From assembly GCA_041738615.1 (NCBI GenBank), contig JBGSPL010000004.1, forward strand, positions 1,203-65,202: a stretch of DNA of 64,000 nt, given 5' to 3'. Under the pieces are notes generated by a model that saw nothing but the letters and a program-made list of their open reading frames with translations, searched no databases and had not been told where the DNA came from. Below, piece after piece: positions 1 through 64,000 of this stretch; position 1 is the first letter of the stretch, and every line of letters starts with the position of its first letter. Origin of the DNA: Patescibacteria group bacterium (GTDB taxonomy: Bacteria > Patescibacteriota > CPR2 > UBA1875 > CAIMLA01). The translations under genes were made by a program, and so were the position numbers.

Positions 1-38
1 TTGCGGTTGCAGTTGGATTGGCAATGAGGGAGAACTAG

Positions 39-596
39 ATGAGTAAGATAAACTTGATTCCAGAGGTTCGCCAAAAGAAGATCAAGATTGCGCAAACCAA
101 TAAGATGGTTACTTCCGCAGCCGTTATTCTAGCCGTTGCCACCGTGGCGGCAGCGTTGTCTCTCGCTGCATATGCAGCCGTTTTGACGACCCAGAAGAGC
201 ATGATAGAGGGTAATATAGTAAAGGTTCAAGATAGTCTAGACACGATGAAAGACCTAGAGACGACCGTAGCGAATCTAGAAAATGGCTTGTTGGAGATCA
301 AAGGGATAATTGCAGGCGACAAAAATTGGAATAATCTCATGGGGCACTTTGAAAAATTCACCCCATCGGACATTCAGATTACGAACTTTGCGGTCGAAGG
401 GGGACGGGTTACACTGTCGCTCAAAGGAAAGGAAGTGAAATCCATTGACCGTTTTATCACGTCATTCTCCAATGCCAAGAATCCAGATAAGAAGAACTAT
501 TTTAGTGACGTTGTGGTCAATGGATATAACAAAGATGAAGCCAGTGGTGTAACGTTTACAGCAAAGTTTAACTTGAACGAGGCGGTAGTATGGTAA
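39..596 (+). CDS. Type IV pilus assembly protein, PilN-like (N-terminal TM, INLIPE motif)
   Basis: The N-terminus MSKINLIPEVRQKK followed by a hydrophobic TM helix is the typical PilN/FimN signature. The gene opens an operon with pilB/pilT/pilC. Confidence 0.5.
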   Translation: MSKINLIPEVRQKKIKIAQTNKMVTSAAVILAVATVAAALSLAAYAAVLTTQKSMIEGNIVKVQDSLDTMKDLETTVANLENGLLEIKGIIAGDKNWNNLMGHFEKFTPSDIQITNFAVEGGRVTLSLKGKEVKSIDRFITSFSNAKNPDKKNYFSDVVVNGYNKDEASGVTFTAKFNLNEAVVW

Positions 597-1147
597 AAGA
601 GCAAGTAATCAAATACAACTATGCTGCTATTGTTGCGGGCGGGACGGTGGCAGCGCTACTATTTGCCGGCATCTTCGTGATGAAACCACTCATAGAAACA
701 GTAGGAAAAATGGATAAGGAAAAGCAGGTAAGGGCAGCGACGCTAGCCGACATGAAAAAGAGAGAATCAGTCCTACTGGGTCTAAAGGACCAGGAAGACC
801 AACTTACTAAGGACTCTGAAACAATCACAAACGCCCTACCAACACAGGCCGATATCGGACGACTGTTCATCCAGCTCGACACACTGGCAAAAGAAAGTGG
901 AGGAACACTAAAGTCGGTATCGCAAACGAACAAGCAAGAAGCAAGTAAAAGTACTTTTAGCGGCGTAATTGAGAATTCATACTCGATTCCAGTGGAGATG
1001 CCAACCTACTTTGCGCTTAAGGAGTTTATTTCCAACTCCAAGGACGCTCTGAGGCTGCTTTCTATCGAAAATTTGAAGATTAGCTCCACGGATACGGGTC
1101 AGCTGTCGGTGGGGATTACTGCTAAATCATATGCGAGGAGCAAGTAA
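590..1147 (+). CDS. Type IV pilus assembly protein, PilO-like
   Basis: A 185 aa bitopic protein that directly follows and overlaps the PilN-like gene by 7 nt. It has an N-terminal TM helix and sits in the usual PilO position. Confidence 0.4.
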   Translation: MVKEQVIKYNYAAIVAGGTVAALLFAGIFVMKPLIETVGKMDKEKQVRAATLADMKKRESVLLGLKDQEDQLTKDSETITNALPTQADIGRLFIQLDTLAKESGGTLKSVSQTNKQEASKSTFSGVIENSYSIPVEMPTYFALKEFISNSKDALRLLSIENLKISSTDTGQLSVGITAKSYARSK

Positions 1148-1407
1148 TGACGAAAAAAGAGATAGGCTTAGGAGTAGTCTCAGGAGTTGTACTCATCGCA
1201 GCGGTTTACTTTATGTATACGATGCTTTTTCCGAAGACAGTGACGACAACAAAATCAAAAAAACCTGGCACAGCTCAGACTGAGGTTAGTGCAATTACGG
1301 GTAACTTTGACGAAGAAACATTGAGTAAGATTAAGAAATACAAGGACTATGGGGAGGCATCACTCGACAATATAGGTCGAGTAAATCCATTTGGTCCCCT
1401 GAACTAG
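1147..1407 (+). CDS. Small membrane-anchored protein (possibly PilP-like) in the pilus operon
   Basis: An 86 aa protein with one TM helix, wedged between the PilO-like gene and pilB. Confidence 0.3.
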   Translation: MTKKEIGLGVVSGVVLIAAVYFMYTMLFPKTVTTTKSKKPGTAQTEVSAITGNFDEETLSKIKKYKDYGEASLDNIGRVNPFGPLN

Positions 1408-1409
1408 AA

Positions 1410-3179
1410 GTGTATACCAAAGACGAGCAAAAATTTGAGGATGTACTCACACAACTCAAGTTGATTACGCCTGAGCAAATTGACCTGATTAAAATAGAGA
1501 GTGCACGTTCAGGTAAAACCTTTGAAGATGTTCTCTCAGAGATGAAAATCATTTCACTCGAGAATATTGTAAAGGCTTCAGCTGTCAGCCGTGGACTTGC
1601 ATATGTCGACCTAACTAAATTCAAGGTAGATAGCTCATTGCTGAAGCATATCCCAAAAGACCTGTCCGAAAAGTTTCAGGCAGTTCCTTTTGGCATCTCT
1701 GACAACAAGATCAATATAGCCATGATCGATCCAAATAATGTTCAAGCAATTGATTTTATTGAGAAAAAGAGCAAAATGACCGCCGCAGCATATATGACTT
1801 CGGCCGAAAGTATCCGTAACGTACTTGACCAGTATCAGGATATAAGTTCTGAGGTAAGTAGGGATTTGGGTGCCAATCAGACAGATAGCGCTCCAGAGAA
1901 GGGTTCTGGGTCCGGAGACAACGAGAATAATCTGATTCAGGACGCGCCAGTGACGAGAGCAGTAAATACTATTCTAGACTACGCGGCCCGCTCAAAAGCC
2001 TCTGATATCCACATAGAACCCAGAGAAAAAACCGTGAAGGTCAGGTACCGAGTTGACGGAATCTTGCATGATGAGATGAATCTCCCCCTACACATACACC
2101 CGGCCTTGGTATCTCGCATCAAGATACTCTCGAACTTGAAGATTGACGAGCATCGAGTACCTCAGGACGGACGTTTTGACCTAAAGGCAGAGGGCAAAGA
2201 CATCGACCTTCGTGTTTCTATCTCGCCGACCATCTTTGGAGAAAAAATAGTCATCCGTTTGCTCGATAAAACTGGGGGGCTCATAACTCTCGACGACCTC
2301 GGCATTTATGGACGAGCGTTCAAAATCATTTCTGCGGGTGCAACCAGACCCCACGGCATGGTGCTCTCCACAGGGCCTACTGGTTCCGGTAAGACGACTA
2401 CCTTATATGCTCTTTTAAATAAAATGAATAAACCGGAAGTAAACATAGTCACACTGGAAGACCCCGTAGAATATCAAGTAGACGGTGTCAACCAGATTCA
2501 GATTAATAATGGCGTAGGACTTACTTTTGCCTCTGGACTCAGATCAATTTTGCGTCAGGACCCCAACATCATAATGGTCGGGGAAATACGTGACGCCGAG
2601 ACCGCTAACCTAGCCGTGCAGTCTGCTCTCACCGGTCATACTGTACTTTCTACGCTACATACAAACAGCGCCTCTGGCGTGCTACCTCGTTTACTGGATA
2701 TGGAAATAGAACCATTCCTTATTGCAAGCACGGTGAGTACAGTTATCGGACAACGTCTGGTACGTAAAATTTGTACCTCTTGCAAGGAGCCTTACGAAGC
2801 CCCAGAGAATCTAGCGCAGGCAATCAGGAGGACAGTTGGCAAGTATCTTCCTAGCAAGACACACCCAGACAAGGCCAAGGAAGCCATGGTTGGCTACACA
2901 GGGTTACCATATGCCGAAGATACTAAGATCACTCTCTATAGAGGCAAGGGTTGCGACCAGTGTATGAATACTGGTTACCTCGGTCGAGTGGGTATTTTTG
3001 AAGTTTTCGCCATGTCGCCCGTCATGGAGAAGTTGTTGCAACAGCACGCTACGACGTTAGATATACAAAATCAGGCAATTTCGGAGGGGATGGTTACCAT
3101 GAGGGAGGACGGCTTCCTAAAAGCACTCACAGGGGTTACTAGTATTGAGGAAGTTGTCGCCAAGGCAGCCGAAAACTAG
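1410..3179 (+). CDS. pilB: Type IV pilus assembly ATPase PilB (GspE family)
   Basis: It has a GspE N-terminal domain, the Walker A GPTGSGKTTT, Asp/His boxes, and the tetracysteine CTSCKE...CDQC zinc motif. The ORF opens with a GTG start. Confidence 0.9.
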   Translation: MYTKDEQKFEDVLTQLKLITPEQIDLIKIESARSGKTFEDVLSEMKIISLENIVKASAVSRGLAYVDLTKFKVDSSLLKHIPKDLSEKFQAVPFGISDNKINIAMIDPNNVQAIDFIEKKSKMTAAAYMTSAESIRNVLDQYQDISSEVSRDLGANQTDSAPEKGSGSGDNENNLIQDAPVTRAVNTILDYAARSKASDIHIEPREKTVKVRYRVDGILHDEMNLPLHIHPALVSRIKILSNLKIDEHRVPQDGRFDLKAEGKDIDLRVSISPTIFGEKIVIRLLDKTGGLITLDDLGIYGRAFKIISAGATRPHGMVLSTGPTGSGKTTTLYALLNKMNKPEVNIVTLEDPVEYQVDGVNQIQINNGVGLTFASGLRSILRQDPNIIMVGEIRDAETANLAVQSALTGHTVLSTLHTNSASGVLPRLLDMEIEPFLIASTVSTVIGQRLVRKICTSCKEPYEAPENLAQAIRRTVGKYLPSKTHPDKAKEAMVGYTGLPYAEDTKITLYRGKGCDQCMNTGYLGRVGIFEVFAMSPVMEKLLQQHATTLDIQNQAISEGMVTMREDGFLKALTGVTSIEEVVAKAAEN

Positions 3180-3243
3180 TCTCAAGTTACTAGCTAGGGT
3201 TCGCACTTTCATGATAAGATAGGGGTAGAATACAGGAGGGAAA

Positions 3244-4308
3244 ATGCCGGAACTAAAAATTGAAACACTACTCGAAGAAGTGGTAAAGAAGAATGCTTCA
3301 GACTTACATTTGACTGTAGGCGCGAGTCCTGTACTCCGCATTGATGGTGCCATATTCCCTATGACCCAGTTTCCGGCTCTCGAAGAGAAAGACATAGAAC
3401 AGCTAATTTTTTCAGTGGTTGACGACATTCAGAAAGACATACTACTAAAGGATAAAGAAGTCGACTTTTCCTTCGCCTTCGGTGATATAGCCCGTTTTCG
3501 TGCAAATGCATATCATCAAAAAGGTAATGTGGGCTTGGCTCTCCGCTTGATTCCGGCAAAGATAAAGAGCACAGAGGAGCTGGGGCTTCCTCAGATAATA
3601 AACAATTTTACCGACATACCTCGAGGGTTAGTGCTAGTTACCGGGCCAACTGGTTCTGGTAAATCTACTACTCTCGCGGCCATGATAGATAGAATCAACA
3701 CTGCCAAGGGCATGCACATCATTACAATTGAGGACCCTATAGAGTACACTCATAGTCACAAGAAGTCGATTATCGAGCAGAGAGAGGTTCACTATGACAC
3801 TAGATCGTTCTCGGCAGCACTTCGTAGTGCGCTTCGTGAAGACCCAGATGTCGTACTTATTGGTGAGATGCGCGACCTAGAGACGATTTCGGCTGCTATC
3901 ACCATTGCTGAAACTGGTCACCTGGTGTTGGCTACGTTGCATACAAACAACGCGGCGCAGTCTATCGATCGTATGATAGATGTTTTTCCTCCTTACCAAC
4001 AGCAGCAAGTTCGGGTTCAGCTTTCGAATATCCTTCAGGGGGTTGTTTCTCAACGTCTAGTCCCGATGATTGGTGGTGGCAGACAAGCCGTCGCGGAAAT
4101 TATGATAAGTACACCAGCGGTACGTAATATCATCCGAGAGGGCAAAACTCATCAGCTGGATGCTGTAATCCAGACGAGTGCTGACCAGGGGATGATTTCG
4201 ATGGACAAAGCCCTAGTCTCAGCCGTGAAGGCGGGAAATATTACTTCCGAGGAAGCGCGAGGGTATTGTATAGACCCATCCGAATATGAGCGATTGATGC
4301 ATGGTTAA
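3244..4308 (+). CDS. pilT: Twitching motility ATPase PilT
   Basis: A 354 aa protein with Walker A GPTGSGKSTT and the PilT-type C-terminal region (AIRNIIREGK). A strong AGGAGG SD precedes the ATG. Confidence 0.9.
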   Translation: MPELKIETLLEEVVKKNASDLHLTVGASPVLRIDGAIFPMTQFPALEEKDIEQLIFSVVDDIQKDILLKDKEVDFSFAFGDIARFRANAYHQKGNVGLALRLIPAKIKSTEELGLPQIINNFTDIPRGLVLVTGPTGSGKSTTLAAMIDRINTAKGMHIITIEDPIEYTHSHKKSIIEQREVHYDTRSFSAALRSALREDPDVVLIGEMRDLETISAAITIAETGHLVLATLHTNNAAQSIDRMIDVFPPYQQQQVRVQLSNILQGVVSQRLVPMIGGGRQAVAEIMISTPAVRNIIREGKTHQLDAVIQTSADQGMISMDKALVSAVKAGNITSEEARGYCIDPSEYERLMHG

Positions 4309-4330
4309 CCTTAGAATGATGAGATAAAGC

Positions 4331-5524
4331 ATGATCACATTTAGTTACAAAGCAAAGAATAGTGACGGAGAATTCGTCAAGGGGCAGATAGAGGCACAGA
4401 ACGAATCCGCTGCTGCAAAGGTACTTAGCGGAAAGAAACTTTTTCCGATAGAAATTTCAATGCAACAGGAGGCCGGACTCAGTATCCTCAACAGAGTTAG
4501 CATGAAAGACAAGCTTCTCTTTACCCGTCAGCTGTCTGCAACCCTTTCTGCAGGATTACCGATAACCCAGGCTTTAGAAACCATAGCCGAACAAACTAGA
4601 GGCAAGGCGCTTCAGCAGATAATCGCTAAGATTGTTGGTGATGTAGAGGGTGGTATGTCGCTATCTTCCTCTTTTGCTCGTTTCCCCCAGGTTTTTACCC
4701 GAATCGACGTGGCTCTCGTGGAATCTGGGGAGGCCAGTGGTACGCTTGACAAGGTGCTGATACGACTTGCGGATAGCATCGAGAAGGATTATAAGATGGT
4801 CAAGAAGGTTCGCAGTGCGTTGGCCTATCCAATGTTTATCCTAGGCGTTGTGGCGATTGTTGTGACCCTGATGACGGTGTATGTGATGCCACAGATGGAG
4901 AAGCTGTACAAGGATTTCAATTCTGATCTGCCGGCCATAACCAGGTCATTGTTGGCAACGAGCCACTTTCTTGCAAATTACGGAGCTTTTGTAATCTTTG
5001 CCATAGTTATGTTGGCAGTTGTTCTACGTTTTTACATCACTACCAAGGCGGGTCGTTATATGTGGGACAGCATCAGACTTAAGCTTCCCATTCTTTCCCC
5101 ATTCTTGAGGAGTCTCTATGCAGCAAGATTTTCTAGAACCATGGCAGGGCTAGTAGGATCGGGCGTTTCTTTGCTGGATTCGCTCAATATCACCGCTGGC
5201 GCGGTGGGAAACGTCTTGGTTGCGGAGGCTATCTATGAGGCGGCGAAGGAAGTAAAGGGAGGCAAACCACTCTCGAAACCACTCCGCGATAGCAGCGTTT
5301 TCTCCCCGATAGTCGCGCAGATGGTCAGCGTCGGCGAGCAGACAGGTGAAATGGACGCCATGTTTAGCAACCCGGCAGATTACTTCGACGACGAGGTAGA
5401 TAACTTTATCAGAAGTATTACTAGCATTTTGGAGCCGTTTATAATCGTGATTATGGGTAGTATTGTGGCGGTTATCCTAGTAGCAGTCATGATGCCAATC
5501 TATAACATTGGTAAGATTTTCTAG
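4331..5524 (+). CDS. pilC: Type IV pilus inner-membrane platform protein PilC (GspF family)
   Basis: A 397 aa protein with two GspF-type repeats and three TM segments, placed immediately after pilT. Confidence 0.85.
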   Translation: MITFSYKAKNSDGEFVKGQIEAQNESAAAKVLSGKKLFPIEISMQQEAGLSILNRVSMKDKLLFTRQLSATLSAGLPITQALETIAEQTRGKALQQIIAKIVGDVEGGMSLSSSFARFPQVFTRIDVALVESGEASGTLDKVLIRLADSIEKDYKMVKKVRSALAYPMFILGVVAIVVTLMTVYVMPQMEKLYKDFNSDLPAITRSLLATSHFLANYGAFVIFAIVMLAVVLRFYITTKAGRYMWDSIRLKLPILSPFLRSLYAARFSRTMAGLVGSGVSLLDSLNITAGAVGNVLVAEAIYEAAKEVKGGKPLSKPLRDSSVFSPIVAQMVSVGEQTGEMDAMFSNPADYFDDEVDNFIRSITSILEPFIIVIMGSIVAVILVAVMMPIYNIGKIF

Positions 5525-5578
5525 CTTGACACGCTGGCACTTAGTTTTATACTTATAATTAATAACAACGGAGGAAAA

Positions 5579-6112
5579 ATGACACTAAGAAAAAAACAAA
5601 AAGGATTTACGCTCATTGAGCTCATGGTCGTTATGGCCATCATCGCAGTACTTGCGACATTAATTATCGGTGCTATCCAGCTCGCTAGAACGACCGCAAC
5701 AGAGACTGCACACCGCTCTAACGCAAAAACAGTGCAGACTGCTCTCGAGAGCACTTTTGCAAAGAACCGTCGTTACTGTGACGTTGATACCGCTGCGGCT
5801 GCAACAGGAACAAAAGTTGTCTGCGGTTCCTACAGTCTAGCCGAAATCACAGCTTCCGGTTTGCTGAATACAACACTGTCTACTGGAGTTAGTACTGACG
5901 GTATCTGTAATGTCACAGACGGTATTAGAGAAGGTGGAGGCGCTGTGAGAGTACAGCAGTCATCGTACTCTATATTGACGGCAAATGCAGCCTGTAACGC
6001 ATGGACTTCCTTTGAGGACGTTATCCAGGTAAGCGGCGATGTTGACACTACTAACATGCAACCGACAGGATCCTATGCTTTCACAAATGCTACTTTAGGC
6101 ACAGCGGAGTAG
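5579..6112 (+). CDS. Type IV major pilin (class III signal peptide)
   Basis: KG|FTLIELMVVMAIIAVLA is a prepilin cleavage motif with Glu at +5. The SD is GGAGGAAAA. Confidence 0.85.
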   Translation: MTLRKKQKGFTLIELMVVMAIIAVLATLIIGAIQLARTTATETAHRSNAKTVQTALESTFAKNRRYCDVDTAAAATGTKVVCGSYSLAEITASGLLNTTLSTGVSTDGICNVTDGIREGGGAVRVQQSSYSILTANAACNAWTSFEDVIQVSGDVDTTNMQPTGSYAFTNATLGTAE

Positions 6113-6214
6113 TAAACTATTTTTCAGCGCAAGGAGAGGTTACTACGGTAGCCTCTTCTTTGGTTTCTAGGCTCAGACTCGACTTTATAGCCGCTATCAG
6201 ATTATAATTTAATC

Positions 6215-7042
6215 ATGGTATTCATAATCTGCTTTTATATCTTTGTTCTGGGTTTGGTGCTCGGCTCGTTTGTAAACGCGCTAGAGTATCGGGTAGACGA
6301 GAAAATCTCGGTCCGGGGTCGCTCTTTTTGTCCAAAGTGCAAACATCAGCTCTCTTGGTATGACTTATTTCCCGTCTTCTCCTGGCTGTTGCTCAAGGGC
6401 AGATGTCGCTATTGCGAAGAGCCGATATCAGCACAATATCCGATAGTAGAGATACTTAGCGGGCTCTCCTTAGCTACGATGGCGTATGCTTTTGGGATTA
6501 TAGAACAGTTTCAGTTCGCTTTAGGTGGGCAGCTGCAAGATATATATTATTCCATTACATCACTGTTTCTGGTGGCAATAGTTTCTACGATTTTAGTCTT
6601 AGTCGCGCTTCATGACTATAAAACAGGCTATGTGCTATCTAGCTATGTCTATGTTGCTGCTTTCGCAGCGCTGTTGCTTGTATCTTTTACTGGGAATGGC
6701 TATGTTGGGTGGTCAGTGTTATCAAATCACATTTACGCGTCGCTAGGAACAGCTCTGCCTTTTGCAGTTATTTGGGCGTTTTCGCGTGGTAAGTGGATGG
6801 GGGCTGGAGACATCGAGCTTGCTTTGCTGATTGGACTACTCCTTGGTTGGCCGGCTACGTTGGTCTCCATGTACTTCGCATTTATCGTTGGCTCTGTTGT
6901 GGGGTTAATGCTTGTGGCTAACAAACGAACAAAGCTAAAATCAGAGATTGCATTCGGACCTTTTCTTATCGCGGGTGTATATTTCGCTTTGCTTTTCTCA
7001 CAGCAAATAGCCGATGGATATGTTAGAATATTCCTAGGCTAG
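6215..7042 (+). CDS. pilD: Prepilin peptidase PilD (A24 family)
   Basis: A polytopic membrane protein with the CPKC...CRYC zinc-binding pairs and conserved A24 Asp residues. Confidence 0.85.
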   Translation: MVFIICFYIFVLGLVLGSFVNALEYRVDEKISVRGRSFCPKCKHQLSWYDLFPVFSWLLLKGRCRYCEEPISAQYPIVEILSGLSLATMAYAFGIIEQFQFALGGQLQDIYYSITSLFLVAIVSTILVLVALHDYKTGYVLSSYVYVAAFAALLLVSFTGNGYVGWSVLSNHIYASLGTALPFAVIWAFSRGKWMGAGDIELALLIGLLLGWPATLVSMYFAFIVGSVVGLMLVANKRTKLKSEIAFGPFLIAGVYFALLFSQQIADGYVRIFLG

Positions 7043-7048
7043 GAGGGT

Positions 7049-7714
7049 ATGATTACGATACTAAGAAGCAAGAAGAGTGGTTTCACGATTGTTGAGATCA
7101 TGGTTGTGATGGCGATTATGGCGATGATGTCCGTACTCGGTATTTTGGCTATGGTCGGAATCAACAACAGTGTTATCGCAGATCGGGCAGCAGAGAGCAT
7201 CCTCAATCAGATTAGAGAAGCCCAGAACAAGGCCTTTTCAGTAGCCTCCGTGAAAGACGCGACAACCGGAACGGTCATTTACCCGGTAGCGTGGGGAGTA
7301 ACTGTAACACAGTCGAGTGACGGTCAGGGGATAACACCCTTTTATATCCAAAAACCAAGCGAGGCGAGTGAGGACTTTATTATAACTGAAGTGGCAGGTG
7401 ATACGGCGGTTGCCAGCTACTCTGTCGATGCTATCGAGCCAGAAGGTTTGGAGACAGGTCCCGCCTCGGTTTCATTCATTTACTCGGCTCCTTTTGGAGG
7501 CTACTTTACATCGAGCCAAGGGCAAGCGGATTTGTGCCAAGGAACCGACGCAACCCATTGCTCGACCTTGGACGTGATACCATACGACTTTCAATATTCA
7601 AACGTAGGTAACCCTAACAGCATCAAGGCCAAAGTCGCCGTGAATATTTCATTCCGTGGGGCTACCAAGTCGATTACAGTAGAGAGTAACGGACAGGTGG
7701 GGATAAGTGATTAG
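7049..7714 (+). CDS. Minor pilin / pseudopilin
   Basis: The N-terminus SG|FTIVEIMVVMAI is a prepilin motif. Confidence 0.7.
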   Translation: MITILRSKKSGFTIVEIMVVMAIMAMMSVLGILAMVGINNSVIADRAAESILNQIREAQNKAFSVASVKDATTGTVIYPVAWGVTVTQSSDGQGITPFYIQKPSEASEDFIITEVAGDTAVASYSVDAIEPEGLETGPASVSFIYSAPFGGYFTSSQGQADLCQGTDATHCSTLDVIPYDFQYSNVGNPNSIKAKVAVNISFRGATKSITVESNGQVGISD

Positions 7715-8216
7715 GCGAGGGGAAAGTATAGTAGAGGTAGTGGTCGCTTGTGGCATTTTGTCAATGCTCTTTGCTGGTGTTGCTACGATGATTGTATCCT
7801 CGGTTGCGCTGAACAACGATGCCAGGCTCCGTATGGAGGCTGTTTCTTTGGCTCAGAGTAAGCTGAACTCATATGTGGTCTCCGGTGCTGGCGACTTGCA
7901 GAGCGGTAGTTGTCTTATAAATATTAGTGTGAATGATACCCCAACGTCAGTGAGCGGTGACATCACCCCAGACGCAGAAGGGAATGCTTGCAAGGACGTA
8001 GCAGAAGCTGATCTCGGTCAGTACTTAGAGGACGTTGCGTCCGATAAAACGAAGTGCCATTACATAACGGTACGGAAACCCAGTGTAGCAGAGGGTGCAA
8101 GCAGCGGACTTCTCGGGACCGATGCATTTGTCGTTGTGGAGTCCCACGTTAGGTGGATATCTAGAGGTCTAGGCGCAGAAAGTTATGTCATAAGTAGACT
8201 GCAGGTTGCGAGATGA
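7707..8216 (+). CDS. Minor pilin (PilV-like)
   Basis: The N-terminus GESIVEVVVACGIL is a prepilin-like motif. The start overlaps the upstream gene. Confidence 0.6.
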   Translation: MIRRGESIVEVVVACGILSMLFAGVATMIVSSVALNNDARLRMEAVSLAQSKLNSYVVSGAGDLQSGSCLINISVNDTPTSVSGDITPDAEGNACKDVAEADLGQYLEDVASDKTKCHYITVRKPSVAEGASSGLLGTDAFVVVESHVRWISRGLGAESYVISRLQVAR

Positions 8217-8773
8217 TATTGAAGAGACGAGGCATGACCATAATCGAGCTCGTTGTAGCGATTACTCTATTTACGGTGGTTGTCACGCTGGCAATCGGTG
8301 GTTTTGTAGCTGTATCTAGAATGAAAACGCTGATGGTAGACATGAAGGATACACAACAAAAGGCGCGTTTGATTTACGAAACCGTCTACCGTTTCGCAAA
8401 AGAGGCAGATACAGTATCGGTGTCCCCGAATCAAAGCCAGTTGGTGTTAGACTACTATAACGATCTTGGTGTGCGGGAATTACGGAAGTTTTTTGAGCTG
8501 GGGAGCGGGAGCTCCACTAGCTTTATGTACTATTCTTGCGAAGGTGCCAATGATTTTGTGGCAGACAAGTCTAGCTGTACAAGGGAAGAGTTGCTGGCTG
8601 GGACCAAAACGAGCGCTTATGAGATAACGAAGATAAGTGGTAATGGATATTTTGATTACAACAAGAGTATTCCGCCGACACTAAGCCTTAGTATGGTGAT
8701 TAAGAATACTAGGTCAGATAATGATCCCGAGATAAAGCTAGACAACGTGATTATCCTGGAGAATGTGAAATGA
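8213..8773 (+). CDS. Minor pilin (PilW-like)
   Basis: The N-terminus RGMTIIELVVAITLF is a prepilin motif. Confidence 0.6.
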   Translation: MILKRRGMTIIELVVAITLFTVVVTLAIGGFVAVSRMKTLMVDMKDTQQKARLIYETVYRFAKEADTVSVSPNQSQLVLDYYNDLGVRELRKFFELGSGSSTSFMYYSCEGANDFVADKSSCTREELLAGTKTSAYEITKISGNGYFDYNKSIPPTLSLSMVIKNTRSDNDPEIKLDNVIILENVK

Positions 8774-10269
8774 GAAGAGAGGGCGCATCGTTAGTCTGGA
8801 CCGTAATTGTCTGTGGCGTTCTTATGGTCGTAGCAACAACCATGTCTACGGCGATTGTGAAGGAGTCTCAGATGAGTGTCCGGATGGATGATTCTGCTAG
8901 GGCTTATGCTGGGGCAGAGTCGGGTATAACTTGGGCCAAGTGGTGCTTAGCATCTAGGGGTGTTTCGGGCGGGTGTTTTGAAACTAATATGGAAGATTTA
9001 CTGTGGGATATAGATGGCAATATTGGTGTAGGATATGCAAGTGATACCCTAAAGATTATTGATGGCAAGGCGGAAGTTGGCTACAAGGTGACTGTTACTG
9101 CTGGATGCGTACTATCTGAAATTGTGGCGAAAACATGTGTTGGCTCCGATTTTAAGATTCTTAGTAGAGGTAACTCCGGGACGGTGAACCGTAGTATCGA
9201 GTACGCGGTGGGCAAGAGTACCTCAGAGGTGGCTTACGGTAAGGATACGATGGGCGTGCCTCAAACAAAGCTAGACGAAAAGCTGACAATTAACGGCAGT
9301 TTCTCTGCAGAGCTCTACTACTGGCAGCCGGAAGCAACCTCTCTAGATGACAAGATACTCAAGTTCAGAAACGAGGCTGGTACCTCATATGTCGGTGTAA
9401 AATTGCTTTCTAGCGGATTTGATATAGCGTCATCTCATGGTACATTATCGAGCGGGACTACTATCCCCGTTGATAGCTCTACTTTAAGCACCCCTTTTGG
9501 TACTAGAATAACTCTGCAGTATGTCAAAGGTGTTGCCTTCAAGCTCGACGTGTACGCACTCTCACAGGCTACGGGTAAATACCTTTGTGTCGGGACCAAG
9601 ACAGTTCGTTTTGACAGCGGGGCACCAGATCTTGCGGGAGCAGAAAATGCTAGGTTCGGTATAGACACTGCGACCGGAAGTGCTGGGCTCGCAGGAGCAA
9701 TAAGCTACTATAAATACACTGTCGGGTCTGAAATTGGTGCTGTTGCCAACTTCAGATGGTCTGGAATATCGACAACTCCAATCCCAGTAAACCCGCTGGC
9801 GGGTACCGTACAAAGCGATCCTACGGGGGACGTGAACATAACGCGTTTTATCTCTTACCCTAGTACACCTGACAAGCCCACAATTACCGCTACTCAAACC
9901 AGAAGCAATGAAGCAGGAGATGTTGTAGGGACACTAACCCTGACGGCATCGGGAACAGGCCAGAGTACCTACTCTATAGCCCAATCCCTGACAGGATCTG
10001 GAACTTGGGTGGCCTTGCAGGGTACTGGTAACCCTGCGGTTACGGGGACTATTTCTGCTGGTCAGACTCTAAGCTTTAATCTTCAGTCTATCCATCGCAC
10101 GTATACCGGGAACAACAGCTACTACACTTACCCTGCTGTTCAGGTGAGTGGAGCGGCAATCGCGGGACCAATCACCTTCGGTAGGTTCTGTCTGGATGTA
10201 GACGAAGCTGGTAATGGCGCAGTTGCTGACGCAAACTCGACTAGTGGTCAGTGTTCTTATACGCCTTAG
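8770..10269 (+). CDS. Large minor pilin / putative tip adhesin (PilX-like)
   Basis: A 499 aa protein with an EGASLVWTVIVCGV pilin-like N-terminal helix and a long Thr/Ser/Gly-rich C-terminal region. It is the last gene of the pilus operon. Confidence 0.5.
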   Translation: MRREGASLVWTVIVCGVLMVVATTMSTAIVKESQMSVRMDDSARAYAGAESGITWAKWCLASRGVSGGCFETNMEDLLWDIDGNIGVGYASDTLKIIDGKAEVGYKVTVTAGCVLSEIVAKTCVGSDFKILSRGNSGTVNRSIEYAVGKSTSEVAYGKDTMGVPQTKLDEKLTINGSFSAELYYWQPEATSLDDKILKFRNEAGTSYVGVKLLSSGFDIASSHGTLSSGTTIPVDSSTLSTPFGTRITLQYVKGVAFKLDVYALSQATGKYLCVGTKTVRFDSGAPDLAGAENARFGIDTATGSAGLAGAISYYKYTVGSEIGAVANFRWSGISTTPIPVNPLAGTVQSDPTGDVNITRFISYPSTPDKPTITATQTRSNEAGDVVGTLTLTASGTGQSTYSIAQSLTGSGTWVALQGTGNPAVTGTISAGQTLSFNLQSIHRTYTGNNSYYTYPAVQVSGAAIAGPITFGRFCLDVDEAGNGAVADANSTSGQCSYTP

Positions 10270-10271
10270 TA

Positions 10272-11279
10272 CTACTTGCTATGAAACGCGCGGTGTACCT
10301 CACGTAATTGTTTATTTGTAACGTGGGTATATATTTGAGTAGTCGTGATGCTAGAGTGTCCTAGCATTTCTTGCACACTACGCAGGTCAGCACCGTTTAT
10401 TAGCAGGTCTGTAGCAAAGCTATGTCGCATGACGTGAGGAGTGACATCCTTTACGATGCCTGCGAGTTTTGCATATTTTTTGATGATTCTCTGTACGCTT
10501 CGCGGCGTTAGTCGCATATATTCGCCCTTGTTTTCATCATCCTTGAGGCCCCCAACGTGAGTAAAAAGTGGTTTGTCTTCTGTTTTTCGCGCTTTTAGGT
10601 AGTCTGATATTGCATCTTTGGCGGCATCTGAGAGGAAGACGATACGCTCTTTGTCGCCCTTGCCCCTGACCATAAATTCACCACGTTCCAGATTGATGTC
10701 GTCGATATCTAGCGCCGTAAGCTCGCTGACACGTAAGCCCGTAGAAAAAAGCGTTTGGATGATAGCTTTATCCCTTAGCGTAATTTCAGCATTCTTGTTG
10801 GGGTTCTTTTCGGGCGCCCGCAGTAACTCCTCTACCTCAGTAATTTCCAGGAAAGTAAACGACTTCTTTGTGGCACCTGAGAGCTCCAGCTTCTCGGCAG
10901 CAAGACAGGGTATGTCGCGTTTGGCAAGATACTTCAGAAAAGCTCGCAGGGCGATAACGTGATAGTTCTGGGTAATCTTCTCGAGGTTTTCGCCCTGGTT
11001 AGTATCTAGTCGGTTTAAGTAGAGCCGATACTTGCGCACGAGATCAGCCGTAACGTCACTTGGTCGTATACTTTGTTTGTGTTTCTCCTTTTGGGCAAAT
11101 TCAAGAAATCTACCGAGGTAATGCTCGTAGTTTCGTATTGTAAGCTCGCTATGTCCACGCTCGATCTCGCAGTACTCTAAAAATTCGTTTATGAGGTCTT
11201 CTACGTCCATGCTACTAATATACTCTACCATATAATATTGTGCGACACTCATTATTGGCTGTGTGCGTTGACAAAGCAA
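10272..11279 (-). CDS. Tyrosine site-specific recombinase, XerC/XerD family
   Basis: The C-terminal RHSFATDLLINGADLRSVQEMLGHSSITTTQIYTHV carries the R..H..R..Y catalytic motif. Confidence 0.85.
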   Translation of the reverse strand: MLCQRTQPIMSVAQYYMVEYISSMDVEDLINEFLEYCEIERGHSELTIRNYEHYLGRFLEFAQKEKHKQSIRPSDVTADLVRKYRLYLNRLDTNQGENLEKITQNYHVIALRAFLKYLAKRDIPCLAAEKLELSGATKKSFTFLEITEVEELLRAPEKNPNKNAEITLRDKAIIQTLFSTGLRVSELTALDIDDINLERGEFMVRGKGDKERIVFLSDAAKDAISDYLKARKTEDKPLFTHVGGLKDDENKGEYMRLTPRSVQRIIKKYAKLAGIVKDVTPHVMRHSFATDLLINGADLRSVQEMLGHSSITTTQIYTHVTNKQLREVHRAFHSK

Positions 11280-11340
11280 TTACTTGGCACCATAATATTT
11301 AAGAAGACTGCAAAGTAATGACCAATAATTATGGAGGGGC

Positions 11341-13158
11341 ATGGTTCGAGGCAGTAAAAGACGTAGAAGCTTATCTATAACTTCTTATGCTTCCAATATA
11401 AATAGTGAGCTTTTTCTGAGAAGGTTTACTCTCTTTATCTTACTGTTTTTTGCCTTTCAAGCATTTAGCCCGTTTTTGAGTGTTGTAAGAAAGGGATTTG
11501 TGCGAGCTGCATCTCCAACCATGACTCGCATTCTGCCGGTCGCCAATACTGGCACTACCGCATCGAACTCGTTGGTTTTGGTCCAGTCCAATGTCGACTT
11601 GAACCAGGCAACGGTTACCCATACGACTGTTCGAATCCTGCAGTACAGTAATTCTGTTTGGGCGAACAAATCCAGTTATCCAACTGCATCCTATGAGGCA
11701 GCATCGAAGTCAATTATCCTAGATCCCGGTAGCACGAGCGCCAATTATTTTTCTAATGGGGGTAAATACTCCATTGTTCTAGAGGGGGTAATCGACCTCA
11801 ACGGTAATAGTGTGACCGGCTGGTCAGTCAACGATGCAGATAGCCATGACTTCACGGTTGCTGCCACAGTAGCAGAGGATAACTCTGCGCCAGCAATCTC
11901 GTCTGTGAATTACACCAGTGTCACAGATTCTGCAGCGACTTTTACCTGGCACACAGATGAAGCTGCTACATATAGTGTCTCTGCAGCAACTCATGCTTAT
12001 TTTACCGCTCATCCCGATACCTATGATATTTGGTCAGCAACGACGAGAGCTTATACCGACTCTGGCAATAACCACACAGTAAGACTATCGAGTTTACTGG
12101 CGAATACCATTTATCATTTTCGAGTGATCTCTATTGATACTTCGGGTAACGCTAGCCAGTCTGCTGACGCAACCTTTGTAACGGCAGCTGACGCTACCGC
12201 GCCAACTATGACGCTGACGGCTCCAAACGGGGTAGCAGGTAATATTGTGGTTACCTCCAACGAAGCTTTGGATCCAACGACGGTCATAGCTGCTAATGTA
12301 AAAATCTGGAGATGTGAAACCGATAGTTATGCCGTTTGTCCTATGCCACCTGTGGCGGTGACCATCGCCACACCTACCCTTACAAATGGCAATAAAACGA
12401 TTACATTGAACCCAAGTGGGAACCTAGCGTACTCGAGTAGATATTTTGTAACGGTAGAGAATGTAAAAGACGTTTCGGGGAACCTCCTTACTGGCTGGAC
12501 CTGGACGACGTGTGAGCAAGCGGGTCATTACTTCGACACAGTCAATGAACTAGGCCAAGCATACGACGTTACAAATACGGAACAAACCTATGTTATCGGT
12601 GGTGTCAGCTTTCGATTCCATGATGCAGACACCGGCAACACAGGAGGGAATCTTAGCACAGACGACACAGTCACCGGTCTTGATCTGAGGGTCACTCCAA
12701 TCACGACTGCAAACGCGGCCCCAAATGGTAAAAAAGTATTATCGACTTATGACATCACTGCATATGACCAGTCGAGGCAACCGTTTGATTCAGGATTCAA
12801 ACTTAGCTTAACCATCCCTTATTCTAGTGGTTACACATATCAAGACGGGGACACGGTTGCATACTGGAGTGGAAGCCAGTGGTCAACTGTTGAGGAATTA
12901 GCTCATACCACCAATTCCATCACTGTAGATACAACCCATTTTTCTGAGTACGCAGTGATTCAAGCGGTCGCAACAACCACGGGTAGCCAAAACGGGACAG
13001 GGACTACCGACGGAACAGTCCTAGAAAATGGTGTTAGATCTCTGCCGGTGACTGGGATCAGCCTGCTGAACATTATCCTGAATATGATACTATCTGCCAT
13101 CTCGGTAGGCTTTATCCTAACTGTAGCAAGAAGAACCCAGTTTTCACGGCATTTGTAG
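11341..13158 (+). CDS. LPXTG-anchored cell-surface protein with FN3/Ig-like repeats
   Basis: It has an N-terminal signal peptide and FN3-like segments (YHFRVISIDTSGNAS). The C-terminal sorting signal is LPVTG (about 13042-13056), then a hydrophobic stretch and an RRTQFSRHL basic tail. Confidence 0.7.
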   Translation: MVRGSKRRRSLSITSYASNINSELFLRRFTLFILLFFAFQAFSPFLSVVRKGFVRAASPTMTRILPVANTGTTASNSLVLVQSNVDLNQATVTHTTVRILQYSNSVWANKSSYPTASYEAASKSIILDPGSTSANYFSNGGKYSIVLEGVIDLNGNSVTGWSVNDADSHDFTVAATVAEDNSAPAISSVNYTSVTDSAATFTWHTDEAATYSVSAATHAYFTAHPDTYDIWSATTRAYTDSGNNHTVRLSSLLANTIYHFRVISIDTSGNASQSADATFVTAADATAPTMTLTAPNGVAGNIVVTSNEALDPTTVIAANVKIWRCETDSYAVCPMPPVAVTIATPTLTNGNKTITLNPSGNLAYSSRYFVTVENVKDVSGNLLTGWTWTTCEQAGHYFDTVNELGQAYDVTNTEQTYVIGGVSFRFHDADTGNTGGNLSTDDTVTGLDLRVTPITTANAAPNGKKVLSTYDITAYDQSRQPFDSGFKLSLTIPYSSGYTYQDGDTVAYWSGSQWSTVEELAHTTNSITVDTTHFSEYAVIQAVATTTGSQNGTGTTDGTVLENGVRSLPVTGISLLNIILNMILSAISVGFILTVARRTQFSRHL

Positions 13159-13229
13159 TAGTTTGCGAATTACAGCCATGCTTATCTCAGGCGTGGCTTT
13201 TATAATCCAAACTTGCTAAAATACATAGG

Positions 13230-14033
13230 ATGAATATTCCTACAGCAATTATTTTTGGCCTGATCCAAGGTTTTGGCGAGATGCTACCGATATCAAGCTC
13301 GGCACACTTGGTGCTCTTTCCTTACTTGTTCGGCTTTACAGACCCAGGCCTGGCCTTCGATGTCGCACTTCATGTGGGGACCCTAGCGGCTATTCTGGGC
13401 TACTTTTGGCGTGATTGGGTAGATATGGCGGTATCGCTCGCAAAGCTTGCCAGAGAGCGCAAGGTGACGTCACAGAGCCAAAAACTAGCTGGCTTGCTGC
13501 TCGTTGCAAGTATCCCGGGCGCAATCTTCGGTTATCTACTCGGAGATTTGGCGGAAAGCGCTTTTCGCAACCCTCTGTTAATTGCTTTTACCCTGGTCGC
13601 GGCAGGCGTCTTACTTTACTTTGCGGATCACACCGATAAAGGTGGGCGAACGCTCAAGGAACTTGGTATTCGTGATGCTGTTGTAATCGGTCTTGCTCAG
13701 GCGGTGGCGATCATCCCTGGTGTCTCTAGGTCGGGTGCCACCATTACGGCTGGTCTTTTCTCGGGGATAAACCGCGAGGAAGCAGCACGTTTTTCTTTCT
13801 TGATGTCCGCACCAATTATCGCCGGAGCGGCACTTGTAAAGGTATCGAAGTTGGACGCAGGCATGGCAACATCGCTCTCATTCTGGGTGGCGATGCTTGC
13901 GGCTGTGGTTTCCTCCGCCCTGGCTATCAAGTTGTTGCTGAGCCTGGTGCGCAAACAACATTTTGATATCTTTGTCTGGTATCGTTTTGCCCTTGCTGCA
14001 GTAGTGTTAATAGTTTATTTATTGAAAGGATAG
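13230..14033 (+). CDS. uppP: Undecaprenyl-diphosphate phosphatase UppP/BacA
   Basis: The ISSSAHL motif and 8-TM architecture match UppP; the protein is 267 aa. Confidence 0.85.
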   Translation: MNIPTAIIFGLIQGFGEMLPISSSAHLVLFPYLFGFTDPGLAFDVALHVGTLAAILGYFWRDWVDMAVSLAKLARERKVTSQSQKLAGLLLVASIPGAIFGYLLGDLAESAFRNPLLIAFTLVAAGVLLYFADHTDKGGRTLKELGIRDAVVIGLAQAVAIIPGVSRSGATITAGLFSGINREEAARFSFLMSAPIIAGAALVKVSKLDAGMATSLSFWVAMLAAVVSSALAIKLLLSLVRKQHFDIFVWYRFALAAVVLIVYLLKG

Positions 14034-14034
14034 T

Positions 14035-14499
14035 ATGTTACTAAATTCCCTGATAGTTTTTGTTTTGGCGGCGATGCCGATAATCGAGCTGCGCGGTGCG
14101 CTCCCAATAGCCATCTTCTCCTATGGTATGTCGCCATGGTATGCCTATATTCTCTGCGTAATTGGTTCGTTTGCGCCCACTATTGTTATCGTTTATCTTC
14201 TGGGGCCGGTTTCCGACTTTCTGCGTAAGCACATCAGGTTCTTTGAATGGTTTTTCGCCAAGCTTTTTCACTACGCTCGCGATAAGCACAGCAAGAAGAT
14301 CGAGACCCTGAAGGATGCGACGGTATTCATTATCGCCGCGCTACCGATTCCTCTTGCTGGGGCCTGGAGTGCCGCCCTTGCTGCTTTTGTCTTCAATGTA
14401 CCACCGAAGAAATCTTTGCCCTTGATGTTCGCCGGAACGGCTGTCGCCGGTGCTGCCGTACTCATCATCACTCTCGGTTTCAAGGCGGTGGTAAAGTGA
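14035..14499 (+). CDS. Small polytopic membrane protein (COG2426 / Sm_multidrug_ex-like)
   Basis: A 154 aa protein with four TM helices and an ELRGALPIAI motif. Confidence 0.35.
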   Translation: MLLNSLIVFVLAAMPIIELRGALPIAIFSYGMSPWYAYILCVIGSFAPTIVIVYLLGPVSDFLRKHIRFFEWFFAKLFHYARDKHSKKIETLKDATVFIIAALPIPLAGAWSAALAAFVFNVPPKKSLPLMFAGTAVAGAAVLIITLGFKAVVK

Positions 14500-15758
14500 G
14501 TATCGTAACGACGAAACTAAGGAACGGTATCAGTGTCATTACCGACGAAGTTCCAGCGGCAGAATCCTTTACCTTGCTGGTGCTTATTCGGACTGGCTCT
14601 CGCAACGAGACGCCAGATATTTGGGGAATTTCTCACTTTCTGGAACACATGGCTTTCAAGGGAATTCCTAGCTTTCCGACAGCAGAGCTTCTGAACAAAG
14701 AGCTGGATTCGTTGGGAGCAATGTACAATGCCTTCACCTCCAAGGAATATACTGGCTACTACGTGAAGGGGAGTAAACATATCTTCGATCGTGCGCTCGG
14801 CATTATCAGTGAGATGACTACGAGCCCGATTATTCTGGATGAAGAAGTTGACCGTGAACGGGGCACAATCGTGGAAGAAATTCACATGTATGAGGATGAT
14901 CCAAGGCGCAAGATCATGGATAATTTCGAAGAGTCACTCTATACCAACTTACGAGTCTCACAGAACGTCACGGGGACCAAGGACTCACTTGCTGGAATCC
15001 ACGCCAAGGAAATTCACGATTATCGTAACAAGCATTATGTGGCCGAAAATTTATATATATCTATTGCCGGCGCCGTACCGGCTGGCATTACAAATCAGCT
15101 TGAAAAACTTTTTTCTGTCGTCCCTGCCGCGAAGACAGCTTTTCTTCCTGAGGTAGCTCACGAAGTAAAAGGGGTAAACATCGAGTACAAGGATACCCAA
15201 CAGACCCACATGGCCATCGGGTTTCCAGGGTTAGCTATGAACGACAGTGAAATGGAGAGGGCTAAACTACTCTCGATAATCCTCGGTGGGAACATGAGCT
15301 CGCGAATGTTTAGTGAGGTTCGTGAGAGACGTGGACTGGCTTACTATATCCGAACATATAGCGACAACATGTATGACACTGGCGCTTTCGCGACCTTTGC
15401 GAGCGTAAATAACGAGAAAGCAACAGAGGCTGCCAAGGTTATGATGGATGTTTACCGTGGTGTTCTTGGGAATATCTCCGAATCGGAGCTTCGTCGTGCA
15501 AAAGATTTTGCGACCGGTATGCTGACCCTTCAATACGAGGACAGCGAATACCGCAGCGAGGTAAATGCCATGATGGCCCTCTACGAGATTTCACTTGCGG
15601 ACTTAAGGCAGCGCATCTCGGTGATAGAGCGGATTACTTTGGATCAGGTTCACGCAGTAGCCGCTAAGATACTCGACTTTGACCGGATTTGCCTTTCTCT
15701 CATCGGACCCTTTAAAAAAGACGAAGAATTTGCTAAAATACTTGAGTCAAAATGTTAA
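14496..15758 (+). CDS. M16-family zinc peptidase (insulinase-like)
   Basis: It has the inverted zinc motif HFLEHMAFKG (HxxEH) and a downstream Glu. Confidence 0.8.
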   Translation: MSIVTTKLRNGISVITDEVPAAESFTLLVLIRTGSRNETPDIWGISHFLEHMAFKGIPSFPTAELLNKELDSLGAMYNAFTSKEYTGYYVKGSKHIFDRALGIISEMTTSPIILDEEVDRERGTIVEEIHMYEDDPRRKIMDNFEESLYTNLRVSQNVTGTKDSLAGIHAKEIHDYRNKHYVAENLYISIAGAVPAGITNQLEKLFSVVPAAKTAFLPEVAHEVKGVNIEYKDTQQTHMAIGFPGLAMNDSEMERAKLLSIILGGNMSSRMFSEVRERRGLAYYIRTYSDNMYDTGAFATFASVNNEKATEAAKVMMDVYRGVLGNISESELRRAKDFATGMLTLQYEDSEYRSEVNAMMALYEISLADLRQRISVIERITLDQVHAVAAKILDFDRICLSLIGPFKKDEEFAKILESKC

Positions 15759-15788
15759 TAACAGTCCTTGTGGCAGAAAAGAGAGAAA

Positions 15789-16388
15789 ATGACAAAGGAA
15801 CAAACATTTATTGCGATCAAGGCTGAAGGAATTCAGCGACACCTCGTGGGCGAGATTATTACCAGATTTGAGAGACGCGGGCTCAAGCTTGCGGCGATGA
15901 AGATGATGGTGGCAACAGCCGACATCGTAGGTCAGCATTATCCAGATAGCGATGACTGGTACATCCCGACAGGGACCAAGGCTATCGAGGGTGCTGCAAG
16001 TCGCGGAATAGTCATGAAAGAGTCACCAAAAGAAGTGGCGACAGTAATCCGCAATAATCTTGTCGACCATTTTCTAAATCGTCCTATCATTTGTATGATT
16101 TGGGAAGGTGCTCATGCGGTACAGATTGGTCGCAAGACTGTGGGTGCAACAAACCCACTAGACGCGGCCCCAGGTACTATCCGTGGTGACCTGACCGTGG
16201 ATTCCTATGAGTTGGCTGATAAGGCAGGACGTGTAGTGCGAACTATCGTTCATGCATCTGGTAGTGTCGAGGAAGCAAAGACCGAGATTGCACTTTGGTT
16301 TAAGCCAGAGGAAATCATCGAATACGATATGATTAGCGCCGAGGTAATGTACGGTAACGATTGGGGACGAGTAAAGAACATCAAATAG
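15789..16388 (+). CDS. ndk: Nucleoside diphosphate kinase
   Basis: TFIAIKAEGIQRHLVGEIITRFERRGLKL is the NDK signature. The start is trimmed to the MTKEQ ATG, which has an upstream GAGAGA. Confidence 0.85.
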   Translation: MTKEQTFIAIKAEGIQRHLVGEIITRFERRGLKLAAMKMMVATADIVGQHYPDSDDWYIPTGTKAIEGAASRGIVMKESPKEVATVIRNNLVDHFLNRPIICMIWEGAHAVQIGRKTVGATNPLDAAPGTIRGDLTVDSYELADKAGRVVRTIVHASGSVEEAKTEIALWFKPEEIIEYDMISAEVMYGNDWGRVKNIK

Positions 16389-16402
16389 ATCTGTTTTGTA
16401 AA

Positions 16403-16428
16403 AAGCGGCCCTTGTGGGCCGCTTTTTG
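16403..16428 (+). terminator. Rho-independent terminator after ndk
   Basis: GCGGCCC-TTGT-GGGCCGC is a stem-loop followed by TTTTTGT. Confidence 0.7.
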
Positions 16429-16722
16429 TATTGGGTGTTCCCGAGAATCAGAACTTACTAATTTCTTAAACGCCGCCATATAAAAGATTTGAGAGTGTTC
16501 TCAGTTTCTTTTGATACTTTTGTCTATCGTCCATATATTTACCGCTTTTGGCAGCAAAAGCGGTGTAAAACTGCCGACTCCTTGCAAAATCGCTAGTGTC
16601 ACTCCTCCCTTGCTCATTCTCACAAAGCAAAACTCACTGCGTTCAAACATTACTTTTTGAGATAATCGCTCAGTTCGTCGCTCGCTGTATTTTGCAGGTC
16701 GCGGGAAGAGAAAGTACGGGGC

Positions 16723-17310
16723 TTATAGGTCTGCCAGTACTTTTTTGTATTCTTCAAAGGAGGTGTAGAGAAATGCTCTCATGCCGTAGGCGTTTGCCGC
16801 ATCCACTATCTTCTTGTCACTGTCAAAGAAAATAATTTCCTCGGGTAGCAGCTGTAGTTTGTTCACTACATAGTCAAAGTATTTTATGTCCGGTTTCTTG
16901 GCGCCTATCTCGTATGATGCAAAGATTCCGTCGAAATAGTTACTAAGCCCAGCATCTTCCCATAGGTACTCGGCTCGGTTTATTTCCTGGTTAGTGGCGA
17001 TATAGCATTTGGTGTCCTGGTCGCGGATCTTGACTACAGAATCAACTAGCTCTTTGTTTAGGCTTGGGGTGATGTCGGAAAACCAGTAGTCTATAAGTTC
17101 ACTGGTATCACCTTGGTATCCCCATTCTGATTTCACTTTTTCGAGCTCGGTGTAAAGATCTGCTTTCCCGAGCTGGCAATCACCATAGACGCCCTTAAAA
17201 AAGGGTAGAATAGTATCGATCGGAATGTTTTGTTCCTTCGACAGTCTCTCCGAAAAGAAACCGCTGTTTGTGATGACGCCATCGACGTCGTAAAGGATTG
17301 CTCTAATCAT
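16723..17310 (-). CDS. HAD-superfamily hydrolase
   Basis: MIRAILYDVDGVITNSG carries the DxDGxT HAD motif I. The start is set at the ATG preceded by GGAAAC. The listed ORF extends further 5' only because it reads through the tRNA genes. Confidence 0.75.
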   Translation of the reverse strand: MIRAILYDVDGVITNSGFFSERLSKEQNIPIDTILPFFKGVYGDCQLGKADLYTELEKVKSEWGYQGDTSELIDYWFSDITPSLNKELVDSVVKIRDQDTKCYIATNQEINRAEYLWEDAGLSNYFDGIFASYEIGAKKPDIKYFDYVVNKLQLLPEEIIFFDSDKKIVDAANAYGMRAFLYTSFEEYKKVLADL

Positions 17311-17330
17311 GATTAGTTTCCTGTTATTTT

Positions 17331-17406
17331 TGGTGCCCTTGGAGGGAGTCGAACCCCCAACCTCTTCCTTAGGACGGAATCGCTCTATCCATTGAGCTAC
17401 AAGGGC
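17331..17406 (-). tRNA. tRNA-Arg (anticodon CCU)
   Basis: Reverse-complemented, it gives GCCCTTGTAGCTCAATGGATAGAGCGATTCCGTCCTAAGGAAGAGGTTGGGGGTTCGACTCCCTCCAAGGGCACCA. That folds as a full cloverleaf with anticodon loop GTCCTAA and an encoded CCA. Confidence 0.85.
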
Positions 17407-17419
17407 GTGTACTTTGTTT

Positions 17420-17481
17420 CGCTCCCCGCCCGAACGACTGTTTCGTTCAGTCGGGCGGGTATCCAACTGAGCTACGGGCGC
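17420..17481 (-). other. tRNA 5'-half-like fragment (acceptor 5' strand + D-arm) interrupted by a 35-nt GC-rich hairpin; no anticodon or T arm
   Basis: The minus-sense sequence is GCGCCCG-TA-GCTC-AGTTGGATA-[CCCGCCCGACTGAACGAAACAGTCGTTCGGGCGGG]-GAGC-G. It is followed by a 13-nt spacer and then tRNA-Arg. Confidence 0.4.
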
Positions 17482-17595
17482 GCGCGTCATGAGCAACAGG
17501 CTATATACTAGCATTTTACGAGTAATTCTGGAAGGGCCCTCTTCGTAATAGGTATTTCCAATGAATATTCTAGCGAATTCCTTTATACTTAAGCT

Positions 17596-18084
17596 ATGGC
17601 TTACGGAATCGTGCCTCTTGAAGGCGAAAAGACATTACTAATAGCGCGGAAGTCGCCGATAGTTATTTGGAAACAGATAGTCATCGCGGCTGTTCTTGTG
17701 GTAATGGCTTCTGTTAGTTTATTTTTTGGAGCAAATGAATATCTATATTTACTCTCGATTGCGCTGTTTTTAATCTTGGCAGTCTATGTTTTCGTCTTAT
17801 TCCGGGTTTGGTTTTACGACATTTATGTCGTTACAAATATGCGAGTGATACTATCTGAGCAGAAGGGGCTATTCCATCATGAAAGTTCCGAGATTGACGC
17901 GAGGGATATCGTAGAGGTCAAGAGTGTGCGCAAGGGGATCTGGGCGACGATTCTTCGACACGGGAGCGTGGTGATAATTACCCATCAGGCAAAAGAAACA
18001 TGGTTGACTCCGGTGCTTGACCCAGATTATGTAGCACAGAGCATCCGAGTGCTTGGTTCTGCTACGCAACGGCATGAGCAGTAG
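17596..18084 (+). CDS. Membrane protein with bacterial PH-like domain (DUF304-like)
   Basis: It has two N-terminal TM helices followed by a roughly 90 aa soluble domain. Confidence 0.3.
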   Translation: MAYGIVPLEGEKTLLIARKSPIVIWKQIVIAAVLVVMASVSLFFGANEYLYLLSIALFLILAVYVFVLFRVWFYDIYVVTNMRVILSEQKGLFHHESSEIDARDIVEVKSVRKGIWATILRHGSVVIITHQAKETWLTPVLDPDYVAQSIRVLGSATQRHEQ

Positions 18085-18147
18085 CGAAAATGTGGTTGTA
18101 CTCTTTTCGATAAATATGTAAAATTATAGACAAGTAAGCTTAAAGGA

Positions 18148-19182
18148 GTGGTTATGGCTTTTAAGTCAAAAAAGTCGCCTGTTGACGTCGCTGGAAATCC
18201 TGGGGCATCAATAAATGTGCTATCAGGTAAGATAAAAAAGCTTTTCCCAAAGCGGCATTCAGACGGGTCAAGTACTAAGAAGAATAAGCTAAAGAACTTC
18301 GCAAATCCAAAGGGGATTGTCCTTGTTGCAGGGAGTGCGTTAGCCCTCTTTCTGATTGTGATGGGTGTAGGTATTTATGCTTTCGCTTGGGACGATGGAT
18401 TTACAAAGGCAGTTTCTGTAGTCCCTTACCCAGCGGCTTATGTAGACGGCCGTTTCGTGATGTATCGCGACTACTTAGAGCAGCTTGACGTTATCAAAAA
18501 CTATGACAAAGAGTTCAAGAAGGTAGATTTCAAGACAGCTGATGGCAAGAAAGTTCTTGCTCAGGCAAAGAAAGATACTATGAACCGACTGGTCGAAGAT
18601 GCCCTGGTTTCGAACGAAGCTGTAAGACTCAAGGTGAAGCTTGCCACCAAGGACCTAAACGACAAGTTCGATGCCCTGGTAAAGAGTAATGGCGGCACCA
18701 AGAGCTTTGCAGATGTACTGAAGCAGTACTACAAGCTTACGCCCAATGAGTTCAAGGAAGAGATTTATCGCCCCAGACTCCTTAGACAGATGCTTGCTGA
18801 CAAGTATGCCTCAGACGACAGCGTAAATACGGACGCAAAGAAGAAGGCAGAGGACGTTCTCTCTAAAGTGAAGGGTGGGGCAGACTTCGCAGAGACAGCA
18901 AAGAAATACTCTCAGGATACAAGTGCCTCAAACGGGGGTGACCTCGGTTACTTCGGTAAAGGCAAGATGGTACCTGAGTTCGAAAAAGCTGCTTTCGCCC
19001 TGAAGACAGACGAGGTAAGCGGCGTTGTAAAAACAGTTTATGGCTACCACATCATCAAGGTCACGGACGTGAAGGGAGATGAAATCAAGGCTTCTCACAT
19101 CCTGATCAAGACCAAGGATTTCAATACTTGGCTTACAGATTCGGTAAAGACCGCCAAGAAAACAATCTACATCAAACAATAG
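18148..19182 (+). CDS. Parvulin-type peptidyl-prolyl isomerase (PrsA/SurA-like foldase), membrane-anchored
   Basis: It has an N-terminal TM helix and a C-terminal rotamase domain (GGDLGYFGKGKMVPEFEKAAF...YGYHIIKV). Confidence 0.75.
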   Translation: MVMAFKSKKSPVDVAGNPGASINVLSGKIKKLFPKRHSDGSSTKKNKLKNFANPKGIVLVAGSALALFLIVMGVGIYAFAWDDGFTKAVSVVPYPAAYVDGRFVMYRDYLEQLDVIKNYDKEFKKVDFKTADGKKVLAQAKKDTMNRLVEDALVSNEAVRLKVKLATKDLNDKFDALVKSNGGTKSFADVLKQYYKLTPNEFKEEIYRPRLLRQMLADKYASDDSVNTDAKKKAEDVLSKVKGGADFAETAKKYSQDTSASNGGDLGYFGKGKMVPEFEKAAFALKTDEVSGVVKTVYGYHIIKVTDVKGDEIKASHILIKTKDFNTWLTDSVKTAKKTIYIKQ

Positions 19183-19191
19183 CCCAGAACA

Positions 19192-19218
19192 AAAGCCCCG
19201 CTAAAGCGGGGTTTTTTG
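19192..19218 (+). terminator. Rho-independent terminator after the PPIase gene
   Basis: AGCCCCGC-TAAA-GCGGGGTTTTTT is a stem-loop with a U-run. A second hairpin (CCCGCAAA...TTTGCGGG) at about 19228-19270 terminates the convergent minus-strand gene. Confidence 0.7.
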
Positions 19219-19277
19219 ATAACGAAAAACCCGCAAAGTGCACGGGTCTTCCAAGTGCCTTTTGCGGGTGTGGTGCC

Positions 19278-19655
19278 TTAGCGGAGATTCTTGACGATGG
19301 GCAGTTTGTAGCCCACATACTCCTCGACAGAGATGTAACCGGGGTGTTCTGCGCCTGGACCGGGCGTCGCCACGAGACTGTCAGCAGGTAGCTGGAGGTC
19401 TCTTTGTGGTAATACAAGCTCTGCAGCCCCCTTTACGGGGTAGAGGTTGTGTCCAAGCGAGACCGGCAGCTGGAAACGTTTCCCAGCAGCGGTGACAAGC
19501 GTCATTACCCTTTCACCATTCTCGAAAGTAGTACGAGCAATTCTCGAGACCTGCCAGTAGCGAAGATTCCCCTTCCGGTTGTGAACAAGGGCGTAACCCT
19601 TCCTCGGCGCCTGTGCAGGGACCTTGGCATTTCTGCCCTTGCGCTGATTTGCCAC
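19278..19655 (-). CDS. Hypothetical basic protein, GC-rich (about 56% GC)
   Basis: A 125 aa ORF with a Lys/Arg-rich N-terminus (MANQRKGRNAKVP). Its codon composition differs from the flanking genes. Confidence 0.35.
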   Translation of the reverse strand: MANQRKGRNAKVPAQAPRKGYALVHNRKGNLRYWQVSRIARTTFENGERVMTLVTAAGKRFQLPVSLGHNLYPVKGAAELVLPQRDLQLPADSLVATPGPGAEHPGYISVEEYVGYKLPIVKNLR

Positions 19656-19767
19656 GATATCCCTCCTTCGGGACGAGGTTGTGTAGAGCTGTGATATTGT
19701 ATAACAAAATTAGACTTTTGTAAAGCCTAATATGATGGTGTATTTTATTCGCGGATAATCGGTCTAC

Positions 19768-21093
19768 TTAGTTTAGTTGAACAGAAACAACCGAAACAAT
19801 GTTTGCAACGGCGCTCTCAGCTGCCTCTTTCGTTGCTGCTTCGGCCATGACACGGACTAAGGGCTCTGTTCCGGATGATCGTACTAGTACGCGGCCCAGA
19901 CCAGCCAGCGTCGCTGTTTCTTGCTTGATCGCATCTTGAACGGAGGCATTCATAGCAAGCTCCGATTTCTTGGTGGCGGGTACATTTATAAGAACTTGTG
20001 GATATTTGCACATCACTTTGGCGAGCTCACTCATTGTATTACCGCTTTCTTTGAGCGCAGCGGCAAGCTGGAGGGCGGTGACTAGCCCATCACCAGTAGT
20101 GTTGTGTTCGAGAAAGACAATGTGCCCAGATTGTTCGCCTCCGAAAGTGGCTCCTGTTTCTCTCATCTGCTCTAGTACGTAACGGTCACCAACATCTGTT
20201 TTTACCAAGTGTATACCTAGTTCTTCCATCGCCTTGTCGAGTCCCATGTTTGCCATAACGGTAGTAACAACTGTATTGTTCGCCAGTTTCCCCTGTGTTT
20301 TTAGGTGCCCTGCGCAGATTGCCATGATGTAGTCACCATCGATGGCTTCTCCATTTTCATCCACCGCAAGCACCCGGTCTGCGTCCCCGTCGTGTGCAAA
20401 ACCGAAGTCAGCGTGGGTATTAAGTACCAGCTCAGAAATAGGCCCTAGATTAGTCGAGCCGCAAGCCACGTTGATGTCGTCTCCAGCGTAACTATCGTTG
20501 ATAACGTGTACTTGGACCCCCAGGGCCCTAAAAGCCTCTGGAGTAGCTCTATATGCTGCGCCATGGCCACAATCTATCGCGACTGTAAGGCCAGAAAGTT
20601 CACCCGCGACTGTTGAGACGGCGTGAGTGATGTATCGGTCAGTCGCATCAGCCATATGAGAAGCTGCACGTGAGGTAGTGGGAATGCTGTCTGAATCTAG
20701 ATCTAGGACGTATTTCTCGATTTCTGATTCCTCTGCGTCCGAGAGTTTACCGCCAGCCGCATTGAATAGCTTGATGCCGTTATACTCTGGTGGGTTGTGC
20801 GAAGCGGAGATAACGATACCGCCAGTAGCCCCGGTTTCCTTTATCAGGAAAGCCACCGCGGGAGTCGGAATTACCCCGCAAATTACCGCTTCTACCCCCT
20901 CGCTGTGTAGGCCGGAAATGACTGCATTTTCCAGGTCTTCGCCGCTTCCTCTGGTGTCGCGTCCGATAACGACAGTTCCCTTACCCTTAGCAAGGAATTT
21001 GGCTGCCGCTGCCCCAAGCTTAGTCGTTAGCTCTAGTGTGAGCTCTTCGTAAGCAACACCACGAACGCCGTCTGTACCAAAAAGCTTACCCAT
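19768..21093 (-). CDS. glmM: Phosphoglucosamine mutase GlmM
   Basis: MGKLFGTDGVRG and the active-site loop SASHNPPEYNGIK are GlmM signatures. The start is trimmed to MGKLFG; that ATG overlaps the stop of the upstream Nudix gene (ATGGGTAA). Confidence 0.85.
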   Translation of the reverse strand: MGKLFGTDGVRGVAYEELTLELTTKLGAAAAKFLAKGKGTVVIGRDTRGSGEDLENAVISGLHSEGVEAVICGVIPTPAVAFLIKETGATGGIVISASHNPPEYNGIKLFNAAGGKLSDAEESEIEKYVLDLDSDSIPTTSRAASHMADATDRYITHAVSTVAGELSGLTVAIDCGHGAAYRATPEAFRALGVQVHVINDSYAGDDINVACGSTNLGPISELVLNTHADFGFAHDGDADRVLAVDENGEAIDGDYIMAICAGHLKTQGKLANNTVVTTVMANMGLDKAMEELGIHLVKTDVGDRYVLEQMRETGATFGGEQSGHIVFLEHNTTGDGLVTALQLAAALKESGNTMSELAKVMCKYPQVLINVPATKKSELAMNASVQDAIKQETATLAGLGRVLVRSSGTEPLVRVMAEAATKEAAESAVANIVSVVSVQLN

Positions 21094-21598
21094 GTTTCTT
21101 TTCCAAAAGTTCACGCGCTTTTTCAATGAAGAGCAGGTCTCTCTCGTGAATAAAGATGCTTCGTGGCCCAGTGGGGTGTTCATTCTCGATGGTATTTACG
21201 GCTTTTTCGAGCGGCATCCACTCGAGCGAGAAGTCCTCGGCGATTTCCTTATCTGAAAATTCTGGTCCGCAAACCTTCTTCGTAAGCTCGGCTAGGTAAC
21301 AATAGCTCAGTTGCAAAAACTCGAATTCATCGCGGTATTCAATGATGAGTCCGACTTCGTCTGTAACCTTGACTTCGCAGCCGGTCTCTTCCATTACCTC
21401 GCGTTCCAGGGCTTCCATGATAGACTCGCCCGGGTCGATGCCTCCTCCAGGCAGTTTGTGCATATGATATTTACCGACAAGAAGAAGAGCGATTTCGCCT
21501 TTGTCGTTTGTGACTACTGCTCTTGCCGCTCTTCGTATTTTGTATGATTGTCGCTTTTCTTCGTGGTTCCCGGGGTAGATTTCTTTGATTAGTTCCAT
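21086..21598 (-). CDS. NUDIX hydrolase
   Basis: It carries the Nudix box GGGIDPGESIMEALEREVMEETG. Confidence 0.8.
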   Translation of the reverse strand: MELIKEIYPGNHEEKRQSYKIRRAARAVVTNDKGEIALLLVGKYHMHKLPGGGIDPGESIMEALEREVMEETGCEVKVTDEVGLIIEYRDEFEFLQLSYCYLAELTKKVCGPEFSDKEIAEDFSLEWMPLEKAVNTIENEHPTGPRSIFIHERDLLFIEKARELLEKKHG

Positions 21599-21702
21599 AA
21601 AAATGATTATATCATGGCTATATAGTCTAAGTCTCTGTATTTTAAGGATACCTTTATGGTATATTTACCAGAAATAGCAGATAAGATATTGGAAGAGGGA
21701 CT

Positions 21703-22338
21703 TTGCAGAATCTAGATGCGTATACTTTTGACGATGGGGTGCGTTACTTGCTGGAAATTAGCGCAACACATTTAGTGGCCGACGAGAAACCATTCTTGTT
21801 GGCTGTTGGAGGTGGCGTTGGTTCGGGTAAAAGCTACTTAGCTAGTCGATTGAAAGAGTCTTTAAAAGATCAGGCGGCTCTTATCTCTCAAGATGACTAC
21901 TTCTTCGACAACGAAACCGTCAATCCAGGACGCGAGGCATTTTTCAACTGGGAAAGTCCAGAGACGCTAAATATTGAATTGCTAAACTCCCACATAAACA
22001 GCTTAATAGCAGGGGAGCCGATTGATAGACCGATATACTGTATGGAGACCAGCAGCTGTATGGGGACTACGAAGGTTTTTCCTGCCAAGATAATCATCCT
22101 AGAGGGTACTCACGTGTTGAATCCAAGGTTAATTAAGGCAGATGAGTTCAAAGTATATGTTGACGCATCGGAAAGAACTCGATTGCAAAGGAAGCTGGTC
22201 AGGGACGTGGTGGAGCGGAAAAAAGGTACTGAAGAGTTTGTGAGGGGTTATTATGAAGCGGTGATTAAAGATTCGCACAGACGCTTCGTGGAACCTACTA
22301 AGAATTTTGCCAGGGTACTTATACTTAACGAAGCCTGA
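21703..22338 (+). CDS. Uridine/cytidine kinase-like P-loop kinase (PRK/Udk family)
   Basis: VGGGVGSGKSYLASRL is the P-loop, followed by ISQDDYF. The overall pattern parallels Udk. Confidence 0.6.
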   Translation: MQNLDAYTFDDGVRYLLEISATHLVADEKPFLLAVGGGVGSGKSYLASRLKESLKDQAALISQDDYFFDNETVNPGREAFFNWESPETLNIELLNSHINSLIAGEPIDRPIYCMETSSCMGTTKVFPAKIIILEGTHVLNPRLIKADEFKVYVDASERTRLQRKLVRDVVERKKGTEEFVRGYYEAVIKDSHRRFVEPTKNFARVLILNEA

Positions 22339-22354
22339 AGATCTAATTTTCATT

Positions 22355-22395
22355 GCGCGCGTAAGAAAGTGCCCCGTTACCGGGGCACTTTCGGT
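22355..22395. terminator. Bidirectional terminator hairpin between convergent genes
   Basis: AAAGTGCCCCG-TTAC-CGGGGCACTTT is a perfect stem. Confidence 0.6.
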
Positions 22396-22422
22396 GCCTA
22401 GGGAACGGGGCGTTAGCGCTGC

Positions 22423-22932
22423 CTACTGCAGCCAGTCGATCGTGTAGGTCGTGTTGACGACGATAGCAGTATCACCAGGGCGCTTGCTCATAAGAGCTTC
22501 TGCGAGCGGGGTCTCCTGCGCGAGAACCATGATGGAAACCGGTTCTGCGTCCGGATCGGCGGCGTATTCGATCGGCTTGCCCGCCTTTCCCGGAACGATG
22601 AAGACCAGAAGGTCCCTGTCGCTGCCGGTGCTTGCCAGGACCTTCACAAGTGAGTAGCACTGCACTGTCTCGTGTGGGACCTTGTCCCACCCCTCAGGCA
22701 TGAGAGACATCTCACCGAGAGCTGCCTGGAACTTCGCGGCAGTTTCACGAGCAGCCTTCGCCATGCTCTGTTGCTGGCTCCGGTTGGTGTCGCTTGCGGA
22801 CTCCATCTTGCTGGGATAGCCTGCGGCCTCCTGTTCGAAATAGCGGACCTGATCTTCTGTTTCGGCGACAATCTCTTTGACCGCATCGAGTGCAAGGTCA
22901 AAGATCGCCTTCTTGCTGTATGCCGAAGCCAT
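22423..22932 (-). CDS. GreA/GreB C-terminal-domain-like protein, GC-rich (about 58% GC)
   Basis: The C-terminal VSIMVLAQETPLAEALMSKRPGDTAIVV resembles the GreA FKBP-like domain. A strong AGGAGGG SD precedes it. The composition is anomalous for this genome. Confidence 0.45.
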   Translation of the reverse strand: MASAYSKKAIFDLALDAVKEIVAETEDQVRYFEQEAAGYPSKMESASDTNRSQQQSMAKAARETAAKFQAALGEMSLMPEGWDKVPHETVQCYSLVKVLASTGSDRDLLVFIVPGKAGKPIEYAADPDAEPVSIMVLAQETPLAEALMSKRPGDTAIVVNTTYTIDWLQ

Positions 22933-23112
22933 TTCCGAACCCTCCTGTCGGTTTGGCGTTGACTACATGACAATCAAGAACGATACGCATTATCGCACAT
23001 CTAAAGCCTTATGTCAAGGCTTCTACTTGTTCTTTTTTGTTCCTTTGTAAAGGTTTTTCGGTAAGATTATTATTTTGTAACATATCACGGCAACCAACTG
23101 GAAAGGGGTCTC

Positions 23113-23547
23113 ATGAAAAATTTCGATCTGCCGATAAAGGCGGAAGTGATACCGTACACGAATAAGGGTGGTGACTTCAGATTTCTACTACTGAAAAGAT
23201 GTCCCGAAGATGGCAGCTTCTGGCAACCGGTTACCGGCACACTCGAATCAGATGAATCACTTGTTTCTTGTATGTCCAGGGAAATGCAAGAAGAGGCGGG
23301 GATCTCAGAGAATGATATTTTCCAAATCACGGATTTGCTCCACGTTTTCCATTGGATGAAGAAAGGCGTATATATTACCGAATATGTTTTTGGCGCCGAA
23401 CTTACTAACGAAATTGACGTAAAGCTTAGTGACGAACATACAGATTACAAGTGGTGTTCATACGAAGAAGCGCTGGCCTCTTTGGGGAAAGCGGAAAACG
23501 TGGAATGCTACAAGATCTTTATGCAGAAAATGATGGGTTTACGATGA
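23113..23547 (+). CDS. NUDIX hydrolase
   Basis: It carries the Nudix box GTLESDESLVSCMSREMQEEAGI. Confidence 0.7.
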   Translation: MKNFDLPIKAEVIPYTNKGGDFRFLLLKRCPEDGSFWQPVTGTLESDESLVSCMSREMQEEAGISENDIFQITDLLHVFHWMKKGVYITEYVFGAELTNEIDVKLSDEHTDYKWCSYEEALASLGKAENVECYKIFMQKMMGLR

Positions 23548-25055
23548 ATACAATGATCATTGGGGTCGGGTATCACGCAAGGAGGATTTATCTGCCATAT
23601 CTGATGGAAAATGAAAGTAGGGGCAGTCTGGTCTGCGGTGTAGATATATATTCTCAAAAGGAGAAAATAGCGGAGTATCTGGACACGAGAGGCTATTCGT
23701 TGCCAATGTACTACACTGACGACTTGGAGCAGAACTCGCTTAGTCTGAGCCTGGATAAAATGCTCAAGGAACTTGTTTCAGATTATCATGTCGATAGCGT
23801 CATTATTTCAACAGAGCCGCTAATGCACCACAAGTACGCCAAGTGGGCCCTGGAGAACAATCTCAATGTTCTTATGGATAAACCCGTAACCAGCGAGGAA
23901 GGGGTCTCTGCTGATCTTGTAAAATCCAGAAAGATTGTGAGCGATTTTGACGAACTTTCTGAATTGTACCTACAAAAGAAAGAGAGAGGGCTCGTAGGCG
24001 CATTTTCCTTAATGTCGCAGAGGCGATTCCATCCGGCTTATACCTTAATGAAGAAGAAGCTAAAGGAAGTATTTGAAGCTACAAACTGTCCCGTGACTTC
24101 GATTCAGATATCCCATAGTGATGGGATGTGGAGAACTCCAACAGAGATTATTGAGATGGATTATCACCCATACAATCAGGGTTACGGGAAAATCTCTCAC
24201 TCCGGGTACCATAGCTTGGATATGTTGAATTGGCTCCAGGATTTTGCTGGGACTGGCGAAAAAGCGTATGACAGGGTGGAAGTTACTAGTAATTTTGTCC
24301 GGCCTGTAGATTTTTTGTCGCAGATTACTCTTTCGGATTACCGTCGGATATTTCCAGATTTTGATAAATATAACAAATATACAGAAGACGAGTTCTGTAA
24401 GGCGACTGAGAATTATGGCGAGATAGATGCTTTTTGCTCGATAGCCTTTAAAAAGGGTGAAAAGACGCTCTGTCTCGGAAGCTTGAATGCGATGCACAAC
24501 GGTTTTTCGCAACGAGGTTGGTTGGATTCTGAGGGCAGAGATCTCTATAAAGGAAATGGTAGAATACGCCAGGAATCATATTTTATCGAACAGGGGCCGT
24601 TTCAATCGATTTCATTTATATCTTACCAGTCCAAAGAAATTAATCCCGATAATAACCAGAGTGTCTATGCGTTTGGGGGTGAAAGGCATTTAGATATACA
24701 TGTATTCCGCAATAACGGAATCTATCCTCAGTGGAAGACCCATGAGGTTTTTAGTATCAAAGATATCTCGCAGGAATTTATGACAGGATATTCAAGAGGT
24801 CATCAGGAAGACGCTAGAATTGCTTGTATTGTAGACTTCTACGAATCCATCTCGGCGGGGCGCGATACACAATCTGATCTGCTAGATCATCATAAGGGCA
24901 CCTATCTATTGTCGGCTATTTACGAGTCTGAGATACTGAAACGGAGTGGAGGTAACCCAATGGTACAGGTAAATATCGCCGATAAAAAGGCTCAAGAAGT
25001 CGACTATGTATATGAGAAAACAGAGTCAGAATTTGCGACACCTGCCTTTGCCTAG
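23544..25055 (+). CDS. Gfo/Idh/MocA-family NAD(P)-dependent oxidoreductase with long C-terminal extension
   Basis: MIIGVGYHARRIYLPYL is the Rossmann N-terminus, followed by STEPLMHHKYAKWALENNLNVLMDKPV. The start is set at the MNTMII ATG, which overlaps the upstream stop (ATGA). Confidence 0.65.
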   Translation: MNTMIIGVGYHARRIYLPYLMENESRGSLVCGVDIYSQKEKIAEYLDTRGYSLPMYYTDDLEQNSLSLSLDKMLKELVSDYHVDSVIISTEPLMHHKYAKWALENNLNVLMDKPVTSEEGVSADLVKSRKIVSDFDELSELYLQKKERGLVGAFSLMSQRRFHPAYTLMKKKLKEVFEATNCPVTSIQISHSDGMWRTPTEIIEMDYHPYNQGYGKISHSGYHSLDMLNWLQDFAGTGEKAYDRVEVTSNFVRPVDFLSQITLSDYRRIFPDFDKYNKYTEDEFCKATENYGEIDAFCSIAFKKGEKTLCLGSLNAMHNGFSQRGWLDSEGRDLYKGNGRIRQESYFIEQGPFQSISFISYQSKEINPDNNQSVYAFGGERHLDIHVFRNNGIYPQWKTHEVFSIKDISQEFMTGYSRGHQEDARIACIVDFYESISAGRDTQSDLLDHHKGTYLLSAIYESEILKRSGGNPMVQVNIADKKAQEVDYVYEKTESEFATPAFA

Positions 25056-25158
25056 GCACAAAATATTCAAAGAATGTGAATAACAGGTAAATTCTTCAGA
25101 AATATTCCTTATGATACTTTTGCTTTAAGTAATAAACTCTGTCCATGCCAAGGTAATA

Positions 25159-26157
25159 ATGCTGAGGCAGCTCCTTGAAAGGGGGGAAGTAAAGGTGAAC
25201 GCAGCCAATGATTCGCTCAGGGTTCGTGTTACACCGTATTGCAACCTGAATTGTGACTTCTGTCACGAAGAAGGAGGCGATGCGTCTTGTCCGATTTCGC
25301 TCAGCCAGGTGGTGGAGATAACCAAGTTCGCACATGAGCATGGTTTCAACAAGTTCCACTTGACCGGCGGCGAACCAAGCTGTCATCCGGAGCTCGTTGG
25401 AATCGTCCGCATCATTACGGGTGCTGGATTCCCGTGTGGTATCACGACCAATGGGCAGTTTCGCTCTTCGCTCCTCGCGGAGCTGAGAGATGCCGGTGTG
25501 ACTAGCCTGAACTTCTCCATTCACACAGTAGACCCTGCCGCTTGGGCTCAGGTCCAGCAGCACTCTGATACCAGAAAGGCCGCAGCCCAGATTTCTCGGG
25601 CAATCGAGAATATGAAGCAGTCGGTCGCACTTGGAATCAGGACGAAGGTCAACATCGTGGTTGGTGAAGACGCAGCACAGGCCATCGGAGTTATTGAGGC
25701 CCTGCGTGGCTCTGGAGTTGAAATCCGACTCCTTAGCTTGCTTGGTTCAAATGACTCGCTTATCAACCTCGATTACCTCCTCGGACATTACGAGGCGGAA
25801 ATCGTCGATGAGATGCGAGTTCTCGACTCCAGCCAGTACCGTTCGACGTACAACAGCACCGCTGGCGTTCTCGTGGTGAAGAACATTCACCCGCATCGCG
25901 AACTTGCAGTCTGCAAGGGCTGCAAAGAGAACTGCCTCGAAGGCTTCTACGGCGTACGTCTGATACCGATGGAGGAAGACATTCTTGTCCGCCTTTGTAT
26001 CCACCGCACCTGTGAGAACACACTGATGTCTCTTTCGGCTTTCGCCGAAGGGCCTCAGCTCAGTGCACTCAAGTCACGCGGCGGACTCAATTGCAACCAC
26101 CAGGAGGTGAGTCATGAAGGCTACAACCTCACAGGAGCACGCATTTGTAGTGCTTGA
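25159..26157 (+). CDS. Radical SAM enzyme, MoaA-like (GTP 3',8-cyclase family fold)
   Basis: CNLNCDFC is the CX3CX2C cluster motif. LTGGEPS, ITTNG and LRDAGVTSLNFSIHTVDP parallel MoaA. A C-terminal CKGC...RLIPMEEDILVRLC resembles the MoaA auxiliary-cluster CxxC-x13-C motif. The gene is GC-rich. Confidence 0.8.
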   Translation: MLRQLLERGEVKVNAANDSLRVRVTPYCNLNCDFCHEEGGDASCPISLSQVVEITKFAHEHGFNKFHLTGGEPSCHPELVGIVRIITGAGFPCGITTNGQFRSSLLAELRDAGVTSLNFSIHTVDPAAWAQVQQHSDTRKAAAQISRAIENMKQSVALGIRTKVNIVVGEDAAQAIGVIEALRGSGVEIRLLSLLGSNDSLINLDYLLGHYEAEIVDEMRVLDSSQYRSTYNSTAGVLVVKNIHPHRELAVCKGCKENCLEGFYGVRLIPMEEDILVRLCIHRTCENTLMSLSAFAEGPQLSALKSRGGLNCNHQEVSHEGYNLTGARICSA

Positions 26158-26674
26158 GGGCATCGACATTCGAGGCAAGACAACAGTCAGTCGGGAGCTC
26201 GCAGAGGTCATTGGCGCAACTTTGGTCAAGACCCCTGTATCGCCGGTGGCCGAGTTCCGCAAGGTTTACGACTGCTGTGAGAACTACGACGCACGGTACC
26301 TGTACTACATGAGCTCCTTGGTTCTGGCCTCGGTCGAAATCACTGAGCTTCTGAAGTCTGGTCCCGTAGTCTGCGACAGGTGGCTGCATTCGGCCGTTCT
26401 CTATCACAAGGCTCTCGGTGTTGACACCTCTATGGTGAACATCGAAAGGCTCCACCTTGCCGTTCCGTCGCTCACGGTCTGTCTGGTCTGCGACGCATCG
26501 GTTGCAGCAGAGAGATTTCGCCAGCGTGGCGAAAACAAGGACGACAACATCGAGGACAACAAAGGTTTGCTGGCCACCGTCGACCGCTTGATGCAAGAAT
26601 CCATCCTCGCACAGGTCGACACGAGCTTCACGACGGCAAGTGAAGCGGCGCTGCAAATCGCAGCGATGCTCTAG
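26114..26674 (+). CDS. Thymidylate-kinase-family P-loop kinase (paralog 1)
   Basis: VVLEGIDIRGKTT is the P-loop, CDRW is a DRY-like motif, and the Arg-rich LID reads RFRQRGENKDD. A strong AGGAGG SD precedes it. It overlaps the 3' end of the radical SAM gene by 44 nt. Confidence 0.65.
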   Translation: MKATTSQEHAFVVLEGIDIRGKTTVSRELAEVIGATLVKTPVSPVAEFRKVYDCCENYDARYLYYMSSLVLASVEITELLKSGPVVCDRWLHSAVLYHKALGVDTSMVNIERLHLAVPSLTVCLVCDASVAAERFRQRGENKDDNIEDNKGLLATVDRLMQESILAQVDTSFTTASEAALQIAAML

Positions 26675-26716
26675 GGCTCTATCCGGAGAAGGACTCCGGC
26701 TGGAGCCCTTCTTCTT
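26674..26716 (+). terminator. Conserved two-tier hairpin + T-run downstream of the kinase (copy 1)
   Basis: GGGCUCU-AUCCGGAG-AAGG-ACUCCGGCU-GGAGCCC-UUCUUCUU is repeated with compensatory changes after kinase paralog 2. Confidence 0.6.
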
Positions 26717-26754
26717 AAATTTACAAAAGCCCTAATTTATGGTAACTTTTCAAT

Positions 26755-27267
26755 ATGAATTCAGAAATAGAAAAAAAGTATAAGATTAATACCTACGAAA
26801 AGGCAAAAGAAGAGATTATTGCTTTGGGGGCAAGTCATCTTTCGACCACCACTGACGTAGATGTATATTTTCTGGTTCCCCAGGCAATCCCAAACACACG
26901 TTATCTTCGTGTTAGAACAAAGGGCGGTAAGAATACTTTGGCTTATCACGAAGTAGTTGACGATCTAGAAACTAAGGAATGGGAAGTTGATGTTTCAGAC
27001 GCTGATGTAACCCATGATATCGTCGAAAAACTTGGTTTTGCTGAAGAGGTTGTGGTCAAGAAAACACGTGAGACTTATACCCTTGGAGATAGCGAAATAC
27101 TTGTCGATTGTATAGATGGCTTAGGGCACTTCGTAGAAATCGAGTCACCTGATGTAGTTTCTCTGGATAAAATTGCGGGAAAAATAACTCTTGGGGACCA
27201 GATTGTTGGCAAGGGGTATCCAGACTTAGTAAAAGAAAAGAGTGCGCATGAGACAGCCGTTAAATAG
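26755..27267 (+). CDS. CYTH-domain protein (triphosphate tunnel metalloenzyme / class IV adenylyl cyclase-like)
   Basis: The N-terminal EIEKKYKI (ExExK) and the later FVEIE acidic strand are CYTH hallmarks. The gene is AT-rich. Confidence 0.55.
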   Translation: MNSEIEKKYKINTYEKAKEEIIALGASHLSTTTDVDVYFLVPQAIPNTRYLRVRTKGGKNTLAYHEVVDDLETKEWEVDVSDADVTHDIVEKLGFAEEVVVKKTRETYTLGDSEILVDCIDGLGHFVEIESPDVVSLDKIAGKITLGDQIVGKGYPDLVKEKSAHETAVK

Positions 27268-28966
27268 TGACGTCCTAAGAGCAAAGAATAAGACTCTATA
27301 TCGGAGTTTTTTTTCTAATTACGACTTCGTTGTGTCGTCACCAGGAGGAGCTATTCTGGCCGGAACTTTTACGGATCATGTCGGGGGCCCTGGATTGCAC
27401 CAAAAAGTTCCTCTAAGAAACTACCTCGGTGTAAAGATAATCGAGAAGAACGATATCATCTTTGAAAACTACGGAACTTATGATTATTTTACTAATTCCT
27501 TTATTATTTTAGATGTAAAAAAAGAGAATATCGGCAAGTTGAGGCTTTTGAGGGAAATGATTTCGCTGAAGCTGGGGAGAGAGATAGGCCTTAGCGTCGG
27601 GATTCTGAATGAAATTCCAAGAAGGACCGGTCTAAATAACCCAGGCACAAATGCTGCCAATCTTACGGCTGCATATTTGTTACTCACAGAGCAAATCACA
27701 GCAAGGGATCTGGATGACTTTCAGAATCTGACAGTAGATTTTGATTCGAAAAAGCGGAATCTGATCAAAGCCACAGCGAAAAAATTCCATTCGGTTTGGC
27801 TCAATAGGAAGAGTGCTGGATTCGGAGTCCTATCTAGCTTAGTCAATCGATCAGACATTCTGGTTTATAACCCTGCTGCCGATTACCCTGTAGTTCCGAT
27901 AGCTGAAATATTTTCTCAAGAGAGCTTTCAAGAACTGCCTTTCGATGTAGTAATAATCGGCACCTCGGATAGATATGACATAGACTTTTCACTGCGAAAA
28001 TACGATGAAGTCGGTAATATCTTTTCGATTACTAATGAGGATGTAACCAAGTTTGATAAAGGATTCGGCCTTGATGAACCTGAGATTGATGACTTCCCAG
28101 CAGCGCTTTGTAAAAGTTATTTTGACGTTGCCAGTACAACGGGACTTGCCACAGTAATAGCGGTGGGCAAGTTTATCAAGGACCCGAGCATAGAAAATCA
28201 GAGAATTTGTTTGCAGTTGTTTAACAGTTCATACGACATGATCAATCTTTTCGGGCAGAATTTTTCTCGCAAAAATAAGGTGCATTCATTTGTGAAGAAA
28301 TACTATTACGAGGTTCTTTCCGATATGCCGTTTGCAATCACTACTGGTATTACGAACAACCTCGCATTAGTCACACCAAAGGAGTCCTCGAGGCAAGACC
28401 TCTCAGCACTCGTGGGCTATCTAGAGAGAAAGCTAGGTTTTGATATCTCCTATCCATATATTTCATGGATAGACGACTCGGACAACAAGGGAGCGGTTGT
28501 GGAGAAATGGGATGATCAGGGGATCCAAGCTGCTTACATCCAAAGGAATTGCCTGAACCTTTACAGTGTTCATACTATGGACGTGATACCTATGGTTACG
28601 GCCATAGACAACCGGGAGGGTCTCGAAAAAACATACGACATCCTTTTTGACGAAGACGATAAAAAGATATTCATCAACGGGAAGAAAGTAACATCGAAGG
28701 AATTACCAACAGTGGCGGCGACACTCAGTCTGTTTAATCTGCTAACTCAGACTGAGGACTTTGAGATATCGTCAGAAAAGTTGCCGGACCAATCATATTT
28801 CCAAGACAGAAACGAGCTCCAGAGTAAAATCGTAAGCCCGCTAAGAATTTATGTAGAAAAAGAACTAAACAAACACATCAACTTGAAGATAAGCGGAACG
28901 CTTTCTGAATATAAAGTGACACTATTTCCTTCTGATATTTCAGTCGGAGTTATCAGACGTTGCTAG
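27242..28966 (+). CDS. Large GHMP-kinase-like protein (N-terminal GHMP-like domain with degenerate P-loop + unknown C-terminal half)
   Basis: SSPGGAILAGTFTDHVGGPG resembles GHMP motif 1 (PGRVNLIGEHTDY). GLNNPGTNAANLTAAY is a degenerate version of motif 2, and KSAGFGVLSSLV of motif 3. The protein is 574 aa and overlaps the CYTH gene. Confidence 0.35.
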   Translation: MRMRQPLNSDVLRAKNKTLYRSFFSNYDFVVSSPGGAILAGTFTDHVGGPGLHQKVPLRNYLGVKIIEKNDIIFENYGTYDYFTNSFIILDVKKENIGKLRLLREMISLKLGREIGLSVGILNEIPRRTGLNNPGTNAANLTAAYLLLTEQITARDLDDFQNLTVDFDSKKRNLIKATAKKFHSVWLNRKSAGFGVLSSLVNRSDILVYNPAADYPVVPIAEIFSQESFQELPFDVVIIGTSDRYDIDFSLRKYDEVGNIFSITNEDVTKFDKGFGLDEPEIDDFPAALCKSYFDVASTTGLATVIAVGKFIKDPSIENQRICLQLFNSSYDMINLFGQNFSRKNKVHSFVKKYYYEVLSDMPFAITTGITNNLALVTPKESSRQDLSALVGYLERKLGFDISYPYISWIDDSDNKGAVVEKWDDQGIQAAYIQRNCLNLYSVHTMDVIPMVTAIDNREGLEKTYDILFDEDDKKIFINGKKVTSKELPTVAATLSLFNLLTQTEDFEISSEKLPDQSYFQDRNELQSKIVSPLRIYVEKELNKHINLKISGTLSEYKVTLFPSDISVGVIRRC

Positions 28967-28993
28967 CCCCATAACAGGCTTATCCGTAATAGA

Positions 28994-29020
28994 AAAGAAG
29001 GCTTCGAAGCCTTCTTTTCT
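28994..29020 (+). terminator. Rho-independent terminator after the CYTH/GHMP-like unit
   Basis: GAAGGCTTC-GAAGCCTTC is a perfect palindrome followed by TTTTCT. Confidence 0.65.
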
Positions 29021-29167
29021 ATTCAGTTATATTCCTTACTAAAGGCAATAATTAAACATTAACATTACGATAAGCAGAAGCAATCCGGCCAATGCTGTTC
29101 CTTGAAAGGGATTTCAGGTAATCGGTGCGATAAACACGATACCACGACCATCAACTGGAGGTGCGAA

Positions 29168-29722
29168 ATGTACGAGAACACATTGTTTCCGTTCGTAGTA
29201 CTCGAGTCGATTGATGGTTGTGGAAAGACTTCCATCAGCCATAATCTTGCAAGCATCTTGGGGGCCACTCTGGTAAAGTCTCCAGTAGAGCCCCTCGATG
29301 CCTTTCGTAAGGTCTACGATGACTGTGGCAACTACACGGCACGGTATTTGTACTACCTGAGCACTCAGGTTGTTTCATCAGCGCGTATTGCAGAGCTGCG
29401 AAAGAGCGGCCCTGTAGTATGTGACCGTTACCTGCCATCGACTGTACTATATCACCGGGCATTCGGTGTCGACACCTCGGTGGTTGATACCGATAAGCTC
29501 GGGCTCGAAATCCCTTCACTTATGGTCTGCCTTACCTGCCGTGAGGATATCCGTTGGGAACGGATTTGTTCTCGGGGCGAGGATAAGGATGACCATATCG
29601 AGGACAACCTGGCCCTGCTTGCAAAAGTAGATAAGATGATGAGGCTCGAAATCCCTCTTCACGTCGACACAAGCTTTACAACACCTCGCGAGGCTGCGTT
29701 GCAGATTGCTGCCATGCTCTAG
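29168..29722 (+). CDS. Thymidylate-kinase-family P-loop kinase (paralog 2, about 60% identical to paralog 1)
   Basis: It has VVLESIDGCGKTS, CDRY, an LID ending RGEDKDDHIED, and the same C-terminal EAALQIAAML as paralog 1. The start is trimmed to MYENT, which has a GGAGGTG SD. Confidence 0.65.
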   Translation: MYENTLFPFVVLESIDGCGKTSISHNLASILGATLVKSPVEPLDAFRKVYDDCGNYTARYLYYLSTQVVSSARIAELRKSGPVVCDRYLPSTVLYHRAFGVDTSVVDTDKLGLEIPSLMVCLTCREDIRWERICSRGEDKDDHIEDNLALLAKVDKMMRLEIPLHVDTSFTTPREAALQIAAML

Positions 29723-29761
29723 GGCTCTGATGGAGAAGGACTCCATCGGAGCCCTTCTTCT
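29722..29761 (+). terminator. Conserved two-tier hairpin + T-run downstream of the kinase (copy 2)
   Basis: GGGCUCU-GAUGGAG-AAGG-ACUCCAUC-GGAGCCC-UUCUUCU differs from copy 1 only by compensatory changes in the inner stem. Confidence 0.6.
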
Positions 29762-29840
29762 AGTTAAACTGATGCAGAAAGGGCGGATTTACGCTATAAT
29801 ACCGTCCAGTGACTGCACAGTTGCAGAAATAAAGGATAAT

Positions 29841-31430
29841 ATGATCAGCGTAAAGAATCTGACCTACACGGTCAGTACTAGAAATATACTAGACGATATC
29901 ACTCTCACGATTGCCGATGGCGACAGGGTGGCTATTGTCGGTCCCAATGGTGCCGGCAAGAGCACCTTCCTCAAGGTAGTGCTGGGCAAGCTAGAGCCTA
30001 GTGAGGGCAAGATATTTGTCTCCGGAGGCACTGGAGAGGTGGGCTATATGCCGCAGCACCTTGCAGATCTCGGCGAACTGCCAGAGATTAGCGTACTTAA
30101 CTTTATGCTCTCTGGACGCAAGCTAGATACGCTGATGGTTACGATTGAAGCGAAGCTCGCAGAAATGAATCAGCCAGGACTCCCCGAGGACGAGTCAATG
30201 CGACTCGCACACGAATACTCTGAGGCCTTCGAGCAGTTTATGGCCGGTGGAGGTTATGATGCCGAGGGAGAGTTACTCGAAGTGCTCTTGGGTATGGGGC
30301 TCTCTGGGCTGGATCTCGATCAGGACATCAATACTCTCAGCGGGGGTCAGAAGACGAAGCTTGCCTTTGCTCGAGTCCTTTTTGCTCGTTCGCGGGTGAT
30401 GATACTCGACGAGCCGACTAACCACCTCGACGAGAAGACTATCGATTTCGTTGTCGATTACCTACTGAATTTCGACGGAACGCTCATCATGGTCTCACAT
30501 GTCCCAAGCATTCTTGATCAGTTGGTAACGAAGATTATCTCTCTTGACGGTCGGGGAGGCGCGGTGATCTACAGAGGGAACTTCACCGAATTTCAAAAGA
30601 AAAAGAGCCAGCGTGATACTGATATGGCCAAGCTGCGTCATGAGCAGGAGAAAGAAGAAGAGAAACTGATCGCATTTATCGATCGTTGGCGGAGTCAAAA
30701 GCCCAAGCAGGTCCATGACAGGGAGCGTAAGCTCGAGAAGCTACGCAGTGATATGGTGGACGCCCCAATCGTTCAAGCTCAGATATCGGTGAAGTTTCCT
30801 ATTACGGTCGAGCCAGTACAGAAGGTTCTTACGGCTCGTGGTATCGCGAAGTCATACGGCAATAAGCGTGTTCTTCATGATGTGGTTCTGGATTTTCAGC
30901 GAGGGGAACGCGTGGCTATCATGGGACCGAATGGTGCTGGCAAAAGTACACTTATGAAAATAATCGCTGGGCGGCTCCCGCAAGACGAAGGAACAGTAGA
31001 TTTCGGTGATCGAGTAGATCTGGGGTATTACGCACAAGAGCACGAATCATTGACCCTTACGAGTACCGTTCTGGATGAAATGCTCGGCGTGCCGCAGATG
31101 ACTCAGGCCCGAGGACGTTCTATCTTGGCGCATTTTCTTTTCCAGGGCGACAGGGTTGCTACCAAAGTCGGGTCCCTTAGTCTCGGCGAACGCAGTAGGC
31201 TGGCTATGGCCAAGCTCGTTGCCTCCGGGCACAACTTGTTGTTGCTCGACGAGCCGACAAACCACTTAGATGTCTTCGCGCGAGATCAAGTAAAGACGGC
31301 CCTCGCAAATTATGAGGGAACTGTGCTTATTATCTCTCATGACCGCGATTTTGTAGAAGGAATAGGGGTAGATAAGATTCTATTACTCCCAGAGAACAAA
31401 TTTGGTTTTGTCGGTCAGGTAGGCGAGTAG
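29841..31430 (+). CDS. ABC-F family ATPase (two ABC domains, no TMD; EttA/Uup-like)
   Basis: Two Walker A motifs (GPNGAGKST x2) and two LSGGQ-type signatures sit around a charged linker. The start is trimmed to MISVKNL, which has an AAAGGA SD. Confidence 0.85.
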   Translation: MISVKNLTYTVSTRNILDDITLTIADGDRVAIVGPNGAGKSTFLKVVLGKLEPSEGKIFVSGGTGEVGYMPQHLADLGELPEISVLNFMLSGRKLDTLMVTIEAKLAEMNQPGLPEDESMRLAHEYSEAFEQFMAGGGYDAEGELLEVLLGMGLSGLDLDQDINTLSGGQKTKLAFARVLFARSRVMILDEPTNHLDEKTIDFVVDYLLNFDGTLIMVSHVPSILDQLVTKIISLDGRGGAVIYRGNFTEFQKKKSQRDTDMAKLRHEQEKEEEKLIAFIDRWRSQKPKQVHDRERKLEKLRSDMVDAPIVQAQISVKFPITVEPVQKVLTARGIAKSYGNKRVLHDVVLDFQRGERVAIMGPNGAGKSTLMKIIAGRLPQDEGTVDFGDRVDLGYYAQEHESLTLTSTVLDEMLGVPQMTQARGRSILAHFLFQGDRVATKVGSLSLGERSRLAMAKLVASGHNLLLLDEPTNHLDVFARDQVKTALANYEGTVLIISHDRDFVEGIGVDKILLLPENKFGFVGQVGE

Positions 31431-31434
31431 CCGG

Positions 31435-32193
31435 CTATTGTTTATTGCCTGCTAGTAATCTTGTGACCATGAGTAATAGAATGAGTACTCCACCCTCGAA
31501 TAGCATAAGTAGCGTAATTCCCTGAAAAATGGGGGCGAAAATGTCGATAAAGAACTGTAAACTATTGCCGATTCCTTTCCAGATGAAAGAATCATTTGTG
31601 TAGTAGAAGATTCCACCGACAAGGACGCCCAGAAATACAAGAAGCGGCATAGAGCTGAGGTCTGCCTCTGAGGGATCACCCGCTAGGGCACAGGATACAG
31701 CTATGTAGTAAAATAGGTAATTTTGCCAGTGAGTAGGGTTCAAGAGAATCCACTCCAAGCTTTGTAGAAAGGTTTCTGGAGTCAGTTGTGTCAGGATGGT
31801 GACATTGGGGAGCGCCCACACATAAGCAAGATATGTAGCCAGCCCGCAGCCCAGAATTGGAGCGATACCGATAATCATTGTTCGTATCGGCCCTACCTTT
31901 CTGTGTTCTACATATCCGAGTCGATAGCCGCCACCCTCAACTTTCTTCGGCGAGAAAAGAGATAACTTAGAGATCGGCACCCAAAGCAAGAGGCAGAACA
32001 GGGCGTGACTGAGCTCATGGATTACGGTTCCGATAAAGAATAGATAGTGTACGACTATCGACGAGCGAAACCAACGGCTGCTTATCCGTGAGAGGTTATC
32101 ACCGATTAGTTTGTAGAAGAAGTTGAGAATAACTAGCAAGGAGATAAAGGCTAGAAACCACATGGTACAATCGGGTAGAGTGATCGGCATCAT
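31435..32193 (-). CDS. Polytopic membrane protein with intramembrane HExxH (putative zincin-like metalloprotease)
   Basis: A HELSH motif lies inside a TM helix; the protein is 252 aa. Confidence 0.35.
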   Translation of the reverse strand: MMPITLPDCTMWFLAFISLLVILNFFYKLIGDNLSRISSRWFRSSIVVHYLFFIGTVIHELSHALFCLLLWVPISKLSLFSPKKVEGGGYRLGYVEHRKVGPIRTMIIGIAPILGCGLATYLAYVWALPNVTILTQLTPETFLQSLEWILLNPTHWQNYLFYYIAVSCALAGDPSEADLSSMPLLVFLGVLVGGIFYYTNDSFIWKGIGNSLQFFIDIFAPIFQGITLLMLFEGGVLILLLMVTRLLAGNKQ

Positions 32194-32549
32194 TAGCGAC
32201 CTTGCTCACGAGAATGGACTCGATTTTCGATAATTGTTTTTAGTAGGGGTTTTGTTAGTGGCTTATCTGGAGTGAAGTGAATGGTGGTTCCGGAAATTAT
32301 AAAATTTGCGAGTTCAGGTATTTCTGTCGCAATATTTTTGTCCTGTGAGACCAGGCTATAGTGGTTCTTGAAAGCGGCTATTGAAAACAACGCCTTGCCT
32401 TTGTATTTGTAGACTGGGATATTGTAGGCAAAAACTTCTTCTCCTTGGGGGAAGAGTGTGTGTACCCATTCTCGAATCTCAGTCAAAATTGGTCGGAATG
32501 TATCTGGAATTTCTTGGAAGTATTTATCAACTTCTTTATCTATATTCAT
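32193..32549 (-). CDS. DUF1801-like (YdhG/YdeI-like) small protein
   Basis: A 118 aa protein with a conserved FAYNIPVYKYKGKALFSIAAFKNHYSL pattern. Confidence 0.35.
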   Translation of the reverse strand: MNIDKEVDKYFQEIPDTFRPILTEIREWVHTLFPQGEEVFAYNIPVYKYKGKALFSIAAFKNHYSLVSQDKNIATEIPELANFIISGTTIHFTPDKPLTKPLLKTIIENRVHSREQGR

Positions 32550-32639
32550 ATTTATAGTTTAACACAAGAAGCCGCCGCTCCTGTCCTCTGGGGGTAAACA
32601 CAGAGGGTGTACCCGCTAAGTATCAAATGCTATTATTTA

Positions 32640-33668
32640 TTATAGATATAGGTGGACGCTTTCTTTTTTGGTCTGAGCTAAATTACCATCTAGGACGACC
32701 TCGGTCATTTGTAGGTGGTTGCTCTTAGCAATTTTGTGACTATCAGCTGTGTCTGGTATCAACTCACCCAAAGCCTCTAGATGCAACTTATTTATGACAC
32801 CAAGTCTAGAATGCCTCGTTTTGTCGTCGGCACTGATTAGTATTACCTTTCCACCCAGATACTTATAGAGTCCTTTTCCGGGCGTTAGGCCGTAACCAAC
32901 CTCGACGAAGACGTTCGTGGTTCCCTTGGTCTTTGCAAGTTCTTCAGAGAGAAGCCTTAGCCACGGTTCGGCGATTACGTTAGTAATATCATTTGGTCTC
33001 TCGACTGCCATTTTGGTTAGATCTTGGTCCTTAAAGTGGGTTTTCAGCAGTTGTTTTAGCTCGCGGGATAGAGTGTCAGTTTCAATCCAAGAGTTTTTGG
33101 GGTCTTTATTGCAAAGTTCTCTTAGAAATGTAGATTTACCACTGCCGGGCTTACCCACAACAAGGAATAGATTGTTGATATCTAGAATCTTCTCGAGCAG
33201 CGCCGTCACGACCATTGGGCTTGCCATTTGCGAGAGGGCGATGAGGTCAAGCTTCTCAGCGGCTGCGCGAGTCCTGCTGGCGGAAATGGTTTCCATACCT
33301 TCGTTGGCTAGTAAGTACTGATAGTCTCGGATTCGGTAGTCGGCATAGTTTTGTTCCATTACAGCTTTTTCGTGCTTAAAATCGGCCTCGGAGCGCATAC
33401 CACGAACCATTATTAGCTCTTCGCCTTTGATTCCACCGGCGCTAAACTCGTCAAAAGTGAGAACTCGAACATCTTTTGGAAGGTCGTAACTCAACCAGAG
33501 TTTTTTGCATTCCTCCGGGGTAAATAAGTAGTCTTTACTGCCATCGCGGGAGCAGATGATGGTTGTAGAGCCGAGGATTTTACATGCTCGTTTTACGATC
33601 TCCAAATGCCCATATGTCGGCGGGCAAAAGGAACCCGGAAAAACTGCTTTAGGTTTAGCATTAACCAT
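32640..33668 (-). CDS. Fusion protein: CoaD-like cytidylyltransferase-fold domain + C-terminal P-loop kinase domain
   Basis: The N-terminal AVFPGSFCPPTYGHLEIVKRA parallels the CoaD HxGH motif. The C-terminus has VVGKPGSGKSTFLREL as Walker A. Confidence 0.55.
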   Translation of the reverse strand: MVNAKPKAVFPGSFCPPTYGHLEIVKRACKILGSTTIICSRDGSKDYLFTPEECKKLWLSYDLPKDVRVLTFDEFSAGGIKGEELIMVRGMRSEADFKHEKAVMEQNYADYRIRDYQYLLANEGMETISASRTRAAAEKLDLIALSQMASPMVVTALLEKILDINNLFLVVGKPGSGKSTFLRELCNKDPKNSWIETDTLSRELKQLLKTHFKDQDLTKMAVERPNDITNVIAEPWLRLLSEELAKTKGTTNVFVEVGYGLTPGKGLYKYLGGKVILISADDKTRHSRLGVINKLHLEALGELIPDTADSHKIAKSNHLQMTEVVLDGNLAQTKKESVHLYL

Positions 33669-34475
33669 TTATTTTGGTAACAGGGATTTCATCTGCTTTG
33701 CTATGAGGTTTGTCGCAAATACGGGGTTTAGGCGATAGAGGACGTTCATCATATTGGAGTCACGCCCGGTAAAGATTTGTAGTCGATTCTTTTCCATACC
33801 AGTAATAATAATTTTGGCTGCTTCACTCGCTGCAAGCACTGGAAAGTTTTGTGCCTTGTCATCAGCCCCAGCTGGTACTTTCATTCCAGAATTCTCGGCA
33901 ATATTTGTTGCTGTAGCTCCTGGAAAAACAACTGATACATTTATATTTGTATCCTTGAGTTCGGCATACAGGCGCTCAGTCATGAGCTTCACAGCTGCTT
34001 TGGAGGCGCCGTAGATAGCCTGTCCAGGAACAGGAAGAAAGCCACCCATGCTGGAAACGTTGACGATGTAAGCCTCAGGACGCTTTAGTAGCTCAGGCAG
34101 AAATGACTTGACCATAAAAAGTGTTCCGTAGAAATTTACATTCATTACGCGCTCAACAGCGTCGTATGTAAGGTCGTTGATGCGAACAAAAGGCTGGATA
34201 ATACCAGCAACGTTCATGATCCCGTCTACTGCGCCATGGGCGGCGATAACACTCTTTGGTAGAGCCTCTACAGTAGCTTTATCAGAGATGTTGGCAACGT
34301 GGGTTGATAAGTTGTTCGCTTTTTCGCCAACAGCTACCTTTAGCTCAGCAAGTGCCTGTTCGTGCATATCGACGGCGGCAATTTTTGCTCCCTTGACGAG
34401 TAATGCGAGTACGGTTTCTTTACCGATTCCGCTACCTGCACCAGTAACTACTATGACTTTGTTCTCTAATCTCAT
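33669..34475 (-). CDS. Short-chain dehydrogenase/reductase (SDR)
   Basis: VIVVTGAGSGIGK is the cofactor motif and YGASKAAV the catalytic YxxxK. The start is set at MRLENK, which has an AGGAGA SD. Confidence 0.8.
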   Translation of the reverse strand: MRLENKVIVVTGAGSGIGKETVLALLVKGAKIAAVDMHEQALAELKVAVGEKANNLSTHVANISDKATVEALPKSVIAAHGAVDGIMNVAGIIQPFVRINDLTYDAVERVMNVNFYGTLFMVKSFLPELLKRPEAYIVNVSSMGGFLPVPGQAIYGASKAAVKLMTERLYAELKDTNINVSVVFPGATATNIAENSGMKVPAGADDKAQNFPVLAASEAAKIIITGMEKNRLQIFTGRDSNMMNVLYRLNPVFATNLIAKQMKSLLPK

Positions 34476-34540
34476 AAATTCTCCTTTTCCTAATTTTAGC
34501 ACGAAGTATGTTGGTAAGTCAGGAAAAAGCCAAAGAGCAA

Positions 34541-35044
34541 TTACATTTTGCGGCTATCGTATGCCCAGTGGAGAATGGCCTGTCGTTGTCGTTTGCGACA
34601 CGAGAGTTCGCCGGGGTGACAATTCATCTGAAGTTGTGTGATGTGACGTTTCATAGCAAGCCAGCGTCGAATCTGTCGGTCGTCTTCTCCTGGGATTCTG
34701 CGGCCTAGATAATACCGACAGTACCATTGAAACCAGCCTCGTGGATCCTCGGGGAATATCCAACCCTTCGCGCGCCATACAGATAGTGGCTGACTTGCGT
34801 TTACGCCGAAGCAGTTGAGTTTTGGATCATGAAACTCATGGCGGAGTTTGGCTCCCGCAAACCAGTCAGCTGGGAACTCGTCCCGGCAGTCAGTCATGTA
34901 TTTACCACCGAAGACACCTAGACTTAACATATCTTTTGGACTTAGCTCTGGTTTAAATCTGGGATCAAAATTTCTGCCAACAGGCTCACTAAGAAAGTAT
35001 GAATAGTTCCTTTGCATTAGGTCATTTACGATTATCGGATTCAT
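34541..35044 (-). CDS. Conserved hypothetical protein (Trp/Arg-rich; GWFQWYCRYYLGRR motif)
   Basis: A 167 aa ORF with no recognisable catalytic motif. Confidence 0.35.
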   Translation of the reverse strand: MNPIIVNDLMQRNYSYFLSEPVGRNFDPRFKPELSPKDMLSLGVFGGKYMTDCRDEFPADWFAGAKLRHEFHDPKLNCFGVNASQPLSVWRAKGWIFPEDPRGWFQWYCRYYLGRRIPGEDDRQIRRWLAMKRHITQLQMNCHPGELSCRKRQRQAILHWAYDSRKM

Positions 35045-35047
35045 AGC

Positions 35048-35866
35048 TTACTTTTTGTTAGGCCAAGGAATAAGAACACTGGTTTTGTTTTTGTACGTAT
35101 TCCATAGTGGGCTATTCTCGAATAGTTTCTCTGTCATTGGTATACCTGAGACGAAAACGATCAGATAGGTAATTGTCAGCGGTGTTACGATAGCCCAGAT
35201 AGAGCCGGTATTTATGAGTACAAAGAAGAAGATACCCCACCACATGATGACTTCCCCAAAATAGTTTGGATGTCTCGAGTATTTCCAGAGACCTTTGTCC
35301 ATAATATGACCTTTGTTTTCTGGGTTTGCGACGAAATCTCTGAGCTGTCTGTCGGCAGTTACTTCAAATATGAATCCCGCCATCCAGATAGTCAGACCAA
35401 TGACTGAAAAAGAATTCCACCATGCACCGTCAGAGACTAGAACCATGGAGGCTACTCCCAGTAAATACATCAAGAGTCCTTGGAGCAAAAAGACTATTAC
35501 GTATGCCTGTAGTTTGGGATATTTTTTCCATCCGGCTTTCATTTTGACATATCTGGCGTCATCATCGACACTTTTTGCATGTCTTTTGTGCAAATGATCA
35601 AAGAGGCGATATCCCCAAACAAGGGTCAGTAAGAACAACAAAATAGAGTTCGTAGTGTAGTTCCTTGCCAACACCATTGCTACGAGGGCTATAAAGGGCT
35701 GCGCTAAACCCCAGGCCTCATCTGCGACGTCTAGTCGGCCTACTCTCTGCCCATATAGATACCAAAGGCTAGTATAGGCTAGGACTGCCGTCCCAATAAG
35801 TGCATAGTAGGAGAGCATGGTGCTATAGAATCTTTTTACCGATAAAGTACGAAGCTGTTGCAACAA
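35048..35866 (-). CDS. DUF1295 / ICMT-like membrane protein (steroid-5-alpha-reductase/isoprenylcysteine methyltransferase fold)
   Basis: It carries the RHPNYFGEVIMWWG signature and multiple TM helices. Confidence 0.6.
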   Translation of the reverse strand: MLQQLRTLSVKRFYSTMLSYYALIGTAVLAYTSLWYLYGQRVGRLDVADEAWGLAQPFIALVAMVLARNYTTNSILLFLLTLVWGYRLFDHLHKRHAKSVDDDARYVKMKAGWKKYPKLQAYVIVFLLQGLLMYLLGVASMVLVSDGAWWNSFSVIGLTIWMAGFIFEVTADRQLRDFVANPENKGHIMDKGLWKYSRHPNYFGEVIMWWGIFFFVLINTGSIWAIVTPLTITYLIVFVSGIPMTEKLFENSPLWNTYKNKTSVLIPWPNKK

Positions 35867-36224
35867 GGCCAGTCAGTGTGGTGCCCCAGGCCATATCAAC
35901 CAAAGTAACGGATAGAGGCCAGGCCTTCATGACAGCATAGTTTGTCAGGTCATAGGTAGCATAACAGAAGAAACCAAAGAGGGCCCCGTAAAGCAGGGCT
36001 TGCGTCCATCCTTTGTCTAGGTTCGGCAGAACTGCGAATATCAGTATCCCTACTATATAGATGAGATAAAAGATGATCGCCGCCGCCCAGTTTGGCTGTG
36101 AACTAAGCCCTGGGATAGTCTTGAAGTAGAAGTCCTTTGCGATCACTCCGATCCAGAGCATATCTATCGCAAAGAATACTGGAACTGTGAACGTATATAG
36201 TAGTAATTCTTTCATGGTTGCCAC
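35823..36224 (-). CDS. Small polytopic membrane protein (DUF2177-like)
   Basis: A 133 aa protein with four TM helices that overlaps the downstream DUF1295 gene. Confidence 0.35.
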   Translation of the reverse strand: MATMKELLLYTFTVPVFFAIDMLWIGVIAKDFYFKTIPGLSSQPNWAAAIIFYLIYIVGILIFAVLPNLDKGWTQALLYGALFGFFCYATYDLTNYAVMKAWPLSVTLVDMAWGTTLTGLVATASYFIGKKIL

Positions 36225-36519
36225 CTTTCTTTAATAATTATGATTTATTGATTAGTTGAAAAAGTCCGTCCGTTTTCTGTATCTGGTCCGGGTACTTCTC
36301 AGTAAGCTTCCAGACAGTTCCGTTGATAGTTTTGGGATGAAATGTCGGATTTGCGGTTTCAATCATTCTGTTTAGGTTAGACCAGCTTATTCCCTCTGGG
36401 TGTTGTTTCAGAAGTTCGAATATTTGTGCGGTTATCTGACCTGTGATCGTAGTCGGTTTCATGCGTATATTATACTCCAAACCAAAAAGAAACACCCGTG
36501 TGGGTGTTTCTTTTTGGTT

Positions 36520-36702
36520 CTAGAATACTTGAGCAAGTATCCAGGCGGCTATAGCGAGTGCTATAAAGAACAGACCTAGCCCTACTGGTGAGCCCCAGCT
36601 GAACCAGGAACCCCAGGCGCGCCAATGTTTCATCGAAGATTCATCGGCATCCTTCCAGGCCTTGTACTCCGCAAGCTGTTCTTCCAGAGGTTTTTTAGCC
36701 AT
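36520..36702 (-). CDS. Small Trp-rich single-TM protein
   Basis: A 60 aa ORF with a C-terminal TM helix. Its coding status is uncertain. Confidence 0.25.
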   Translation of the reverse strand: MAKKPLEEQLAEYKAWKDADESSMKHWRAWGSWFSWGSPVGLGLFFIALAIAAWILAQVF

Positions 36703-37218
36703 AGTAGACTCCTTATTAAGTTAATAATGAGCCTCTATATATGTTTGCCAGTAGCAATTTGTTCTCGAGGCGAAGATTGCCGTAGGTCTGGTCTTAATAA
36801 CAAGGTAATTATAGCACAAAATTTCGCATAATAATGGCCTCAAGCTACGACCGCTCAAGCAAAGGTTTGCTTATGGGTATATAATATATATAGGTATAGA
36901 GAACTTAAGTTAAAGAAAGGAGACCCAATGAGCCTTGAAGGCATATTTTTCATGTCTCTTAGTATGCAGGCAATCATCGTCTCGGTATTCTTTCTGATGT
37001 TGACGTATTTCTTAGTGAGATCAATGCGTGAGATACGGGCGATAAACAAGAAGGTCCTAGAAGCGGCCGAGGAAAGTGCAGAGCTCGCCGGTAAGGCAAA
37101 GGAGTTTATCGGCAAGATCGGCAAGTCAGTAGTCGACTATTTTGTCATTAAGTTACTAGATAGCGTGAAAAGAAAAAATAAATAAATAATGCCCGATTTT
37201 TCGGGGAAAGGAACTATC

Positions 37219-37569
37219 ATGGAAGCAAAAGATTTCGCCAAAGGCGCTATAGTAGGTGCTATTGCAGGGGTACTGGGGGGTGTGTTACTCGCACCAAAAT
37301 CAGGTGAGGAAACGAGAGATGACATCACTAGTAAGTTCAACGAAATTAAAGATATAGTGATTGAAAAAATGGAAGACGTTAGCGATTTTTCGAAGGACGT
37401 CTATGACCGAATCGTCGGTGAGACGCTAGCTAGCTTTGAAGCTGCAAAGAAGATCGCCCCCGAAGACGCCAAGAAGATTTCAGAAATCTTCGAAAAGAGT
37501 TTTGCAGATATAGAGAAGATTCTCGAGAAAGACGCAAAAAAGGTTGCGGAACCCCTGAAGAAAAAGTAG
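37219..37569 (+). CDS. YtxH-like (DUF948) protein
   Basis: GAIVGAIAGVLGGVLLAPKSGEETRDD is the YtxH signature. The start is set at MEAKD, which has an AAAGGAAC SD. Confidence 0.6.
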   Translation: MEAKDFAKGAIVGAIAGVLGGVLLAPKSGEETRDDITSKFNEIKDIVIEKMEDVSDFSKDVYDRIVGETLASFEAAKKIAPEDAKKISEIFEKSFADIEKILEKDAKKVAEPLKKK

Positions 37570-37596
37570 GTCAGTATATACGAGCTGCAAACAAAG

Positions 37597-37621
37597 AAAA
37601 GTGCCAGGAATGGCACTTTTT
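37597..37621 (+). terminator. Rho-independent terminator after the YtxH-like gene
   Basis: AAAGTGCCA-GGAA-TGGCACTTTTT is a stem-loop with a U-run. Confidence 0.7.
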
Positions 37622-37706
37622 GATTAGGGGCGTATATTAGAGCCTAGGATTAACTTTAGCGAAGTTACATGTTCCATTTGGCGAAGCGGTATACGCCAAG
37701 GCTAAC

Positions 37707-38405
37707 TTAATTAGGCGAGGATAGAATATTTCTTACCGTAGCATGGCCGAGTACGTCCATGGTATCGAAAATTTCTACCTTATCACTCTTTGGTAATAGA
37801 AGCTGTAAGTCTGTGCAGGCAAGAGCCACGCCATCTACGCCTTTATTTACTAGGTCATCGACCACGGTGAGCACGAGTTCCCGATCACTGTTTAGATGCT
37901 GACCCTCAACTAGTCGCAGAATGATCTTGTCCATCTTGGCCTTTTGCAGGTCGTCTGGAGTAACGAAGCTAATGTTACTTTCAGCCAGCTTGTCCTCGTA
38001 GATGTGGTTAGCAATGGTAGCGGAGGTCGATATCAGTCCGACATTGACCATGTTGTTTTCTTTTAGGTAGCTGATAGTTTCCTCAATGATACTTAGCACA
38101 GGAATCTTTACCGCCGCGCGAATCTCGGAGATAAAGACATGTAGGGAATTACAGGGCATCACTATGAAGTCGACACCGCTCTTCTCAAGTCTCTGCGCTT
38201 CTGCTATCAGAAAAGGGATATACCTTTCCTTACCCGTATTGGACTCTATCAGGTCGCGCTCTATCTCAAAAGGCAGCGGTATACTTGCTATCACTACAGA
38301 AGGTCGCTGAATCTTATTCTGTTTCTGGCACTCGAAGATAACTCTCAGGTAAAACTCTGAGGTTGTCTCCGGGCCGACTCCACCAATAATTCCGACTGAT
38401 TTCAT
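37707..38405 (-). CDS. Asp/Glu/hydantoin racemase family protein (aspartate racemase-like)
   Basis: It has MKSVGIIGGVGPETTSEFY and two conserved Cys regions. The start is trimmed to MKSVG. Confidence 0.75.
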   Translation of the reverse strand: MKSVGIIGGVGPETTSEFYLRVIFECQKQNKIQRPSVVIASIPLPFEIERDLIESNTGKERYIPFLIAEAQRLEKSGVDFIVMPCNSLHVFISEIRAAVKIPVLSIIEETISYLKENNMVNVGLISTSATIANHIYEDKLAESNISFVTPDDLQKAKMDKIILRLVEGQHLNSDRELVLTVVDDLVNKGVDGVALACTDLQLLLPKSDKVEIFDTMDVLGHATVRNILSSPN

Positions 38406-38506
38406 AATGTTAGTATAACAAAACAGCGTCATTTCTGACACTGTTTCCTATCGGAACTCTTTTAGTTCCATATTGTTCTATTTGGCGAAGCGGGAATCGC
38501 TTGAAA

Positions 38507-39307
38507 TTACTTGTTAAAGGAAAGTAGGTACTTTGTAGTTGGGATAGAGAACAGTAAACAGAGGAAACCGAAAACGTAGGCTATACTCATGTCAGTTGGA
38601 AGGCCTCTATATCCTACAAAGTAAATTATAAATGCGATATTTATCATCATAATTAGCGCAAACACTATGGATGCACCAGCTAGGATATAACCGATGTCTT
38701 TCCCCTTTTTCAGGTAGTAGCCAGAAAGTATTAGTAGGGGTAGACAGAGAGCCAGGTCGATAACGTATACACCGTTTGTGAATAAGCCAGCCTCTAGGAC
38801 GCTCTGAGGCGTAGTCCCAGCGAGCAAATTAGGGATGATGTCTTTTAGCCAAACTAGGTAGAATATAACGCCCAAGAATATAAGCGAATTAGCAACGAAC
38901 TTCCTTGACCAATTTTCGGTAAAGGTGCCATTTATGTTCATAAAATCAGACGTTGCCATCGAAAATATAAACAAATATGTACTTATTCCAAGGGCTGAAA
39001 GATAAAGTAGAAACATGGGGTTAAAATGAACCATGAAAGTGTAGATTAGATATGAATAGATCGTAAATACAAGAGTCCCTAGCCAGATTAACTTGGCGGC
39101 CAAACTACCTTTATAGGCAAGAAAAGAGGAAACCAAGATAGCCGGTACAGCGATTATCGTGTTTATCCAGTCCTGGGCCATACTCTGAGCAACCCAATTT
39201 AGAGTTTCTTGCGAATAGGCATTCGGAACAAATAAACCATAGATGGCGGTGGTAGCAACTATTGCAGCCAGAACTAACGACCAGACCAGATAGCTTTTTT
39301 TAAACAC
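38507..39307 (-). CDS. Polytopic membrane protein of unknown function
   Basis: A 266 aa protein with about 8 TM helices. Confidence 0.4.
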   Translation of the reverse strand: MFKKSYLVWSLVLAAIVATTAIYGLFVPNAYSQETLNWVAQSMAQDWINTIIAVPAILVSSFLAYKGSLAAKLIWLGTLVFTIYSYLIYTFMVHFNPMFLLYLSALGISTYLFIFSMATSDFMNINGTFTENWSRKFVANSLIFLGVIFYLVWLKDIIPNLLAGTTPQSVLEAGLFTNGVYVIDLALCLPLLILSGYYLKKGKDIGYILAGASIVFALIMMINIAFIIYFVGYRGLPTDMSIAYVFGFLCLLFSIPTTKYLLSFNK

Positions 39308-39634
39308 AAAAATCCTTTCTATTTATCAATAAGATTTTATCATAAAGTTCTTAGCAATTAGTACTAAAAGCGTTATCAATAGAAATAAGCTACCATACGG
39401 TAGCTTATCAAGTATGTTCTATTTGGCGAGCCAACCCTGTCATGTACCCACCACCTCTTACCTTACCCCCTACTAGAGATTCTGATGATTCTGCGAGAAA
39501 ATGAGACGAGACAAATGAGACAGTCCCCAGACTATTTGGAGTTTGTCTCAAAATGAAGAAGCCACCTCGGGAGAACCGAGTTCTTAGGGGTTAACCCAAG
39601 GTGGTTCTTCGTTGGTGGCTTTTGGCCGAGAGTG

Positions 39635-40342
39635 CTAGGACTTGCCTTGCGCCTCCAGGAACTGCTTGCCATGACCGAGATCGGTCCTGACAGGGTCGTT
39701 CTTGGCGCACAGGGGACATTCCGCCGCATCCCAGGCCGGATACTGACGATCGCAGAGTGAGAAGAGGTTGTCGACTCCGAGATCTTCGGCGGTAACTCCG
39801 CCACGATTCCAGAGATCGGCAACACCCCAGATGTCCTCGCCGCCGAGACAACGTACCAACTCGACGAGCTTCTTCGCGCTTCCGCCAGTGTTGAGGACGT
39901 CTTCGACGATCAGAACGCGCTGCTGGGGGTCAATGAACTTCTGCAACCCGCCTCGGACGAACAGCCTGGTCTTCAGAACCGAGTTGGCGCGCCCGGCGAC
40001 CATGCCTGGCTCTTTGTCGATGAACGGCTCCTTCTCCGCGAAGATCGCGTAGGTAGGCCGCTCGCTCACCTCGGTGATCCAGTCGGCGACATAGCTGGCC
40101 AAGATCGCTCCAACCGGAGCAATGCCGATGACCGTGTCGATCTGATCGCCGGAGACTTCCTCCGCGATCATTTCGGCCAAGTCCTCTACGGCGCGCGTTG
40201 ACGGGAAGACGAGATCCTTCGCGACGTACGCCTCGCCATGCTTGCCTGAGGTGTAGACGAAGTGCCCAGTCTCGAGTGCGCCGAGCCTTTCAAACAGCTC
40301 GATCACGTCTGACTGGTCGGACAGACTTCTAGTCTTATCCAT
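39635..40342 (-). CDS. pyrE: Orotate phosphoribosyltransferase-like type I PRTase, GC-rich
   Basis: VLIVEDVLNTGGSA is the PRPP-binding motif, and LGALETGHFVYTSGKHGEAYV is an OPRT-like N-terminus. GC content is about 60%. Confidence 0.55.
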   Translation of the reverse strand: MDKTRSLSDQSDVIELFERLGALETGHFVYTSGKHGEAYVAKDLVFPSTRAVEDLAEMIAEEVSGDQIDTVIGIAPVGAILASYVADWITEVSERPTYAIFAEKEPFIDKEPGMVAGRANSVLKTRLFVRGGLQKFIDPQQRVLIVEDVLNTGGSAKKLVELVRCLGGEDIWGVADLWNRGGVTAEDLGVDNLFSLCDRQYPAWDAAECPLCAKNDPVRTDLGHGKQFLEAQGKS

Positions 40343-40359
40343 CTTTCAGTACCTCCCTG

Positions 40360-41088
40360 CTAGTAGATGGCGATCTCGTCGACGATCTTCTCGAGGTTCT
40401 CCGCGGGGACGCCGTTGGTTATCGGGCGTCCGATGACCAGACGAGTGGCACCAGTCGCGATTGCGGCCGATGGAGTATCAGATCGGGCCTGATCGCCCTT
40501 GTCTGAACCAGCCGGACGAATGCCCGGTGTGTTCAGCGAGAGCTCGTCAAAGCGGCGTTCGGCCCGAATCGCGGCGATCTCCTGGGGAGAGCATACGATG
40601 TCCGTAAAGCCGCTGAAGAGCAACGCTTCGGCGTAGTAGAGCACTTGCTCGACCGGCGTGCGATAGTTGAACTCGCTCGCCACCACCTTGGGGGACTTGC
40701 TGGTCAACACGGTTACCCCGCAGGGCTTCGTACCGGCCTTGTGGCAAGCGTCGGCGAAGCGCTTCAGCGCTTCCTGCAGATTGGGATCATCGGCCGACAG
40801 GATGCCGGTCGACTGGGCGCCCGCCATGCAGTTCAGCATGTAGGGCTTGTGCTTCAAGTGCTTCTCGGCAAGACCAACGAGCTTCGTTGGGATCTCGATG
40901 AGCTTGGCGTCGTCAAACACCTTGATCCCACGATCGTTCAGGCGGTCGATGACTCCGAGTCCGATGTCGGTCACGAACAAGCGGTCGATCTTGACGATGC
41001 GCAGATTGGGCATGAGGTCGAGTGCAGCCATCAAGGCCGCCTCGTCCACCACATCTGCACTCCAGATGATACGATCAAGCGGGTCCAT
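40360..41088 (-). CDS. pyrF: Orotidine-5'-phosphate decarboxylase-like, GC-rich
   Basis: FDDAKLIEIPTK corresponds to the DxKxxDIP motif. LNTPGIRPAGSDKGDQARSDTP...LVIGRPIT parallels the PyrF C-terminus. An AGGAGGG SD precedes it. Confidence 0.55.
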   Translation of the reverse strand: MDPLDRIIWSADVVDEAALMAALDLMPNLRIVKIDRLFVTDIGLGVIDRLNDRGIKVFDDAKLIEIPTKLVGLAEKHLKHKPYMLNCMAGAQSTGILSADDPNLQEALKRFADACHKAGTKPCGVTVLTSKSPKVVASEFNYRTPVEQVLYYAEALLFSGFTDIVCSPQEIAAIRAERRFDELSLNTPGIRPAGSDKGDQARSDTPSAAIATGATRLVIGRPITNGVPAENLEKIVDEIAIY

Positions 41089-41283
41089 TTGATCCCTCCT
41101 CTTTCAGCTTCTCCCGAAGCTTGACGTCGATTCTCTGCCTTTAGACAGCTAGCTAACTCCAACAGGTTAGAGGCAATTAGCTGTCTAAAGAAATGTATAG
41201 GTACAAAAAGGATCCACAAACATGGACCCTCCGATATGGTTGAGATAATAACACAAATAGCTTGTTTTTTGAAGAGTTTAAGC

Positions 41284-42372
41284 CTATTTGTTAGGTTCGA
41301 GCTCTCCTTTTAGCTCTTCGTAGATCACTTCTTTATCGTCGATTCCGCGCAATCTGCCCGAGAGCAAACCTAGTTTATAGCTCACACCTTCACTCATTAC
41401 TTTCCAGTTGGTGTTATCGAGCATTTTAGTCAAAGATTTCTTTAAATCACTGCGGCTGTGACCCTCATCTCTGCCATGTTTGGTATCTTGGACGGTAAAG
41501 GTAATAATCAGGTCTCTGGTGACCTCTGTGTTGGTGATAACGAGGCCTTTGAAGTCATCCGCAGATAGCTTTTCGGCTAACAAATCGGAAAGTTCAGCAA
41601 TAGTGAGCTTTTTCGTGTTTTTTGCCTGTTCGTAGATCTCTTTATGTTTTTCTCTATCCGCCATTTCCTCGGATAGTTTTTTCATTTCGGGCAAATCAAC
41701 AGTTTTGAAACGGCGGTAATCTTCACCTTCTTTTTCGGAAAGACAAAACCTAGCCCGATCTTTCTCAAAGTCTGGGTCTACTGGCTCCTCTTTGGGTTTT
41801 TCATTCAGATCCAGAACAAATTCATCTTTGTTGCCACAATTCGGGCACGAATACTTGGTGACGACCTTCGCTTTGGACTTAATATATTTCTTTTCCCATT
41901 CCTTGTGGCATTTTGGACAGAAATCGTTCTTAAAAACGTAAGGTTCACCGTCACTATAGAAAGCTTTCTTCTCACTGCAAGGATCACAGCGGTACATAAA
42001 CATCATCCGGAGATTATTATCAGAGTCTTCGTCTAGTTCACCAACCATTAGCTTCATTTTTTGATTACATTTTGGGCAATAGGCGGTTGGGGCAGGATGG
42101 GACGCGACAAACTCATCGCGCTCCTTGTCCTTATCCATCCATTCCTGGATAGTTTCCTTGCGTTTTAGATAACGATCACCCTTACGGAAATATAGGGGTA
42201 AGTCTATAACAACTCTGCCTAGTCGTTCTTGCTCAGCTTTACTTAGTTTTTCAGCATCTTTCGGCAAACCTTTTTCATTGCAAATACGAATCCAAGTACG
42301 ACAACCTTCAACAGTGTGCTTGTCATAGAGGTTTTCGTAATAGGATTGTTCGCGTTGGTGCTTATAGCTCAT
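41284..42372 (-). CDS. Lys/Glu-rich hypothetical protein with four CxxC zinc-ribbon pairs
   Basis: It contains CPKC, CDPC, CPKC and CPNC; the protein is 362 aa. Confidence 0.4.
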   Translation of the reverse strand: MSYKHQREQSYYENLYDKHTVEGCRTWIRICNEKGLPKDAEKLSKAEQERLGRVVIDLPLYFRKGDRYLKRKETIQEWMDKDKERDEFVASHPAPTAYCPKCNQKMKLMVGELDEDSDNNLRMMFMYRCDPCSEKKAFYSDGEPYVFKNDFCPKCHKEWEKKYIKSKAKVVTKYSCPNCGNKDEFVLDLNEKPKEEPVDPDFEKDRARFCLSEKEGEDYRRFKTVDLPEMKKLSEEMADREKHKEIYEQAKNTKKLTIAELSDLLAEKLSADDFKGLVITNTEVTRDLIITFTVQDTKHGRDEGHSRSDLKKSLTKMLDNTNWKVMSEGVSYKLGLLSGRLRGIDDKEVIYEELKGELEPNK

Positions 42373-42390
42373 CTATCAAGCCTATGAATG

Positions 42391-42543
42391 TTAAGATCCT
42401 GCATCTTTTTCTTCTGCCGCCACGAATGTCCGTTCGTGGCATTTAGGACAATCATTGGAACCAGGATGCATTTCGTACCCTTCGCCGCACTTAGAACATT
42501 TTTTCATTTTAGCCTTTTCTTCACCCACGCTATCTCCTTTCAT
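42391..42543 (-). CDS. Unannotated 50-aa zinc-ribbon mini-protein (CxxC...CxxC)
   Basis: The minus-strand ORF reads MKGDSVGEEKAKMKKCSKCGEGYEMHPGSNDCPKCHERTFVAAEEKDAGS. It falls below the 60 aa cutoff of the ORF track and has a weak SD. Confidence 0.35.
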   Translation of the reverse strand: MKGDSVGEEKAKMKKCSKCGEGYEMHPGSNDCPKCHERTFVAAEEKDAGS

Positions 42544-42545
42544 AC

Positions 42546-43253
42546 TCAGCTTGGTAGTACTTCTTTTTCTTTAATATTCTTAACTGCCGAGAGTAAAACC
42601 TTGGCACGTTGGACCTTGATTTTCTTTTTATCACTTATGCCTTTGTAAAATAGCTCGAGCTGTTTTTCTTGGGAGGGGTTCAGTATTGTCCAGGTTTTTA
42701 AGTAATTTAAAATGTCCACGAGTACAAGACCGCAGTAACCGGTGCGCGACCTCAAAAAATATGGTTCTTCTACTATCGTGTAGCCTGGTCTAATGTTTTC
42801 CTTCAGTGCCTTTAGGATATTCGTTTTCACAAATGACTCTTCTTCGTCAAGCGCAACGAATATAAGGTCCTTCCCGCTTCCACTTATAGCTTTGGGGAGA
42901 GTTTTTATCCCTGCGACCAGAAGGTCGATATAATTTTTCTCCGACTTTCCCGCTCTGTTATAGAAAATACTATATTTTGCTCGTGCGTTTGTGTTTGCTT
43001 TGAGACCACCCAATGCAATCTCTGTTAAATTTATTCGTTCATCAACGCTAACGGTCTGATCTCCATTTGTGGCTGAAAAAATACATTCACCTTTGAACTC
43101 CTTTTCTGCGTCCCACTTGATGTTTTTTACCGCATTTTCGAATGAGAGCTTAACCTTTTTATAACTATTGGAGTTAATATTTAAAATTCCAAGACCAAAA
43201 TAATTTTTATCATTATGGCTGCACTGCACCTCGTCTATAAAAAGCATGATCAT
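42546..43253 (-). CDS. DUF3800-like protein
   Basis: The N-terminal MLFIDEVQ...YFGLGIL matches the DUF3800 (lyiDESG) start. It overlaps the upstream HEPN gene by 4 nt. Confidence 0.4.
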   Translation of the reverse strand: MIMLFIDEVQCSHNDKNYFGLGILNINSNSYKKVKLSFENAVKNIKWDAEKEFKGECIFSATNGDQTVSVDERINLTEIALGGLKANTNARAKYSIFYNRAGKSEKNYIDLLVAGIKTLPKAISGSGKDLIFVALDEEESFVKTNILKALKENIRPGYTIVEEPYFLRSRTGYCGLVLVDILNYLKTWTILNPSQEKQLELFYKGISDKKKIKVQRAKVLLSAVKNIKEKEVLPS

Positions 43254-44191
43254 TTCGTTGGTACCCTTAACTTGGACTTTTCTAACAAAGACAATAGATA
43301 ATCACCAAAAAGCACAATTTGGATTGCCCGTTCCCTAGTTACGCCATTAACAATGTTGTGCGCCTTGTCATTCCTGATAAATTTGAAGAATCCAAGGAAG
43401 ATAAGATGGATACCGTCTTGTTCATTTTTGTTGGAAGATATGATCAGTAGCCCATTTTCTGGATTAAGCGATTTTGAGACCAAGTCGACGCCGGTACAAT
43501 CCTTGAGACCTGAGATACTTTTCAGCATATGCTCAATCAAAACGGCGACCTCTCGTATCGGGCGGTCATAAAGACCATCTTTGTTTTTCCCGATAAGATC
43601 TAGTGTTCTTTTCCTTAATTCCTCGTCTATAATCAGATATTCTTCTGTAACAACATTTCCGTGGCCTTTGCCGTCTACTGCTGTTTTTGTTGTTATAGTA
43701 ACGGTTTTATCCTTACTCTCTTTGCTGGTAACAGATTTGTTAACAATTTGTTCGTCGATGAAGAGGAGGCTTGGCTCAACATCCTTGAAGACCGGAAGAT
43801 TAAGCTTATCTTTTACAAAGGCCAATCTTGAGTCGACCTCATTTAGCAAAATCTTTGGCAAACTTCTTTTCTCTGATACCAAAATAGATCTATTAACTTC
43901 TAGACGGCGGAGGTAGAGGATCAAACAGGACTTATACATTCGCATTAGCTCGGGGCTGTAACTGTATTCAACATCAAATTCGTCATTGCTGCTTAGTTTA
44001 TTTTTGGCATCTTCGATTATTCTTTCAACCAGTGACTTCTCCACAACTACCCGGCTATCCTCGATCCCAAACTGCTCAACTTCTTTGACAGCATGAGCAA
44101 GACCCTTATCGTACAGCTCAAGGCCTGCGATTATTGCTCTAATTGTGTCCTTATTAAAAACTACCGGCTGATAAACTGTCATTGAGCTCAT
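43250..44191 (-). CDS. HEPN-domain protein (C-terminal Rx4H motif)
   Basis: The C-terminal FFKFIRNDKAHNIVNGVTRERAIQIV carries an R-x4-H HEPN motif. Confidence 0.45.
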   Translation of the reverse strand: MSSMTVYQPVVFNKDTIRAIIAGLELYDKGLAHAVKEVEQFGIEDSRVVVEKSLVERIIEDAKNKLSSNDEFDVEYSYSPELMRMYKSCLILYLRRLEVNRSILVSEKRSLPKILLNEVDSRLAFVKDKLNLPVFKDVEPSLLFIDEQIVNKSVTSKESKDKTVTITTKTAVDGKGHGNVVTEEYLIIDEELRKRTLDLIGKNKDGLYDRPIREVAVLIEHMLKSISGLKDCTGVDLVSKSLNPENGLLIISSNKNEQDGIHLIFLGFFKFIRNDKAHNIVNGVTRERAIQIVLFGDYLLSLLEKSKLRVPTK

Positions 44192-44340
44192 TTCTTTTTA
44201 TGTTTACAAAACGGGGCTGCGTAGTGCACCCCCCAATATCTATATTATATTCCTTTCGGCTCGCTAAAAAAAGTATACAAAGGAGCTAACTATCGAGGGC
44301 GTCATATTCACAATCAGGATCTCCATCTAACGGATCATGA

Positions 44341-45546
44341 TTAATTACTTGCGATTTTGGCCTGATTATGATCAATTTGTTCAAGCCAGTTGCTAACGCC
44401 TAAATGATCAATGCCCTGACTTCTTAATATTTTTGCGATATCTAGCGCATTAATGATTAGTATTGGGTGTCCGTCCTCAATGACCTCCTTGTAAGCCTGC
44501 GAGTTGACGTAACTTGTTGTCACGAGTATCCCAAATTGACGATACCTCAATCTTGAAATTAGCCTAGACATAGGCTTGACACCAACTGATGTCTCCGCTG
44601 AGTAGCACTTTGCCTCAAGTGCACATTCAACCAATAGAGGGTTATGTGTTGTTCCAATCCTATACTTTCCTATAGCGTCACGTCCGCCGTCACGCCAAGG
44701 TCGGGTTAGATCAAATAGTTCGAAGTTATTATCCATCATCTGAACAATCTTGGTCGCGCATAACTCAAATCCAAAAGGATTAGTTGCGTAGTGTTCGCGT
44801 ATTTTACTTATCAACTTTCTGTCGTTATCATCTCTGGGTAATTGTTGTTCTCTGGTGGGAATTTCGGAGTTCTTTGGAGAGAGCAATGGTTGTATTCCTT
44901 GACGTCCAAACTGGATGAACTGCTTCCACGCTTTCGGTGCAATATCGATACTATTATCATGAATTTCTATCAGCTGCTTCAGCCAATCTTTTGAGATTAC
45001 CTCGTCGCCAGTATCTAGTATAGAAAAATACGCTTCGTAGTTTTGAAACCTGCTACCTTCTTTAGATCGCCAGATAGCATTTAGCTCCCTATCTGGTGGG
45101 ATATTTGGATTGCTCGGTGCCGCGACTCCAAGAAACTTTGCATCAAACGCATGTCCAGTCCACTGGAACACCAGAAACGGAGGTATATCCGTCCTCTCAG
45201 TTGAATCAAGTTTTGCAAATATATCTCTTAGATGTCGATTTCCTTTTTTGGGAGTGTCGTGTAGCTTTCTTCCCGGGGTTCTATTATCTCCAAAGTATCG
45301 CAGAACACCCGTCTCTGAATCCAGTGAGTCTGGCCATTCTATTTCCGCGAGCGAAGTATACAAGACAATATAGGCTAATTGCCCGCTATCATCTTGCCTT
45401 CTAACCCGTCTAAAGCCCCCTTGATTCTCGAGTTTAGGCAAAAGTTTACTTAAAGGCCCTTCACCGAATAATGTACCTTTGCTTTTATAAACAGCATCGA
45501 TAACCAACGGTGCTTTACTAAGTTCATCAAACTCATAAACACTCAT
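44341..45546 (-). CDS. Mrr-like (Mrr_cat) PD-(D/E)xK restriction endonuclease with about 270 aa N-terminal domain
   Basis: The C-terminal RPWRDGGRDAIGKY...LVECALEAKCY is an Mrr catalytic motif. Its stop overlaps the Dcm gene by 4 nt. Confidence 0.6.
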   Translation of the reverse strand: MSVYEFDELSKAPLVIDAVYKSKGTLFGEGPLSKLLPKLENQGGFRRVRRQDDSGQLAYIVLYTSLAEIEWPDSLDSETGVLRYFGDNRTPGRKLHDTPKKGNRHLRDIFAKLDSTERTDIPPFLVFQWTGHAFDAKFLGVAAPSNPNIPPDRELNAIWRSKEGSRFQNYEAYFSILDTGDEVISKDWLKQLIEIHDNSIDIAPKAWKQFIQFGRQGIQPLLSPKNSEIPTREQQLPRDDNDRKLISKIREHYATNPFGFELCATKIVQMMDNNFELFDLTRPWRDGGRDAIGKYRIGTTHNPLLVECALEAKCYSAETSVGVKPMSRLISRLRYRQFGILVTTSYVNSQAYKEVIEDGHPILIINALDIAKILRSQGIDHLGVSNWLEQIDHNQAKIASN

Positions 45547-46850
45547 GGGAGACTAATACTCTCTCGTAAACTGAGTTCACCAACCATTTCTGACTCTTCG
45601 GCTAACCTTTTATTCAATGTTTTAACGAGGATATGCTTATCGATGTGTAGTAGCTGCTTAAATATCTCCTCTAGCACAGGTACAGCGATACTGTTGCCGG
45701 CCATCTTTACAATTTTAGTGTTACTAAAGAAATTATCAGCAACATTTCTTTTAAAGTTGTTATTCATTATCACTTCATAGTCTTTGTCTTCGAAACCCAT
45801 CAGTAAAAGACATTCTCTCCCGGTAAGATACCTAAAGTTACTCTTTCCAGGAAGGTTGTTCTTATAAGCTATGATACCTGAGTTAGGGTGTCTGTCTTGC
45901 TTAGTCGTTAGAGTTAGGGCGATACGGGAGAAGTTTAATCCATCATATAACTTAAGGTTCTTTTCAAAAATCATTTGCCGTGATGGTGTGTCATTGGGTT
46001 GGCTGTCGTTCGCCTCGTTGAGTAATAATTCATTGTTATAATTTAACCTTAAATATTCAGATAGCATCCTAGGTGTTTTTCTGACCTTAGTAAGATCGTT
46101 TGTTTTGAAGTAATCCTCCAGTTTTTTCCTTGTTCTCGTGTTATTCCCGACATAAATACTAATCAGATAAGCACGTTTACGAATCTGCGGCAAACCAAAA
46201 TTGTTGGAGTTAAGAACGTAAAATTGGTTAAAATATCCGAGGTTATCCAAAGATGCTTTCCATTCCTCAAAATTTTTGTTGTGAGAACGAGATATGATAT
46301 TCGGTACATTCTCCATTAATAAAAACTTTGGCATGGGACGAGGGCTAGCTTTTCGCTCCTTGAGGATTCTTTCAATTTCCCATAGCATGCTAGACCGGTT
46401 AGCGGCACTTCGATCGATGCCATCAGTCTTTCCGTGCCAAGCATGAGCGACCGAAAGATCTTGGCAAGGGAAGGAATAGGTCAAGGCGTCCATTTCTTGG
46501 GGCAATAGAGACCCATTCATGTCAGTAACGCTAACATAATTGTTTGTCCTGTCGATAGCTGCGCATAATCTGCATAATACGTCCATGCTTAAGGCTCGAA
46601 TTATCTTCCAATCCGCCATAACCTTGCCATCAGTACTGAGTGTATATTTTTGTAACCTCGACAGCATTTCTTCGCGAGTTGCATCCTTGTACTTCGAAAG
46701 ATCTTGCGGCCCATTGTGAATAAGGTCGTAAGCGATAATTGAATGAATGTCCCAATCGGCAGTTCCAATAATCTCGAAGTCGCATCCAATATTCTTCAAT
46801 GCTTTTGCCTGTGCACCTATGCCGCTAAAGGCCTCTACTACTTTTAACAT
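45543..46850 (-). CDS. DNA (cytosine-5)-methyltransferase
   Basis: Motif I is FSGIGA, the catalytic motif is FPCQDLS, and ENVPN is LLMENVPNI. Confidence 0.9.
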   Translation of the reverse strand: MLKVVEAFSGIGAQAKALKNIGCDFEIIGTADWDIHSIIAYDLIHNGPQDLSKYKDATREEMLSRLQKYTLSTDGKVMADWKIIRALSMDVLCRLCAAIDRTNNYVSVTDMNGSLLPQEMDALTYSFPCQDLSVAHAWHGKTDGIDRSAANRSSMLWEIERILKERKASPRPMPKFLLMENVPNIISRSHNKNFEEWKASLDNLGYFNQFYVLNSNNFGLPQIRKRAYLISIYVGNNTRTRKKLEDYFKTNDLTKVRKTPRMLSEYLRLNYNNELLLNEANDSQPNDTPSRQMIFEKNLKLYDGLNFSRIALTLTTKQDRHPNSGIIAYKNNLPGKSNFRYLTGRECLLLMGFEDKDYEVIMNNNFKRNVADNFFSNTKIVKMAGNSIAVPVLEEIFKQLLHIDKHILVKTLNKRLAEESEMVGELSLRESISLP

Positions 46851-46868
46851 TTACCCTCCATACATACA

Positions 46869-48944
46869 TTATAACGGAAAACTTTCAATTCGTGCCCTTT
46901 CGAGTATCTCCATAATAATAACCGCTTGTTTTTCTGATGGCGTTTTGCCCGTTTCTGTAGCAATGGCGAGATTTATAAAGTCCATATCTCTTGGCAGTAG
47001 TACCTGATGAGTTTTATCCCATTCGAGTAATGCTCTCCAGTTCTCTGCACCAAAATTAACTACATCTATCATCGCATGAATGTTGTTGTCATGTCCTTGA
47101 GTTTTCTGGGCATACTTTTGGTCTTGTTTTAGGATATTTTTATCCGCTAATTCGTTAATGAAATCTTGGTTAAGCTTAATTTTGATTTTTTTAGCTTCTT
47201 CCCAGCAAGCTTCTCTCTTGGCCCATTCAGTAACATTTTCAACTGGTCTTGACTCGTCGATTAAGTGATTGTACATAATTTCTGAGGTTTGTTCGATCTG
47301 TCTAATCCAAGCTGGTGAGAGTGATTGTTTGACCCAAATATTTTTCAGTGAAATTGCGTCGTCTGGGTATTCTGATTCCACAACATAAAAAATTTTCGAA
47401 ATTGTGTAAGCAACAATATTTGCTTTATAACTGTTATACCATTCTTGATTTCTTACTATTTTGTCTGCTTCTTTGGTAATAATTGCGAGCGAAACCACCT
47501 CTTTGAAGAATTCCTCATTGAAGGTAGCTTCATTGTTTTCCCATTGCTTAACTACCCAGGTAGCAAAACGAGCAAAGCCCTTTTGGCCACCAGCGCTAGC
47601 TATATCGGGTCTCATTTGGTGAAGATTCATGTATCTTGCTAAGTCAACTTTCTTGAACATTTGGTTTGTAGGATTTTGCAGTTCAAATCTCTTCTTCTCA
47701 GAGGGGGTACATTTGTAGGTTTCTTGCTTATATTGTCCATTAGCTCTTTCATAGTACCAATGTGTACCATACTGCCTTCCTTGGGTAGCGGGAGCAACAA
47801 CTCTTCGAGAAAATTCCTCAATTCTTATATGGAAAGGATGATTAGACCACAGATCTGCGTCACTTACTTTGTTCTGGCTATTCGCATATCTCGATATATC
47901 GGGTATCAATATCTGAGCCTTTTCATGAGTTACAATTGAAAGTTTCATAGGTACGTAAATCTTGCCGATCTTACTTTCGGCACCATCATTTTTATCGTTC
48001 AAGAGAGCCATGGCCAAAGATGCTGTAGTCTGGCCACCATTTACAATCTGCAGCGAGGAAATCTTTGTAATATACTTAACTCCATTTAATTCCTTTATCT
48101 CAACTTCAGAGGCGGTGGCCGCTATTCCGTTGTTGTAAGCAAAGAACATGCTTGGATTGTTGAGAATGGTGTTACGAATACCTTTATTTACCTTACCCTT
48201 AGTCTGCAAAAATGAACGTACGTTACCTTCAAGCAAGCGGCCCCCATATGTGTTATACAGATTTGCAAGCACCGTACCGGGGATATTACAAAGATACGCA
48301 GTGTACTCGTCTGTCTTACTTGCCGAAAGACAAGGAATGCCATTACCAAAAAGCTCATCTAGATCAATAATAATATCTTCTTTACCAGTTGATGATTTCT
48401 CAAGCTGATGCAACCTTCCCATATCCCAAATATGATACTCAACTGGAATTTCATTAAGGTCGGCTGTCTTCAGCTCCTTAATACTCTTGCTCATGACCAT
48501 ATCGGTTAGCAAATATATTCTATATTTTCTTACATTCTTATAGCCATGGACAACATCTACGGCTAGCCCATAACCCGGTGAGCTCTCTTCTGCCTTCCCG
48601 TCTATTAAATAGGCAGCCTCTTCAAGAAAGGACCTAGCTCTGACAAATATTTTTTCAGCGTCAGAATTTGTTAACGTTTCTTCTGAAAGGTAGGTTAGAG
48701 TTGGAGTAACAAATAGTGAAAGACAGTCATCGAGTTCGTTATAATCATAACCATCTATCTGTATTTTTCTGCCATTCTTTCCCAACCCTTCAAAATGCAA
48801 AGGAGTGAAGTCTTCAATTTCCTCTGCTTCGATAAGTGATTCGGTGGCATAGTTAATGAATTCTTCCTTGTCAGTTGTACCTTCGGCAGAAGACATGAAT
48901 TTAATTTCTTCAATAATAGTTTTTCGAAATTCAGCTAGTTCCAT
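46869..48944 (-). CDS. Large protein in the AIPR position of a Dcm/Z1/HATPase defense operon (AIPR-like, inferred)
   Basis: A 691 aa protein with no enzymatic motif seen by eye. The assignment rests on gene neighbourhood. Confidence 0.35.
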   Translation of the reverse strand: MELAEFRKTIIEEIKFMSSAEGTTDKEEFINYATESLIEAEEIEDFTPLHFEGLGKNGRKIQIDGYDYNELDDCLSLFVTPTLTYLSEETLTNSDAEKIFVRARSFLEEAAYLIDGKAEESSPGYGLAVDVVHGYKNVRKYRIYLLTDMVMSKSIKELKTADLNEIPVEYHIWDMGRLHQLEKSSTGKEDIIIDLDELFGNGIPCLSASKTDEYTAYLCNIPGTVLANLYNTYGGRLLEGNVRSFLQTKGKVNKGIRNTILNNPSMFFAYNNGIAATASEVEIKELNGVKYITKISSLQIVNGGQTTASLAMALLNDKNDGAESKIGKIYVPMKLSIVTHEKAQILIPDISRYANSQNKVSDADLWSNHPFHIRIEEFSRRVVAPATQGRQYGTHWYYERANGQYKQETYKCTPSEKKRFELQNPTNQMFKKVDLARYMNLHQMRPDIASAGGQKGFARFATWVVKQWENNEATFNEEFFKEVVSLAIITKEADKIVRNQEWYNSYKANIVAYTISKIFYVVESEYPDDAISLKNIWVKQSLSPAWIRQIEQTSEIMYNHLIDESRPVENVTEWAKREACWEEAKKIKIKLNQDFINELADKNILKQDQKYAQKTQGHDNNIHAMIDVVNFGAENWRALLEWDKTHQVLLPRDMDFINLAIATETGKTPSEKQAVIIMEILERARIESFPL

Positions 48945-48945
48945 A

Positions 48946-49860
48946 CTAATTCTCCTCCCGGTATTTATCTATCGAAGAAAGTGACAAAATGTACTTTGAG
49001 TTGACAATCGCAGCGGGTATATCTTTCCTTCTGATACTTGGGAAATCTGAATTAACGCTATACCTATCAATTTTAGAAAGCTTGAAAGCTGGTTTGTCAT
49101 ACTCTTCACGACAGTAATAGCCAAGATTCAGTAATATTCCACTCAGTTTGTTTTTCAGACTTTCCGTTGTAAGCAGACTAGAGACTTCCGTAAATATTGA
49201 ATTTAGAGTTACCTTCATATTGTCTGACGCACTCGATTTATCAAGATAGACGACTGCTAGCACTCCTGGGATAGGCATATCTAACTGTTCCACTGATGCT
49301 ATCCGAACACTTTCAGCGCCACTTACGGTTGCCTTAACCTCATACCAGGTATTTTCACATACAAAATCTTGGTCAGCTTTCTCCGGACCAATCCATGAGT
49401 TAACAGCAACATCCTGTCCATACTTTGGAATAAGGCAATCTCTTAGAAAGCAGAGTTCTCCAACTAGTCCTTTTATCGCTGATGGTGAAAGTAGCTCTCC
49501 GTTTAGTTTTGCTAACATGTTCTGCCACTTAGTGTATCTGGAAGATATATAGTCAGATCCCTTTCCTTTATTTGTGATTGATCTCGAGGATTCAATAATA
49601 TCTTTGCAAAAATAGTTAAACATATCATCGAAATCGTCATTAATTAAAGAAAAAGAAGTTGCCCATTTTCCATCTTTGCGATTGCCTACAGTCACATTAA
49701 TGATTTGTGATGAATCGATTGCTGCCGGCTGATTATCTGTGATTAATAAAAGCGTCTGTCTAGACATGTCGTCAGAACCTACGTATAAGTCAAGTATGTG
49801 TGTATTATCAACCCTTTGAAATGAGCTTTGGTCTCTAAGCTCAGCGAAATTATTATCCAT
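48946..49860 (-). CDS. PD-(D/E)xK-like nuclease
   Basis: GELCFL...DQDFVCENTWYEVKAT fits a D...E-x-K core. Confidence 0.4.
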   Translation of the reverse strand: MDNNFAELRDQSSFQRVDNTHILDLYVGSDDMSRQTLLLITDNQPAAIDSSQIINVTVGNRKDGKWATSFSLINDDFDDMFNYFCKDIIESSRSITNKGKGSDYISSRYTKWQNMLAKLNGELLSPSAIKGLVGELCFLRDCLIPKYGQDVAVNSWIGPEKADQDFVCENTWYEVKATVSGAESVRIASVEQLDMPIPGVLAVVYLDKSSASDNMKVTLNSIFTEVSSLLTTESLKNKLSGILLNLGYYCREEYDKPAFKLSKIDRYSVNSDFPSIRRKDIPAAIVNSKYILSLSSIDKYREEN

Positions 49861-52636
49861 TTATTACCTCGTCTTGATAATTAGTCTCGTCTATTTCCTC
49901 GAAGTCGTCGTCTATATCAAATAGCTCTTTATACATTACAAGGTTCACCTTGTACTTAAGCATCTTATTTTCACGCCCTTCAATTTCCGGTATCCCGACA
50001 CTTATCCCTATTATAGGTTTTGGTGCAGAACTTGCGTAATTAATCCTATCCTGTATGACCTCACTAGGTATACTCTTATTGTTTGTGTCGGGCGATAGCA
50101 CTACTGGATAAATAACAAGTAATGGATTACGTTTAATACCCTTAAAGTACCTTTCTTGCGCCAACGACAGCCTGGCCCCTGATCTGGCTAACTCTTCTCT
50201 AATAGGCAGTTCTGCCTCAAAGACCTGATCCTTCGTAAGGCCACCTTTTGCGAAGTTTGCACTACCAAGGCGCGACTTAGTGTCAGACATCTGCAGTGCC
50301 TTAGACTCTTTTTTTATACCAAAGTTTCTCATAACATATTTAATATCTAAATTGTCTAGTTTACCGCTAGGCCCCTTGCCACTAGCAATAACAATATCCC
50401 AGTTGTCTACGGTTCCATCCTTATAGTCGTTAATCATAGTAATAAGTGCCTCGGTTTGAAAGTCGATATTAAGATAATGGCTTTCAAACTTAGCAAGATA
50501 TTCTGATACATACTTTTTGGGCACATTCAGGGCTTGTAAGTGTTTTAAAGGTAGATCTACTGGAATTGTAAAATGGTGGCCGTCTTTTGCTAGGGTTTTA
50601 ATCCAATCCTCCGTAACTAGTAAATTATGGTCTAATCTTGATCTGTCTGAGTAAACATATTTAGTTTCGATGACCTTACCGTTTAGGGAAACCGTCATTG
50701 TGTAGTCTTTGGCGGTCTTCATTTTATTGCGCGCCGTTACAAGAAGCGCATTAATGTCAGACCTGACACAAAGACCAAAGTCTTTAGGGGTCTTGTTTTG
50801 CTCCTTCATCCTTCTAACTTCTCTTCTCAATTCATCAGCTGCGACTGAAATATATCTATACCAGTCTATTGCGCCTTCACCCATCCATATTTGGCAAATG
50901 TCGGCGTAGCCCTCTCTATAGCCGAACCATCTTCCCATTTGCATCAAAGTGTCATACATTTTGGAGTTTCTGTAAAAGTAACTGACACACAAACCTTCGA
51001 GTGTTAGCCCCCTAGATAGACTAAAACCACCGATTGCAATTAGCCTTAGCCCGTCCTCTGTATACTCGTCATAATTTAGGTTTTTCGCAGCGTTTCCACC
51101 GTTTACTGTTCTTACAACAATCGAAGCTACAGCTTCATGCAAAGCTTCCTGTATTTCGTCCCAAGTAAATTCGAAGTCTGGTATATTACTAAATTCTTCG
51201 TTAAAGACATCCTTAATAAACGAAAAGGAATTGTAGTTTAATGCCTCTTTCCCGATTAAGTGATAATTTTTAATTTCTCGCTGAAATTCACGTACATAGC
51301 CATCAACTGCTTTTTTAATCTGTTCCTGGACTGCAATGAACCTGCTAACATTCACTAGCATAGAACGATGTTTTGTAGTTTGCCCACGCAAATCTCTTAC
51401 TGCATTACAAATAAAGAAAGATACAACCGCCTTCCTTAGGCTTAGAGGTAGATCTTGGGGAACAAAGTCCTTTTTATGTTTTTCTGGTAAATAGTCTTCG
51501 CAATCATCATTAGCTTTTAGCATATATGAATGGCTACCTTCTTCAGAAAATATACTTCTAGCACCAACATAATTGCTTGGAGCTTCAAGCGCATATATAA
51601 AATCGCTTGGGAACAGATCATCTTTTAGCATCTCATGGTCGGAGTCTGGGTCGATAAATATATTTGCAAAAGGTGTTGCCGTAAAACCAACATAGTTAGC
51701 CTTAGAAAAAAGATTAAGTAATTTTCTTATACAGGCGTTTATGGTAGCGGGATCATCACCGCTTTTAGTATTTACTGAGGCGTTATCTGCCTCGTCGTCG
51801 ATTAGAAGCATTGGTAGTGAACTAGTTTGGCTAACCTCATTTGTGTTATATACCTTTAGCCATCGTTCTAATTTTTCTAATACACTTTTATTTTTCTTAA
51901 GGACAAAAAGGATGGGTGAGTTTATTCCTGCCAGTTGACCGTTTAACGACCCCGCAGTTGCTTGATTAAAATCATTTGTAGTCGATGTAACGGCCCACCC
52001 TGAAACACTTGGGTTTATGTTACCAACTCCCACAAACGCCTTGCTCTTGTCTCTGATAAAAGCAGTGCTGTCAAGTCCGACAAATCCTTCGTCTAATCTT
52101 CCTTGTGTTTGTTTTCTAAGTTTTTCAATAGTACCGGTAAGCAAAATCACAACCTTGTAACCAGCATCGGAAGCCTTATTAATGAGTGCCGTATAGGTTG
52201 CCGTTTTCCCTGATTGAACATCGCCGATAACAAGTCCGCGCCTCTGAAAGTCTTTGTCACCGGAAGGATTACCAAGTAGATCCATCATTTCGTCTGTTGA
52301 TTCATCTAATGACGCGATAACTTTTGGTGGGAACCCAGCATCCTTTATTAAATAGGTGGCATACCTGTCCCAGAAATCTGTTTTTAGATCTTTCTTTGCG
52401 GAGTTATACCAAGGTACATGGTCTTTACTCACCACGCAAGCTCCTCTATCCATACGTATTTCCAACATCGCATGTAGAGAGCTTAACATGTCTGACCTTT
52501 CCGTTTCTGAGATAGGGTAAAGCCTTGCAAAAACATTAACTAAATCTGATAACGCATCTTCGGTAATAATAGCATCTGGATCAATGCTTATCATGACATG
52601 ACTCATGATAAGTTTTTGATTTTTATTCATTATCAA
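49853..52636 (-). CDS. Z1-domain-like P-loop ATPase/helicase-like protein
   Basis: Walker A is GDVQSGKTATYTALI and Walker B-like is LLIDDEADNAS. The protein is 927 aa and overlaps both neighbours. Confidence 0.5.
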   Translation of the reverse strand: MIMNKNQKLIMSHVMISIDPDAIITEDALSDLVNVFARLYPISETERSDMLSSLHAMLEIRMDRGACVVSKDHVPWYNSAKKDLKTDFWDRYATYLIKDAGFPPKVIASLDESTDEMMDLLGNPSGDKDFQRRGLVIGDVQSGKTATYTALINKASDAGYKVVILLTGTIEKLRKQTQGRLDEGFVGLDSTAFIRDKSKAFVGVGNINPSVSGWAVTSTTNDFNQATAGSLNGQLAGINSPILFVLKKNKSVLEKLERWLKVYNTNEVSQTSSLPMLLIDDEADNASVNTKSGDDPATINACIRKLLNLFSKANYVGFTATPFANIFIDPDSDHEMLKDDLFPSDFIYALEAPSNYVGARSIFSEEGSHSYMLKANDDCEDYLPEKHKKDFVPQDLPLSLRKAVVSFFICNAVRDLRGQTTKHRSMLVNVSRFIAVQEQIKKAVDGYVREFQREIKNYHLIGKEALNYNSFSFIKDVFNEEFSNIPDFEFTWDEIQEALHEAVASIVVRTVNGGNAAKNLNYDEYTEDGLRLIAIGGFSLSRGLTLEGLCVSYFYRNSKMYDTLMQMGRWFGYREGYADICQIWMGEGAIDWYRYISVAADELRREVRRMKEQNKTPKDFGLCVRSDINALLVTARNKMKTAKDYTMTVSLNGKVIETKYVYSDRSRLDHNLLVTEDWIKTLAKDGHHFTIPVDLPLKHLQALNVPKKYVSEYLAKFESHYLNIDFQTEALITMINDYKDGTVDNWDIVIASGKGPSGKLDNLDIKYVMRNFGIKKESKALQMSDTKSRLGSANFAKGGLTKDQVFEAELPIREELARSGARLSLAQERYFKGIKRNPLLVIYPVVLSPDTNNKSIPSEVIQDRINYASSAPKPIIGISVGIPEIEGRENKMLKYKVNLVMYKELFDIDDDFEEIDETNYQDEVING

Positions 52637-54080
52637 ATTCCTCTCTCACTGCCTTCACGACATCGGGGTACTTAAGGAAGTATTCAAATTTATCCATGTT
52701 TTTTACAAAGGCACTAACATCACCGCCAGTTTTCTTAATTGCATCAATAGAATCTATCGCAATTTTATATACCTCATCAAATTCTAATGCTGCTGGCTGG
52801 GCACTACTGCCACTTTTTGCTACACGGTAGTAGATATCTCCATATGGGAAAGAGTCTTCAACTGTTTTAATAAACGAATCAAGCCGACTTAATTCGTTCT
52901 CGTCCAGTGACTCTTCTAATGCTTTGTACAGTGGCAAGTCTTTATTGATTAGATATTGAAGCGAGCCCCTATTGTCTATGTGGTTCCAAACATGAACTAG
53001 CTCATCACTATTAACATTTCTTCCACGATATTTATATACCCGTTCGCTTTTACCTACAGTACTTTCAACTATATTAACTAAACTCTTTTTTACAACGTCC
53101 GGGAGAGAGGCAGTCGATTTCTTTACATCAATTTCCCATATTGAATCAAGCGTATTTGGGATATCTACTCGGACTCTTGCTAACTTGTTCAGTTCATATT
53201 GCTTAATTAGCCTAAACCAGGTACCCCAAACAATAAGCCGTTTATTCCTATAAACATAGAATCCCTGGCTTTGCTTCAAGTCCATATCCCCCATAATCTT
53301 TTTGTCTTTTGTTGTTAGCTTTGAAGCAAATGGCAAAATATATGGCTTAACTTTGATGGAACTACCGTCAATTGTTATTTCTTGTTCAGTTAACGGCTGA
53401 GTCGCTGGATTGCTTTCCAAGAATGGGTCAATTAGTTCTATTCTGTTGTTGTTAAAGAATATTTTTACAGAGTTAAGTGGCCCCAAAAATCTATGGAAAA
53501 CGAGCGATACATGAGAACTCGCAATTTCAATCTTTTCGTCAAATACCTTGTGTAGTTGGGCTGATCCATTCGTCAGCCTATCAAAGTCTTCCCAGATAAC
53601 AATAGTCCCACTTTTTTGATCATTCAGCATGTCTACATGTTGGATCTTATTGATTTCTTTTTCATCTAACCTTAATAAAACCCAGTCACTTTTCTCAATT
53701 ACACGGTCGAGGTCCCACCTAGCTCCGTTTAGATTTCCATTTTTCTTAGTAATTACTGTTAGTTTTCGACACTGTGATAAAGAGGCCACTTTTAATCCCA
53801 GCCCAAAGCGTCCTAGGTCATGTGAGTCCCTTACTTCTAGTGAGCTTTTACTGCCGTAACGCATTGCCGTTTCGAGCTCTTCACTGTCCATCCCACAGGC
53901 ATTGTCAATAACTGCGACATAGGGGTTATCTTTAGAGCGAAAATTTACGTGAATCTCTTTTGCGCCCTTACCAATACTGTTATCAATGATATCTGCCAAG
54001 GCAGCTTCAAAAGAATACCCAATTGATCTCGTTGATTCTACGAGTATGGGGGCATATGGAGTTAAAATTATTTCTTTCAT
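52623..54080 (-). CDS. GHKL/HATPase_c-type ATPase (MORC-like HATPase_c_3)
   Basis: The N-box is ADIIDNSI, G1 is VIDNACGMD, and G2 is GRFGLGLK. Confidence 0.75.
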   Translation of the reverse strand: MKEIILTPYAPILVESTRSIGYSFEAALADIIDNSIGKGAKEIHVNFRSKDNPYVAVIDNACGMDSEELETAMRYGSKSSLEVRDSHDLGRFGLGLKVASLSQCRKLTVITKKNGNLNGARWDLDRVIEKSDWVLLRLDEKEINKIQHVDMLNDQKSGTIVIWEDFDRLTNGSAQLHKVFDEKIEIASSHVSLVFHRFLGPLNSVKIFFNNNRIELIDPFLESNPATQPLTEQEITIDGSSIKVKPYILPFASKLTTKDKKIMGDMDLKQSQGFYVYRNKRLIVWGTWFRLIKQYELNKLARVRVDIPNTLDSIWEIDVKKSTASLPDVVKKSLVNIVESTVGKSERVYKYRGRNVNSDELVHVWNHIDNRGSLQYLINKDLPLYKALEESLDENELSRLDSFIKTVEDSFPYGDIYYRVAKSGSSAQPAALEFDEVYKIAIDSIDAIKKTGGDVSAFVKNMDKFEYFLKYPDVVKAVREEFDNE

Positions 54081-54292
54081 ATAGAAAATAGTCCGACGTT
54101 TAATAGTAGCTATGTTTTGGCTTTATTGCGTTAATATAAAGCTCCCAACAAGTCGAATTATACTTCTTTTGAGCGTAGAAAGAAAGATAAAGCTAGTGTC
54201 AAGAAAAATGATTTGTAGGATATGGCCAGTTTATTTTAGTTTTCGAGAGTTAAATTTAGTTGCTTTTAGTTGTTGTCAAGCCAAAATATGTA

Positions 54293-54321
54293 TTGACAAG
54301 TATTGTATACTGAAATATAAT
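54293..54321 (+). promoter_or_regulatory. Consensus sigma-70 promoter TTGACA-N17-TATAAT
   Basis: The -35 and -10 hexamers are exact consensus with a 17-nt spacer. It lies 160 nt upstream of the ParB-MTase gene. Confidence 0.45.
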
Positions 54322-54480
54322 TAACTCAAGGTACGTCTAGCGCGTATCGGCACCAACACAATTCACTTAAAAATAGAACTGAACGGGTAACACCCGGAAT
54401 AGGAGACAACAAGATGATTATTTTGTTGTTTTTTGTTTCGGGTGTTTTTATTAACAATAATCTCTTGAAAGGAGAAAGAA

Positions 54481-55818
54481 ATGGACAAACTAGAAACTGT
54501 CTATGTGAACATAGACGATCTAAACCCCGCCCCCTATAACCCCAGGAAATGGGGCAGAAAGTCACTAGATGACTTGAAGGAATCGATAAAGCGCTTTGGG
54601 GTGGTCGACCCCGTGATCCTGAACGGACACAAGGATAGGTCCAATGTGGTTGTAGGGGGCCATATGCGTATTGCCGCGTGTCGGGAACTTCAAATACTGA
54701 GCATACCTGCGGTGTATGTCTATATCGAAGACGTTGAGCTCGAGAAACAGCTGAATATTCGCCTTAATAAGAATCGTGGTGAATTCGACTTAACTCTTTT
54801 GGCTGAGTTCTCGGAGGAGCTACTCACAGATATTGGCTTCACGTCAGAGGAAATTGATGATGTCTACGGTATCGAAGAGAAAACAGAGATGTTTGACCTC
54901 GAGAAGGAGCTCAAGAAACTGGATATCACAACAATCGAGATGCAGAAGGGAGAAGTATGGCAACTAGGTGATTCCAGGATGATGATAGGAGACAGTACCG
55001 TAGAGAATGACGTCATGAAGCTCATGGGAGATGAGAGGGCAGATATGTGCCTGTGCGACCCTCCATATCTTCTGGACTACCTGTCGGCTAAGCGACACGG
55101 CGGTGCCGTAACGGGCTTTGGAGCCAAAAAGAACCGTCGCTACCTCGAAACGGATGTTCTCCCACCTGATTTCACCGAAAAGTGGATGGCAAATGTGGCA
55201 AAAGTCCAGAAACCCGATTTTTCAATCATTGTCTACGAGAATCCAAAGAACCTAAGGACAATTTGGAATGAGCTCGAGAAACACTGGAAATACCGTAACA
55301 CTATCGTCTGGCATTTGCCGAATCGTGTGCAGGGCTTCTCAGCTAAATATAAGTTCTTCAATAAGTCCGATATCGCTCTGGTTGGTACTAAGGGAAATGT
55401 CGAGCTGAACCTAGGGCCAGAGTCAGAGGAGCTGTTCCAAGGTGAGTATGAGAATGCCTTATTCGCTACGTCTGGATGCCCTCATTGGGAAGGATACTCC
55501 AAGGGTAAGAAAATTTGCCCCACGGACTTTATAGAATTTGTCGCGGCTGACGAAAAGAGCTCAGGTCAAGGTATTATCTTCGGAACCAAGCCGATTGAAA
55601 TACTAATTCCATATATAAAAGTACTCACAAAACGAGATGACCTGATCATCGAGACTTTTGGTGGCTCAGGGTCGACCTTGATTGCGGCCGTCAAGATGAA
55701 AAGACGCTGTTATCTGATGGAGAAGTCGCCCGTCTACGCAGAGGTTATTAGGAATCGTTGGGAAAAATTAACCGGCCAAAAAGCCGTAAGAATCGAGGCT
55801 AAAAATGAAAGTAAATGA
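54481..55818 (+). CDS. ParB-like nuclease domain fused to DNA N6-adenine/N4-cytosine methyltransferase
   Basis: The ParB N-terminus reads VYVNIDDLNPAPYNPRKW. DPPY is motif IV, and FGGSGST is motif I placed C-terminally (a permuted class). Confidence 0.8.
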   Translation: MDKLETVYVNIDDLNPAPYNPRKWGRKSLDDLKESIKRFGVVDPVILNGHKDRSNVVVGGHMRIAACRELQILSIPAVYVYIEDVELEKQLNIRLNKNRGEFDLTLLAEFSEELLTDIGFTSEEIDDVYGIEEKTEMFDLEKELKKLDITTIEMQKGEVWQLGDSRMMIGDSTVENDVMKLMGDERADMCLCDPPYLLDYLSAKRHGGAVTGFGAKKNRRYLETDVLPPDFTEKWMANVAKVQKPDFSIIVYENPKNLRTIWNELEKHWKYRNTIVWHLPNRVQGFSAKYKFFNKSDIALVGTKGNVELNLGPESEELFQGEYENALFATSGCPHWEGYSKGKKICPTDFIEFVAADEKSSGQGIIFGTKPIEILIPYIKVLTKRDDLIIETFGGSGSTLIAAVKMKRRCYLMEKSPVYAEVIRNRWEKLTGQKAVRIEAKNESK

Positions 55819-56206
55819 AAAGGCGAAAGCAGAATTACTAGAAATACTCTCTAAGAATCCCATCCTACAACCCGCCTGTGATCGTTGTGGGATCAGTAGG
55901 GCGACATACTTTCGTTGGAAAGCCGATGACAAGAAATTCAAAGAGGAAGCAGACAAGGCTATTGTCGAGGGTCGGATACTAGTCTCTGAGTTGTCGGAGT
56001 CAAAGCTACTATCCGCAATCAAGAACGAGAATCTTGGAGCTATCAAATTCTGGCTACAGAACAATGATCCAAGGTATGCACAAAAGCTAATTACGACTGG
56101 CGAAGTTACCGTAATCCATAAGGAGCTAACTCCTGAGCAAGAAGCCAGTATTAAGGAGGCACTGATGCATGCGGATATTAAGATAGGTGGGAGTAATATG
56201 GGATGA
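55805..56206 (+). CDS. HTH protein, putative terminase small subunit
   Basis: It has the helix-turn-helix CGISRATYFRWK. It overlaps and precedes the large terminase gene. Confidence 0.4.
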   Translation: MKVNEKAKAELLEILSKNPILQPACDRCGISRATYFRWKADDKKFKEEADKAIVEGRILVSELSESKLLSAIKNENLGAIKFWLQNNDPRYAQKLITTGEVTVIHKELTPEQEASIKEALMHADIKIGGSNMG

Positions 56207-57651
56207 ACAAAGAAAAAGAGGTTGAAAACTTTATGGAGATAGTCAGTGATCCCGAAACTCGGGTTGCACTAACCACTAGAAGCCATTATTACTTTTTCTA
56301 CATCTATTTTAGTGGCTATATTCAGCACGACATCGCTCCGTTTCAAAAGCAAATGTTCGCCATTACAGAAGATAACGGCGTTCCGCTAACAGTGATTGTA
56401 AGCTTTAGAAATAGCGGTAAGTCTACTCTGATCACTATGTCTTATGTGCTTTGGGCAATTCTTGGAATACAAAAGAAGCGATTTATTTGTATTATCAGTC
56501 AAACACAGGAACAGGCACGAACACATTTCAGGAGCTTGAAAAAAGAGCTAGAGAACAATACGTTGCTGAGAGATGATCTCGGACCGTTTAGAGAAGAGGA
56601 GGAGTGGAATTCATCGACTCTGGTTCTCACAAAATATAATGCCAGAATAATGATTGCTTCACGTGACCAGTCTTTCAGAGGTGTTAGACACAGAGAAGTT
56701 CGCCCTGACCTAATTATTTGTGATGATATCGAAGACATTAACTCGGTGAGAACTAAAGAGGGTCGAGACCATACTTACAACTGGTTTAACTCAGAAGTAG
56801 TACCGCTAGGAGATTTGGGGACTAAAATAGTGGTAGTGGGTAACAAATTACATAAAGACTCTCTGATAAAAAGACTCGAAGATGAAATCATTGGTGGTGA
56901 TCGAAAAGGAATCTATCGGGAGTATCCAGTTATTAAAAGTAATGGAAAGATTCTATGGCCTGGAAAGTACCCCAACCAAGAGGCGATTGACGAGCTGAAG
57001 GCCAAAACCAGCTATTTGTCGTGGAACCGAGAATACTTACTAAGAATAATTGATGATCAGGAACCAGTGGTTGATAGGGAGTGGGTCAGGTATTACCAAG
57101 AAATTCCACCATCTAATTATGACCATCGGAGAACCTTCGCTGTTGGTATAGATTTGGCTGTATCCGAAAAGGAAAAGGCGGACTATTCCGCCTTAGTAAG
57201 TTGCGAAATCATCGGGACAGGCGATGATATGAAAATATACATATTACCAAACCCCATCAATTCAAGGATGAGGCTACCAGTGACAGCTGATACCACAATA
57301 AATCTTGTAGGATCATGGGGCGAAAGAGCCAGCTATATGGTTTATGTAGAGGACGTTGGGCAACAAAGGGGCTTGGTGCAACTTCTAGAGGATAGAGGTA
57401 TCAATGCATGCGGTGTTCTTATCGGCAGGAATGACAAGAGGACTAGGCTGGCAATTGTTTCTGAGTACATTAGATCTGGGAAGATCATCTTCCCAGAGAA
57501 GGGTGCCAACGCCCTTATGATGCAGATACTCGACTTCGGAGTGGAATCTCACGATGATCTTGTAGATGCTTTTACAACCCTGATTTTGGGAATAATGAAC
57601 AATCCGCCCGTACAATTCGTGGGTAGGATAAGATTGGGAGGGCTAATGTAA
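56203..57651 (+). CDS. Phage terminase large subunit-like
   Basis: Walker A is SFRNSGKSTL and Walker B is LIICDDIEDI. The C-terminal RNase-H-like nuclease Asp residues are in VGIDLAV and DDLVDAF. Confidence 0.7.
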   Translation: MNKEKEVENFMEIVSDPETRVALTTRSHYYFFYIYFSGYIQHDIAPFQKQMFAITEDNGVPLTVIVSFRNSGKSTLITMSYVLWAILGIQKKRFICIISQTQEQARTHFRSLKKELENNTLLRDDLGPFREEEEWNSSTLVLTKYNARIMIASRDQSFRGVRHREVRPDLIICDDIEDINSVRTKEGRDHTYNWFNSEVVPLGDLGTKIVVVGNKLHKDSLIKRLEDEIIGGDRKGIYREYPVIKSNGKILWPGKYPNQEAIDELKAKTSYLSWNREYLLRIIDDQEPVVDREWVRYYQEIPPSNYDHRRTFAVGIDLAVSEKEKADYSALVSCEIIGTGDDMKIYILPNPINSRMRLPVTADTTINLVGSWGERASYMVYVEDVGQQRGLVQLLEDRGINACGVLIGRNDKRTRLAIVSEYIRSGKIIFPEKGANALMMQILDFGVESHDDLVDAFTTLILGIMNNPPVQFVGRIRLGGLM

Positions 57652-57696
57652 AAACGTCTGGACTTTATCTCGATTCAGCGGCATCCTTGTCCCTGT

Positions 57697-58968
57697 ATGG
57701 AATACGACTACTGTTTATACGCAAGAAAATCAACTGAATCTGATGAAAAGCAGGCGCTAAGTATTGATTCTCAGATCAAAGAAATGACTGAGATCGCCAA
57801 GCGGGACGGCTTGAAAATAGTTGAGGTAAAAAAGGAAAGCCATTCTGCCAAAGAAAGTGGCACAAGGCCTGTTTACAACGAAATTATTCAGGATCTAAAA
57901 AATGACAAGTACCAGGGGCTCATTTCTTGGGATGTCTCAAGGATTGGCAGAGCAGCTGGAGATATCGGGCTTCTAATAGACCTTATGGATCAGAAACACT
58001 TATGTGAGATACGAACATACAGTCAGATGTTTACTAATTCACCAAACGACAAGTTCCTTCTAATGATACTTGGGTCCCAAGCTAAATTTGAAAATGATAG
58101 CAGGGCCATAAACGTTGTAAGAGGCATGAAAACCAAGTGCCAGATGGGCCATAGGCCTTGCATGCCGCCGTTGGGCTACCTAAACACTAAAAACCCCGAG
58201 AGGGGTATGAGTAGGATCATTCTTGACCCCAAAAGGGCTTCTATCGTTCGTGAGATGTTTGAACGGTCAGCAAGCGGTGAATCTGGGCGTGACATCATCA
58301 AGTGGGCCACTGAGCAGGGTCTAACCAACAAAAAGGGCAAATCTATACCAAATAGCACTTTCTTCAATATGATAAAGAACCCATACTACTATGGAGAATT
58401 TGAATGGCCAAAAGGCAGTGGTAATTGGTATAAGGTTGCACATAAGTCCATTATTACCAAGGAGTTATTTGACCAGGTGAGAGATAGGGTCGCTGATATG
58501 TATAAAGGTGCCTACGGCACTAAAGAATTCGACTTTACCGGCATGTTCAAGTGCGGAACCTGCGGGTGCGGGGTCAGCGCATCGGAAAAGTTTAAAAACA
58601 TAAGCGACGGGACCAGAAGAAGATACGTTTACTATGTCTGCACCAAGGGCACAAGACAGGAGTGCAAGCAGCCATACATCCGGGAAGAAGTACTCCTTGA
58701 GGAGCTGATTATGCTAATGGATAAGATAGATATAAATAAGGTCAAAGGCAAGGCTAAGCTCGAGAGAGAGATTGCAAGATATAATAAGTTTACTCAAGGA
58801 GTGATTGGACAAGGGCTTAGCGAGGTCAAAGCATCGAAGCTAGACTTAAAAACGTATGCAAAATATGTCCTAACAGAGGGCAACCGAGATGAGAAAAGAG
58901 AGCTTCTGTCCTGCCTGAATACCACCATCTACATAAATAACCGTAAATTATATACTAAGCTACAGTAA
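57697..58968 (+). CDS. Large serine recombinase (resolvase/invertase catalytic domain + recombinase domain + zinc ribbon)
   Basis: YARKSTESDEKQ...SIDSQ is the catalytic Ser region. The zinc ribbon is CGTCGCGVS...C. Confidence 0.85.
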   Translation: MEYDYCLYARKSTESDEKQALSIDSQIKEMTEIAKRDGLKIVEVKKESHSAKESGTRPVYNEIIQDLKNDKYQGLISWDVSRIGRAAGDIGLLIDLMDQKHLCEIRTYSQMFTNSPNDKFLLMILGSQAKFENDSRAINVVRGMKTKCQMGHRPCMPPLGYLNTKNPERGMSRIILDPKRASIVREMFERSASGESGRDIIKWATEQGLTNKKGKSIPNSTFFNMIKNPYYYGEFEWPKGSGNWYKVAHKSIITKELFDQVRDRVADMYKGAYGTKEFDFTGMFKCGTCGCGVSASEKFKNISDGTRRRYVYYVCTKGTRQECKQPYIREEVLLEELIMLMDKIDINKVKGKAKLEREIARYNKFTQGVIGQGLSEVKASKLDLKTYAKYVLTEGNRDEKRELLSCLNTTIYINNRKLYTKLQ

Positions 58969-58969
58969 C

Positions 58970-60454
58970 CTAAACCTTTTCTAAATATTCCCAAATTTTT
59001 ACCATGGCCATTGTGTCTAATCCACAATAATCCCAAAGGTCTTTAAGGATTTTTTCTTTCTCAAGTGGCCGTTTCTCATCTAAAACTGCCTGCATCCATA
59101 GTCTTTGAGCGAGCAATCCGTCGGATATATCTAGATCCTTATAACTTAATTCGGGTATCAAAACAGGCAGAACCTGCTTGATTGAAGCGCTTCCACCAAA
59201 TGCAGCGTCAACATAGTGAAAGTCAAAGAAGGGAATCATTAGGTCAACGAACCTTTTATTCAACTTATCGTAATAATCCGCAAATTCTGGGTGTATTTTA
59301 CCCATGTCAGTGTTACAACCCTGCTCAAACTTCATATTCCAAGCAATGATGGACCCCTTGGGGCCAATGTCTTTCATCAGAGACTCTGTTAACGGCTTGA
59401 TTGGATCACTTTTCTCAGAATGCAGGTACTCAACGTGCTTCAGTTCAGCGCCAGGCTTTTCTAGAAAATGGAGCGAGTATTGAAATGGAATCTGTTTGTT
59501 TGGGCTATAACCATCGAAGTACGGAATGACACTACCAAGAGTTTCGTAGTCTAGAAAGTAAATAGGGTATTTTATCTCAGTAAGAAATGCCGTTAGTTTA
59601 ACTTTATCGATCAATACTTTCTTCTCTTGAACTGACTGAACCTGCCATCGCTGTTTATCGGAGAGTCCCTCAAAGACGACAGGGATATCTGTAAGTTTAC
59701 TGATCGAAGCTTCTTCTAGTTTCTTGATTAACGTGGCGCTAGGATTATATAGGTCATAGATACTACCGTCGCCAGGCTTTATACCCTTAATCAATTTGTA
59801 GATTTTAATCCATTCAGAAGTACAATTGAGACCACAAACCGAGGGAGTGGGCTCGGGCATGTTTGGTGATTTAGCGGTTTCAAGGGCTCTCTTGATATCC
59901 TCTCGGGTAGCATCAATCCTTTTCTTAACTTTTTCAGTCACGTCAACCATAGTTGCTATCTCTGCAGGATTTACTTCACCCTTACGTACGTACTCACGGT
60001 TCACATGGACAATGCTAATCTTGTTTACCTTGTAGCCAGAGTCTTCGAGGACAACAGCCTGAAAGGCTAAATCATGTTCATGGTTAGTTCGGGGGCCAGT
60101 AGAAGACTTAATCTCAATTAGATCAACCTCATCTTTTCCCACAAACTGAATCACATCGAAAATACAGGTGATCTCACCAACTTCAAGGCGCCCCTGGAAG
60201 ATGGTTTTTGCACCAGACATAATAGCCTCACGTGTCCTTTGTGGCAGATCCAAATACTCTCGGTAACCTTCCCAATTGAGCTTTATTCCATCGGGAAAGA
60301 GCTTCTCTGCATATGACTCAAATAAATAGCCAGTATCAAAGAGTGCCTGCGTAGCATCATCCACTTGAGGCAGAAGTTTTGCGTTATTTTTTTTAATCCA
60401 AAGCCAAGCGGGATGCCTGAGGTACAACATATAGTCAGACTTTGATAACTGCAT
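58970..60454 (-). CDS. DUF2779-like protein: N-terminal Cas4/RecB-like PD-(D/E)xK nuclease + C-terminal RNase-H-like domain
   Basis: DLIEIKSS is the D..E.K core. A Cys cluster reads PSVCGLNC, and FLDYETL is an exonuclease-like motif. Confidence 0.4.
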   Translation of the reverse strand: MQLSKSDYMLYLRHPAWLWIKKNNAKLLPQVDDATQALFDTGYLFESYAEKLFPDGIKLNWEGYREYLDLPQRTREAIMSGAKTIFQGRLEVGEITCIFDVIQFVGKDEVDLIEIKSSTGPRTNHEHDLAFQAVVLEDSGYKVNKISIVHVNREYVRKGEVNPAEIATMVDVTEKVKKRIDATREDIKRALETAKSPNMPEPTPSVCGLNCTSEWIKIYKLIKGIKPGDGSIYDLYNPSATLIKKLEEASISKLTDIPVVFEGLSDKQRWQVQSVQEKKVLIDKVKLTAFLTEIKYPIYFLDYETLGSVIPYFDGYSPNKQIPFQYSLHFLEKPGAELKHVEYLHSEKSDPIKPLTESLMKDIGPKGSIIAWNMKFEQGCNTDMGKIHPEFADYYDKLNKRFVDLMIPFFDFHYVDAAFGGSASIKQVLPVLIPELSYKDLDISDGLLAQRLWMQAVLDEKRPLEKEKILKDLWDYCGLDTMAMVKIWEYLEKV

Positions 60455-60711
60455 GTTACTTCTTTTCTCGATATCCTTTGACGGAAAAGATTATAGTTAA
60501 AGTTAATAGGGAAACTGCTAAAAACAGAAAAACAAAAGATAGACCTAGTTCAAATAGACTGTTTTTAAAGGCTAAATCGGCAAGCTGTTCTCGGCCATCC
60601 ATAAATTGAAATGACCCGATCTTAATGGCTGCAGTCGATAGATGAACCGCCGAGAATAATATCCCTGCAGTAATACTCAGCAACCCAAGTATCTTCGCTA
60701 ATTCCAAATTT

Positions 60712-61794
60712 TTATTCATTATTTGCGGCTTCATCTACAGCTATTTTAATCCCTTCCTTGTTTTTTATCCAATGATCCGTCTTTATAACTGGCTGCTTTG
60801 TATAGTTTTCGTACGAATCAAGGATCTCAAAGTCTGTCTTTTTGGATAAAATGGCCCCTAATTTGTCCCTGAAAGCTGTGGCAACATCGCTGTCATTCAG
60901 CCAATTAAAGTTTATTTGCATGGGCCCATTTGTCCAGAGCGTAATAATGGATCTTTTTTGCGAAATAGAGGGTATTAGAAAGTTCATTGATCCAGAAACT
61001 GAGCCAGATCCCCATTCAACTCTTCCTTTTTTGCAGAAATAATCATACATATCTTTTATTTCCGAAAGCTCGCTAGCATTCAGGGTCTCCTGTGCTTTTT
61101 GGAAGAAACTGGTTTCGTCCCATTTTCGTCTTGCTGAGCCACCACTTACCCCGATGTCCTTTTTCACTTCTGCACCAAACAACTTCGGGATGATAATCTC
61201 ATTTTCTTCAAACTTGTAGTAGTCAAACTGCACAGCGTAAATATCGAATTTGCTGTTCTCGTTAACAAATAGGATCAAATCCTTTAGACGATCGTCAATC
61301 TCATCCATTAATATGATGAATTTAAACTTACCGTGGTTAAGATTCTCTTTTATTGTGTCTAAAAGCAGATCAATCACACTATCGTCTATCCCAAACTCTT
61401 GAGATATCTTCTCTCGGGTGTTCTTACTCTCCTTTTTAGTCAGATATCTGTCGGTATACTCTATGAATCGATTGAAATCTATTGACGATTTCCAAAGCGA
61501 TGCCCCGTAGTCAAGGGCTTGTGCGACAACAGTCCTTTTGTCGGCATTTTTGAATAGTTTTGTCTCAATGATATAGATGTCACCATCGCTATCAATTCCA
61601 AGGGCATCGATTGGACCGCTGCCAGTAGCGAACTCTCGCGCCATGATTAACACCTTTATGTCGTTCTTTATCTCATACAGGGGGATACTTAGCGGATTAT
61701 CGTCGATATACTTCTGCATATTATCCTCATAATCAAAGGAGGTCTTTTCTAGCTTCTTTGCATTCTTGCCATTTTTGGTAATTATAATTGCCAT
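60712..61794 (-). CDS. PD-(D/E)xK-like nuclease-family protein
   Basis: GPIDALGIDSDGDIYIIETK contains a D...D..E-x-K core. Confidence 0.35.
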   Translation of the reverse strand: MAIIITKNGKNAKKLEKTSFDYEDNMQKYIDDNPLSIPLYEIKNDIKVLIMAREFATGSGPIDALGIDSDGDIYIIETKLFKNADKRTVVAQALDYGASLWKSSIDFNRFIEYTDRYLTKKESKNTREKISQEFGIDDSVIDLLLDTIKENLNHGKFKFIILMDEIDDRLKDLILFVNENSKFDIYAVQFDYYKFEENEIIIPKLFGAEVKKDIGVSGGSARRKWDETSFFQKAQETLNASELSEIKDMYDYFCKKGRVEWGSGSVSGSMNFLIPSISQKRSIITLWTNGPMQINFNWLNDSDVATAFRDKLGAILSKKTDFEILDSYENYTKQPVIKTDHWIKNKEGIKIAVDEAANNE

Positions 61795-61891
61795 CTTGCT
61801 TCTCCATTCGTGCTCAATCTTAGCATAGTTCTGCCTAAAATGATAGTTATTGGCTGTAGAGCAACTGGCATCATTTCTTTAGTGTATAACC

Positions 61892-62110
61892 ATGGCAAAG
61901 AAAACAGCGACAAAAATAAGTTTCGGGAATAAGTTAAGGCAGGTACGCAAGGAGGCGGGAATCTCTCAAGAAGAGCTTAGCTTCAGATCGGGGCTTCACA
62001 GAACCTATATTGGTGCAATTGAAAGAGGCGAGCAAAGCGTATCTGTAGACAATATTACTAAGCTAGCACGTGCACTGAAGGTGAAAACGAAAGATCTATT
62101 TGATTTTTAG
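61892..62110 (+). CDS. XRE-family HTH transcriptional regulator
   Basis: LRQVRKEAGISQEELSFRSGLHRTYIGAIERGE is a Cro/C1-type HTH. Confidence 0.75.
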   Translation: MAKKTATKISFGNKLRQVRKEAGISQEELSFRSGLHRTYIGAIERGEQSVSVDNITKLARALKVKTKDLFDF

Positions 62111-62880
62111 CTTCTACTCGGCTTCCTGCAAACATATATTACAGTTGCGGGCAACTTTGTTGCCTTGCCAATATGGTAATGCTTTTCAGGATCCTTTTGC
62201 GAGTTATCTAAATTCTTAGGTGCTGGTTCGTGGTAGCCAACAATTTCGAAACCAGCGTCTAAAAGCAATTGAAACCAAGTCGACGTTTTTCTGTAGGTCA
62301 GGTTAGCACTACCACCCTGTTCGCGCCAGTTCTTTAGACTTATTGCCTCCTCATTGTGATAGTCATAGGCGATTACATATTTACCGTCTTCATAAACAGT
62401 ATCTGCATAGATAGAGTGATCCCAGCTCCAAATAAATTGTCCACCTGGCTTGAGATAAGAGTAGATATTCTGGAATGTCTTTTTTGGATCAACAGTCCAA
62501 CCGATCCCATATACAGAGAAAACAATATCGATGGGCTCAAGGTCTAGCTTCCCTTCCATTGCCTTTTGGATTAAAACAACTTTTCTCGCCTTAATTGCTT
62601 TCTCGTTATACAGTTTTGCTTCTTCAAGTTGCTTTTTTGAAAGGTCAACGCCATATACCTTACGAGCGCCATGATCAGCAAGGTATTTTAGTCCTCTGCC
62701 GCTACCACAACCAATTTCAAGAAAAGTTTGACCTTTTATTTTCGGTATTAGATTAAGATCATCACCAACCCCAAATGGTCCCCAAACGGGTAGCGCACTG
62801 GCATCCTTAAATAGATGGGCAACTTTATCCCAATTGTCTTGGTTATCTAGGATTATCTTTTCTTGAGCAGGCTTACCCAT
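62107..62880 (-). CDS. Class I SAM-dependent methyltransferase
   Basis: FLEIGCGSGRGLKYLADHGARKVYGVDLS covers motif I and the post-I region. Confidence 0.75.
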   Translation of the reverse strand: MGKPAQEKIILDNQDNWDKVAHLFKDASALPVWGPFGVGDDLNLIPKIKGQTFLEIGCGSGRGLKYLADHGARKVYGVDLSKKQLEEAKLYNEKAIKARKVVLIQKAMEGKLDLEPIDIVFSVYGIGWTVDPKKTFQNIYSYLKPGGQFIWSWDHSIYADTVYEDGKYVIAYDYHNEEAISLKNWREQGGSANLTYRKTSTWFQLLLDAGFEIVGYHEPAPKNLDNSQKDPEKHYHIGKATKLPATVIYVCRKPSRS

Positions 62881-63373
62881 TTGTATCCTTTGTAAAATCT
62901 CTGATTAGTTGATCTTCAGCTTCTATCCCCGTCGATTTAAACATAGATACTATTTCGGAATGTTTTTTGTAAATCATTTCTGGGGAGAGGTTTATAATAT
63001 CAAAATTAAACTGAATCTGCATGAATTCTTCTGAATTAATCTGCTTTTCAAAGTCATTATAAACAAAGTTGTCTTTTGGGTAATAGTTTGTTTGAAATTC
63101 TCTTAAGCCATAGATTTGAACACCGGGATATTTTGCGATTGAATCGAAAAGTTTGCGAGTAAATATACTAGATTTGAGAATTATCGTAAAATAACAAACC
63201 TCACCATAAGCTCCGACCTCGCAAAAGCCAGTTGTGATTGTGGGTATTTCGCCCTTCATCAAACAACCATGTTCGTCATAGTTGCCCGAAGTCATTTCGA
63301 CTTCAGAAACTTGGTGGCTATTTCTTTCTAAAAGATTTCGTAAGGACTTAATTAACTCGAGATTTTTATTCAT
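62873..63373 (-). CDS. Hypothetical protein
   Basis: A 166 aa ORF overlapping both neighbours in one operon. Confidence 0.3.
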   Translation of the reverse strand: MNKNLELIKSLRNLLERNSHQVSEVEMTSGNYDEHGCLMKGEIPTITTGFCEVGAYGEVCYFTIILKSSIFTRKLFDSIAKYPGVQIYGLREFQTNYYPKDNFVYNDFEKQINSEEFMQIQFNFDIINLSPEMIYKKHSEIVSMFKSTGIEAEDQLIRDFTKDTNG

Positions 63374-63804
63374 TTTGCTCTCACGCTCTTAATATTCTCA
63401 ATGCACATCCAAGCCGACATTGTGCCGTAGCCAGTTTTATCAATCTGAAAAGGTTCGACTTTTTCGGGGTTATTGAGAAAAATTAGGATACAGTACTTTT
63501 TGTCCTTGAATAACTCATAGTAACTGCCAGTGTCTTTTGCACCAATACCGTCGAGGTTGCCATACTTGTTTAGTATCTCTTTGACTACAACAGGATCTAG
63601 ATTATCAATCTGGAGAACCTTCTCAACACTGGCCTTAACCGTCACGGGCTCTCCCGAGTCCTTAAAATATACCGTGTCGCCAACCTTTACTTGATCCCAT
63701 GGTGCAACCTTAGATCTATACCACCTAGATTCTATTCTCTTTTGTCCTGTTAGTATCTTCTCAGTCAATCCCCAAGACTTTTTCATGATCGCAATGTGAT
63801 CCAT
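63370..63804 (-). CDS. ASCH-domain (PUA-like) protein
   Basis: The N-terminal HIAIMKKSWGLTEKILTGQKRIESRWY shows the ASCH pattern. Confidence 0.5.
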   Translation of the reverse strand: MDHIAIMKKSWGLTEKILTGQKRIESRWYRSKVAPWDQVKVGDTVYFKDSGEPVTVKASVEKVLQIDNLDPVVVKEILNKYGNLDGIGAKDTGSYYELFKDKKYCILIFLNNPEKVEPFQIDKTGYGTMSAWMCIENIKSVRAK

Positions 63805-64000
63805 TCTTGCTATTCCAAATCTTCCGGAAACACATTAAATAATTGTTTCCAAGCTTTATAAAGCGGCGACAATTCATCTCTTAGCCCAGGCAATATACCA
63901 AGATCCCTGTAGTCTCGTTCTACCTTTTCCGTAGCATATTCTCGGCCGTGTTCCTTCGAATCGTCGGTGAGATGAACGATATAATTAATGTCGGTAAAGT

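Follow-up and report, generated by a model that had tools for sequence, protein, structure and literature searches.

Why do a few genes in this genome carry so much more G+C than the genes beside them? The initial annotation had picked out four discrete GC-rich loci with sharp boundaries and had proposed that they were acquired from a high-GC donor, an actinobacterial host being the obvious candidate. The window (the whole stretch of 64,000 nucleotides analysed here) was examined for base composition, gene identity, gene order in relatives and the history of the genes concerned.

Results

GC-rich genes with sharp boundaries

The window has a GC content of 0.446, and its 67 ORFs have a median GC3 of 0.476 with a robust SD of 0.074. 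Four ORFs reach a GC3 of 0.70-0.78 (z +3 to +4), where chance would give ~0.1 of 67 genes at z >= 3, and two weaker ORFs lie at a GC3 of ~0.60:

19278-19655, minus strand: basic protein, GC 0.561, GC3 0.595, z +1.6 (weaker outlier)
22423-22932, minus strand: Gre-like gene, GC 0.580, GC3 0.700, z +3.0
25159-26157, plus strand: radical SAM (rSAM) gene, GC 0.542, GC3 0.607, z +1.8 (weaker outlier)
26114-26674, plus strand: kinase 1, GC 0.560, GC3 0.695, z +3.0
39635-40342, minus strand: PRT (pyrE) gene, GC 0.600, GC3 0.758, z +3.8
40360-41088, minus strand: pyrF-like gene, GC 0.602, GC3 0.782, z +4.1, the GC-richest gene of the window

The other codon positions are raised as well, GC1 to 0.59-0.65 and GC2 to 0.40-0.44, against ~0.50 and ~0.35. 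GC, GC3 and 200-bp windows all bore out the sharp boundaries, which coincide with the CDS ends. At the edges of the pyr cassette GC changes from 0.34-0.46 to 0.60 at ~39.5-39.6 kb and to 0.40 at ~41.1 kb, and kinase 1 (GC 0.56) is followed 80 bp downstream by a CYTH gene of GC 0.405. No Rfam RNA lies under any of the GC-rich loci, and none of them is flanked by a tRNA or integrase, the sole tRNA being 1.9 kb from the nearest locus. The genome is small and probably Saccharibacteria/CPR-like, as had been suspected, because the genome context holds a type IV pilus operon, neighbouring genes are common to the window and the Saccharimonadia MAG L002, and the pyrF is of a type found throughout the Saccharibacteria.

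The pyrimidine cassette and its family

The functional labels first given to the genes were essentially right (OMPdecase, Pribosyltran, Radical_SAM, Thymidylate_kin, CYTH). The pyrF-like product matches Pfam OMPdecase at 80.5 bits and NCBIfam PRK00230 at 118 bits (under the cutoff of 193), and its best PDB matches are canonical OMPDCs (E 1e-21); the D-x-K motif is intact and the third acidic residue is changed from D to E. Its nucleotide homology to relatives covers 40366-41089 only and is at most 74%. The PRT matches Pfam Pribosyltran at 31.7 bits, TIGR01367 pyrE_Therm at 91 bits (under the cutoff of 150) and OPRT in the PDB weakly. It shares only 34-39% identity with the PRTs adjoining pyrF in the nearest relatives, whereas those PRTs share 55-88% among themselves, and no close relative of the window's PRT was found; from these alignments it is taken to be a divergent partner of pyrF. 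In several relatives pyrD lies directly upstream of pyrF/PRT. The partial pathway read from the cassette earlier is a reasonable one, and the predicted function is probably the conversion of host-derived orotate or dihydroorotate to UMP.

A genome scan with two peptide motifs, by which divergent actinobacterial members could be under-sampled, gave 52 pyrF loci. Of these 47 (40-72% identity) are Saccharibacteria/CPR or unclassified, mostly Saccharibacteria-labelled, and at least 45 of the 52 belong to Saccharibacteria/CPR. GC is higher in pyrF than in its flanks in 45 of the 47, by a median of +0.06 (+0.107 for the 28 loci of the environmental clade; Wilcoxon p 1.7e-9). Among 827 ORFs in the pyrF loci there are 49 GC3 outliers, 25 of them pyrF or PRT. 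In L041, another Saccharibacterium, a PurH-like gene likewise stands out in GC3. One slot, TatD-MetRS-[pyrF-PRT]-trehalase, houses the cassette in five genomes, with a cassette GC3 of 0.66-0.90 (pyrF 0.69-0.90) against 0.39-0.65 in the flanks, even though MetRS identity among these genomes is no more than 65-76%. Elsewhere the cassette is a discrete unit found in differing genomic contexts, and between L002 and L112 a nucleotide homology of 78.8% is restricted to the 2.5-kb cassette.

High-GC-type pyrF copies account for 5 of the 52 genome loci and ~13 of 171 family sequences; all but one singleton belong to a single shallow, nested clade. In neighbour-joining trees (243-244 columns), the outgroup-rooted one groups the five actinobacterial copies within a shallow subclade with 97% support (300 bootstraps), these copies sit at the tips, and the 171-sequence tree has a single, short-branched, nested clade of high-GC type; a sister grouping of the window with Solirubrobacterales has 30% support only. 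The Solirubrobacterales pyr pair stands alone amid typical actinobacterial genes, and the contig L007 is truly high-GC and non-CPR. Since the actinobacterial copies are nested in shallow clades, the transfer would have run from the epibiont lineage to the host phylum, and the cassette seems to have passed from the Saccharibacterial pool to Actinomycetota at least twice. The supposed link between the two phyla is thus real in that the cassette was exchanged between them, but a donor role of the actinobacterial copies is not supported.

A five-gene module around the radical SAM gene

Three of the remaining GC-rich genes have AT-rich companions, and other genes of ordinary composition lie among and after them:

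23113-25055, plus strand: NUDIX gene and 534-aa GFO/IDH/MocA-type oxidoreductase (Pfam), normal GC of 0.43
26755-27267, plus strand: CYTH protein, AT-rich (GC 0.405), module member
27242-28966, plus strand: 574-aa protein, AT-rich (GC 0.416), module member
29102-29722, plus strand: kinase 2, a thymidylate-kinase-like paralogue (GC 0.507; Pfam Thymidylate_kin; PADLOC PDC-M51B 82 bits)

The profile of the Gre-like family, built from alignment A3, aligns full-length with Gfh1 (2etn; E 3.8e-7) and also hits GreA (1grj; E 4.6e-4), and the gene has a sub-threshold match to Pfam GreA_GreB (E 0.015). The label 'GreA-C-like' was correct as to Gre homology, but the product is a full-length Gre-factor homologue (Gfh1/GreA). 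Its only close homologue in 5.8 billion proteins searched is the sister orthologue P0131 (72% identity). Remote homologues adjoin the rSAM gene in L056, L065, L075, L081 and L082, and in P0134 an rSAM homologue is fused to a Gre-like domain. The rSAM product, a predicted MoaA-like radical SAM enzyme, scores 79.7 bits with Pfam Radical_SAM; its best NCBIfam match is archaeal MoaA (111 bits, under the cutoff of 325), and viperin reaches 51 bits (under 180). Against the PDB its profile gives 94 bits for 8wm2, 90 for MoaA 1tv7 and near 35 for viperins. The family is small: at E <= 1e-30 it comprises 20 cluster representatives, the closest of which share 52-54% identity. Kinase 1 is a putative thymidylate-kinase-like P-loop kinase (Pfam Thymidylate_kin 51 bits; TIGR00041 53 bits, under the cutoff of 83; PADLOC PDC-M51B 92 bits and VakA 49 bits). 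The CYTH gene matches Pfam CYTH at 55 bits and NCBIfam cyaB at 71 bits, over the cutoff of 58. The 574-aa protein has no match in Pfam, NCBIfam or PDB and has a collinear homologue in L056 with 42-45% identity.

In most of 54 metagenome loci rSAM and CYTH are neighbours; a TMK-like kinase is frequently present too, and in some loci a Gre-like gene. In L056 the genes run collinearly as rSAM, Gre-like, TMK, CYTH, 574-aa protein. Judged by gene order and homology, the Gre-like gene, rSAM and kinase 1 are three members of one conserved five-gene nucleotide-related module. These loci mostly have a GC of 0.28-0.40 and lie on CPR-like contigs. L056 repeats the GC step within the operon, with rSAM, TMK and Gre-like at 0.40-0.43 against CYTH and the 574-aa protein at 0.29-0.30, and GC3 is higher in rSAM than in CYTH in 23 of 26 loci.

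The non-pyr genes are GC-rich in a sister genome too

The sister genome L054 (GCA_964501135.1) is syntenic with the window, and its orthologues are 63-98% identical. At syntenic positions GC3 is 0.71 for the Gre-like gene, 0.65 for rSAM, 0.73 for kinase 1 and 0.66 for the basic protein, where the window has 0.70, 0.61, 0.70 and 0.60 and neighbouring genes 0.34-0.59. Orthologue identity is 68.5% for rSAM, 63% for kinase 1, 65% for the 574-aa protein and ~75-78% for the 125-aa basic protein, for which no family was found in Pfam or NCBIfam. At four-fold sites of conserved residues identity is 0.29-0.60, mostly ~0.40, where 0.25-0.29 would be expected at random, which puts synonymous sites near saturation. 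The non-pyr genes have therefore been kept, and kept GC-rich, in a relative at near-saturated synonymous divergence, and pyrF is likewise GC-rich across its family.

In L054 the rSAM and Gre-like genes are divergent neighbours 170 bp apart, and the NUDIX and GFO/IDH/MocA genes have no counterpart; this pair is a later, window-specific insertion that parted the Gre-like gene from rSAM. The four loci are hence not independent, the second and third being one module split by DNA of normal GC. Kinase 2 has no separate copy in L054. The differences in gene content (NUDIX and GFO/IDH/MocA, a uridine-kinase-like gene, kinase 2) have a GC of 0.43-0.51 and are not GC-rich.

Dinucleotide signatures

Against a background of 81 windows of 1.5 kb (GC-normalised delta* 68 +/- 21, maximum 132), pyrE+pyrF (165) and rSAM+kinase 1 (147) are both atypical. 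The Gre-like gene and the basic-protein gene are not significant by this measure (size-matched fractions 0.10 and 0.65). The pyrE+pyrF signature is 62-97 from Solirubrobacterales genomic flanks, as against 165-171 from the window background. A simulation that kept the proteins fixed and tilted the window's codon preferences to equal GC3 predicts 90 +/- 16 and 144 +/- 16, respectively. The cassettes of L052 and L031 behave in the same way, whereas the rSAM, kinase and Gre-like signature is not Solirubrobacterales-like. The pyrE/pyrF signature is the trace expected from a past in high-GC genomes, although Solirubrobacterales was the sole high-GC reference and a generic signature of high-GC coding sequence could be involved instead.

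In Solirubrobacterales the pair has ameliorated completely (GC3 0.85-0.91, flank GC 0.70), so amelioration proceeds quickly compared with the divergence of the proteins. A rough estimate from the window and its sister suggests that an excess would decay to ~0.4 of its start per lineage. With such a decay it is borderline possible that rSAM, kinase and Gre-like are relics, gained just before the split of window and sister from a donor with a GC3 >= 0.9.

The region beside the cassette

The DNA next to pyrF is variable and mobile:

41284-54080, minus strand: variable defence region bordering pyrF, GC 0.38-0.42 (Pfam, PADLOC)
54481-58968, plus strand: mobile-element remnant (Pfam)

The defence region, whose Pfam annotation was taken on the identical Logan contig, codes for a Zn-ribbon protein, a Hypoth_Ymh protein, an AspBHI/Mrr nuclease, a Dcm methylase and Menshen MzaB-E (PADLOC 262, 457, 63 and 276 bits for MzaB, MzaC, MzaD and MzaE). 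Its dinucleotide signature is native-like. The remnant carries a ParB-N6/N4 methylase, an HTH protein, a large-terminase-like protein and a serine recombinase; homologues of the methylase, HTH and terminase-like genes lie 5-8 kb from pyrF in L002.

Discussion

The present data are best explained, with a probability of about 0.6, if the GC-rich genes have long belonged to the Saccharibacterial gene pool and their GC-rich state is old, gene-specific and actively maintained. The long persistence of GC richness in related genomes argues against a recent import of the genes from a high-GC host, and we hold with good confidence that the state is old and maintained. The pyrE/pyrF dinucleotide signature counts against this explanation. 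The original interpretation survives in part: the donor claim is for the most part unsupported, but pyrE/pyrF does lie nearer to Solirubrobacterales than to its own genome in dinucleotides.

That signature fits better with an unlikely alternative, in which the cassette, and perhaps other GC-rich genes, mostly evolve in high-GC Actinomycetota and are passed repeatedly to Saccharibacteria, so that long residence in the reservoir keeps their composition reservoir-like. In the window, L052 and L031, the cassette signature is nearer to Solirubrobacterales flanks than to the respective genome, which the GC3- and protein-matched simulation does not explain, and each of the three codon positions appears to be at equilibrium for ~60% GC. 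Both phyla carry the cassette, which stands as a discrete unit in unrelated surroundings, frequently beside defence or mobile genes, and the PurH-like outlier of L041 points the same way. A reservoir is hard to reconcile, however, with high-GC-type copies that are few and confined to one shallow clade and a singleton instead of being tree-wide, with the fixed chromosomal slot of the cassette in a deep clade, or with the nucleotide identity of the window pyrF, 74% to Saccharibacteria-type copies against 69-71% to Solirubrobacterales. The genes rSAM, kinase and Gre-like have their relatives on low-GC contigs, and their own signature does not resemble that of Solirubrobacterales.

Separate, fairly recent and un-ameliorated acquisitions from a high-GC, probably actinobacterial, donor are highly improbable. 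Atypical GC, GC3 and dinucleotides, sharp boundaries, the mobile region beside pyrF and actinobacterial pyrF homologues at 68-71% identity gave this model its appeal. But the sister orthologues are syntenic, equally GC-rich and near saturation at synonymous sites, the actinobacterial pyrF copies are nested, two of the loci are one module whose other genes are AT-rich, and a flanking tRNA or integrase is lacking. No homologue in a high-GC organism is closer than those of Saccharibacteria/CPR; the best matches fall in the lineage of the flanking genes, the very finding that the initial annotation had named as evidence against itself.

Translational selection, through very high expression and GC-ending preferred codons, is just as improbable. 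The excess is indeed greatest at third positions, and C3 (0.35-0.45) exceeds G3. Yet ribosomal protein S1 and MetRS have no GC3 offset in the Saccharibacteria loci, and the pilin, NDK and ABC-F genes of the window have a GC3 of 0.42-0.55. GC1, GC2 and amino acids are shifted too (GARP 0.22-0.36; proteome median 0.21), and tilting third positions alone fails to reproduce the dinucleotide signature. MAG contigs can be chimeric, but a chimeric assembly or binning error that put in foreign high-GC fragments may be dismissed, since nothing specific speaks for it, the sequence is identical in two independent assemblies (a 218,941-bp NCBI contig and a Logan assembly), the sister MAG has the same arrangement and each change in GC coincides exactly with a CDS end within an operon.

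If the genes are old members of the Saccharibacterial pool, they would make up two functional units, the pyr cassette and the three module genes, together with the orphan basic protein, and a G+C-biased force would hold these coding sequences near the composition of a ~60% GC genome. Selection on the coding sequence or the mRNA is a tentative candidate for this force. GC-biased gene conversion tied to repeated recombinational exchange of cassettes is an equally tentative one; the known effects of gene conversion on GC3 in bacteria are far below +0.3.

Base composition of the GC-rich genes

The overall GC content of the window is 44.6%, and the median GC3 of its 67 ORFs is 0.476 with a robust SD of 0.074. 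The following genes deviate from this background.

GC-rich genes of the window
19278-19655, minus strand: basic protein of 125 aa; weaker outlier, GC 0.561, GC3 0.595
22423-22932, minus strand: Gre-like gene; clear outlier, GC 0.580, GC3 0.700
25159-26157, plus strand: MoaA-like radical SAM gene (rSAM); weaker outlier, GC 0.542, GC3 0.607
26114-26674, plus strand: kinase 1; clear outlier, GC 0.560, GC3 0.695
39635-40342, minus strand: phosphoribosyltransferase (PRT, pyrE_Therm-like); clear outlier, GC 0.600, GC3 0.758
40360-41088, minus strand: OMP-decarboxylase-like gene (pyrF); clear outlier, GC 0.602, GC3 0.782

The initial annotation had described these genes as standing out sharply from their neighbours. 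This was confirmed by GC3 z-scores of +3 to +4 for the clear outliers, by the GC-normalised dinucleotide distance (delta*) and by the steps in GC, which fall at the ends of the coding sequences. The delta* of pyrE plus pyrF was 165 and that of rSAM plus kinase 1 was 147, both higher than in all 81 background windows of 1.5 kb (68 ± 21, maximum 132). Codon positions 1 and 2 of the outlier genes were also raised. A log-likelihood of codon choice relative to the usage of the window itself did not set these genes apart, because codon usage in the window is nearly flat. No Rfam RNA was found under the GC-rich loci. The domain labels given at the outset (OMPdecase, Pribosyltran, Radical_SAM, Thymidylate_kin and CYTH) were borne out by Pfam and NCBIfam. 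The GC-rich set is made up of a pyrimidine cassette, three genes of one nucleotide-related module and one orphan.

Conservation of the GC-rich genes in a sister genome

Acquisition from a high-GC donor, perhaps an actinobacterial host, had been proposed for these genes. This proposal is for the most part not borne out, as the best matches lie in the lineage of the flanking genes, syntenic GC-rich orthologues are present in the sister genome L054 (GCA_964501135.1) and the actinobacterial pyrF copies are nested. Among 5.8 billion proteins the Gre-like protein has a single close homologue, which is encoded on L054. This genome is syntenic with the window over 11-34 kb and its orthologues are 63-98% identical; the locus ends before the pyrF/PRT region, and the comparison covers the four non-pyr genes only. 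The Gre-like gene, rSAM, kinase 1 and the basic protein are all found at syntenic positions in L054 and are GC-rich there, with a GC3 of 0.65-0.73 against 0.39-0.53 for their neighbours.

The orthologues of rSAM (68.5%) and kinase 1 (63%) were recovered by tblastn on the strand opposite to the public gene calls. At L054 8280-9792 the public calls are two spurious antisense ORFs of 212 and 300 aa lying over the rSAM and kinase genes. GC-rich genes of low-GC CPR genomes can thus be missing or wrong in protein databases and, given such antisense miscalls, a missing protein match, for example of a sister pyrF, is weak evidence of absence.

The genes that do differ between the window and L054 have an ordinary GC content of 0.43-0.51. 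They are listed below.

Genes differing from L054, all of ordinary GC
21703-22338: uridine-kinase-like gene
23113-25055: NUDIX+GFO
29102-29722: kinase 2

In L054 the rSAM and Gre-like genes are divergent neighbours, and in the window the NUDIX+GFO insertion lies between them.

As in a recently acquired genomic island, composition is atypical. The nearest relatives of pyrF at the nucleotide level are Saccharibacteria; the Gre-like protein matched its sister orthologue only, and the relatives of rSAM and the kinase lie on low-GC contigs. The sole tRNA of the window (17334-17406) is at least 1.9 kb from every GC-rich gene, and the 12-nt direct repeat that surrounds pyrE/pyrF is no more than expected by chance. 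On the other side, pyrF borders a defence and mobile region, with a serine recombinase 16 kb away. The GC-rich genes are conserved and probably old members of the Saccharibacterial gene pool, and a recent import of them from an actinobacterial host is unlikely.

The pyr cassette

The pyrF-like protein scores 80.5 bits against Pfam PF00215 (OMPdecase, cutoff 27) and lies below the equivalog level of NCBIfam PRK00230 (118, cutoff 193) and TIGR01740 (71, cutoff 92). In the D-x-K-x-x-D motif D60 and K62 do not vary, and E65 occupies the third position throughout the family. The region 'PGIRP...DQ.R..TP...G...VIGRPIT' aligns with solved OMPDCs; OMP decarboxylase activity is putative. The adjoining PRT is above the cutoff of Pfam Pribosyltran (31.7 bits) and contains the PRPP loop 'VLIVEDVLNTGGS'. 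It is below the equivalog level of pyrE_Therm (91, cutoff 150) and pyrE (44, cutoff 107), and its substrate specificity is putative. The window PRT is a divergent partner, being 34-39% identical to the PRTs paired with pyrF in relatives. Saccharibacteria have been described by comparative genomics as lacking nucleotide synthesis (PMC11659515). Judged from sequence, orotate salvage by pyrF and PRT would be plausible. Upstream of pyrF, at about 50-100 bp from its start, there is an inverted repeat (41139-41190) that could be an operator or a terminator; its 25-nt arms are separated by 2 nt and have a complementarity of 80%.

About 3,600 homologues of the pyrF-like protein were found. A genome scan for the family gave 52 loci, 47 of them Saccharibacteria/CPR or unclassified (most labelled Saccharibacteria) at 40-72% identity. 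The remaining 5 are genuine high-GC Actinomycetota: 4 Solirubrobacterales, in which the flanks have a GC content of 0.70, and a Mycobacteriales MAG with TgpA, DinB and a carbonic anhydrase encoded in the pyrF flanks. No member of the family was found in viral contigs by an alignment scan. The GC content of pyrF exceeded that of its flanks in 45 of the 47 non-Actinomycetota loci (median excess +0.06), and the median excess rose to +0.107 in the 28 loci of an environmental clade (p 1.7e-9). The family loci contain 827 ORFs, 49 of which are GC3 outliers, and 25 of these outliers are pyrF or its PRT partner. Five genomes share the slot TatD-MetRS-[pair]-trehalase with MetRS proteins that are just 65-76% identical; in this slot the GC3 of the cassette is 0.66-0.90 (pyrF 0.69-0.90) against 0.39-0.65 for the flanks. 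In the relative L112 the trio pyrD-pyrF-PRT has a GC3 of 0.72-0.81 against 0.43-0.53 for its flanks. An animal-associated clade of Saccharibacteria (L032, L034, L036, L038, L040, L043 and L044) carries a canonical PyrE upstream of pyrF rather than a downstream PRT of the pyrE_Therm-like kind, and its pyrF excess is small (median +0.03). A further nucleotide-biosynthesis gene with a strong GC excess in a Saccharibacterium is the PurH-like gene (AICARFT_IMPCHas) of the Microsaccharimonas MAG L041 (8876-9949); its GC3 is 0.83, the median of the locus being 0.48.

In a neighbour-joining tree rooted with two solved canonical OMPDCs, all five actinobacterial copies fell within a shallow subclade in 97% of 300 bootstraps, and in a tree of 171 sequences the sequences of high-GC type formed one short-branched nested clade. 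The pair of the Solirubrobacterales stands alone as an operon of two genes and has the composition of the host genome (GC3 0.85-0.91). Most simply read, the pyrF family is Saccharibacterial, and Actinomycetota were recipients at least twice. Exchange with Actinomycetota happened, most probably outward. Ultrasmall epibionts may have passed genes to the phylum of their hosts, as the nesting of the actinobacterial clades suggests.

Nucleotide matches of the window pyrF to its relatives are confined to its own coding sequence, the best being 74% to the Saccharimonadia MAG L002 (Solirubrobacterales 69-71%). Between L002 and L112 nucleotide homology (78.8%) extends over the 2.5-kb cassette only, and therefore the cassette is a discrete unit placed in varied contexts. 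These contexts often include defence genes, and the cassette is found beside such genes in three different genomes. In a close relative pyrD-pyrF-PRT is followed directly by a ThsB-like TIR gene of the Thoeris type (L112 4566-5165; L113 5121-5720).

Surroundings of the cassette in the window

Next to pyrF the window encodes a Zn-ribbon protein, followed by a defence island and the remnant of a mobile element.

Features beside the pyr cassette
41284-42372: Zn-ribbon protein beside pyrF
42546-54080: defence island, GC 0.38-0.40, delta* 26-66 (native-like despite the low GC)
within 42546-54080: Menshen MzaB, MzaC, MzaD and MzaE (PADLOC 262, 457, 63 and 276 bits)
within 42546-54080: AspBHI-N/Mrr nuclease with a Dcm-type methylase; Hypoth_Ymh protein
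54481-58968: mobile-element remnant with ParB-N fused to an N6/N4 methylase, an HTH protein, a large-terminase-like protein and a serine recombinase

The window shares neighbouring genes with L002; together with the type IV pilus operon and the pyrF type, this suggests that the DNA comes from a Saccharimonadia bacterium. Homologues of the first three genes of the remnant lie 5-8 kb from the pyr cassette of L002, together with an S24 repressor-like gene. A 34% identical homologue of the Zn-ribbon protein (L002 13302-15457) stands directly after a reverse transcriptase, and the two look like a retron- or DRT-like defence pair; the Zn-ribbon gene of the window has no adjoining reverse transcriptase. 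Elsewhere in the window a type IV pilus operon, BacA, NDK, GlmM and several NUDIX proteins and kinases are encoded. The tRNA-Arg(CCT) at 17334-17406 overlaps the 5' extension of the longest HAD-hydrolase ORF (16723-17514), whose true start is probably downstream of the tRNA because the sister orthologue has 195 aa.

The rSAM-kinase-CYTH-Gre module

The Gre-like and rSAM/kinase 1 loci had been listed as separate among four discrete loci. They turn out to belong to one module, as indicated by a collinear gene order in the relative L056 and by a gene fusion. Two further genes of the window belong to it.

Further module genes of the window
26755-27267, plus strand: CYTH gene
27242-28966, plus strand: 574-aa protein

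The rSAM family is small. A CYTH gene adjoins rSAM in 54 metagenome loci; a TMK-like kinase is frequently present too, and in some loci a Gre-like homologue. L056 (1591-5537) has the order rSAM, Gre-like, TMK, CYTH and 574-aa protein, collinear with the window, and P0134, an rSAM homologue, carries a fused Gre-like domain. BLASTP of the Gre-like protein against this fusion was not significant, and the link between the two is evidence at profile level. No paper on a module of this kind was found, and the combination of a MoaA-like rSAM, a TMK-like kinase, a CYTH protein, a Gfh1/GreA-like factor and the 574-aa protein appears to be undescribed.

The profile of the Gre-like family matched Gfh1 over its full length (positions 12-154, E 3.8e-7) and GreA with E 4.6e-4. 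The alignment sets M-E-S-x-x-D on the acidic tip of the Gfh1 coiled coil, and the C-terminal domain is also matched; the single sequence gave E 0.015 to Pfam GreA_GreB, under threshold. With its coiled coil, acidic tip and C-terminal GreA_GreB domain the protein belongs to the Gre-factor family by sequence. Compared with its L054 orthologue (10001-10510), the Gre-like gene exceeds every other gene pair in identity at four-fold sites (0.60, with about 0.40 elsewhere), and its 72% protein identity is among the lower values. This pattern suggests synonymous constraint, or recent exchange together with fast protein evolution.

The rSAM protein contains the motif CNLNCDFC, the conserved C-terminal residues C252, C255, C259 and C280, and 'RLC'. 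Its profile matched MoaA with 90 bits in the PDB, and its NCBIfam MoaA scores are 111 (cutoff 325) and 94 (cutoff 284). PADLOC gave partial matches in the module to pVip and to VakA/PDC-M51B. That rSAM is a prokaryotic viperin (pVip) is not borne out, as the PADLOC pVip matches span residues 22-170, that is the radical SAM core only, the NCBIfam viperin score is 51 with a cutoff of 180, and viperins in the PDB reach about 35 bits against 90 for MoaA. Carriage by phages found no support: tblastn of rSAM against plasmids and phages gave remote matches only (at most 35% identity, mostly 22-29%), and scans of viral contigs with kinase 1 and with alignments of pyrF and rSAM found nothing. The make-up of the module suggests a modified, probably purine, nucleotide for which action or immunity would involve the secondary channel of RNA polymerase.

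Related loci of the module mostly have a GC content of 0.28-0.40, and therefore no high-GC donor is visible. Only three module genes are GC-rich in the window. The same GC step is repeated in L056, where rSAM, TMK and the Gre-like gene have 0.40-0.43 against 0.29-0.30 for CYTH and the 574-aa protein, and a weaker form of the step between rSAM and CYTH is seen in 23 of 26 other loci. This recurrence points to a gene-specific cause of the GC excess within the module.

Proposed maintenance of the GC excess

We favour a fixation bias specific to these genes, which would keep them GC-rich either by selection on the coding sequence or by gene conversion during cassette exchange. Active maintenance of the GC-rich state of the pyr cassette throughout Saccharibacteria, if real, would be an unusually strong gene-specific compositional equilibrium. 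No paper on Saccharibacterial pyrE/pyrF or on GC-rich genes in Saccharibacteria was found.

A counter-signal comes from the dinucleotides of the cassette. The delta* of pyrE plus pyrF is 62-97 to Solirubrobacterales flanks, 165-171 to its own genome and 109-239 to Saccharibacterial flanks. Simulated sequences with the same proteins and GC3 lie at 144 ± 16 from Solirubrobacterales and at 90 ± 16 from the window background; the high-GC reference is the Solirubrobacterales flanks, and the resemblance may be a generic high-GC coding signature. The cassettes of two relatives, L052 and L031, behave in the same way; rSAM plus kinase 1 have atypical dinucleotides with no resemblance to Solirubrobacterales. 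Being Solirubrobacterales-like beyond a GC3-matched simulation, the three cassettes speak for a shuttle of the pyr cassette between Saccharibacteria and high-GC Actinomycetota, an explanation that we hold to be doubtful. Improbable as well is that the pyr cassette, possibly with rSAM, the kinase and the Gre-like gene, is held at about 60% GC in epibionts of 40-55% GC by a force tied to the relation between epibiont and host. In this reading the cassette may circulate between Saccharibacteria and their high-GC actinobacterial hosts, selected in both for its function or for escape from restriction or silencing. If true, it would be a genetic element common to both sides of the episymbiosis, with documented transfer from the epibiont to the host phylum.

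A relic of an older import was also considered. At conserved residues the four-fold-site identity between the window and L054 is mostly about 0.40 against 0.25-0.29 at random, and therefore synonymous sites are near saturation. By a rough estimate a relic would lose about 60% of its GC excess per lineage over this divergence. A relic is therefore borderline possible only for an import that shortly preceded the split of the window and L054 and came from a donor whose GC3 was 0.9 or more. Translational selection is unlikely as the cause, and no GC3 offset was seen in ribosomal protein S1 and MetRS of Saccharibacteria loci. An artefact is likewise unlikely, and the same sequence is contained in two independent assemblies.

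Implications

Atypical base composition is commonly taken as a sign of recent horizontal transfer. In the window the most atypical composition belongs to conserved genes, and the genes truly gained or lost have an ordinary one, and in these genomes islands called from composition would therefore be misleading. Automated gene callers already go wrong on the GC-rich genes, as seen from the antisense ORFs in the sister MAG. A transfer from epibiont to host reverses the usual assumption, and this is relevant to the prediction of hosts from horizontal transfer. In addition, two of the GC-rich loci lead to an apparently undescribed module that is conserved in CPR-like, low-GC genomes, in which nucleotide chemistry would be connected with a factor of the RNA polymerase secondary channel.

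Comparison with known systems

The GC-rich genes resemble genomic islands, as treated in the amelioration framework of Lawrence and Ochman, in that they deviate in GC, GC3 and dinucleotides with sharp boundaries, and in that pyrF/PRT adjoin a variable region of defence and mobile genes and occur in contexts that differ among relatives. They differ from such islands in being syntenic in the sister genome and having their closest homologues in their own lineage. Furthermore, their deviation outlasts a divergence expected to ameliorate a relic, and the neighbours that are demonstrably variable are not GC-rich.

GC-biased gene conversion, a recombination-associated GC3 enrichment reportedly described in bacteria by Lassalle et al. 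in 2015, is similar in that GC3 is enriched in genes seemingly exchanged among relatives and all codon positions are shifted, which is what a bias in fixation would produce. However, the excess of +0.2 to +0.4 GC3 in the window is far above the reported effects, and the enrichment ends exactly at the ends of the coding sequences.

With PyrF, PyrE (TIGR01367 'pyrE_Therm' type) and PyrD the window pair shares the domains, the PRPP-binding loop and most catalytic residues; its two genes are adjacent, and several relatives have pyrD directly upstream. Unlike the canonical enzymes, both proteins are well under the NCBIfam equivalog cutoffs (118 against 193; 91 against 150), and the family has Glu as the third acidic residue of D-x-K-x-x-D. 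Unlike the de novo pathway, the cassette is seen in the window without the remaining pathway genes, a view limited to this stretch, from which their absence is not to be inferred.

The module shares with pVip/VakA and MoaA a radical SAM protein of the MoaA/viperin branch paired with a TMK-like kinase. MoaA is a better match of rSAM than viperin, yet the score is far under the MoaA cutoff, and the CYTH, Gre-like and 574-aa partners are foreign to both systems. Of the secondary-channel factors GreA, GreB, Gfh1 and Rnk, two (Gfh1 and GreA) are matched by the Gre-like family from end to end, the acidic tip included. The family differs from known Gre factors by its fast evolution (72% identity, where neighbouring genes of the two genomes reach 78-98%) and by its genetic tie to rSAM, with fusion in one case; to our knowledge no Gre factor linked to or fused with a radical SAM enzyme is known.

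Follow-up and report, generated by a model that had tools for sequence, protein, structure and literature searches.

A 64,000-nucleotide stretch of DNA from a Patescibacteria group bacterium (hereafter, the window) encodes a rare and apparently undescribed gene set, the invariant core of which is a radical SAM (rSAM) enzyme and a CYTH triphosphate-tunnel metalloenzyme. In CPR genomes, this core is accompanied by an NMP kinase and a diverged Gre-family factor. We tentatively propose, with a probability of roughly 0.4, that the module makes and handles a modified nucleotide, that it acts in connection with RNA polymerase, and that it is most likely used in conflict. Gene content, conservation, fusions, folds, and motif conservation are observed, whereas what the enzymes act on, the reactions and their sequence, the target, and the biological role are inferred. 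The gene set suggests a new route to a modified nucleotide aimed at transcription.

Gene Content of the Locus

The original prediction described five genes in 25159-29775; all are real, lie where they were placed, and are ORFs of the plus strand. Its gene list and coordinates were nevertheless incomplete, since a conserved Gre-like partner at 22423-22932 on the minus strand was missed, and this changes the functional reading. The features of the locus are:

22423-22932, minus strand: diverged Gre-family factor with an RNA-polymerase secondary-channel factor fold, 169 aa, divergent to the cassette
22989-23073: promoter-like region, divergent, separating the NUDIX-led operon from the Gre-like gene
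23113-23547, plus strand: NUDIX hydrolase, 144 aa (Pfam NUDIX, 9.2e-15), accessory in the window genome
23544-25055, plus strand: GFO/IDH/MocA-type oxidoreductase, about 503 aa, ORF open from 23451 (PF01408, 4e-11)
25195-26157, plus strand: AbmM/MoaA-type rSAM enzyme with a C-terminal auxiliary-cluster motif, 320 aa, ORF open from 25159
26114-26674, plus strand: Tmk-family NMP kinase A, 186 aa, 44-nt overlap with the rSAM gene
26755-27267, plus strand: CYTH triphosphate-tunnel metalloenzyme, 170 aa (PF01928, 1e-14)
27248-28966, plus strand: GHMP-fold protein, 572 aa (ORF 27242-28966, 574 aa), motifs I-III altered, C-terminal domain of about 115 aa and unknown kind
28988-29023, plus strand: terminator-like hairpin with a 16-bp stem at the end of the rSAM-Tmk-CYTH-GHMP unit
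29168-29722, plus strand: Tmk-family NMP kinase B, about 184 aa, ORF open from 29102, a paralog specific to the window genome
29721-29755, plus strand: terminator-like hairpin after kinase B, 15-bp stem with 9 G-C pairs

The rSAM gene probably starts at the GTG at 25195, yielding the 320-aa protein P0001, and kinase B probably starts at the ATG at 29168. Candidate sigma-70-like sites, which are consensus matches only, lie at 23017-22989 (minus strand; 11/12 matches, extended TG) and 23045-23073 (plus strand).

Recurrence and Distribution of the Module

The order rSAM-Tmk-CYTH-(GHMP-like) was found again in several independent genome and metagenome contigs and therefore does not reflect chance. 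CYTH is encoded within 3.5 kb of the rSAM gene, usually directly downstream, in 55 of 58 genome loci, and loci with both genes span CPR phyla, many actinomycetes, one Shimazuella (Bacillota) genome, and one Melainabacteria MAG. The system had been pictured as two Tmk kinases bracketing a CYTH and GHMP cassette. That picture does not survive comparison: the conserved core is rSAM plus CYTH, with the second Tmk and the GHMP-like gene as lineage-specific additions. The two kinases, said to be about 60% identical, do share 62.5% identity over 176 aa, but their flanking arrangement is specific to the window genome.

The compositional mosaic that had been noted is real, with the rSAM and kinase A genes being GC-rich (GC 0.54-0.56, GC3 0.60-0.70) and the CYTH and GHMP-like genes AT-rich (GC 0.41, GC3 0.34-0.44). 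However, it is kept across three genomes whose proteins are just 57-70% identical and so does not point to recent modular assembly, as had been suggested.

The family is sparse and patchy (about 158 representatives at 50% identity among 1.84e9). Module position is stable within genera; the chromosomal position is conserved among six Nocardiopsis species and between two related Saccharibacteria, a pattern less typical of fast-turnover defence islands. In line with the original prediction, which did not recognise its combination of genes as a described system, no description of rSAM, CYTH, kinase, and Gre together was found in the searchable literature.

The Radical SAM Enzyme

The enzyme matches the Radical_SAM profile (3.7e-22). 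Both Cys motifs expected of it, CX3CX2C (C28, C32, C35) and the C-terminal C252-x2-C255-x3-C259-EGFYG-R267...R278-L-C280, vary little or not at all across the family. Among solved proteins, sequence profiles place it closest to MoaA (2.5e-26), AbmM (1.1e-24), and BlsE (2.5e-19), followed by viperins, all of which act on nucleotides or nucleosides. MoaA carries out the 3',8-cyclisation of GTP, and AbmM a sulfur-for-oxygen swap in the ribose ring. Equivalents of MoaA R17, K69, N124, K163, R192, and R268, which from papers on the MoaA-GTP structure we take to be triphosphate contacts, are conserved in the family. These relationships and retained positions bear out the expectation that the components are nucleotide-centred. 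MoaA and AbmM are the closest characterised relatives, and AbmM is nearer than the earlier MoaA- or viperin-type description implied. Other family members carry fusions to TIR, SorC sugar-binding, or TPR domains.

MoaA is the top NCBIfam match and also the top structural match, across all 320 residues (E 2e-14), as would be expected if the locus served ordinary molybdenum-cofactor (Moco) biosynthesis with the rSAM enzyme as MoaA. That explanation is already effectively refuted, in agreement with the original prediction. The enzyme scores 94-111 bits against MoaA equivalog cutoffs of 231-325, failing all of them, and lacks Mob_synth_C (PF06463), which all true MoaAs in the same search carry; its identification as MoaA was rejected on these grounds. 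The equivalent of R266 is lost, and an insert brings an extra Cys (Cys-x-Glu). The conserved partner is CYTH rather than MoaC, no Moco gene occurs among the annotated neighbours of the loci examined, and the actinomycete loci scanned show the rSAM-CYTH context only. Actinomycetes usually carry a bona fide MoaA as well, and the rSAM enzyme would thus be an additional paralog there.

Kinases and Triphosphate-Directed Partners

Kinase A matches PF02223 (Thymidylate_kin, 1.4e-13), falls below the TIGR00041 cutoff (53 versus 83 bits), and matches the PADLOC profiles PDC-M51B (9.5e-27) and VakA (2.2e-13). Its orthologs directly follow the rSAM gene in L003, L005, L009, L011, and L069. Kinase B matches PF02223 (8.2e-10) and PDC-M51B (7.4e-24), and its position in the syntenic genome L011 holds a second CYTH gene on the minus strand. 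The NMP kinase partner is subject to non-orthologous displacement, with Tmk-family members in the window clade, L069, and L073 and adenylate-kinase-family members in L015, L017, L025, L047, L062, and L070. The suggested viperin-type pairing is upheld in that kinases recur as partners and resemble viperin-associated kinases (PADLOC VakA 2e-13, PDC-M51B 1e-27).

The tunnel residues of CYTH (ExExK, RxR, ExE, R, D, ExE) are all conserved in 55-56 of 56 rSAM-linked CYTH proteins. NTP-pyrophosphatase partners are of three folds, namely CYTH, NUDIX, and MazG-like: NUDIX genes adjoin rSAM-CYTH in 18 loci, and a MazG-like gene adjoins the module in L074. The window NUDIX protein scores 70 bits against a NudB-like (NF006961) cutoff of 103, and its gene is absent from the matching position in L011. 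No oxidoreductase homolog occurs in any related locus, and this gene is not a conserved part of the module. The GHMP-fold protein, a lineage-specific accessory, would bind a ligand, serve in regulation, or act as an unusual phosphotransferase.

The window CYTH exceeds the NCBIfam cutoff for class IV adenylate cyclases (TIGR00318, cyaB; 71.3 versus 57.95). A cyclase role for CYTH is equally possible and would favour a signalling function, which on balance we consider unlikely. The rSAM enzyme and a class IV-type cyclase would then make an unusual or cyclic nucleotide messenger that NUDIX degrades and that is read by the Gre-like factor in CPR, acting on RNA polymerase as DksA does with ppGpp, and by HTH-TPR or Crp-type regulators elsewhere. 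Consistent with such regulators, a divergent HTH-TPR (NsdA-family) gene occurs in 17 loci alongside the 18 with NUDIX, the L070 module is flanked by a Crp-type cNMP-binding regulator and a response regulator, and the TPR and SorC fusions of rSAM (the latter sugar-phosphate-binding) and the stable position of the module would also fit. MoaC forms a cyclic phosphate after MoaA, which provides a mechanistic precedent. However, TIGR00318 takes in many CYTH proteins of unproven cyclase activity, and the closest solved relatives are archaeal, comprising the uncharacterised 2dc4 and 1yem as well as Saci_0718, which its database entry names simply as a triphosphate tunnel metalloenzyme. The Crp neighbour occurs in one locus only, and TIR, SIR2, and MazG links in a rare, patchy family are easier to reconcile with conflict than with housekeeping signalling. 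If the signalling served defence, this reading and our main explanation would converge.

The Gre-Like Factor

A profile of 11 Gre-like orthologs matches Gfh1 (2etn, 3.7e-8, over full length), GreA (1grj, 1.4e-4), and Rnk (3bmb, 9e-4). The Pfam GreA_GreB C-terminal match is weak, and the Pfam N-terminal Gre domain gave no match. The protein has just three close relatives among 5.8e9 clusters; with the missing N-terminal match, this led us to reject its identification as an ordinary GreA.

The gene is adjacent to the module in 9/9 CPR genome loci, with an order and orientation that differ between loci, and a full-length Gre-like domain is fused to rSAM in P0086, P0185, and P0212. The contigs of the first two fusions were confirmed, one having been seen in 4 samples, whereas the third (L074) has an in-frame TAA close to its N-terminus. 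Our literature search found no report of a Gre factor fused to an enzyme.

This strict co-occurrence in CPR and the fusions could also mean that the rSAM enzyme is a protein maturase acting post-translationally on the Gre-like factor, perhaps at the conserved tip of its coiled coil, (A/R)M(Q/E)S-x-x-DT-x-(R/K), the nucleotide enzymes being incidental. Foldseek does match the RiPP maturases SuiB and SkfB (about 1e-10), but mainly over the core, whereas its full-length matches are MoaA and AbmM. Given also that 49 loci have CYTH without a Gre-like gene, that kinases, CYTH, NUDIX, and MazG are all nucleotide-directed, and that the MoaA phosphate-binding positions are conserved, we regard a maturase as improbable.

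Those 49 loci, of actinomycete type, lack both a Gre-like gene and a kinase in their vicinity. The link to RNA polymerase may therefore hold for CPR alone, or else the actinomycete version may operate in another way, relying on NUDIX and an HTH-TPR regulator.

Possible Links to Conflict

The suggestion that the system is possibly antiviral gains indirect support from other family members. P0164 joins TIR to rSAM (PADLOC TIR-TM, 3.6e-15), a SIR2-like gene follows the L073 module (Aga_SIR2, 8.6e-10), genes for an SLFN-type helicase, a MazG-like protein, and Fic flank L074, and L001 lies beside AbiEi and ParE genes. The matches of the window kinases to PDC-M51B and VakA also lean towards conflict. 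However, no recognised defence gene adjoins the window cassette, the nearest defence island starting about 15 kb away, and no relatives were found on IMG/VR viral contigs.

Alternatively, the module might be a small biosynthetic cluster of the thmABC or albomycin type that yields a secreted nucleoside-analogue antibiotic, such as a 4'-thionucleoside. Kinase and rSAM would build it, CYTH or NUDIX would dephosphorylate it for export or protect the producer, and the Gre-like factor would serve self-resistance only, by excising the analogue from the producer's transcripts. Gre factors promote removal of 3'-terminal nucleotides from backtracked transcripts, the rSAM enzyme has AbmM-type motifs, and the module is abundant in actinomycetes, classic producers of nucleoside antibiotics. 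Photorhabdus thmABC, which makes 4'-thiothymidine, offers a parallel in combining an rSAM enzyme, a nucleoside kinase, and a self-resistance NTPase (PMC12691670). However, ThmA is reported to have no significant homology to albomycin radical SAM enzymes, AbmM included (PMC12691670). Moreover, transporter, tailoring, and siderophore-type genes show no consistent linkage, there is little obvious reason to fuse a biosynthetic enzyme to a resistance factor, and TIR and SIR2 links are atypical of antibiotic clusters. We thus think it doubtful that the module is an antibiotic cluster.

Proposed Mechanism

CPR bacteria depend on nucleotide salvage. In the modified-nucleotide reading that we prefer, the Tmk-family kinases would convert a salvaged nucleoside monophosphate into its di- or triphosphate. 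The rSAM enzyme would hold this nucleotide through its MoaA-like phosphate-contacting residues and, using a 5'-deoxyadenosyl radical and a C-terminal auxiliary Fe-S cluster, alter its sugar or base as AbmM and MoaA do. CYTH would cleave or cyclise the product triphosphate, either maturing the product or keeping the producer's nucleotide pool clean. The Gre-family factor may bring the product together with RNA polymerase at the secondary (NTP-entry) channel, where it would deliver or potentiate the analogue or else excise it from stalled transcripts. The outcome would be antiviral or antibacterial conflict by way of a transcription-directed nucleotide analogue.

Comparison With Known Systems

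The module shares with prokaryotic viperins (pVip/VakA) the pairing of an rSAM enzyme acting on NTPs with an NMP kinase, and the rSAM core matches pVip models (4e-18). However, the alignment covers that core only, viperins lack the auxiliary cluster, and the enzyme scores 51 bits against a viperin equivalog cutoff of 180. To our knowledge, CYTH and Gre partners have not been described for pVips.

MoaA shares the two-cluster layout, the triphosphate-contacting positions, and, in part, the C-terminal GG, but the family differs in its EGFYG motif and Cys-containing insert and in its partners, CYTH in place of MoaC and other Moco proteins. The Gre-like protein resembles GreA/GreB, Gfh1, and Rnk (and, functionally, DksA), both as a neighbour and as a fused domain, and has a C-terminal SPLGxALLGKxxGD motif. 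It differs in a tip motif unlike the D41/E44 motif of GreA and in belonging to a tiny family co-distributed with rSAM.

With thmABC, compared by description only, the module shares a three-part logic of rSAM enzyme, nucleoside or nucleotide kinase, and producer-protecting NTP hydrolase, which gives its architecture a precedent, although the thmABC NTPase is not described as a CYTH protein and there is no Gre factor (PMC12691670). AbmM, the albomycin rSAM enzyme (PDB 8wm2), is the best or second-best solved relative of the window enzyme (phmmer 1.6e-13, profile 1.1e-24). It has in common with the family FCH(N/E)EG after CX3CX2C and a C-terminal C-x2-C-xn-C-x-E...L-R-L, and it acts at the nucleotide level in a pathway with a partner kinase, AbmG (PMC12691670). 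However, identity is low (about 25-30% over the N-terminal half), the albomycin context (PLP enzymes, siderophore peptide) is absent here, and AbmM has no reported CYTH or Gre partner. Its score against the family profile is 90 bits, where members exceed about 127 bits, and it is therefore a sister of the family rather than a member.

Gene content and organization of the cassette

An open reading frame (ORF) scan of the window confirmed the five forward-strand genes that the original prediction had described, and profile searches supported the family assignments (Radical_SAM, 3.7e-22; Thymidylate_kin, 1.4e-13 and 8.2e-10; CYTH, 1e-14). These genes, a Gre-like gene on the opposite strand, and signals recognized in the sequence are arranged as follows.

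22423-22932 (-): Gre-like gene, 169 aa, with a profile match to Gre factors
22989-23073: divergent promoter-like sites
25159-26157 (+): radical SAM (rSAM) ORF; homologs point to a GTG start at 25195 (320 aa, protein P0001)
26114-26674 (+): thymidylate kinase (Tmk)-like kinase A, PF02223
26755-27267 (+): CYTH gene, Pfam CYTH
27242-28966 (+): 574-aa GHMP-like protein; homologs point to a start at 27248 (572 aa, protein P0072)
28988-29023: terminator-like hairpin 3' of the GHMP-like gene
29102-29722 (+): Tmk-like kinase B; homologs point to an ATG start at 29168
29721-29755: terminator-like hairpin (15 bp, T-run) 3' of kinase B

The compositional mosaic that had been noted among these genes is real, with GC3 values of 0.53-0.72 for the Gre-like, rSAM, and Tmk genes and 0.27-0.44 for the CYTH and GHMP-like genes (window 22423-29722 and the related loci L011 and L012). 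The high-GC3 signature is common to the Gre-like, rSAM, and Tmk genes in all three genomes. This mosaic had been taken to suggest modular assembly; however, the three genomes keep the pattern although protein identity among them is no more than 57-70%, so that it does not reflect recent transfer.

The GC-rich rSAM and Tmk genes harbor long antisense ORFs (25096-25563 and 26129-26656, both on the reverse strand), and in a related public metagenome-assembled genome the gene caller took the wrong strand for both (locus L008, 7828-8730 and 8702-9340). Such calls make the rSAM and kinase invisible to annotation-based surveys. The notion that the two genes are missing from this syntenic genome, and therefore mark a variable island, was rejected since L008 does carry the rSAM (69% identity) and Tmk once the correct strand is read.

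Several flanking genes were also recorded. Just past the Gre-like gene are a uridine-kinase-family gene (PRK, 2e-19; 21703-22338, +), missing from that place in L008, and a second NUDIX gene (21086-21598, -). An upstream NUDIX gene and a GFO/IDH/MocA oxidoreductase were rejected as core parts because their conservation does not extend to the nearest relatives; NUDIX beside rSAM-CYTH nevertheless recurs in other loci. On the other side, an ABC-F (ribosomal-protection-like) ORF (29706-31430, +) is over-extended at its 5' end: the kinase B hairpin lies inside it, and thus its true start is probably near 29841. A 342-aa protein (32640-33668, -) combines a PPAT-like nucleotidyltransferase motif (GSFCPPTYGH, by eye) with a P-loop kinase domain (AAA_33) and represents another nucleotide-handling gene near the cassette. 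A T2SSE/MshEN-type secretion ATPase (1410-3179, +) fits the reports of type IV pilus machinery in Saccharibacteria.

Affiliation of the radical SAM enzyme

The best NCBIfam matches of the rSAM were MoaA models, all far below their equivalog cutoffs (TIGR02666, 94.1 bits versus 284; TIGR02668, 111.2 versus 325; NF001199, 93.8 versus 231), and the viperin equivalog NF038283 scored 51.2 bits versus a cutoff of 180, aligning residues 24-169 only. Matches to the PADLOC pVip models were likewise restricted to the core. Comparison with MoaA and viperin profiles, which had been proposed as a check, therefore places the enzyme in neither family. A Pfam search of the rSAM returned only PF04055 and did not detect Mob_synth_C (PF06463), a domain that is absent from family members P0001-P0010 and present in every MoaA match of the same search list.

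The rSAM carries a CX3CX2C motif and a C-terminal Cys triad, to which a fourth Cys with EGFYG has been added by insertion, and the first Arg of the guanine-binding RxR pair is replaced by Gly. Across the family, the signature reads CX3CX2C followed by a C-terminal C-x2-C-x3-C-EGFYG-R...R-L-C. In an alignment with MoaAs, the family conserves the equivalents of R17, K69, N124, K163, R192, and R268, lacks that of R266, and has acquired an insert containing an additional Cys-x-Glu; the roles of these residues we take to be those seen in MoaA-GTP structures.

The predicted structure of the rSAM (pLDDT 87) matched MoaA and AbmM over its full length, and BlsE, RiPP maturases, and viperins over the core only. 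Profile searches against solved structures gave equivalent matches to MoaA (2.5e-26) and AbmM (1.1e-24). AbmM, however, has in common with the rSAM an FCH(N/E)EG segment after the SAM cluster and a C-x2-C-x4-C-x-E...LRL segment near the C-terminus (alignment to 8wm2). A pattern search recovered the AbmM-type motif from 102 of 155 family representatives; inspected variants retain a looser form. Collectively, the sub-cutoff MoaA and viperin scores, the lack of Mob_synth_C, the full-length match to MoaA and AbmM, and the AbmM motifs indicate that the rSAM represents a new family within the MoaA/AbmM branch. About nine close relatives were found among 5.8 billion protein clusters, and an exhaustive profile search recovered 158 representatives (50% identity) at E ≤ 1e-30 among 1.84 billion.

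No MoaC or Moco genes were among the annotated neighbors in the window and related loci, where the genes recognized encode CYTH, kinase, NUDIX, and Gre-like proteins. Plain Moco synthesis, the reading closest to the MoaA matches, is effectively excluded by these neighbors together with the sub-cutoff scores and the missing PF06463, in agreement with what had been argued from the sequence. The characterized relatives that were recovered (MoaA, AbmM, and BlsE) act on nucleotides or nucleosides; AbmM is reported to swap the ribose ring oxygen for sulfur with its own Fe-S cluster as donor (PMC12691670; PMC9092360).

Distribution and variants of the rSAM-CYTH core

A scan of species-representative genomes, in which neighboring gene families were assigned by HMMs built from seeds, yielded 58 loci. 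In 55 of them, a CYTH gene lay no more than 3.5 kb from the rSAM, mostly directly downstream, and a deep clade at 24-31% identity comprised Nocardiopsis, Nocardia, Saccharothrix, Streptomyces, and other actinomycetes. The rSAM-CYTH pair is thus conserved across distant phyla. On contigs with close homologs, the order rSAM-Tmk-CYTH-(GHMP-like) is repeated. Actinomycete loci add NUDIX (18 loci) and a divergent NsdA-family HTH-TPR regulator (17 loci), and loci of candidate phyla radiation (CPR) bacteria add an NMP kinase and a small Gre-like protein. The cassette content given in the original prediction accordingly holds for the rSAM, Tmk, CYTH, and GHMP-like genes, which recur on other contigs, but it had left out the Gre-like partner of the CPR loci. 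Phage origin was rejected, as a search of IMG/VR recovered relatives of neither the rSAM nor the GHMP-like protein.

The module occurs in Saccharibacteria, elsewhere in the CPR, and in actinomycetes. Since cultivated Saccharibacteria are epibionts on actinomycetes, the module, being present in both, may bear on that interaction. The small size of the family (~158 representatives at 50% identity) and its cultivable members (Nocardiopsis, Nocardia, and Streptomyces) make experiments feasible.

Several variants carry additional domains: a TIR domain (P0164; PADLOC TIR-TM, 3.6e-15), TPR repeats (P0204), or a SorC-type sugar-phosphate-binding domain (P0090, in a locus with Gre-like, Tmk, and SIR2-like genes). 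One locus (L074) has MazG-like, SLFN-type helicase, and Fic genes on its flanks, and another (L001) adjoins AbiEi and ParE genes. PADLOC did not match the set to any described defense system; the only hits were to the kinases (candidate PDC-M51B and the viperin-associated kinase VakA) and the rSAM core (pVip), and the CYTH, GHMP-like, and Gre-like proteins had none. A literature search returned nothing relevant on CYTH in anti-phage roles or on PDC-M51.

In a further locus (L070, 3124-7480), a kinase, an rSAM-Gre fusion, and CYTH are adjoined by a response regulator and a Crp-type cNMP-binding transcription factor, together with NUDIX, three further P-loop kinases, and an ASCH-domain gene. An ASCH-domain gene is also located 3' of the GHMP-like gene in locus L003.

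Kinases, CYTH, and the GHMP-like protein

Kinases A and B are 62.5% identical to each other. Both exceed the PF02223 cutoff of 27 (51.4 and 39.1 bits, respectively) and fall below the TIGR00041 cutoff of 83.25 (53.3 and 40.9 bits), and we assign them by sequence to the Tmk fold. In the clade of the window, the NMP kinase is a member of the Tmk family, and in Paceibacteria and other Saccharibacteria its place is taken by one of the adenylate-kinase family, a switch among CPR loci that is a non-orthologous displacement. More than one fold is represented among the recurring kinase partners, and the same is true of the recurring NTP-pyrophosphatase partners.

The CYTH protein scored 55.2 bits against Pfam CYTH (gathering score 23.2) and 71.3 against TIGR00318 (the cyaB model, for class IV adenylate cyclases; cutoff 57.95). 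The tunnel residues (E4, E6, K8, RxR pair, ExE, R, D, and ExE) are kept in 55-56 of 56 rSAM-linked CYTHs. The nearest solved structures are those of uncharacterized CYTH proteins from archaea and of Saci_0718, which was deposited under the name triphosphate tunnel metalloenzyme. One rival explanation that assigns a central role to this enzyme is that the rSAM/CYTH module makes a signaling nucleotide. In a syntenic Saccharibacteria genome, a second, diverged CYTH occupies the kinase B position (L011 11814-12395, -; equivalent to L008 11602-12177).

The 574-aa protein adopts a GHMP fold, with GHMP matches alone in a Foldseek search of the PDB, and a Pfam search gave no match to the GHMP_kinases_N and _C models. 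Motif I resembles the galactokinase signature, whereas an invariant PRRxGLNNPGxNAAN stands in place of the canonical motif II (PxGSGLGSSAA), and TGITNN in place of motif III. A C-terminal domain of ~115 aa carries an invariant DRNELQSK and had no relatives in profile searches of PDB sequences or Pfam; its identification as an OmpR-type winged helix was rejected because neither search supported it. The protein is an accessory component that could serve as a ligand sensor or an atypical phosphotransferase.

A Gre-family partner

A Gre-like ortholog is encoded beside the rSAM in all nine CPR genome loci, with varying order and orientation. A profile of eleven orthologs matched Gfh1 residues 16-154 over its full length (3.7e-8), GreA (1.4e-4), and Rnk (9e-4) in the PDB, and homology to Gre factors spans the coiled coil and C-terminal domain; single sequences gave only sub-threshold Pfam matches to the C-terminal domain. 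The tip motifs, (A/R)M(Q/E)SxxDT or SSETWHDN, have conserved acidic residues and differ from GreA. Only three close relatives were present in a large database, and, at the level of the loci and protein clusters examined, this rarity argues against an ordinary housekeeping GreA.

In three family representatives, the rSAM and the Gre-family partner form a single protein that contains a complete Gre-like domain. In P0086, the fusion is followed by an overlapping Tmk gene, and in P0185 it lies between an ADK-like kinase and CYTH on a contig seen in four samples. The third, P0212 (L074 5947-7422), is interrupted close to its N-terminus by an in-frame TAA that immediately follows the CX3CX2C-HAEG segment, and may be a decaying gene or pseudogene or an assembly error; an alternative genetic code was rejected because UGA recoding does not explain a TAA stop. 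These associations would also fit a rival explanation in which the rSAM matures the Gre-like protein.

Proposed function and comparison with known systems

We propose that the kinases would supply an NDP or NTP, that the rSAM would remodel the nucleotide by AbmM- or MoaA-like chemistry, that CYTH would cleave or cyclize the triphosphate, and that the Gre-like factor would link the action of the product to RNA polymerase. More specifically, the Gre-family factor may dock the AbmM/MoaA-type rSAM, as a fusion or a partner, at the NTP-entry channel of RNA polymerase, such that the modified nucleotide is made or handed over there, a possibility to which we give roughly one chance in five. If true, this docking would be an unreported means of switching off or reprogramming transcription (in immunity, dormancy, or epibiont-host conflict), in which CYTH, NUDIX, or MazG would confine the spread of the analogue in the cell.

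A published precedent for an architecture of rSAM, kinase, and NTPase is the thmABC cluster (rSAM, kinase, and self-resistance NTPase), which makes 4'-thiothymidine (PMC12691670). By comparison with this cluster, the module could instead make a secreted nucleoside antibiotic, with the Gre-like factor conferring self-resistance.

The original prediction regarded the combination as undescribed, and this view stands within the literature that was searchable: a literature search identified no paper connecting radical SAM enzymes with Gre factors or with CYTH, and PADLOC has no model set for it. The same search found no precedent for a nucleotide-remodeling rSAM fused to a secondary-channel factor, an arrangement that would tie small-molecule nucleotide chemistry directly to transcription control. 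Nucleotide analogues are proven antiviral and antibiotic scaffolds. Alongside viperins and the AbmM/thionucleoside pathways, the module would be a third independent lineage of nucleotide-remodeling rSAM with dedicated kinases and might for that reason be the source of a new natural nucleotide analogue. Radical SAM enzymes that modify nucleotides and have kinases of their own are already known, and the fusion to Gre is the element that could be categorically new if the link to RNA polymerase is confirmed.

Follow-up and report, generated by a model that had tools for sequence, protein, structure and literature searches.

The window, i.e., the whole stretch of 64,000 nucleotides that was analysed, contains a cassette of four co-directional phage-type genes at 54481–58968, surrounded by defence genes. 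The features are as follows.

41089..41283, no strand assigned: inferred left junction between pyrF and the first island gene (GC fall and missing pyrD)
41284..42372, minus strand: conserved left-arm gene (cluster c8), Zn-ribbon and HTH-like, 362 aa, function unassigned
42546..45546, minus strand: proposed cargo, namely an unknown 235-aa ORF, a Hypoth_Ymh/HEPN-like gene and an AspBHI-like methyl-directed restriction enzyme
45543..54080, minus strand: proposed cargo, the Mza defence system (Dcm methylase, then AIPR/MzaE, DUF4420/MzaD, Z1-helicase/MzaC and HATPase_c_3/MzaB)
54293..54321, plus strand: perfect sigma-70 consensus promoter (TTGACA, 17 nt, TATAAT; 12/12 match, consensus match only)
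54389..54455, plus strand: leader hairpin of 27 bp with an adjoining U-tract, downstream of the promoter and ahead of the ParB-methyltransferase start
54481..55818, plus strand: ParB_N-fused N6/N4 DNA methyltransferase (ParB-MTase), 445 aa
55805..56206, plus strand: small terminase-like HTH protein (TerS), 133 aa
56203..57651, plus strand: large terminase (TerL; ATPase and RNase H-like nuclease), 482 aa, intact
57697..58968, plus strand: large serine recombinase (LSR), presumed integrase/excisionase, 423 aa
58970..62110, minus strand: probable right-arm cargo, namely a DUF2779/Cas4-like nuclease, a 92-aa ORF and a PDC-S11-like defence candidate (Pfam, PADLOC)
61892..62110, plus strand: small XRE HTH gene, probable right-arm cargo

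All four cassette ORFs are present on the plus strand with domain or PHROG matches, in agreement with the first-pass annotation. The ParB-MTase matches ParB_N (9.8e-10), N6_N4_Mtase (6.5e-18) and phrog_498 (7.8e-74), with its DPPY motif at residues 193–196, and TerL matches phrog_38 (3.3e-70) and Terminase_6C. The LSR carries three domains, Resolvase, Recombinase and Zn_ribbon_recom, and matches the integrase family phrog_95 (3.2e-61). The domain matches of the TerS candidate (HTH_Tnp_1_2, 1.2e-6; four PHROG terS families, about 3e-4) are weak alone, and its identity is backed by its position and by a profile–profile comparison with the TerS of related phages (hhalign 88.7%, E = 2.6e-6), which also match PF13022, the same Pfam family as the window TerS. 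The ParB-MTase and TerS genes overlap by 14 nt and those of TerS and TerL by 4 nt, with a gap of 45 nt between TerL and LSR. Opposite-strand genes flank the cassette on both sides: the stop codon of the DUF2779/Cas4-like gene lies 1 nt past that of the LSR, and the head-to-head arrangement with the Dcm operon described earlier, across an AT-rich gap of roughly 400 bp, is borne out (400 bp, 32.5% GC). Using HMMs built from related phages, no match to portal, prohead protease, HK97 capsid or connector was found in any frame of the 64-kb window; the 1.2 kb known past its end contains an HD-domain gene besides short ORFs on the minus strand.

The promoter points toward the cassette, and the leader (54328–54485) is predicted to fold with −48.7 kcal/mol (z = −5.8), a stability reached by none of 200 shuffled sequences. 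Its hairpin appeared terminator-like in a terminator scan, and a similar hairpin with a T-tract occurs within 250 nt upstream of the ParB-MTase in 50 of 114 cassettes, vs. 8 of 114 when shuffled. A search of the leader against Rfam returned no family above threshold. Judged from its sequence alone, the hairpin is possibly an attenuator or an antitermination target.

The GC content is 46.8% in 1–41100 and 40.5% in 41101–64000, and the drop at about 41.1 kb coincides exactly with the expected position of pyrD, which lies immediately upstream of pyrF in relatives and is missing from positions 1–65194. From this drop and the broken pyrD–pyrF synteny, the left edge of the island is inferred to lie at about 41.1–41.3 kb. 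Neither an att site nor a tRNA nor a right boundary of the window copy was seen in the sequence examined, beyond which the right end lies; because this end is outside the data, no direct repeat could be assigned to the left junction, and the att repeats anticipated around the window copy were not recovered. The c8 gene, for which Pfam gives weak Zn-ribbon matches only, has homologues upstream of the ParB-MTase in 17 loci, mostly on the opposite strand, and is 82.7% identical to the copy in locus L006, although the two TerLs share no more than 57% identity and the flanking regions are different.

The cargo assignments rest on Hypoth_Ymh (9.3e-14) and RE_AspBHI_N (1.9e-50) with Mrr_cat in Pfam, on mREase_II (9.8e-139) in PADLOC and, for Mza, on PADLOC matches to MzaB (1.8e-78), MzaC (2.6e-137), MzaD (8e-18) and MzaE (1.2e-82), whose domains are also found by Pfam. 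Homologues of the DUF2779/Cas4-like, PDC-S11-like and XRE HTH genes lie next to cassettes in 10, 9 and 20 other loci, respectively, and the right-arm genes at 58970..62110 are inferred to belong to the window copy, whose right boundary lies outside the sequence examined. The earlier suggestion that the Dcm (Mza) island is cargo of the element gains indirect support from the inferred left edge, the recurrent left-arm gene and the defence genes that fill the same island position in relatives; the AspBHI-like enzyme and the remaining nearby defence genes are proposed to travel with the element as cargo.

The same gene order was found in genomes, IMG/VR and metagenomes, at 213 loci in all (133 cassette-clade loci and 80 metagenome loci), mostly labelled Patescibacteria, with TerLs 42–59% identical to that of the window. 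Portal, protease, capsid and connector genes are missing within 10 kb at all 213 loci, as checked with HMMs for the 80 metagenome loci and with gene clusters for the other 133, and besides the cassette genes no other neighbour is conserved. Adjoining capsid and tail genes, which would have made the element an ordinary intact prophage, are absent here and in every relative. The ParB-MTase was found in 146 of 161 loci of the genome and viral sets, and the TerS family in 104 loci, every time between ParB-MTase and TerL. The LSR lies downstream of TerL on the same strand in most loci; about 15–40% have no LSR within 10 kb, many of them short contigs. Several genomes or contigs carry two copies, and the cargo in relatives includes RM systems, reverse transcriptases, XRE/ImmA and DUF4352. 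Such elements had been thought to be rarely described in CPR-like genomes; instead, relatives are encoded in no fewer than 554 species-level genomes, in 272 IMG/VR stretches and in 551 or more metagenome stretches, with more than 2414 TerL homologues. The window cassette is one copy of a previously undescribed, very large family of mobile islands in hundreds of CPR genomes, and is not a one-off prophage remnant.

More distant TerLs (≤41% identity to that of the window) sit in real phage contigs with the order ParB-MTase, TerS, TerL, portal, protease and HK97 capsid. In a neighbour-joining tree, 23 TerLs form one clade, which the midpoint root splits from 145 cassette TerLs; 18 of them are followed by a portal+MuF, S78 protease or HK97 capsid gene, and the remaining 5 are on phage-like contigs. 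As it also stands before TerS–TerL in the related true phages, the ParB-MTase is assigned to the ancestral phage packaging module; the anti-restriction role given to it in the first-pass annotation is an inference only.

All four cassette genes are under strong purifying selection, with dN/dS values of 0.01–0.14 in six close pairs (0.012–0.07 for TerL). The TerL residues of Walker A (K73), Walker B (D174/D175), E177 and the nuclease (D317, D411, D452, D455) are kept in 130–133 of 133 cassette TerLs, D193 of the DPPY motif is invariant (126/126), and Y8/R10/S12 of the LSR are kept in 97–98 of 99. In one close pair (L078/L102), the nucleotide homology ends at the end of TerL, showing that the LSR is not always co-inherited; TerL and LSR pairwise distances correlate only weakly (Spearman 0.27).

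In relatives, 23 of 60 loci carry a tRNA no further than 3 kb downstream of the LSR, all 23 on the minus strand, vs. about 2 expected by chance. In five loci, direct repeats of 18–63 bp at the tRNA 3′ end pair with a site upstream of the methyltransferase: 24 bp in L047, 18 bp in L065, 30 bp in L168, 21 bp in L188 and about 63 bp in L133, where the similarity extends over 100 bp; a weaker repeat of 13 bp was seen in L018. The repeat-bounded elements span 9.6–17.3 kb with their defence cargo included, and the left arm of L133 likewise holds a Hypoth_Ymh gene. Long direct repeats fit tyrosine integrases more typically than LSRs. No tyrosine integrase was found in the repeat-bounded elements, and in those of L047, L065 and L133 the LSR is the sole recombinase found; that the LSR uses the tRNA-adjacent repeats is inferred. 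No terminal repeats were found among contigs wholly contained in their extracted locus. Nothing was found that pointed to excision, circular forms or encapsidation; nor was a replication module recognised, and the genes upstream of the methyltransferase are uncharacterised.

The satellite or PICI-like reading offered earlier remains the best fit, and a decayed prophage is set aside, given the conservation in 213 independent loci and the purifying selection. With somewhat better than even confidence, the window is proposed to hold a phage satellite that integrates at tRNA genes, is mobilised by its LSR, has its own terminase and depends on a helper, this last point being inferred and not shown. 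The retention of packaging enzymes and integrase without capsid or tail genes suggests that it probably spreads in hijacked helper-phage capsids. Such an island would descend from a siphovirus-like phage lineage, of which only the front of the late operon (ParB-MTase, TerS, TerL) was retained and joined with an LSR and variable, mostly anti-phage cargo. The LSR would insert a circular form beside or in a tRNA 3′ end, as judged from the repeats in relatives and not from the window copy, and the leader terminator below the strong promoter may keep the packaging operon off. Upon infection by a helper phage with a compatible portal, the operon would be read through and the element excised or amplified; its ParB-MTase may methylate the DNA ahead of packaging, its TerS would bind element DNA, and its TerL would cut and pump this DNA into helper-made procapsids, a step inferred because the catalytic sites are intact and under selection and no capsid gene is present. 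Against this reading, a TerL without a cognate portal must fit a foreign one, and no helper phage was identified.

We know of no characterised satellite class that is defined by TerS and TerL without capsid genes. PICIs (e.g., SaPIs) are similar in being integrated, att-flanked islands of 10–17 kb without capsid, tail or lysis genes, with a packaging gene that redirects helper capsids and with accessory or defence cargo. However, PICIs have tyrosine integrases, a primase/replicase–ori module and a regulator (Stl or AlpA), and their own packaging genes are limited to TerS (or Rpp/Ppi), the TerL being that of the helper, whereas the CPR island has a serine integrase, TerS, TerL and ParB-MTase and no recognisable replication module. 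The cf-PICIs and the mycobacterial phiRv1-type elements are small islands which, like the CPR island, have their own TerS and TerL, and phiRv1 also shares the use of an LSR, but these elements encode capsid, portal, protease and connector, none of which was found in the window or in the 213 loci. LSRs insert the staphylococcal SCC at the 3′ end of a conserved target gene, with direct repeats of tens of bp and variable cargo; the likeness is limited to integration style, as SCC has neither terminase genes nor tRNA targets. PICMIs, VEIMEs and EPIPs resemble the island in their very small gene set and helper-supplied capsids, but occupy other hosts (Vibrionaceae, marine bacteria, Mycolicibacterium), and none has the ParB-MTase/TerS/TerL/LSR core, EPIPs adding capsid, scaffold and tape-measure genes. 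The PLEs of Vibrio cholerae are also capsid-less, LSR-integrated satellites strongly tied to anti-phage defence (PMC6002521). Unlike the CPR island, PLEs have no terminase, depending on and manipulating the ICP1 packaging motor (bioRxiv 10.1101/2024.04.22.590561). PLEs also differ in being confined to one species.

It is unlikely, though not to be dismissed, that the island moves by other means and that its ParB-MTase, TerS and TerL form an anti-phage device, in which the resident terminase cuts or mis-packages the concatemers of related invading phages or titrates their procapsids. The position of the cassette amid defence islands, by Mza, RM, PDC-S11 and reverse-transcriptase genes, would suit such a device, as would the lack of observed replication genes and circular forms, and the strong promoter with its leader terminator could serve as a phage-sensing switch. 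However, terminase-based defence of this kind was not found in the PADLOC models or the literature searched, and the tight linkage to an integrase and att repeats suits self-mobilisation. Moreover, this role does not exclude a satellite, because satellites normally interfere with their helper as a side effect of packaging.

A GTA-like domesticated platform for lateral or generalised transduction appears improbable. Here the chromosomal TerS and TerL would begin packaging in situ, without excision, from a fixed pac site, and capsids encoded elsewhere or by a phage would be filled with neighbouring chromosomal DNA, the defence island among it; cargo indeed lies directly upstream and downstream of the cassette, circular forms were not seen, and defence islands of other bacteria are documented to undergo lateral transduction (PMC12829572). 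However, capsid genes are absent from the 64 kb of the window and within 10 kb in the 213 loci, and the integrase, tRNA-end repeats, several copies per genome and differing contexts indicate a self-mobile element rather than a vertically kept host function.

Little credence is given to the 4.5-kb cassette alone being the mobile unit, a serine-recombinase transposon-like module inserted in an older, unrelated defence island. Of 51 complete cassettes, 23 have the LSR immediately after TerL, and in the window the genes are contiguous, somewhat higher in GC than the rest of the island (43.9% vs. 40.5%) and enclosed by opposite-strand genes. However, variable genes separate TerL from LSR elsewhere in relatives, whose repeats and conserved arm genes lie 2–4 kb ahead of the methyltransferase and as far as several kb past the LSR, and no att sites hugging 54.4–59.0 kb, which would have refuted the original proposal, were found. 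A decayed, defective prophage, with four genes left after an ordinary temperate phage lost its structural, lysis and replication genes, is very improbable and largely refuted: all four genes are of phage type and related true phages have ParB-MTase, TerS and TerL in the same order, but no structural-gene fragment remains in any frame of the window, the cassette TerLs cluster apart from phage TerLs, the reduced architecture is shared by independent loci across many CPR lineages, and the low dN/dS with near-invariant catalytic residues is the opposite of decay.

The first-pass annotation had called four co-directional phage-type genes, i.e., a ParB-fused methyltransferase (ParB-MTase, PM), a small and a large terminase subunit (TerS and TerL) and a large serine recombinase (LSR), and all four ORFs of this cassette are present within 54481-58968 on the plus strand:

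54481-55818, plus strand: ParB-MTase, 445 aa (ParB N-terminal domain, 9.8e-10; N6/N4 DNA methylase, 6.5e-18; phrog_498, 7.8e-74)
55805-56206, plus strand: TerS-like HTH protein, 133 aa (PF13022, 1.2e-6; PHROG terS families weakly, ~3e-4)
56203-57651, plus strand: TerL, 482 aa (phrog_38, 3.3e-70; Terminase_6C, 1.7e-7; GpA_ATPase, 3.6e-5)
57697-58968, plus strand: LSR, 423 aa (PF00239, 2.8e-21; PF07508, 2e-16; PF13408, 3.7e-8; phrog_95, 3.2e-61)

The ParB-MTase carries a DPPY motif at residues 193-196 and an FGGSG AdoMet motif near its C-terminus, and its ORF overlaps the TerS-like ORF by 14 nt. The latter lies directly 5′ of TerL with a 4-nt overlap, and a gap of 45 nt separates TerL from the LSR. 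With its predicted ATPase Walker A and B motifs, catalytic Glu and RNase H-like nuclease, the 56203-57651 product meets the definition of a phage large terminase, and its profile has a PDB match to the ATPase of T7 gp19 (3.8e-5); no cultured-phage relative was found above 26% identity. The LSR likewise qualifies as a phage-type large serine recombinase, with the Resolvase, Recombinase and Zn-ribbon domains all present. A family-level hhalign comparison of the cassette TerS with the TerS of related true phages gave 88.7% (E 2.6e-6), with no oligomer, fold or pac-binding data available. To the left of the cassette, a 400-bp gap of 32.5% GC is followed by the minus-strand operon of the Mza defence system, and to the right the stop of a convergent DUF2779/Cas4-like gene falls 1 nt past that of the LSR.

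The absence of virion genes was examined using HMMs built from the nearest true phages for portal (+MuF), S78 prohead protease, HK97 capsid and connector. None of these matched in any reading frame of the 64-kb window, where the TerL, LSR, methyltransferase and TerS HMMs each matched only their own expected gene, confirming the earlier statement that no structural genes sit beside the cassette. No structural-gene match was found by HMM in 80 metagenome loci, and no portal, protease, capsid or connector among the ORF clusters within 10 kb on each side of 133 cassette-clade loci. The cassette thus fulfils the satellite criterion of lacking genes for virion building, and it fulfils neither the criterion of an intact prophage (contiguous structural, lysis and replication modules) nor that of a cf-PICI (own capsid, portal, protease and head-tail connectors). 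The first 40 kb of the window are normal chromosomal sequence of the host, with genes for PilB/PilT, phosphoglucomutase, M16 peptidases and an ABC-F protein as well as pyrE and pyrF, and the 1.2 kb beyond the window, taken from a 36-kb Logan contig that stops there, hold an HD-domain gene and two small minus-strand ORFs. The PilB-like (MshEN + T2SSE) and PilT-like ATPases at 1410-4308 (plus strand) represent type IV pilus/competence machinery typical of CPR.

More than 2414 homologues of the window TerL pass E<1e-10 (59% identity for the best of those listed), many of them lying on contigs of 0.1-0.9 Mb, and those named by source belong to Berkelbacteria, Peregrinibacteria or Patescibacteria. 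Scans of sequence collections, whose counts are lower bounds, gave at least 554 relatives in a pattern scan with each GTDB species represented by one genome, 272 in IMG/VR and at least 551 in JGI metagenomes. Fetched loci (L numbers) were limited to 10 kb on each side, with ORFs called by a simple longest-ORF rule (code 11) and grouped into single-linkage BLASTP clusters. Only four clusters are widespread among the 161 genome and viral loci, i.e., TerL (161), ParB-MTase (146), TerS-like (104) and LSR (101), the next commonest reaching 32/161. The gene order is constant, with ParB-MTase, a methylase-like gene of ~258 aa in about half of the loci, TerS and then TerL, and the LSR lies on the same strand as TerL, either directly after it or 1-10 variable genes later; the 80 HMM-annotated metagenome loci have the same order. 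This second methylase-like gene, found between PM and TerS in about half of loci L003-L242 (e.g., L003, PM+447 PM+257), is missing from the window copy.

Host labels were taken from record titles, and the lineages given in most of these belong to CPR (Saccharibacteria, Berkelbacteria, Peregrinibacteria/Peribacteria, Paceibacterota, Woesebacteria, Dojkabacteria, Levyibacteriota, Kuenenbacteria and others). Of the 80 genome loci, roughly one in four is labelled otherwise (Gammaproteobacteria, Bdellovibrionales, Flavobacteriaceae), in third-party MAG records whose labels are unverified. Two cassettes occur in one genome or contig for L003+L009, L048+L074, L094+L114, L088+L117 and L121+L122. Full-length tandem pairs of TerL paralogues (~520-580 aa each) were seen in L014, L017, L023, L028, L077, L080, L085, L089-L091 and L096, mostly in Peribacteria-type cassettes, with dN/dS of 0.02-0.04 indicating purifying selection on both copies; several of the loci have no called TerS-like ORF.

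The first-pass annotation had left room for a decayed prophage. In six close pairs, dN/dS was 0.03-0.10 for the methyltransferase, 0.007-0.13 for TerS, 0.012-0.07 for TerL and 0.012-0.14 for the LSR. The TerL residues K73 (Walker A), D174/D175 (Walker B) and E177, as well as the nuclease residues D317, E383, D411, D452 and D455, are kept in 130-133 of 133 cassette TerLs; the LSR residues Y8/R10/S12 in 97-98 of 99 (S12 and R10 in 98/99); and ParB-MTase D193 in 126/126. Purifying selection together with conserved catalytic residues effectively excludes decay, and that option falls away.

The boundaries of the element were best defined in relatives. Using ARAGORN, a tRNA was found within 3 kb downstream of the LSR in 23 of the 60 loci with enough sequence, compared with ~2 expected from the tRNA density of the same loci. 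These comprise 13 Ser, 5 Gln, 3 Glu, 1 Gly and 1 Asp tRNAs, all 23 on the minus strand, so that the tRNA 3′ end faces the LSR; the metagenome loci showed a similar pattern (Ser, Asn, Gln, Asp). A repeat search pairing the tRNA region with sequence on the opposite side of TerL, in which a chance 18-mer is expected at ~1e-4 per locus, yielded direct repeats touching or overlapping the tRNA 3′ end in five strong cases and one weak case:

Direct repeats at tRNA 3′ ends in relative loci
L047: 24-bp repeat, tRNA-Ser, element of 9.6 kb
L065: 18-bp repeat, tRNA-Lys, element of 12.2 kb
L133: ~63-bp repeat (similarity over 100 bp), tRNA-Ser, element of 14.4 kb
L188: 21-bp repeat, tRNA-Asn, element of 15.4 kb
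L168: 30-bp repeat, tRNA-Arg, element of 17.3 kb
L018: 13-bp repeat (weaker), tRNA-Ser, element of 14.7 kb

The left-hand copy of the repeat precedes the methyltransferase by 2-4 kb. Outside the repeats of L047, the left flank has a deacylase-like ORF and the flank past the tRNA a ComF-like one, both host-like in appearance (read from the sequence without a search). Neither a tyrosine integrase nor a replication protein was recognised in L047, L065 or L133, and the lack of a tyrosine integrase leaves the LSR as the only candidate integrase. A shared element was seen in two pairs of loci with ~90% nucleotide identity, i.e., L043/L049, which have ~7.5 kb in common ending at a tRNA-Ser, and L017/L023, which have 7.9 kb in common, the flanks being unshared in both. 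The cargo inside repeat-bounded elements includes restriction-modification, DUF4352, a reverse transcriptase with a four-helix partner, XRE/ImmA pairs, Hypoth_Ymh/HEPN and unknowns; XRE and ImmA-like regulators occur in some loci only. Reverse transcriptases (~330-370 aa) recur as cargo in L008, L018, L036, L102, L103, L106 and L121, and in several loci (e.g., L008, L018, L102, L106) they are paired with a four-helix-bundle-like ORF of ~115-127 aa.

The satellite criterion of being bounded by att sites is thus met in relatives by the tRNA-end repeats, but not in the window copy, for which the flanking att repeats that the first-pass annotation had proposed to seek were not found and whose right end lies outside the data. 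When 40.3-44.3 kb was compared with 57.6-65.2 kb for exact repeats of ≥12 nt, only chance 12-mers were obtained, and the same was true from the 54.05-54.5 kb gap to the right side. No tRNA lies near the cassette, the sole one in the window being a tRNA-Arg at 17331-17406, and none was found in the 1.2-kb extension. Because neither a tRNA nor a repeat was found, the limits of the window island are only partly defined. The 4.5-kb cassette as the sole mobile unit remains a rival reading.

On the left, the GC content drops at ~41.1 kb from 46.8% to 40.5%, and the strand bias flips at the same point. The nearest pyrF relatives (72-73% identity; L244, L246, L247) carry the three genes as pyrD-pyrF-pyrE, spaced by 1-15 nt. 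In the window, pyrE (39635-40342, minus strand) and pyrF (40360-41088, minus strand) are present, and pyrD is absent from the whole 65.2 kb, so that the island begins exactly at the expected pyrD position. The comparison with related genomes provided a synteny break at pyrD but no true empty site, the closest pyrF being only 73% identical. The two pyr genes have 60% GC, against 46.8% in the remaining host portion of the window, and pyrF is 72.5% identical to its nearest relatives, whereas pyrE is only 34% identical to the pyrE of those relatives; the pyr genes may be foreign or rearranged themselves.

The first gene inside the island, 41284-42372, belongs to a cluster (c8; Zn-ribbon + HTH-like) found upstream of the methyltransferase in 17 loci, mostly on the opposite strand. 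It shares 82.7% protein and 80% DNA identity with the copy in L006 (1282-2397), despite 57% identity between the two TerLs and differing flanks, which suggests recent module exchange or unusually strong constraint. Neither the c8 gene nor the variable genes that immediately precede the methyltransferase in relatives gave a significant Pfam or PHROG match. The stretch from c8 to the cassette contains an unknown ORF and the following:

43250-44191, minus strand: Hypoth_Ymh/HEPN-like gene
44341-45546, minus strand: AspBHI-like 5mC-directed endonuclease, adjoining the Mza operon
45543-54080, minus strand: complete Mza system in one co-directional operon (Dcm methylase, MzaE/AIPR, MzaD/DUF4420, MzaC/Z1 helicase, MzaB/HATPase_c_3)

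Membership of this operon in the Mza defence system is supported by profile scores (PADLOC MzaB-E, 8e-18 to 2.6e-137; Dcm-type methylase, 5.6e-50), and the adjacent AspBHI-like gene places a predicted cytosine methylase and a methyl-cytosine-dependent nuclease side by side. A 39-bp intergenic stretch at 44241-44279 (ATTATATTCCTTTnnGCnCGCTAAAAAAAGTATACA), promoter-like on the minus strand, is 90% identical to 4284-4322 of L006 with unrelated neighbouring genes, and may be a shared cassette junction. Homologues of genes to the right of the cassette occur beside other cassettes (DUF2779/Cas4-like in 10 loci, PDC-S11-like in 9, small XRE in 20), and L004 has the order TerL, a 210-aa ORF, DUF2779, a small ORF, PDC-S11-like, a small ORF and c8. 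Based on these recurrent arm genes and the left-edge evidence, at least 41.1-62.1 kb is regarded as one island or a composite of islands, which probably extends past 65.2 kb (≥24 kb) and whose defence load makes it larger than the repeat-bounded relatives.

IMG/VR loci whose TerL is ≤41% identical to that of the window have different genes downstream, i.e., a portal-MuF fusion of 700-750 aa (Phage_portal, 2.6e-61), a Peptidase_S78 protease, an HK97-type capsid (Phage_capsid, 5.5e-27) and a gp6-like connector. In many contigs of this phage clade, ParB-MTase (sometimes with Dcm) and TerS precede TerL, and one phage-clade TerS family matches PF13022 (7.9e-7), as the window TerS-like protein does. 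A neighbour-joining tree of 168 full-length TerLs, without support values, is parted by its midpoint root, on a short branch, into 23 phage-context and 145 cassette-context sequences, with mean identities of 48% within cassettes and 39% between the two groups. The simplest reading of these sequences is that the cassette descends from the late-operon packaging end of such a phage and later diversified as a cassette.

Among known satellites, PICIs are closest in manner of working, but membership failed on integrase type, on the carriage of TerL and on the replication module, the PICI criterion (primase/replicase with ori, and a master repressor or AlpA) being unmet. Membership in cf-PICI and phiRv1-type elements failed because the family lacks capsid genes, and PLEs share the serine integrase but, unlike this family, have no terminase of their own. 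No description of the cassette was found by full-text literature searches or in the CPR-phage and satellite papers that these yielded, and none of the current satellite classes listed in PMC12822802 matches the family.

What was observed is a conserved, selected, integrase-linked, tRNA-associated island family with a complete terminase and no virion genes. By inference, the island terminase would package the island into the capsids of a helper phage, none of which has been identified and which would be related to the portal-bearing clade, and the methyltransferase would modify the DNA. The broader proposal, i.e., a CPR/Patescibacteria phylum-wide satellite class with TerS, TerL and ParB-MTase, without a capsid, whose LSR acts at tRNA 3′ ends and which is a main vehicle of defence islands in these very small genomes, is in our judgement evenly poised between true and false. 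Several results count against packaging: no circular or terminal-repeat contigs were found as excised forms, and the linkage of the LSR to the packaging genes is imperfect. A mirror-tree test of TerL/LSR co-inheritance gave only a weak correlation because the distances are saturated. No encapsidated form has been seen, and neither Pfam nor PHROGs identified a replication protein in the window island or its repeat-bounded relatives. The repeats in relatives are also longer than the crossover cores of characterised phage serine integrases, which counts against the proposal; serine recombinases can leave such repeats in SCC elements. Two other roles remain open, i.e., that the cassette is a lateral-transduction platform and that the terminase serves an anti-phage function.

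CPR make up a large share of bacterial diversity. To our knowledge, almost nothing is known of their gene exchange, with few plasmids, conjugative elements and phages and no satellites known. If packaging by a helper holds, CPR would have their first satellite family, which would be a missing intermediate from TerS-only PICIs to capsid-forming PICIs and, present in 550 or more species-level genomes, a major path for the spread of defence genes in this group (cargo of restriction-modification, Mza, reverse transcriptases and others). A TerL without a capsid raises the question of how a foreign motor would dock on a helper portal, and the family is a compact natural source of large serine recombinases with presumed targets at tRNA ends. 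In CPR genomes, the cassette-clade TerL is also a ready marker by which such islands can be located and told apart from true prophages. IMG/VR lists many of these islands as viral contigs (L083-L126 and others; 4-55 kb), presumably because of TerL; they are cassette-type islands or CPR chromosome pieces rather than phage genomes.

Upstream of the cassette, a perfect TTGACA-17-TATAAT promoter (54293-54321, plus strand) is followed, before the ParB-MTase start codon, by a 27-bp hairpin and U-tract (54389-54455), the leader folding at −48.7 kcal/mol (z = −5.8). Since the upstream gene is divergent, the hairpin is not its terminator. A hairpin with a T-tract within 250 nt upstream of the methyltransferase was found in 50/114 cassettes versus 8/114 shuffled controls, some of the 50 possibly terminating a co-directional upstream gene. 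No Rfam family came near threshold for the leader hairpin, which may be a conserved regulatory RNA. We hypothesise that the leader terminator blocks the strong promoter and that the operon would wait for an antiterminator, e.g., the late regulator of a helper phage, so that cassette expression may be gated by a helper-sensed leader terminator. Hairpins with a shared end (...CTGGGCGTTTTT) were also seen in L018, L031 and L097.
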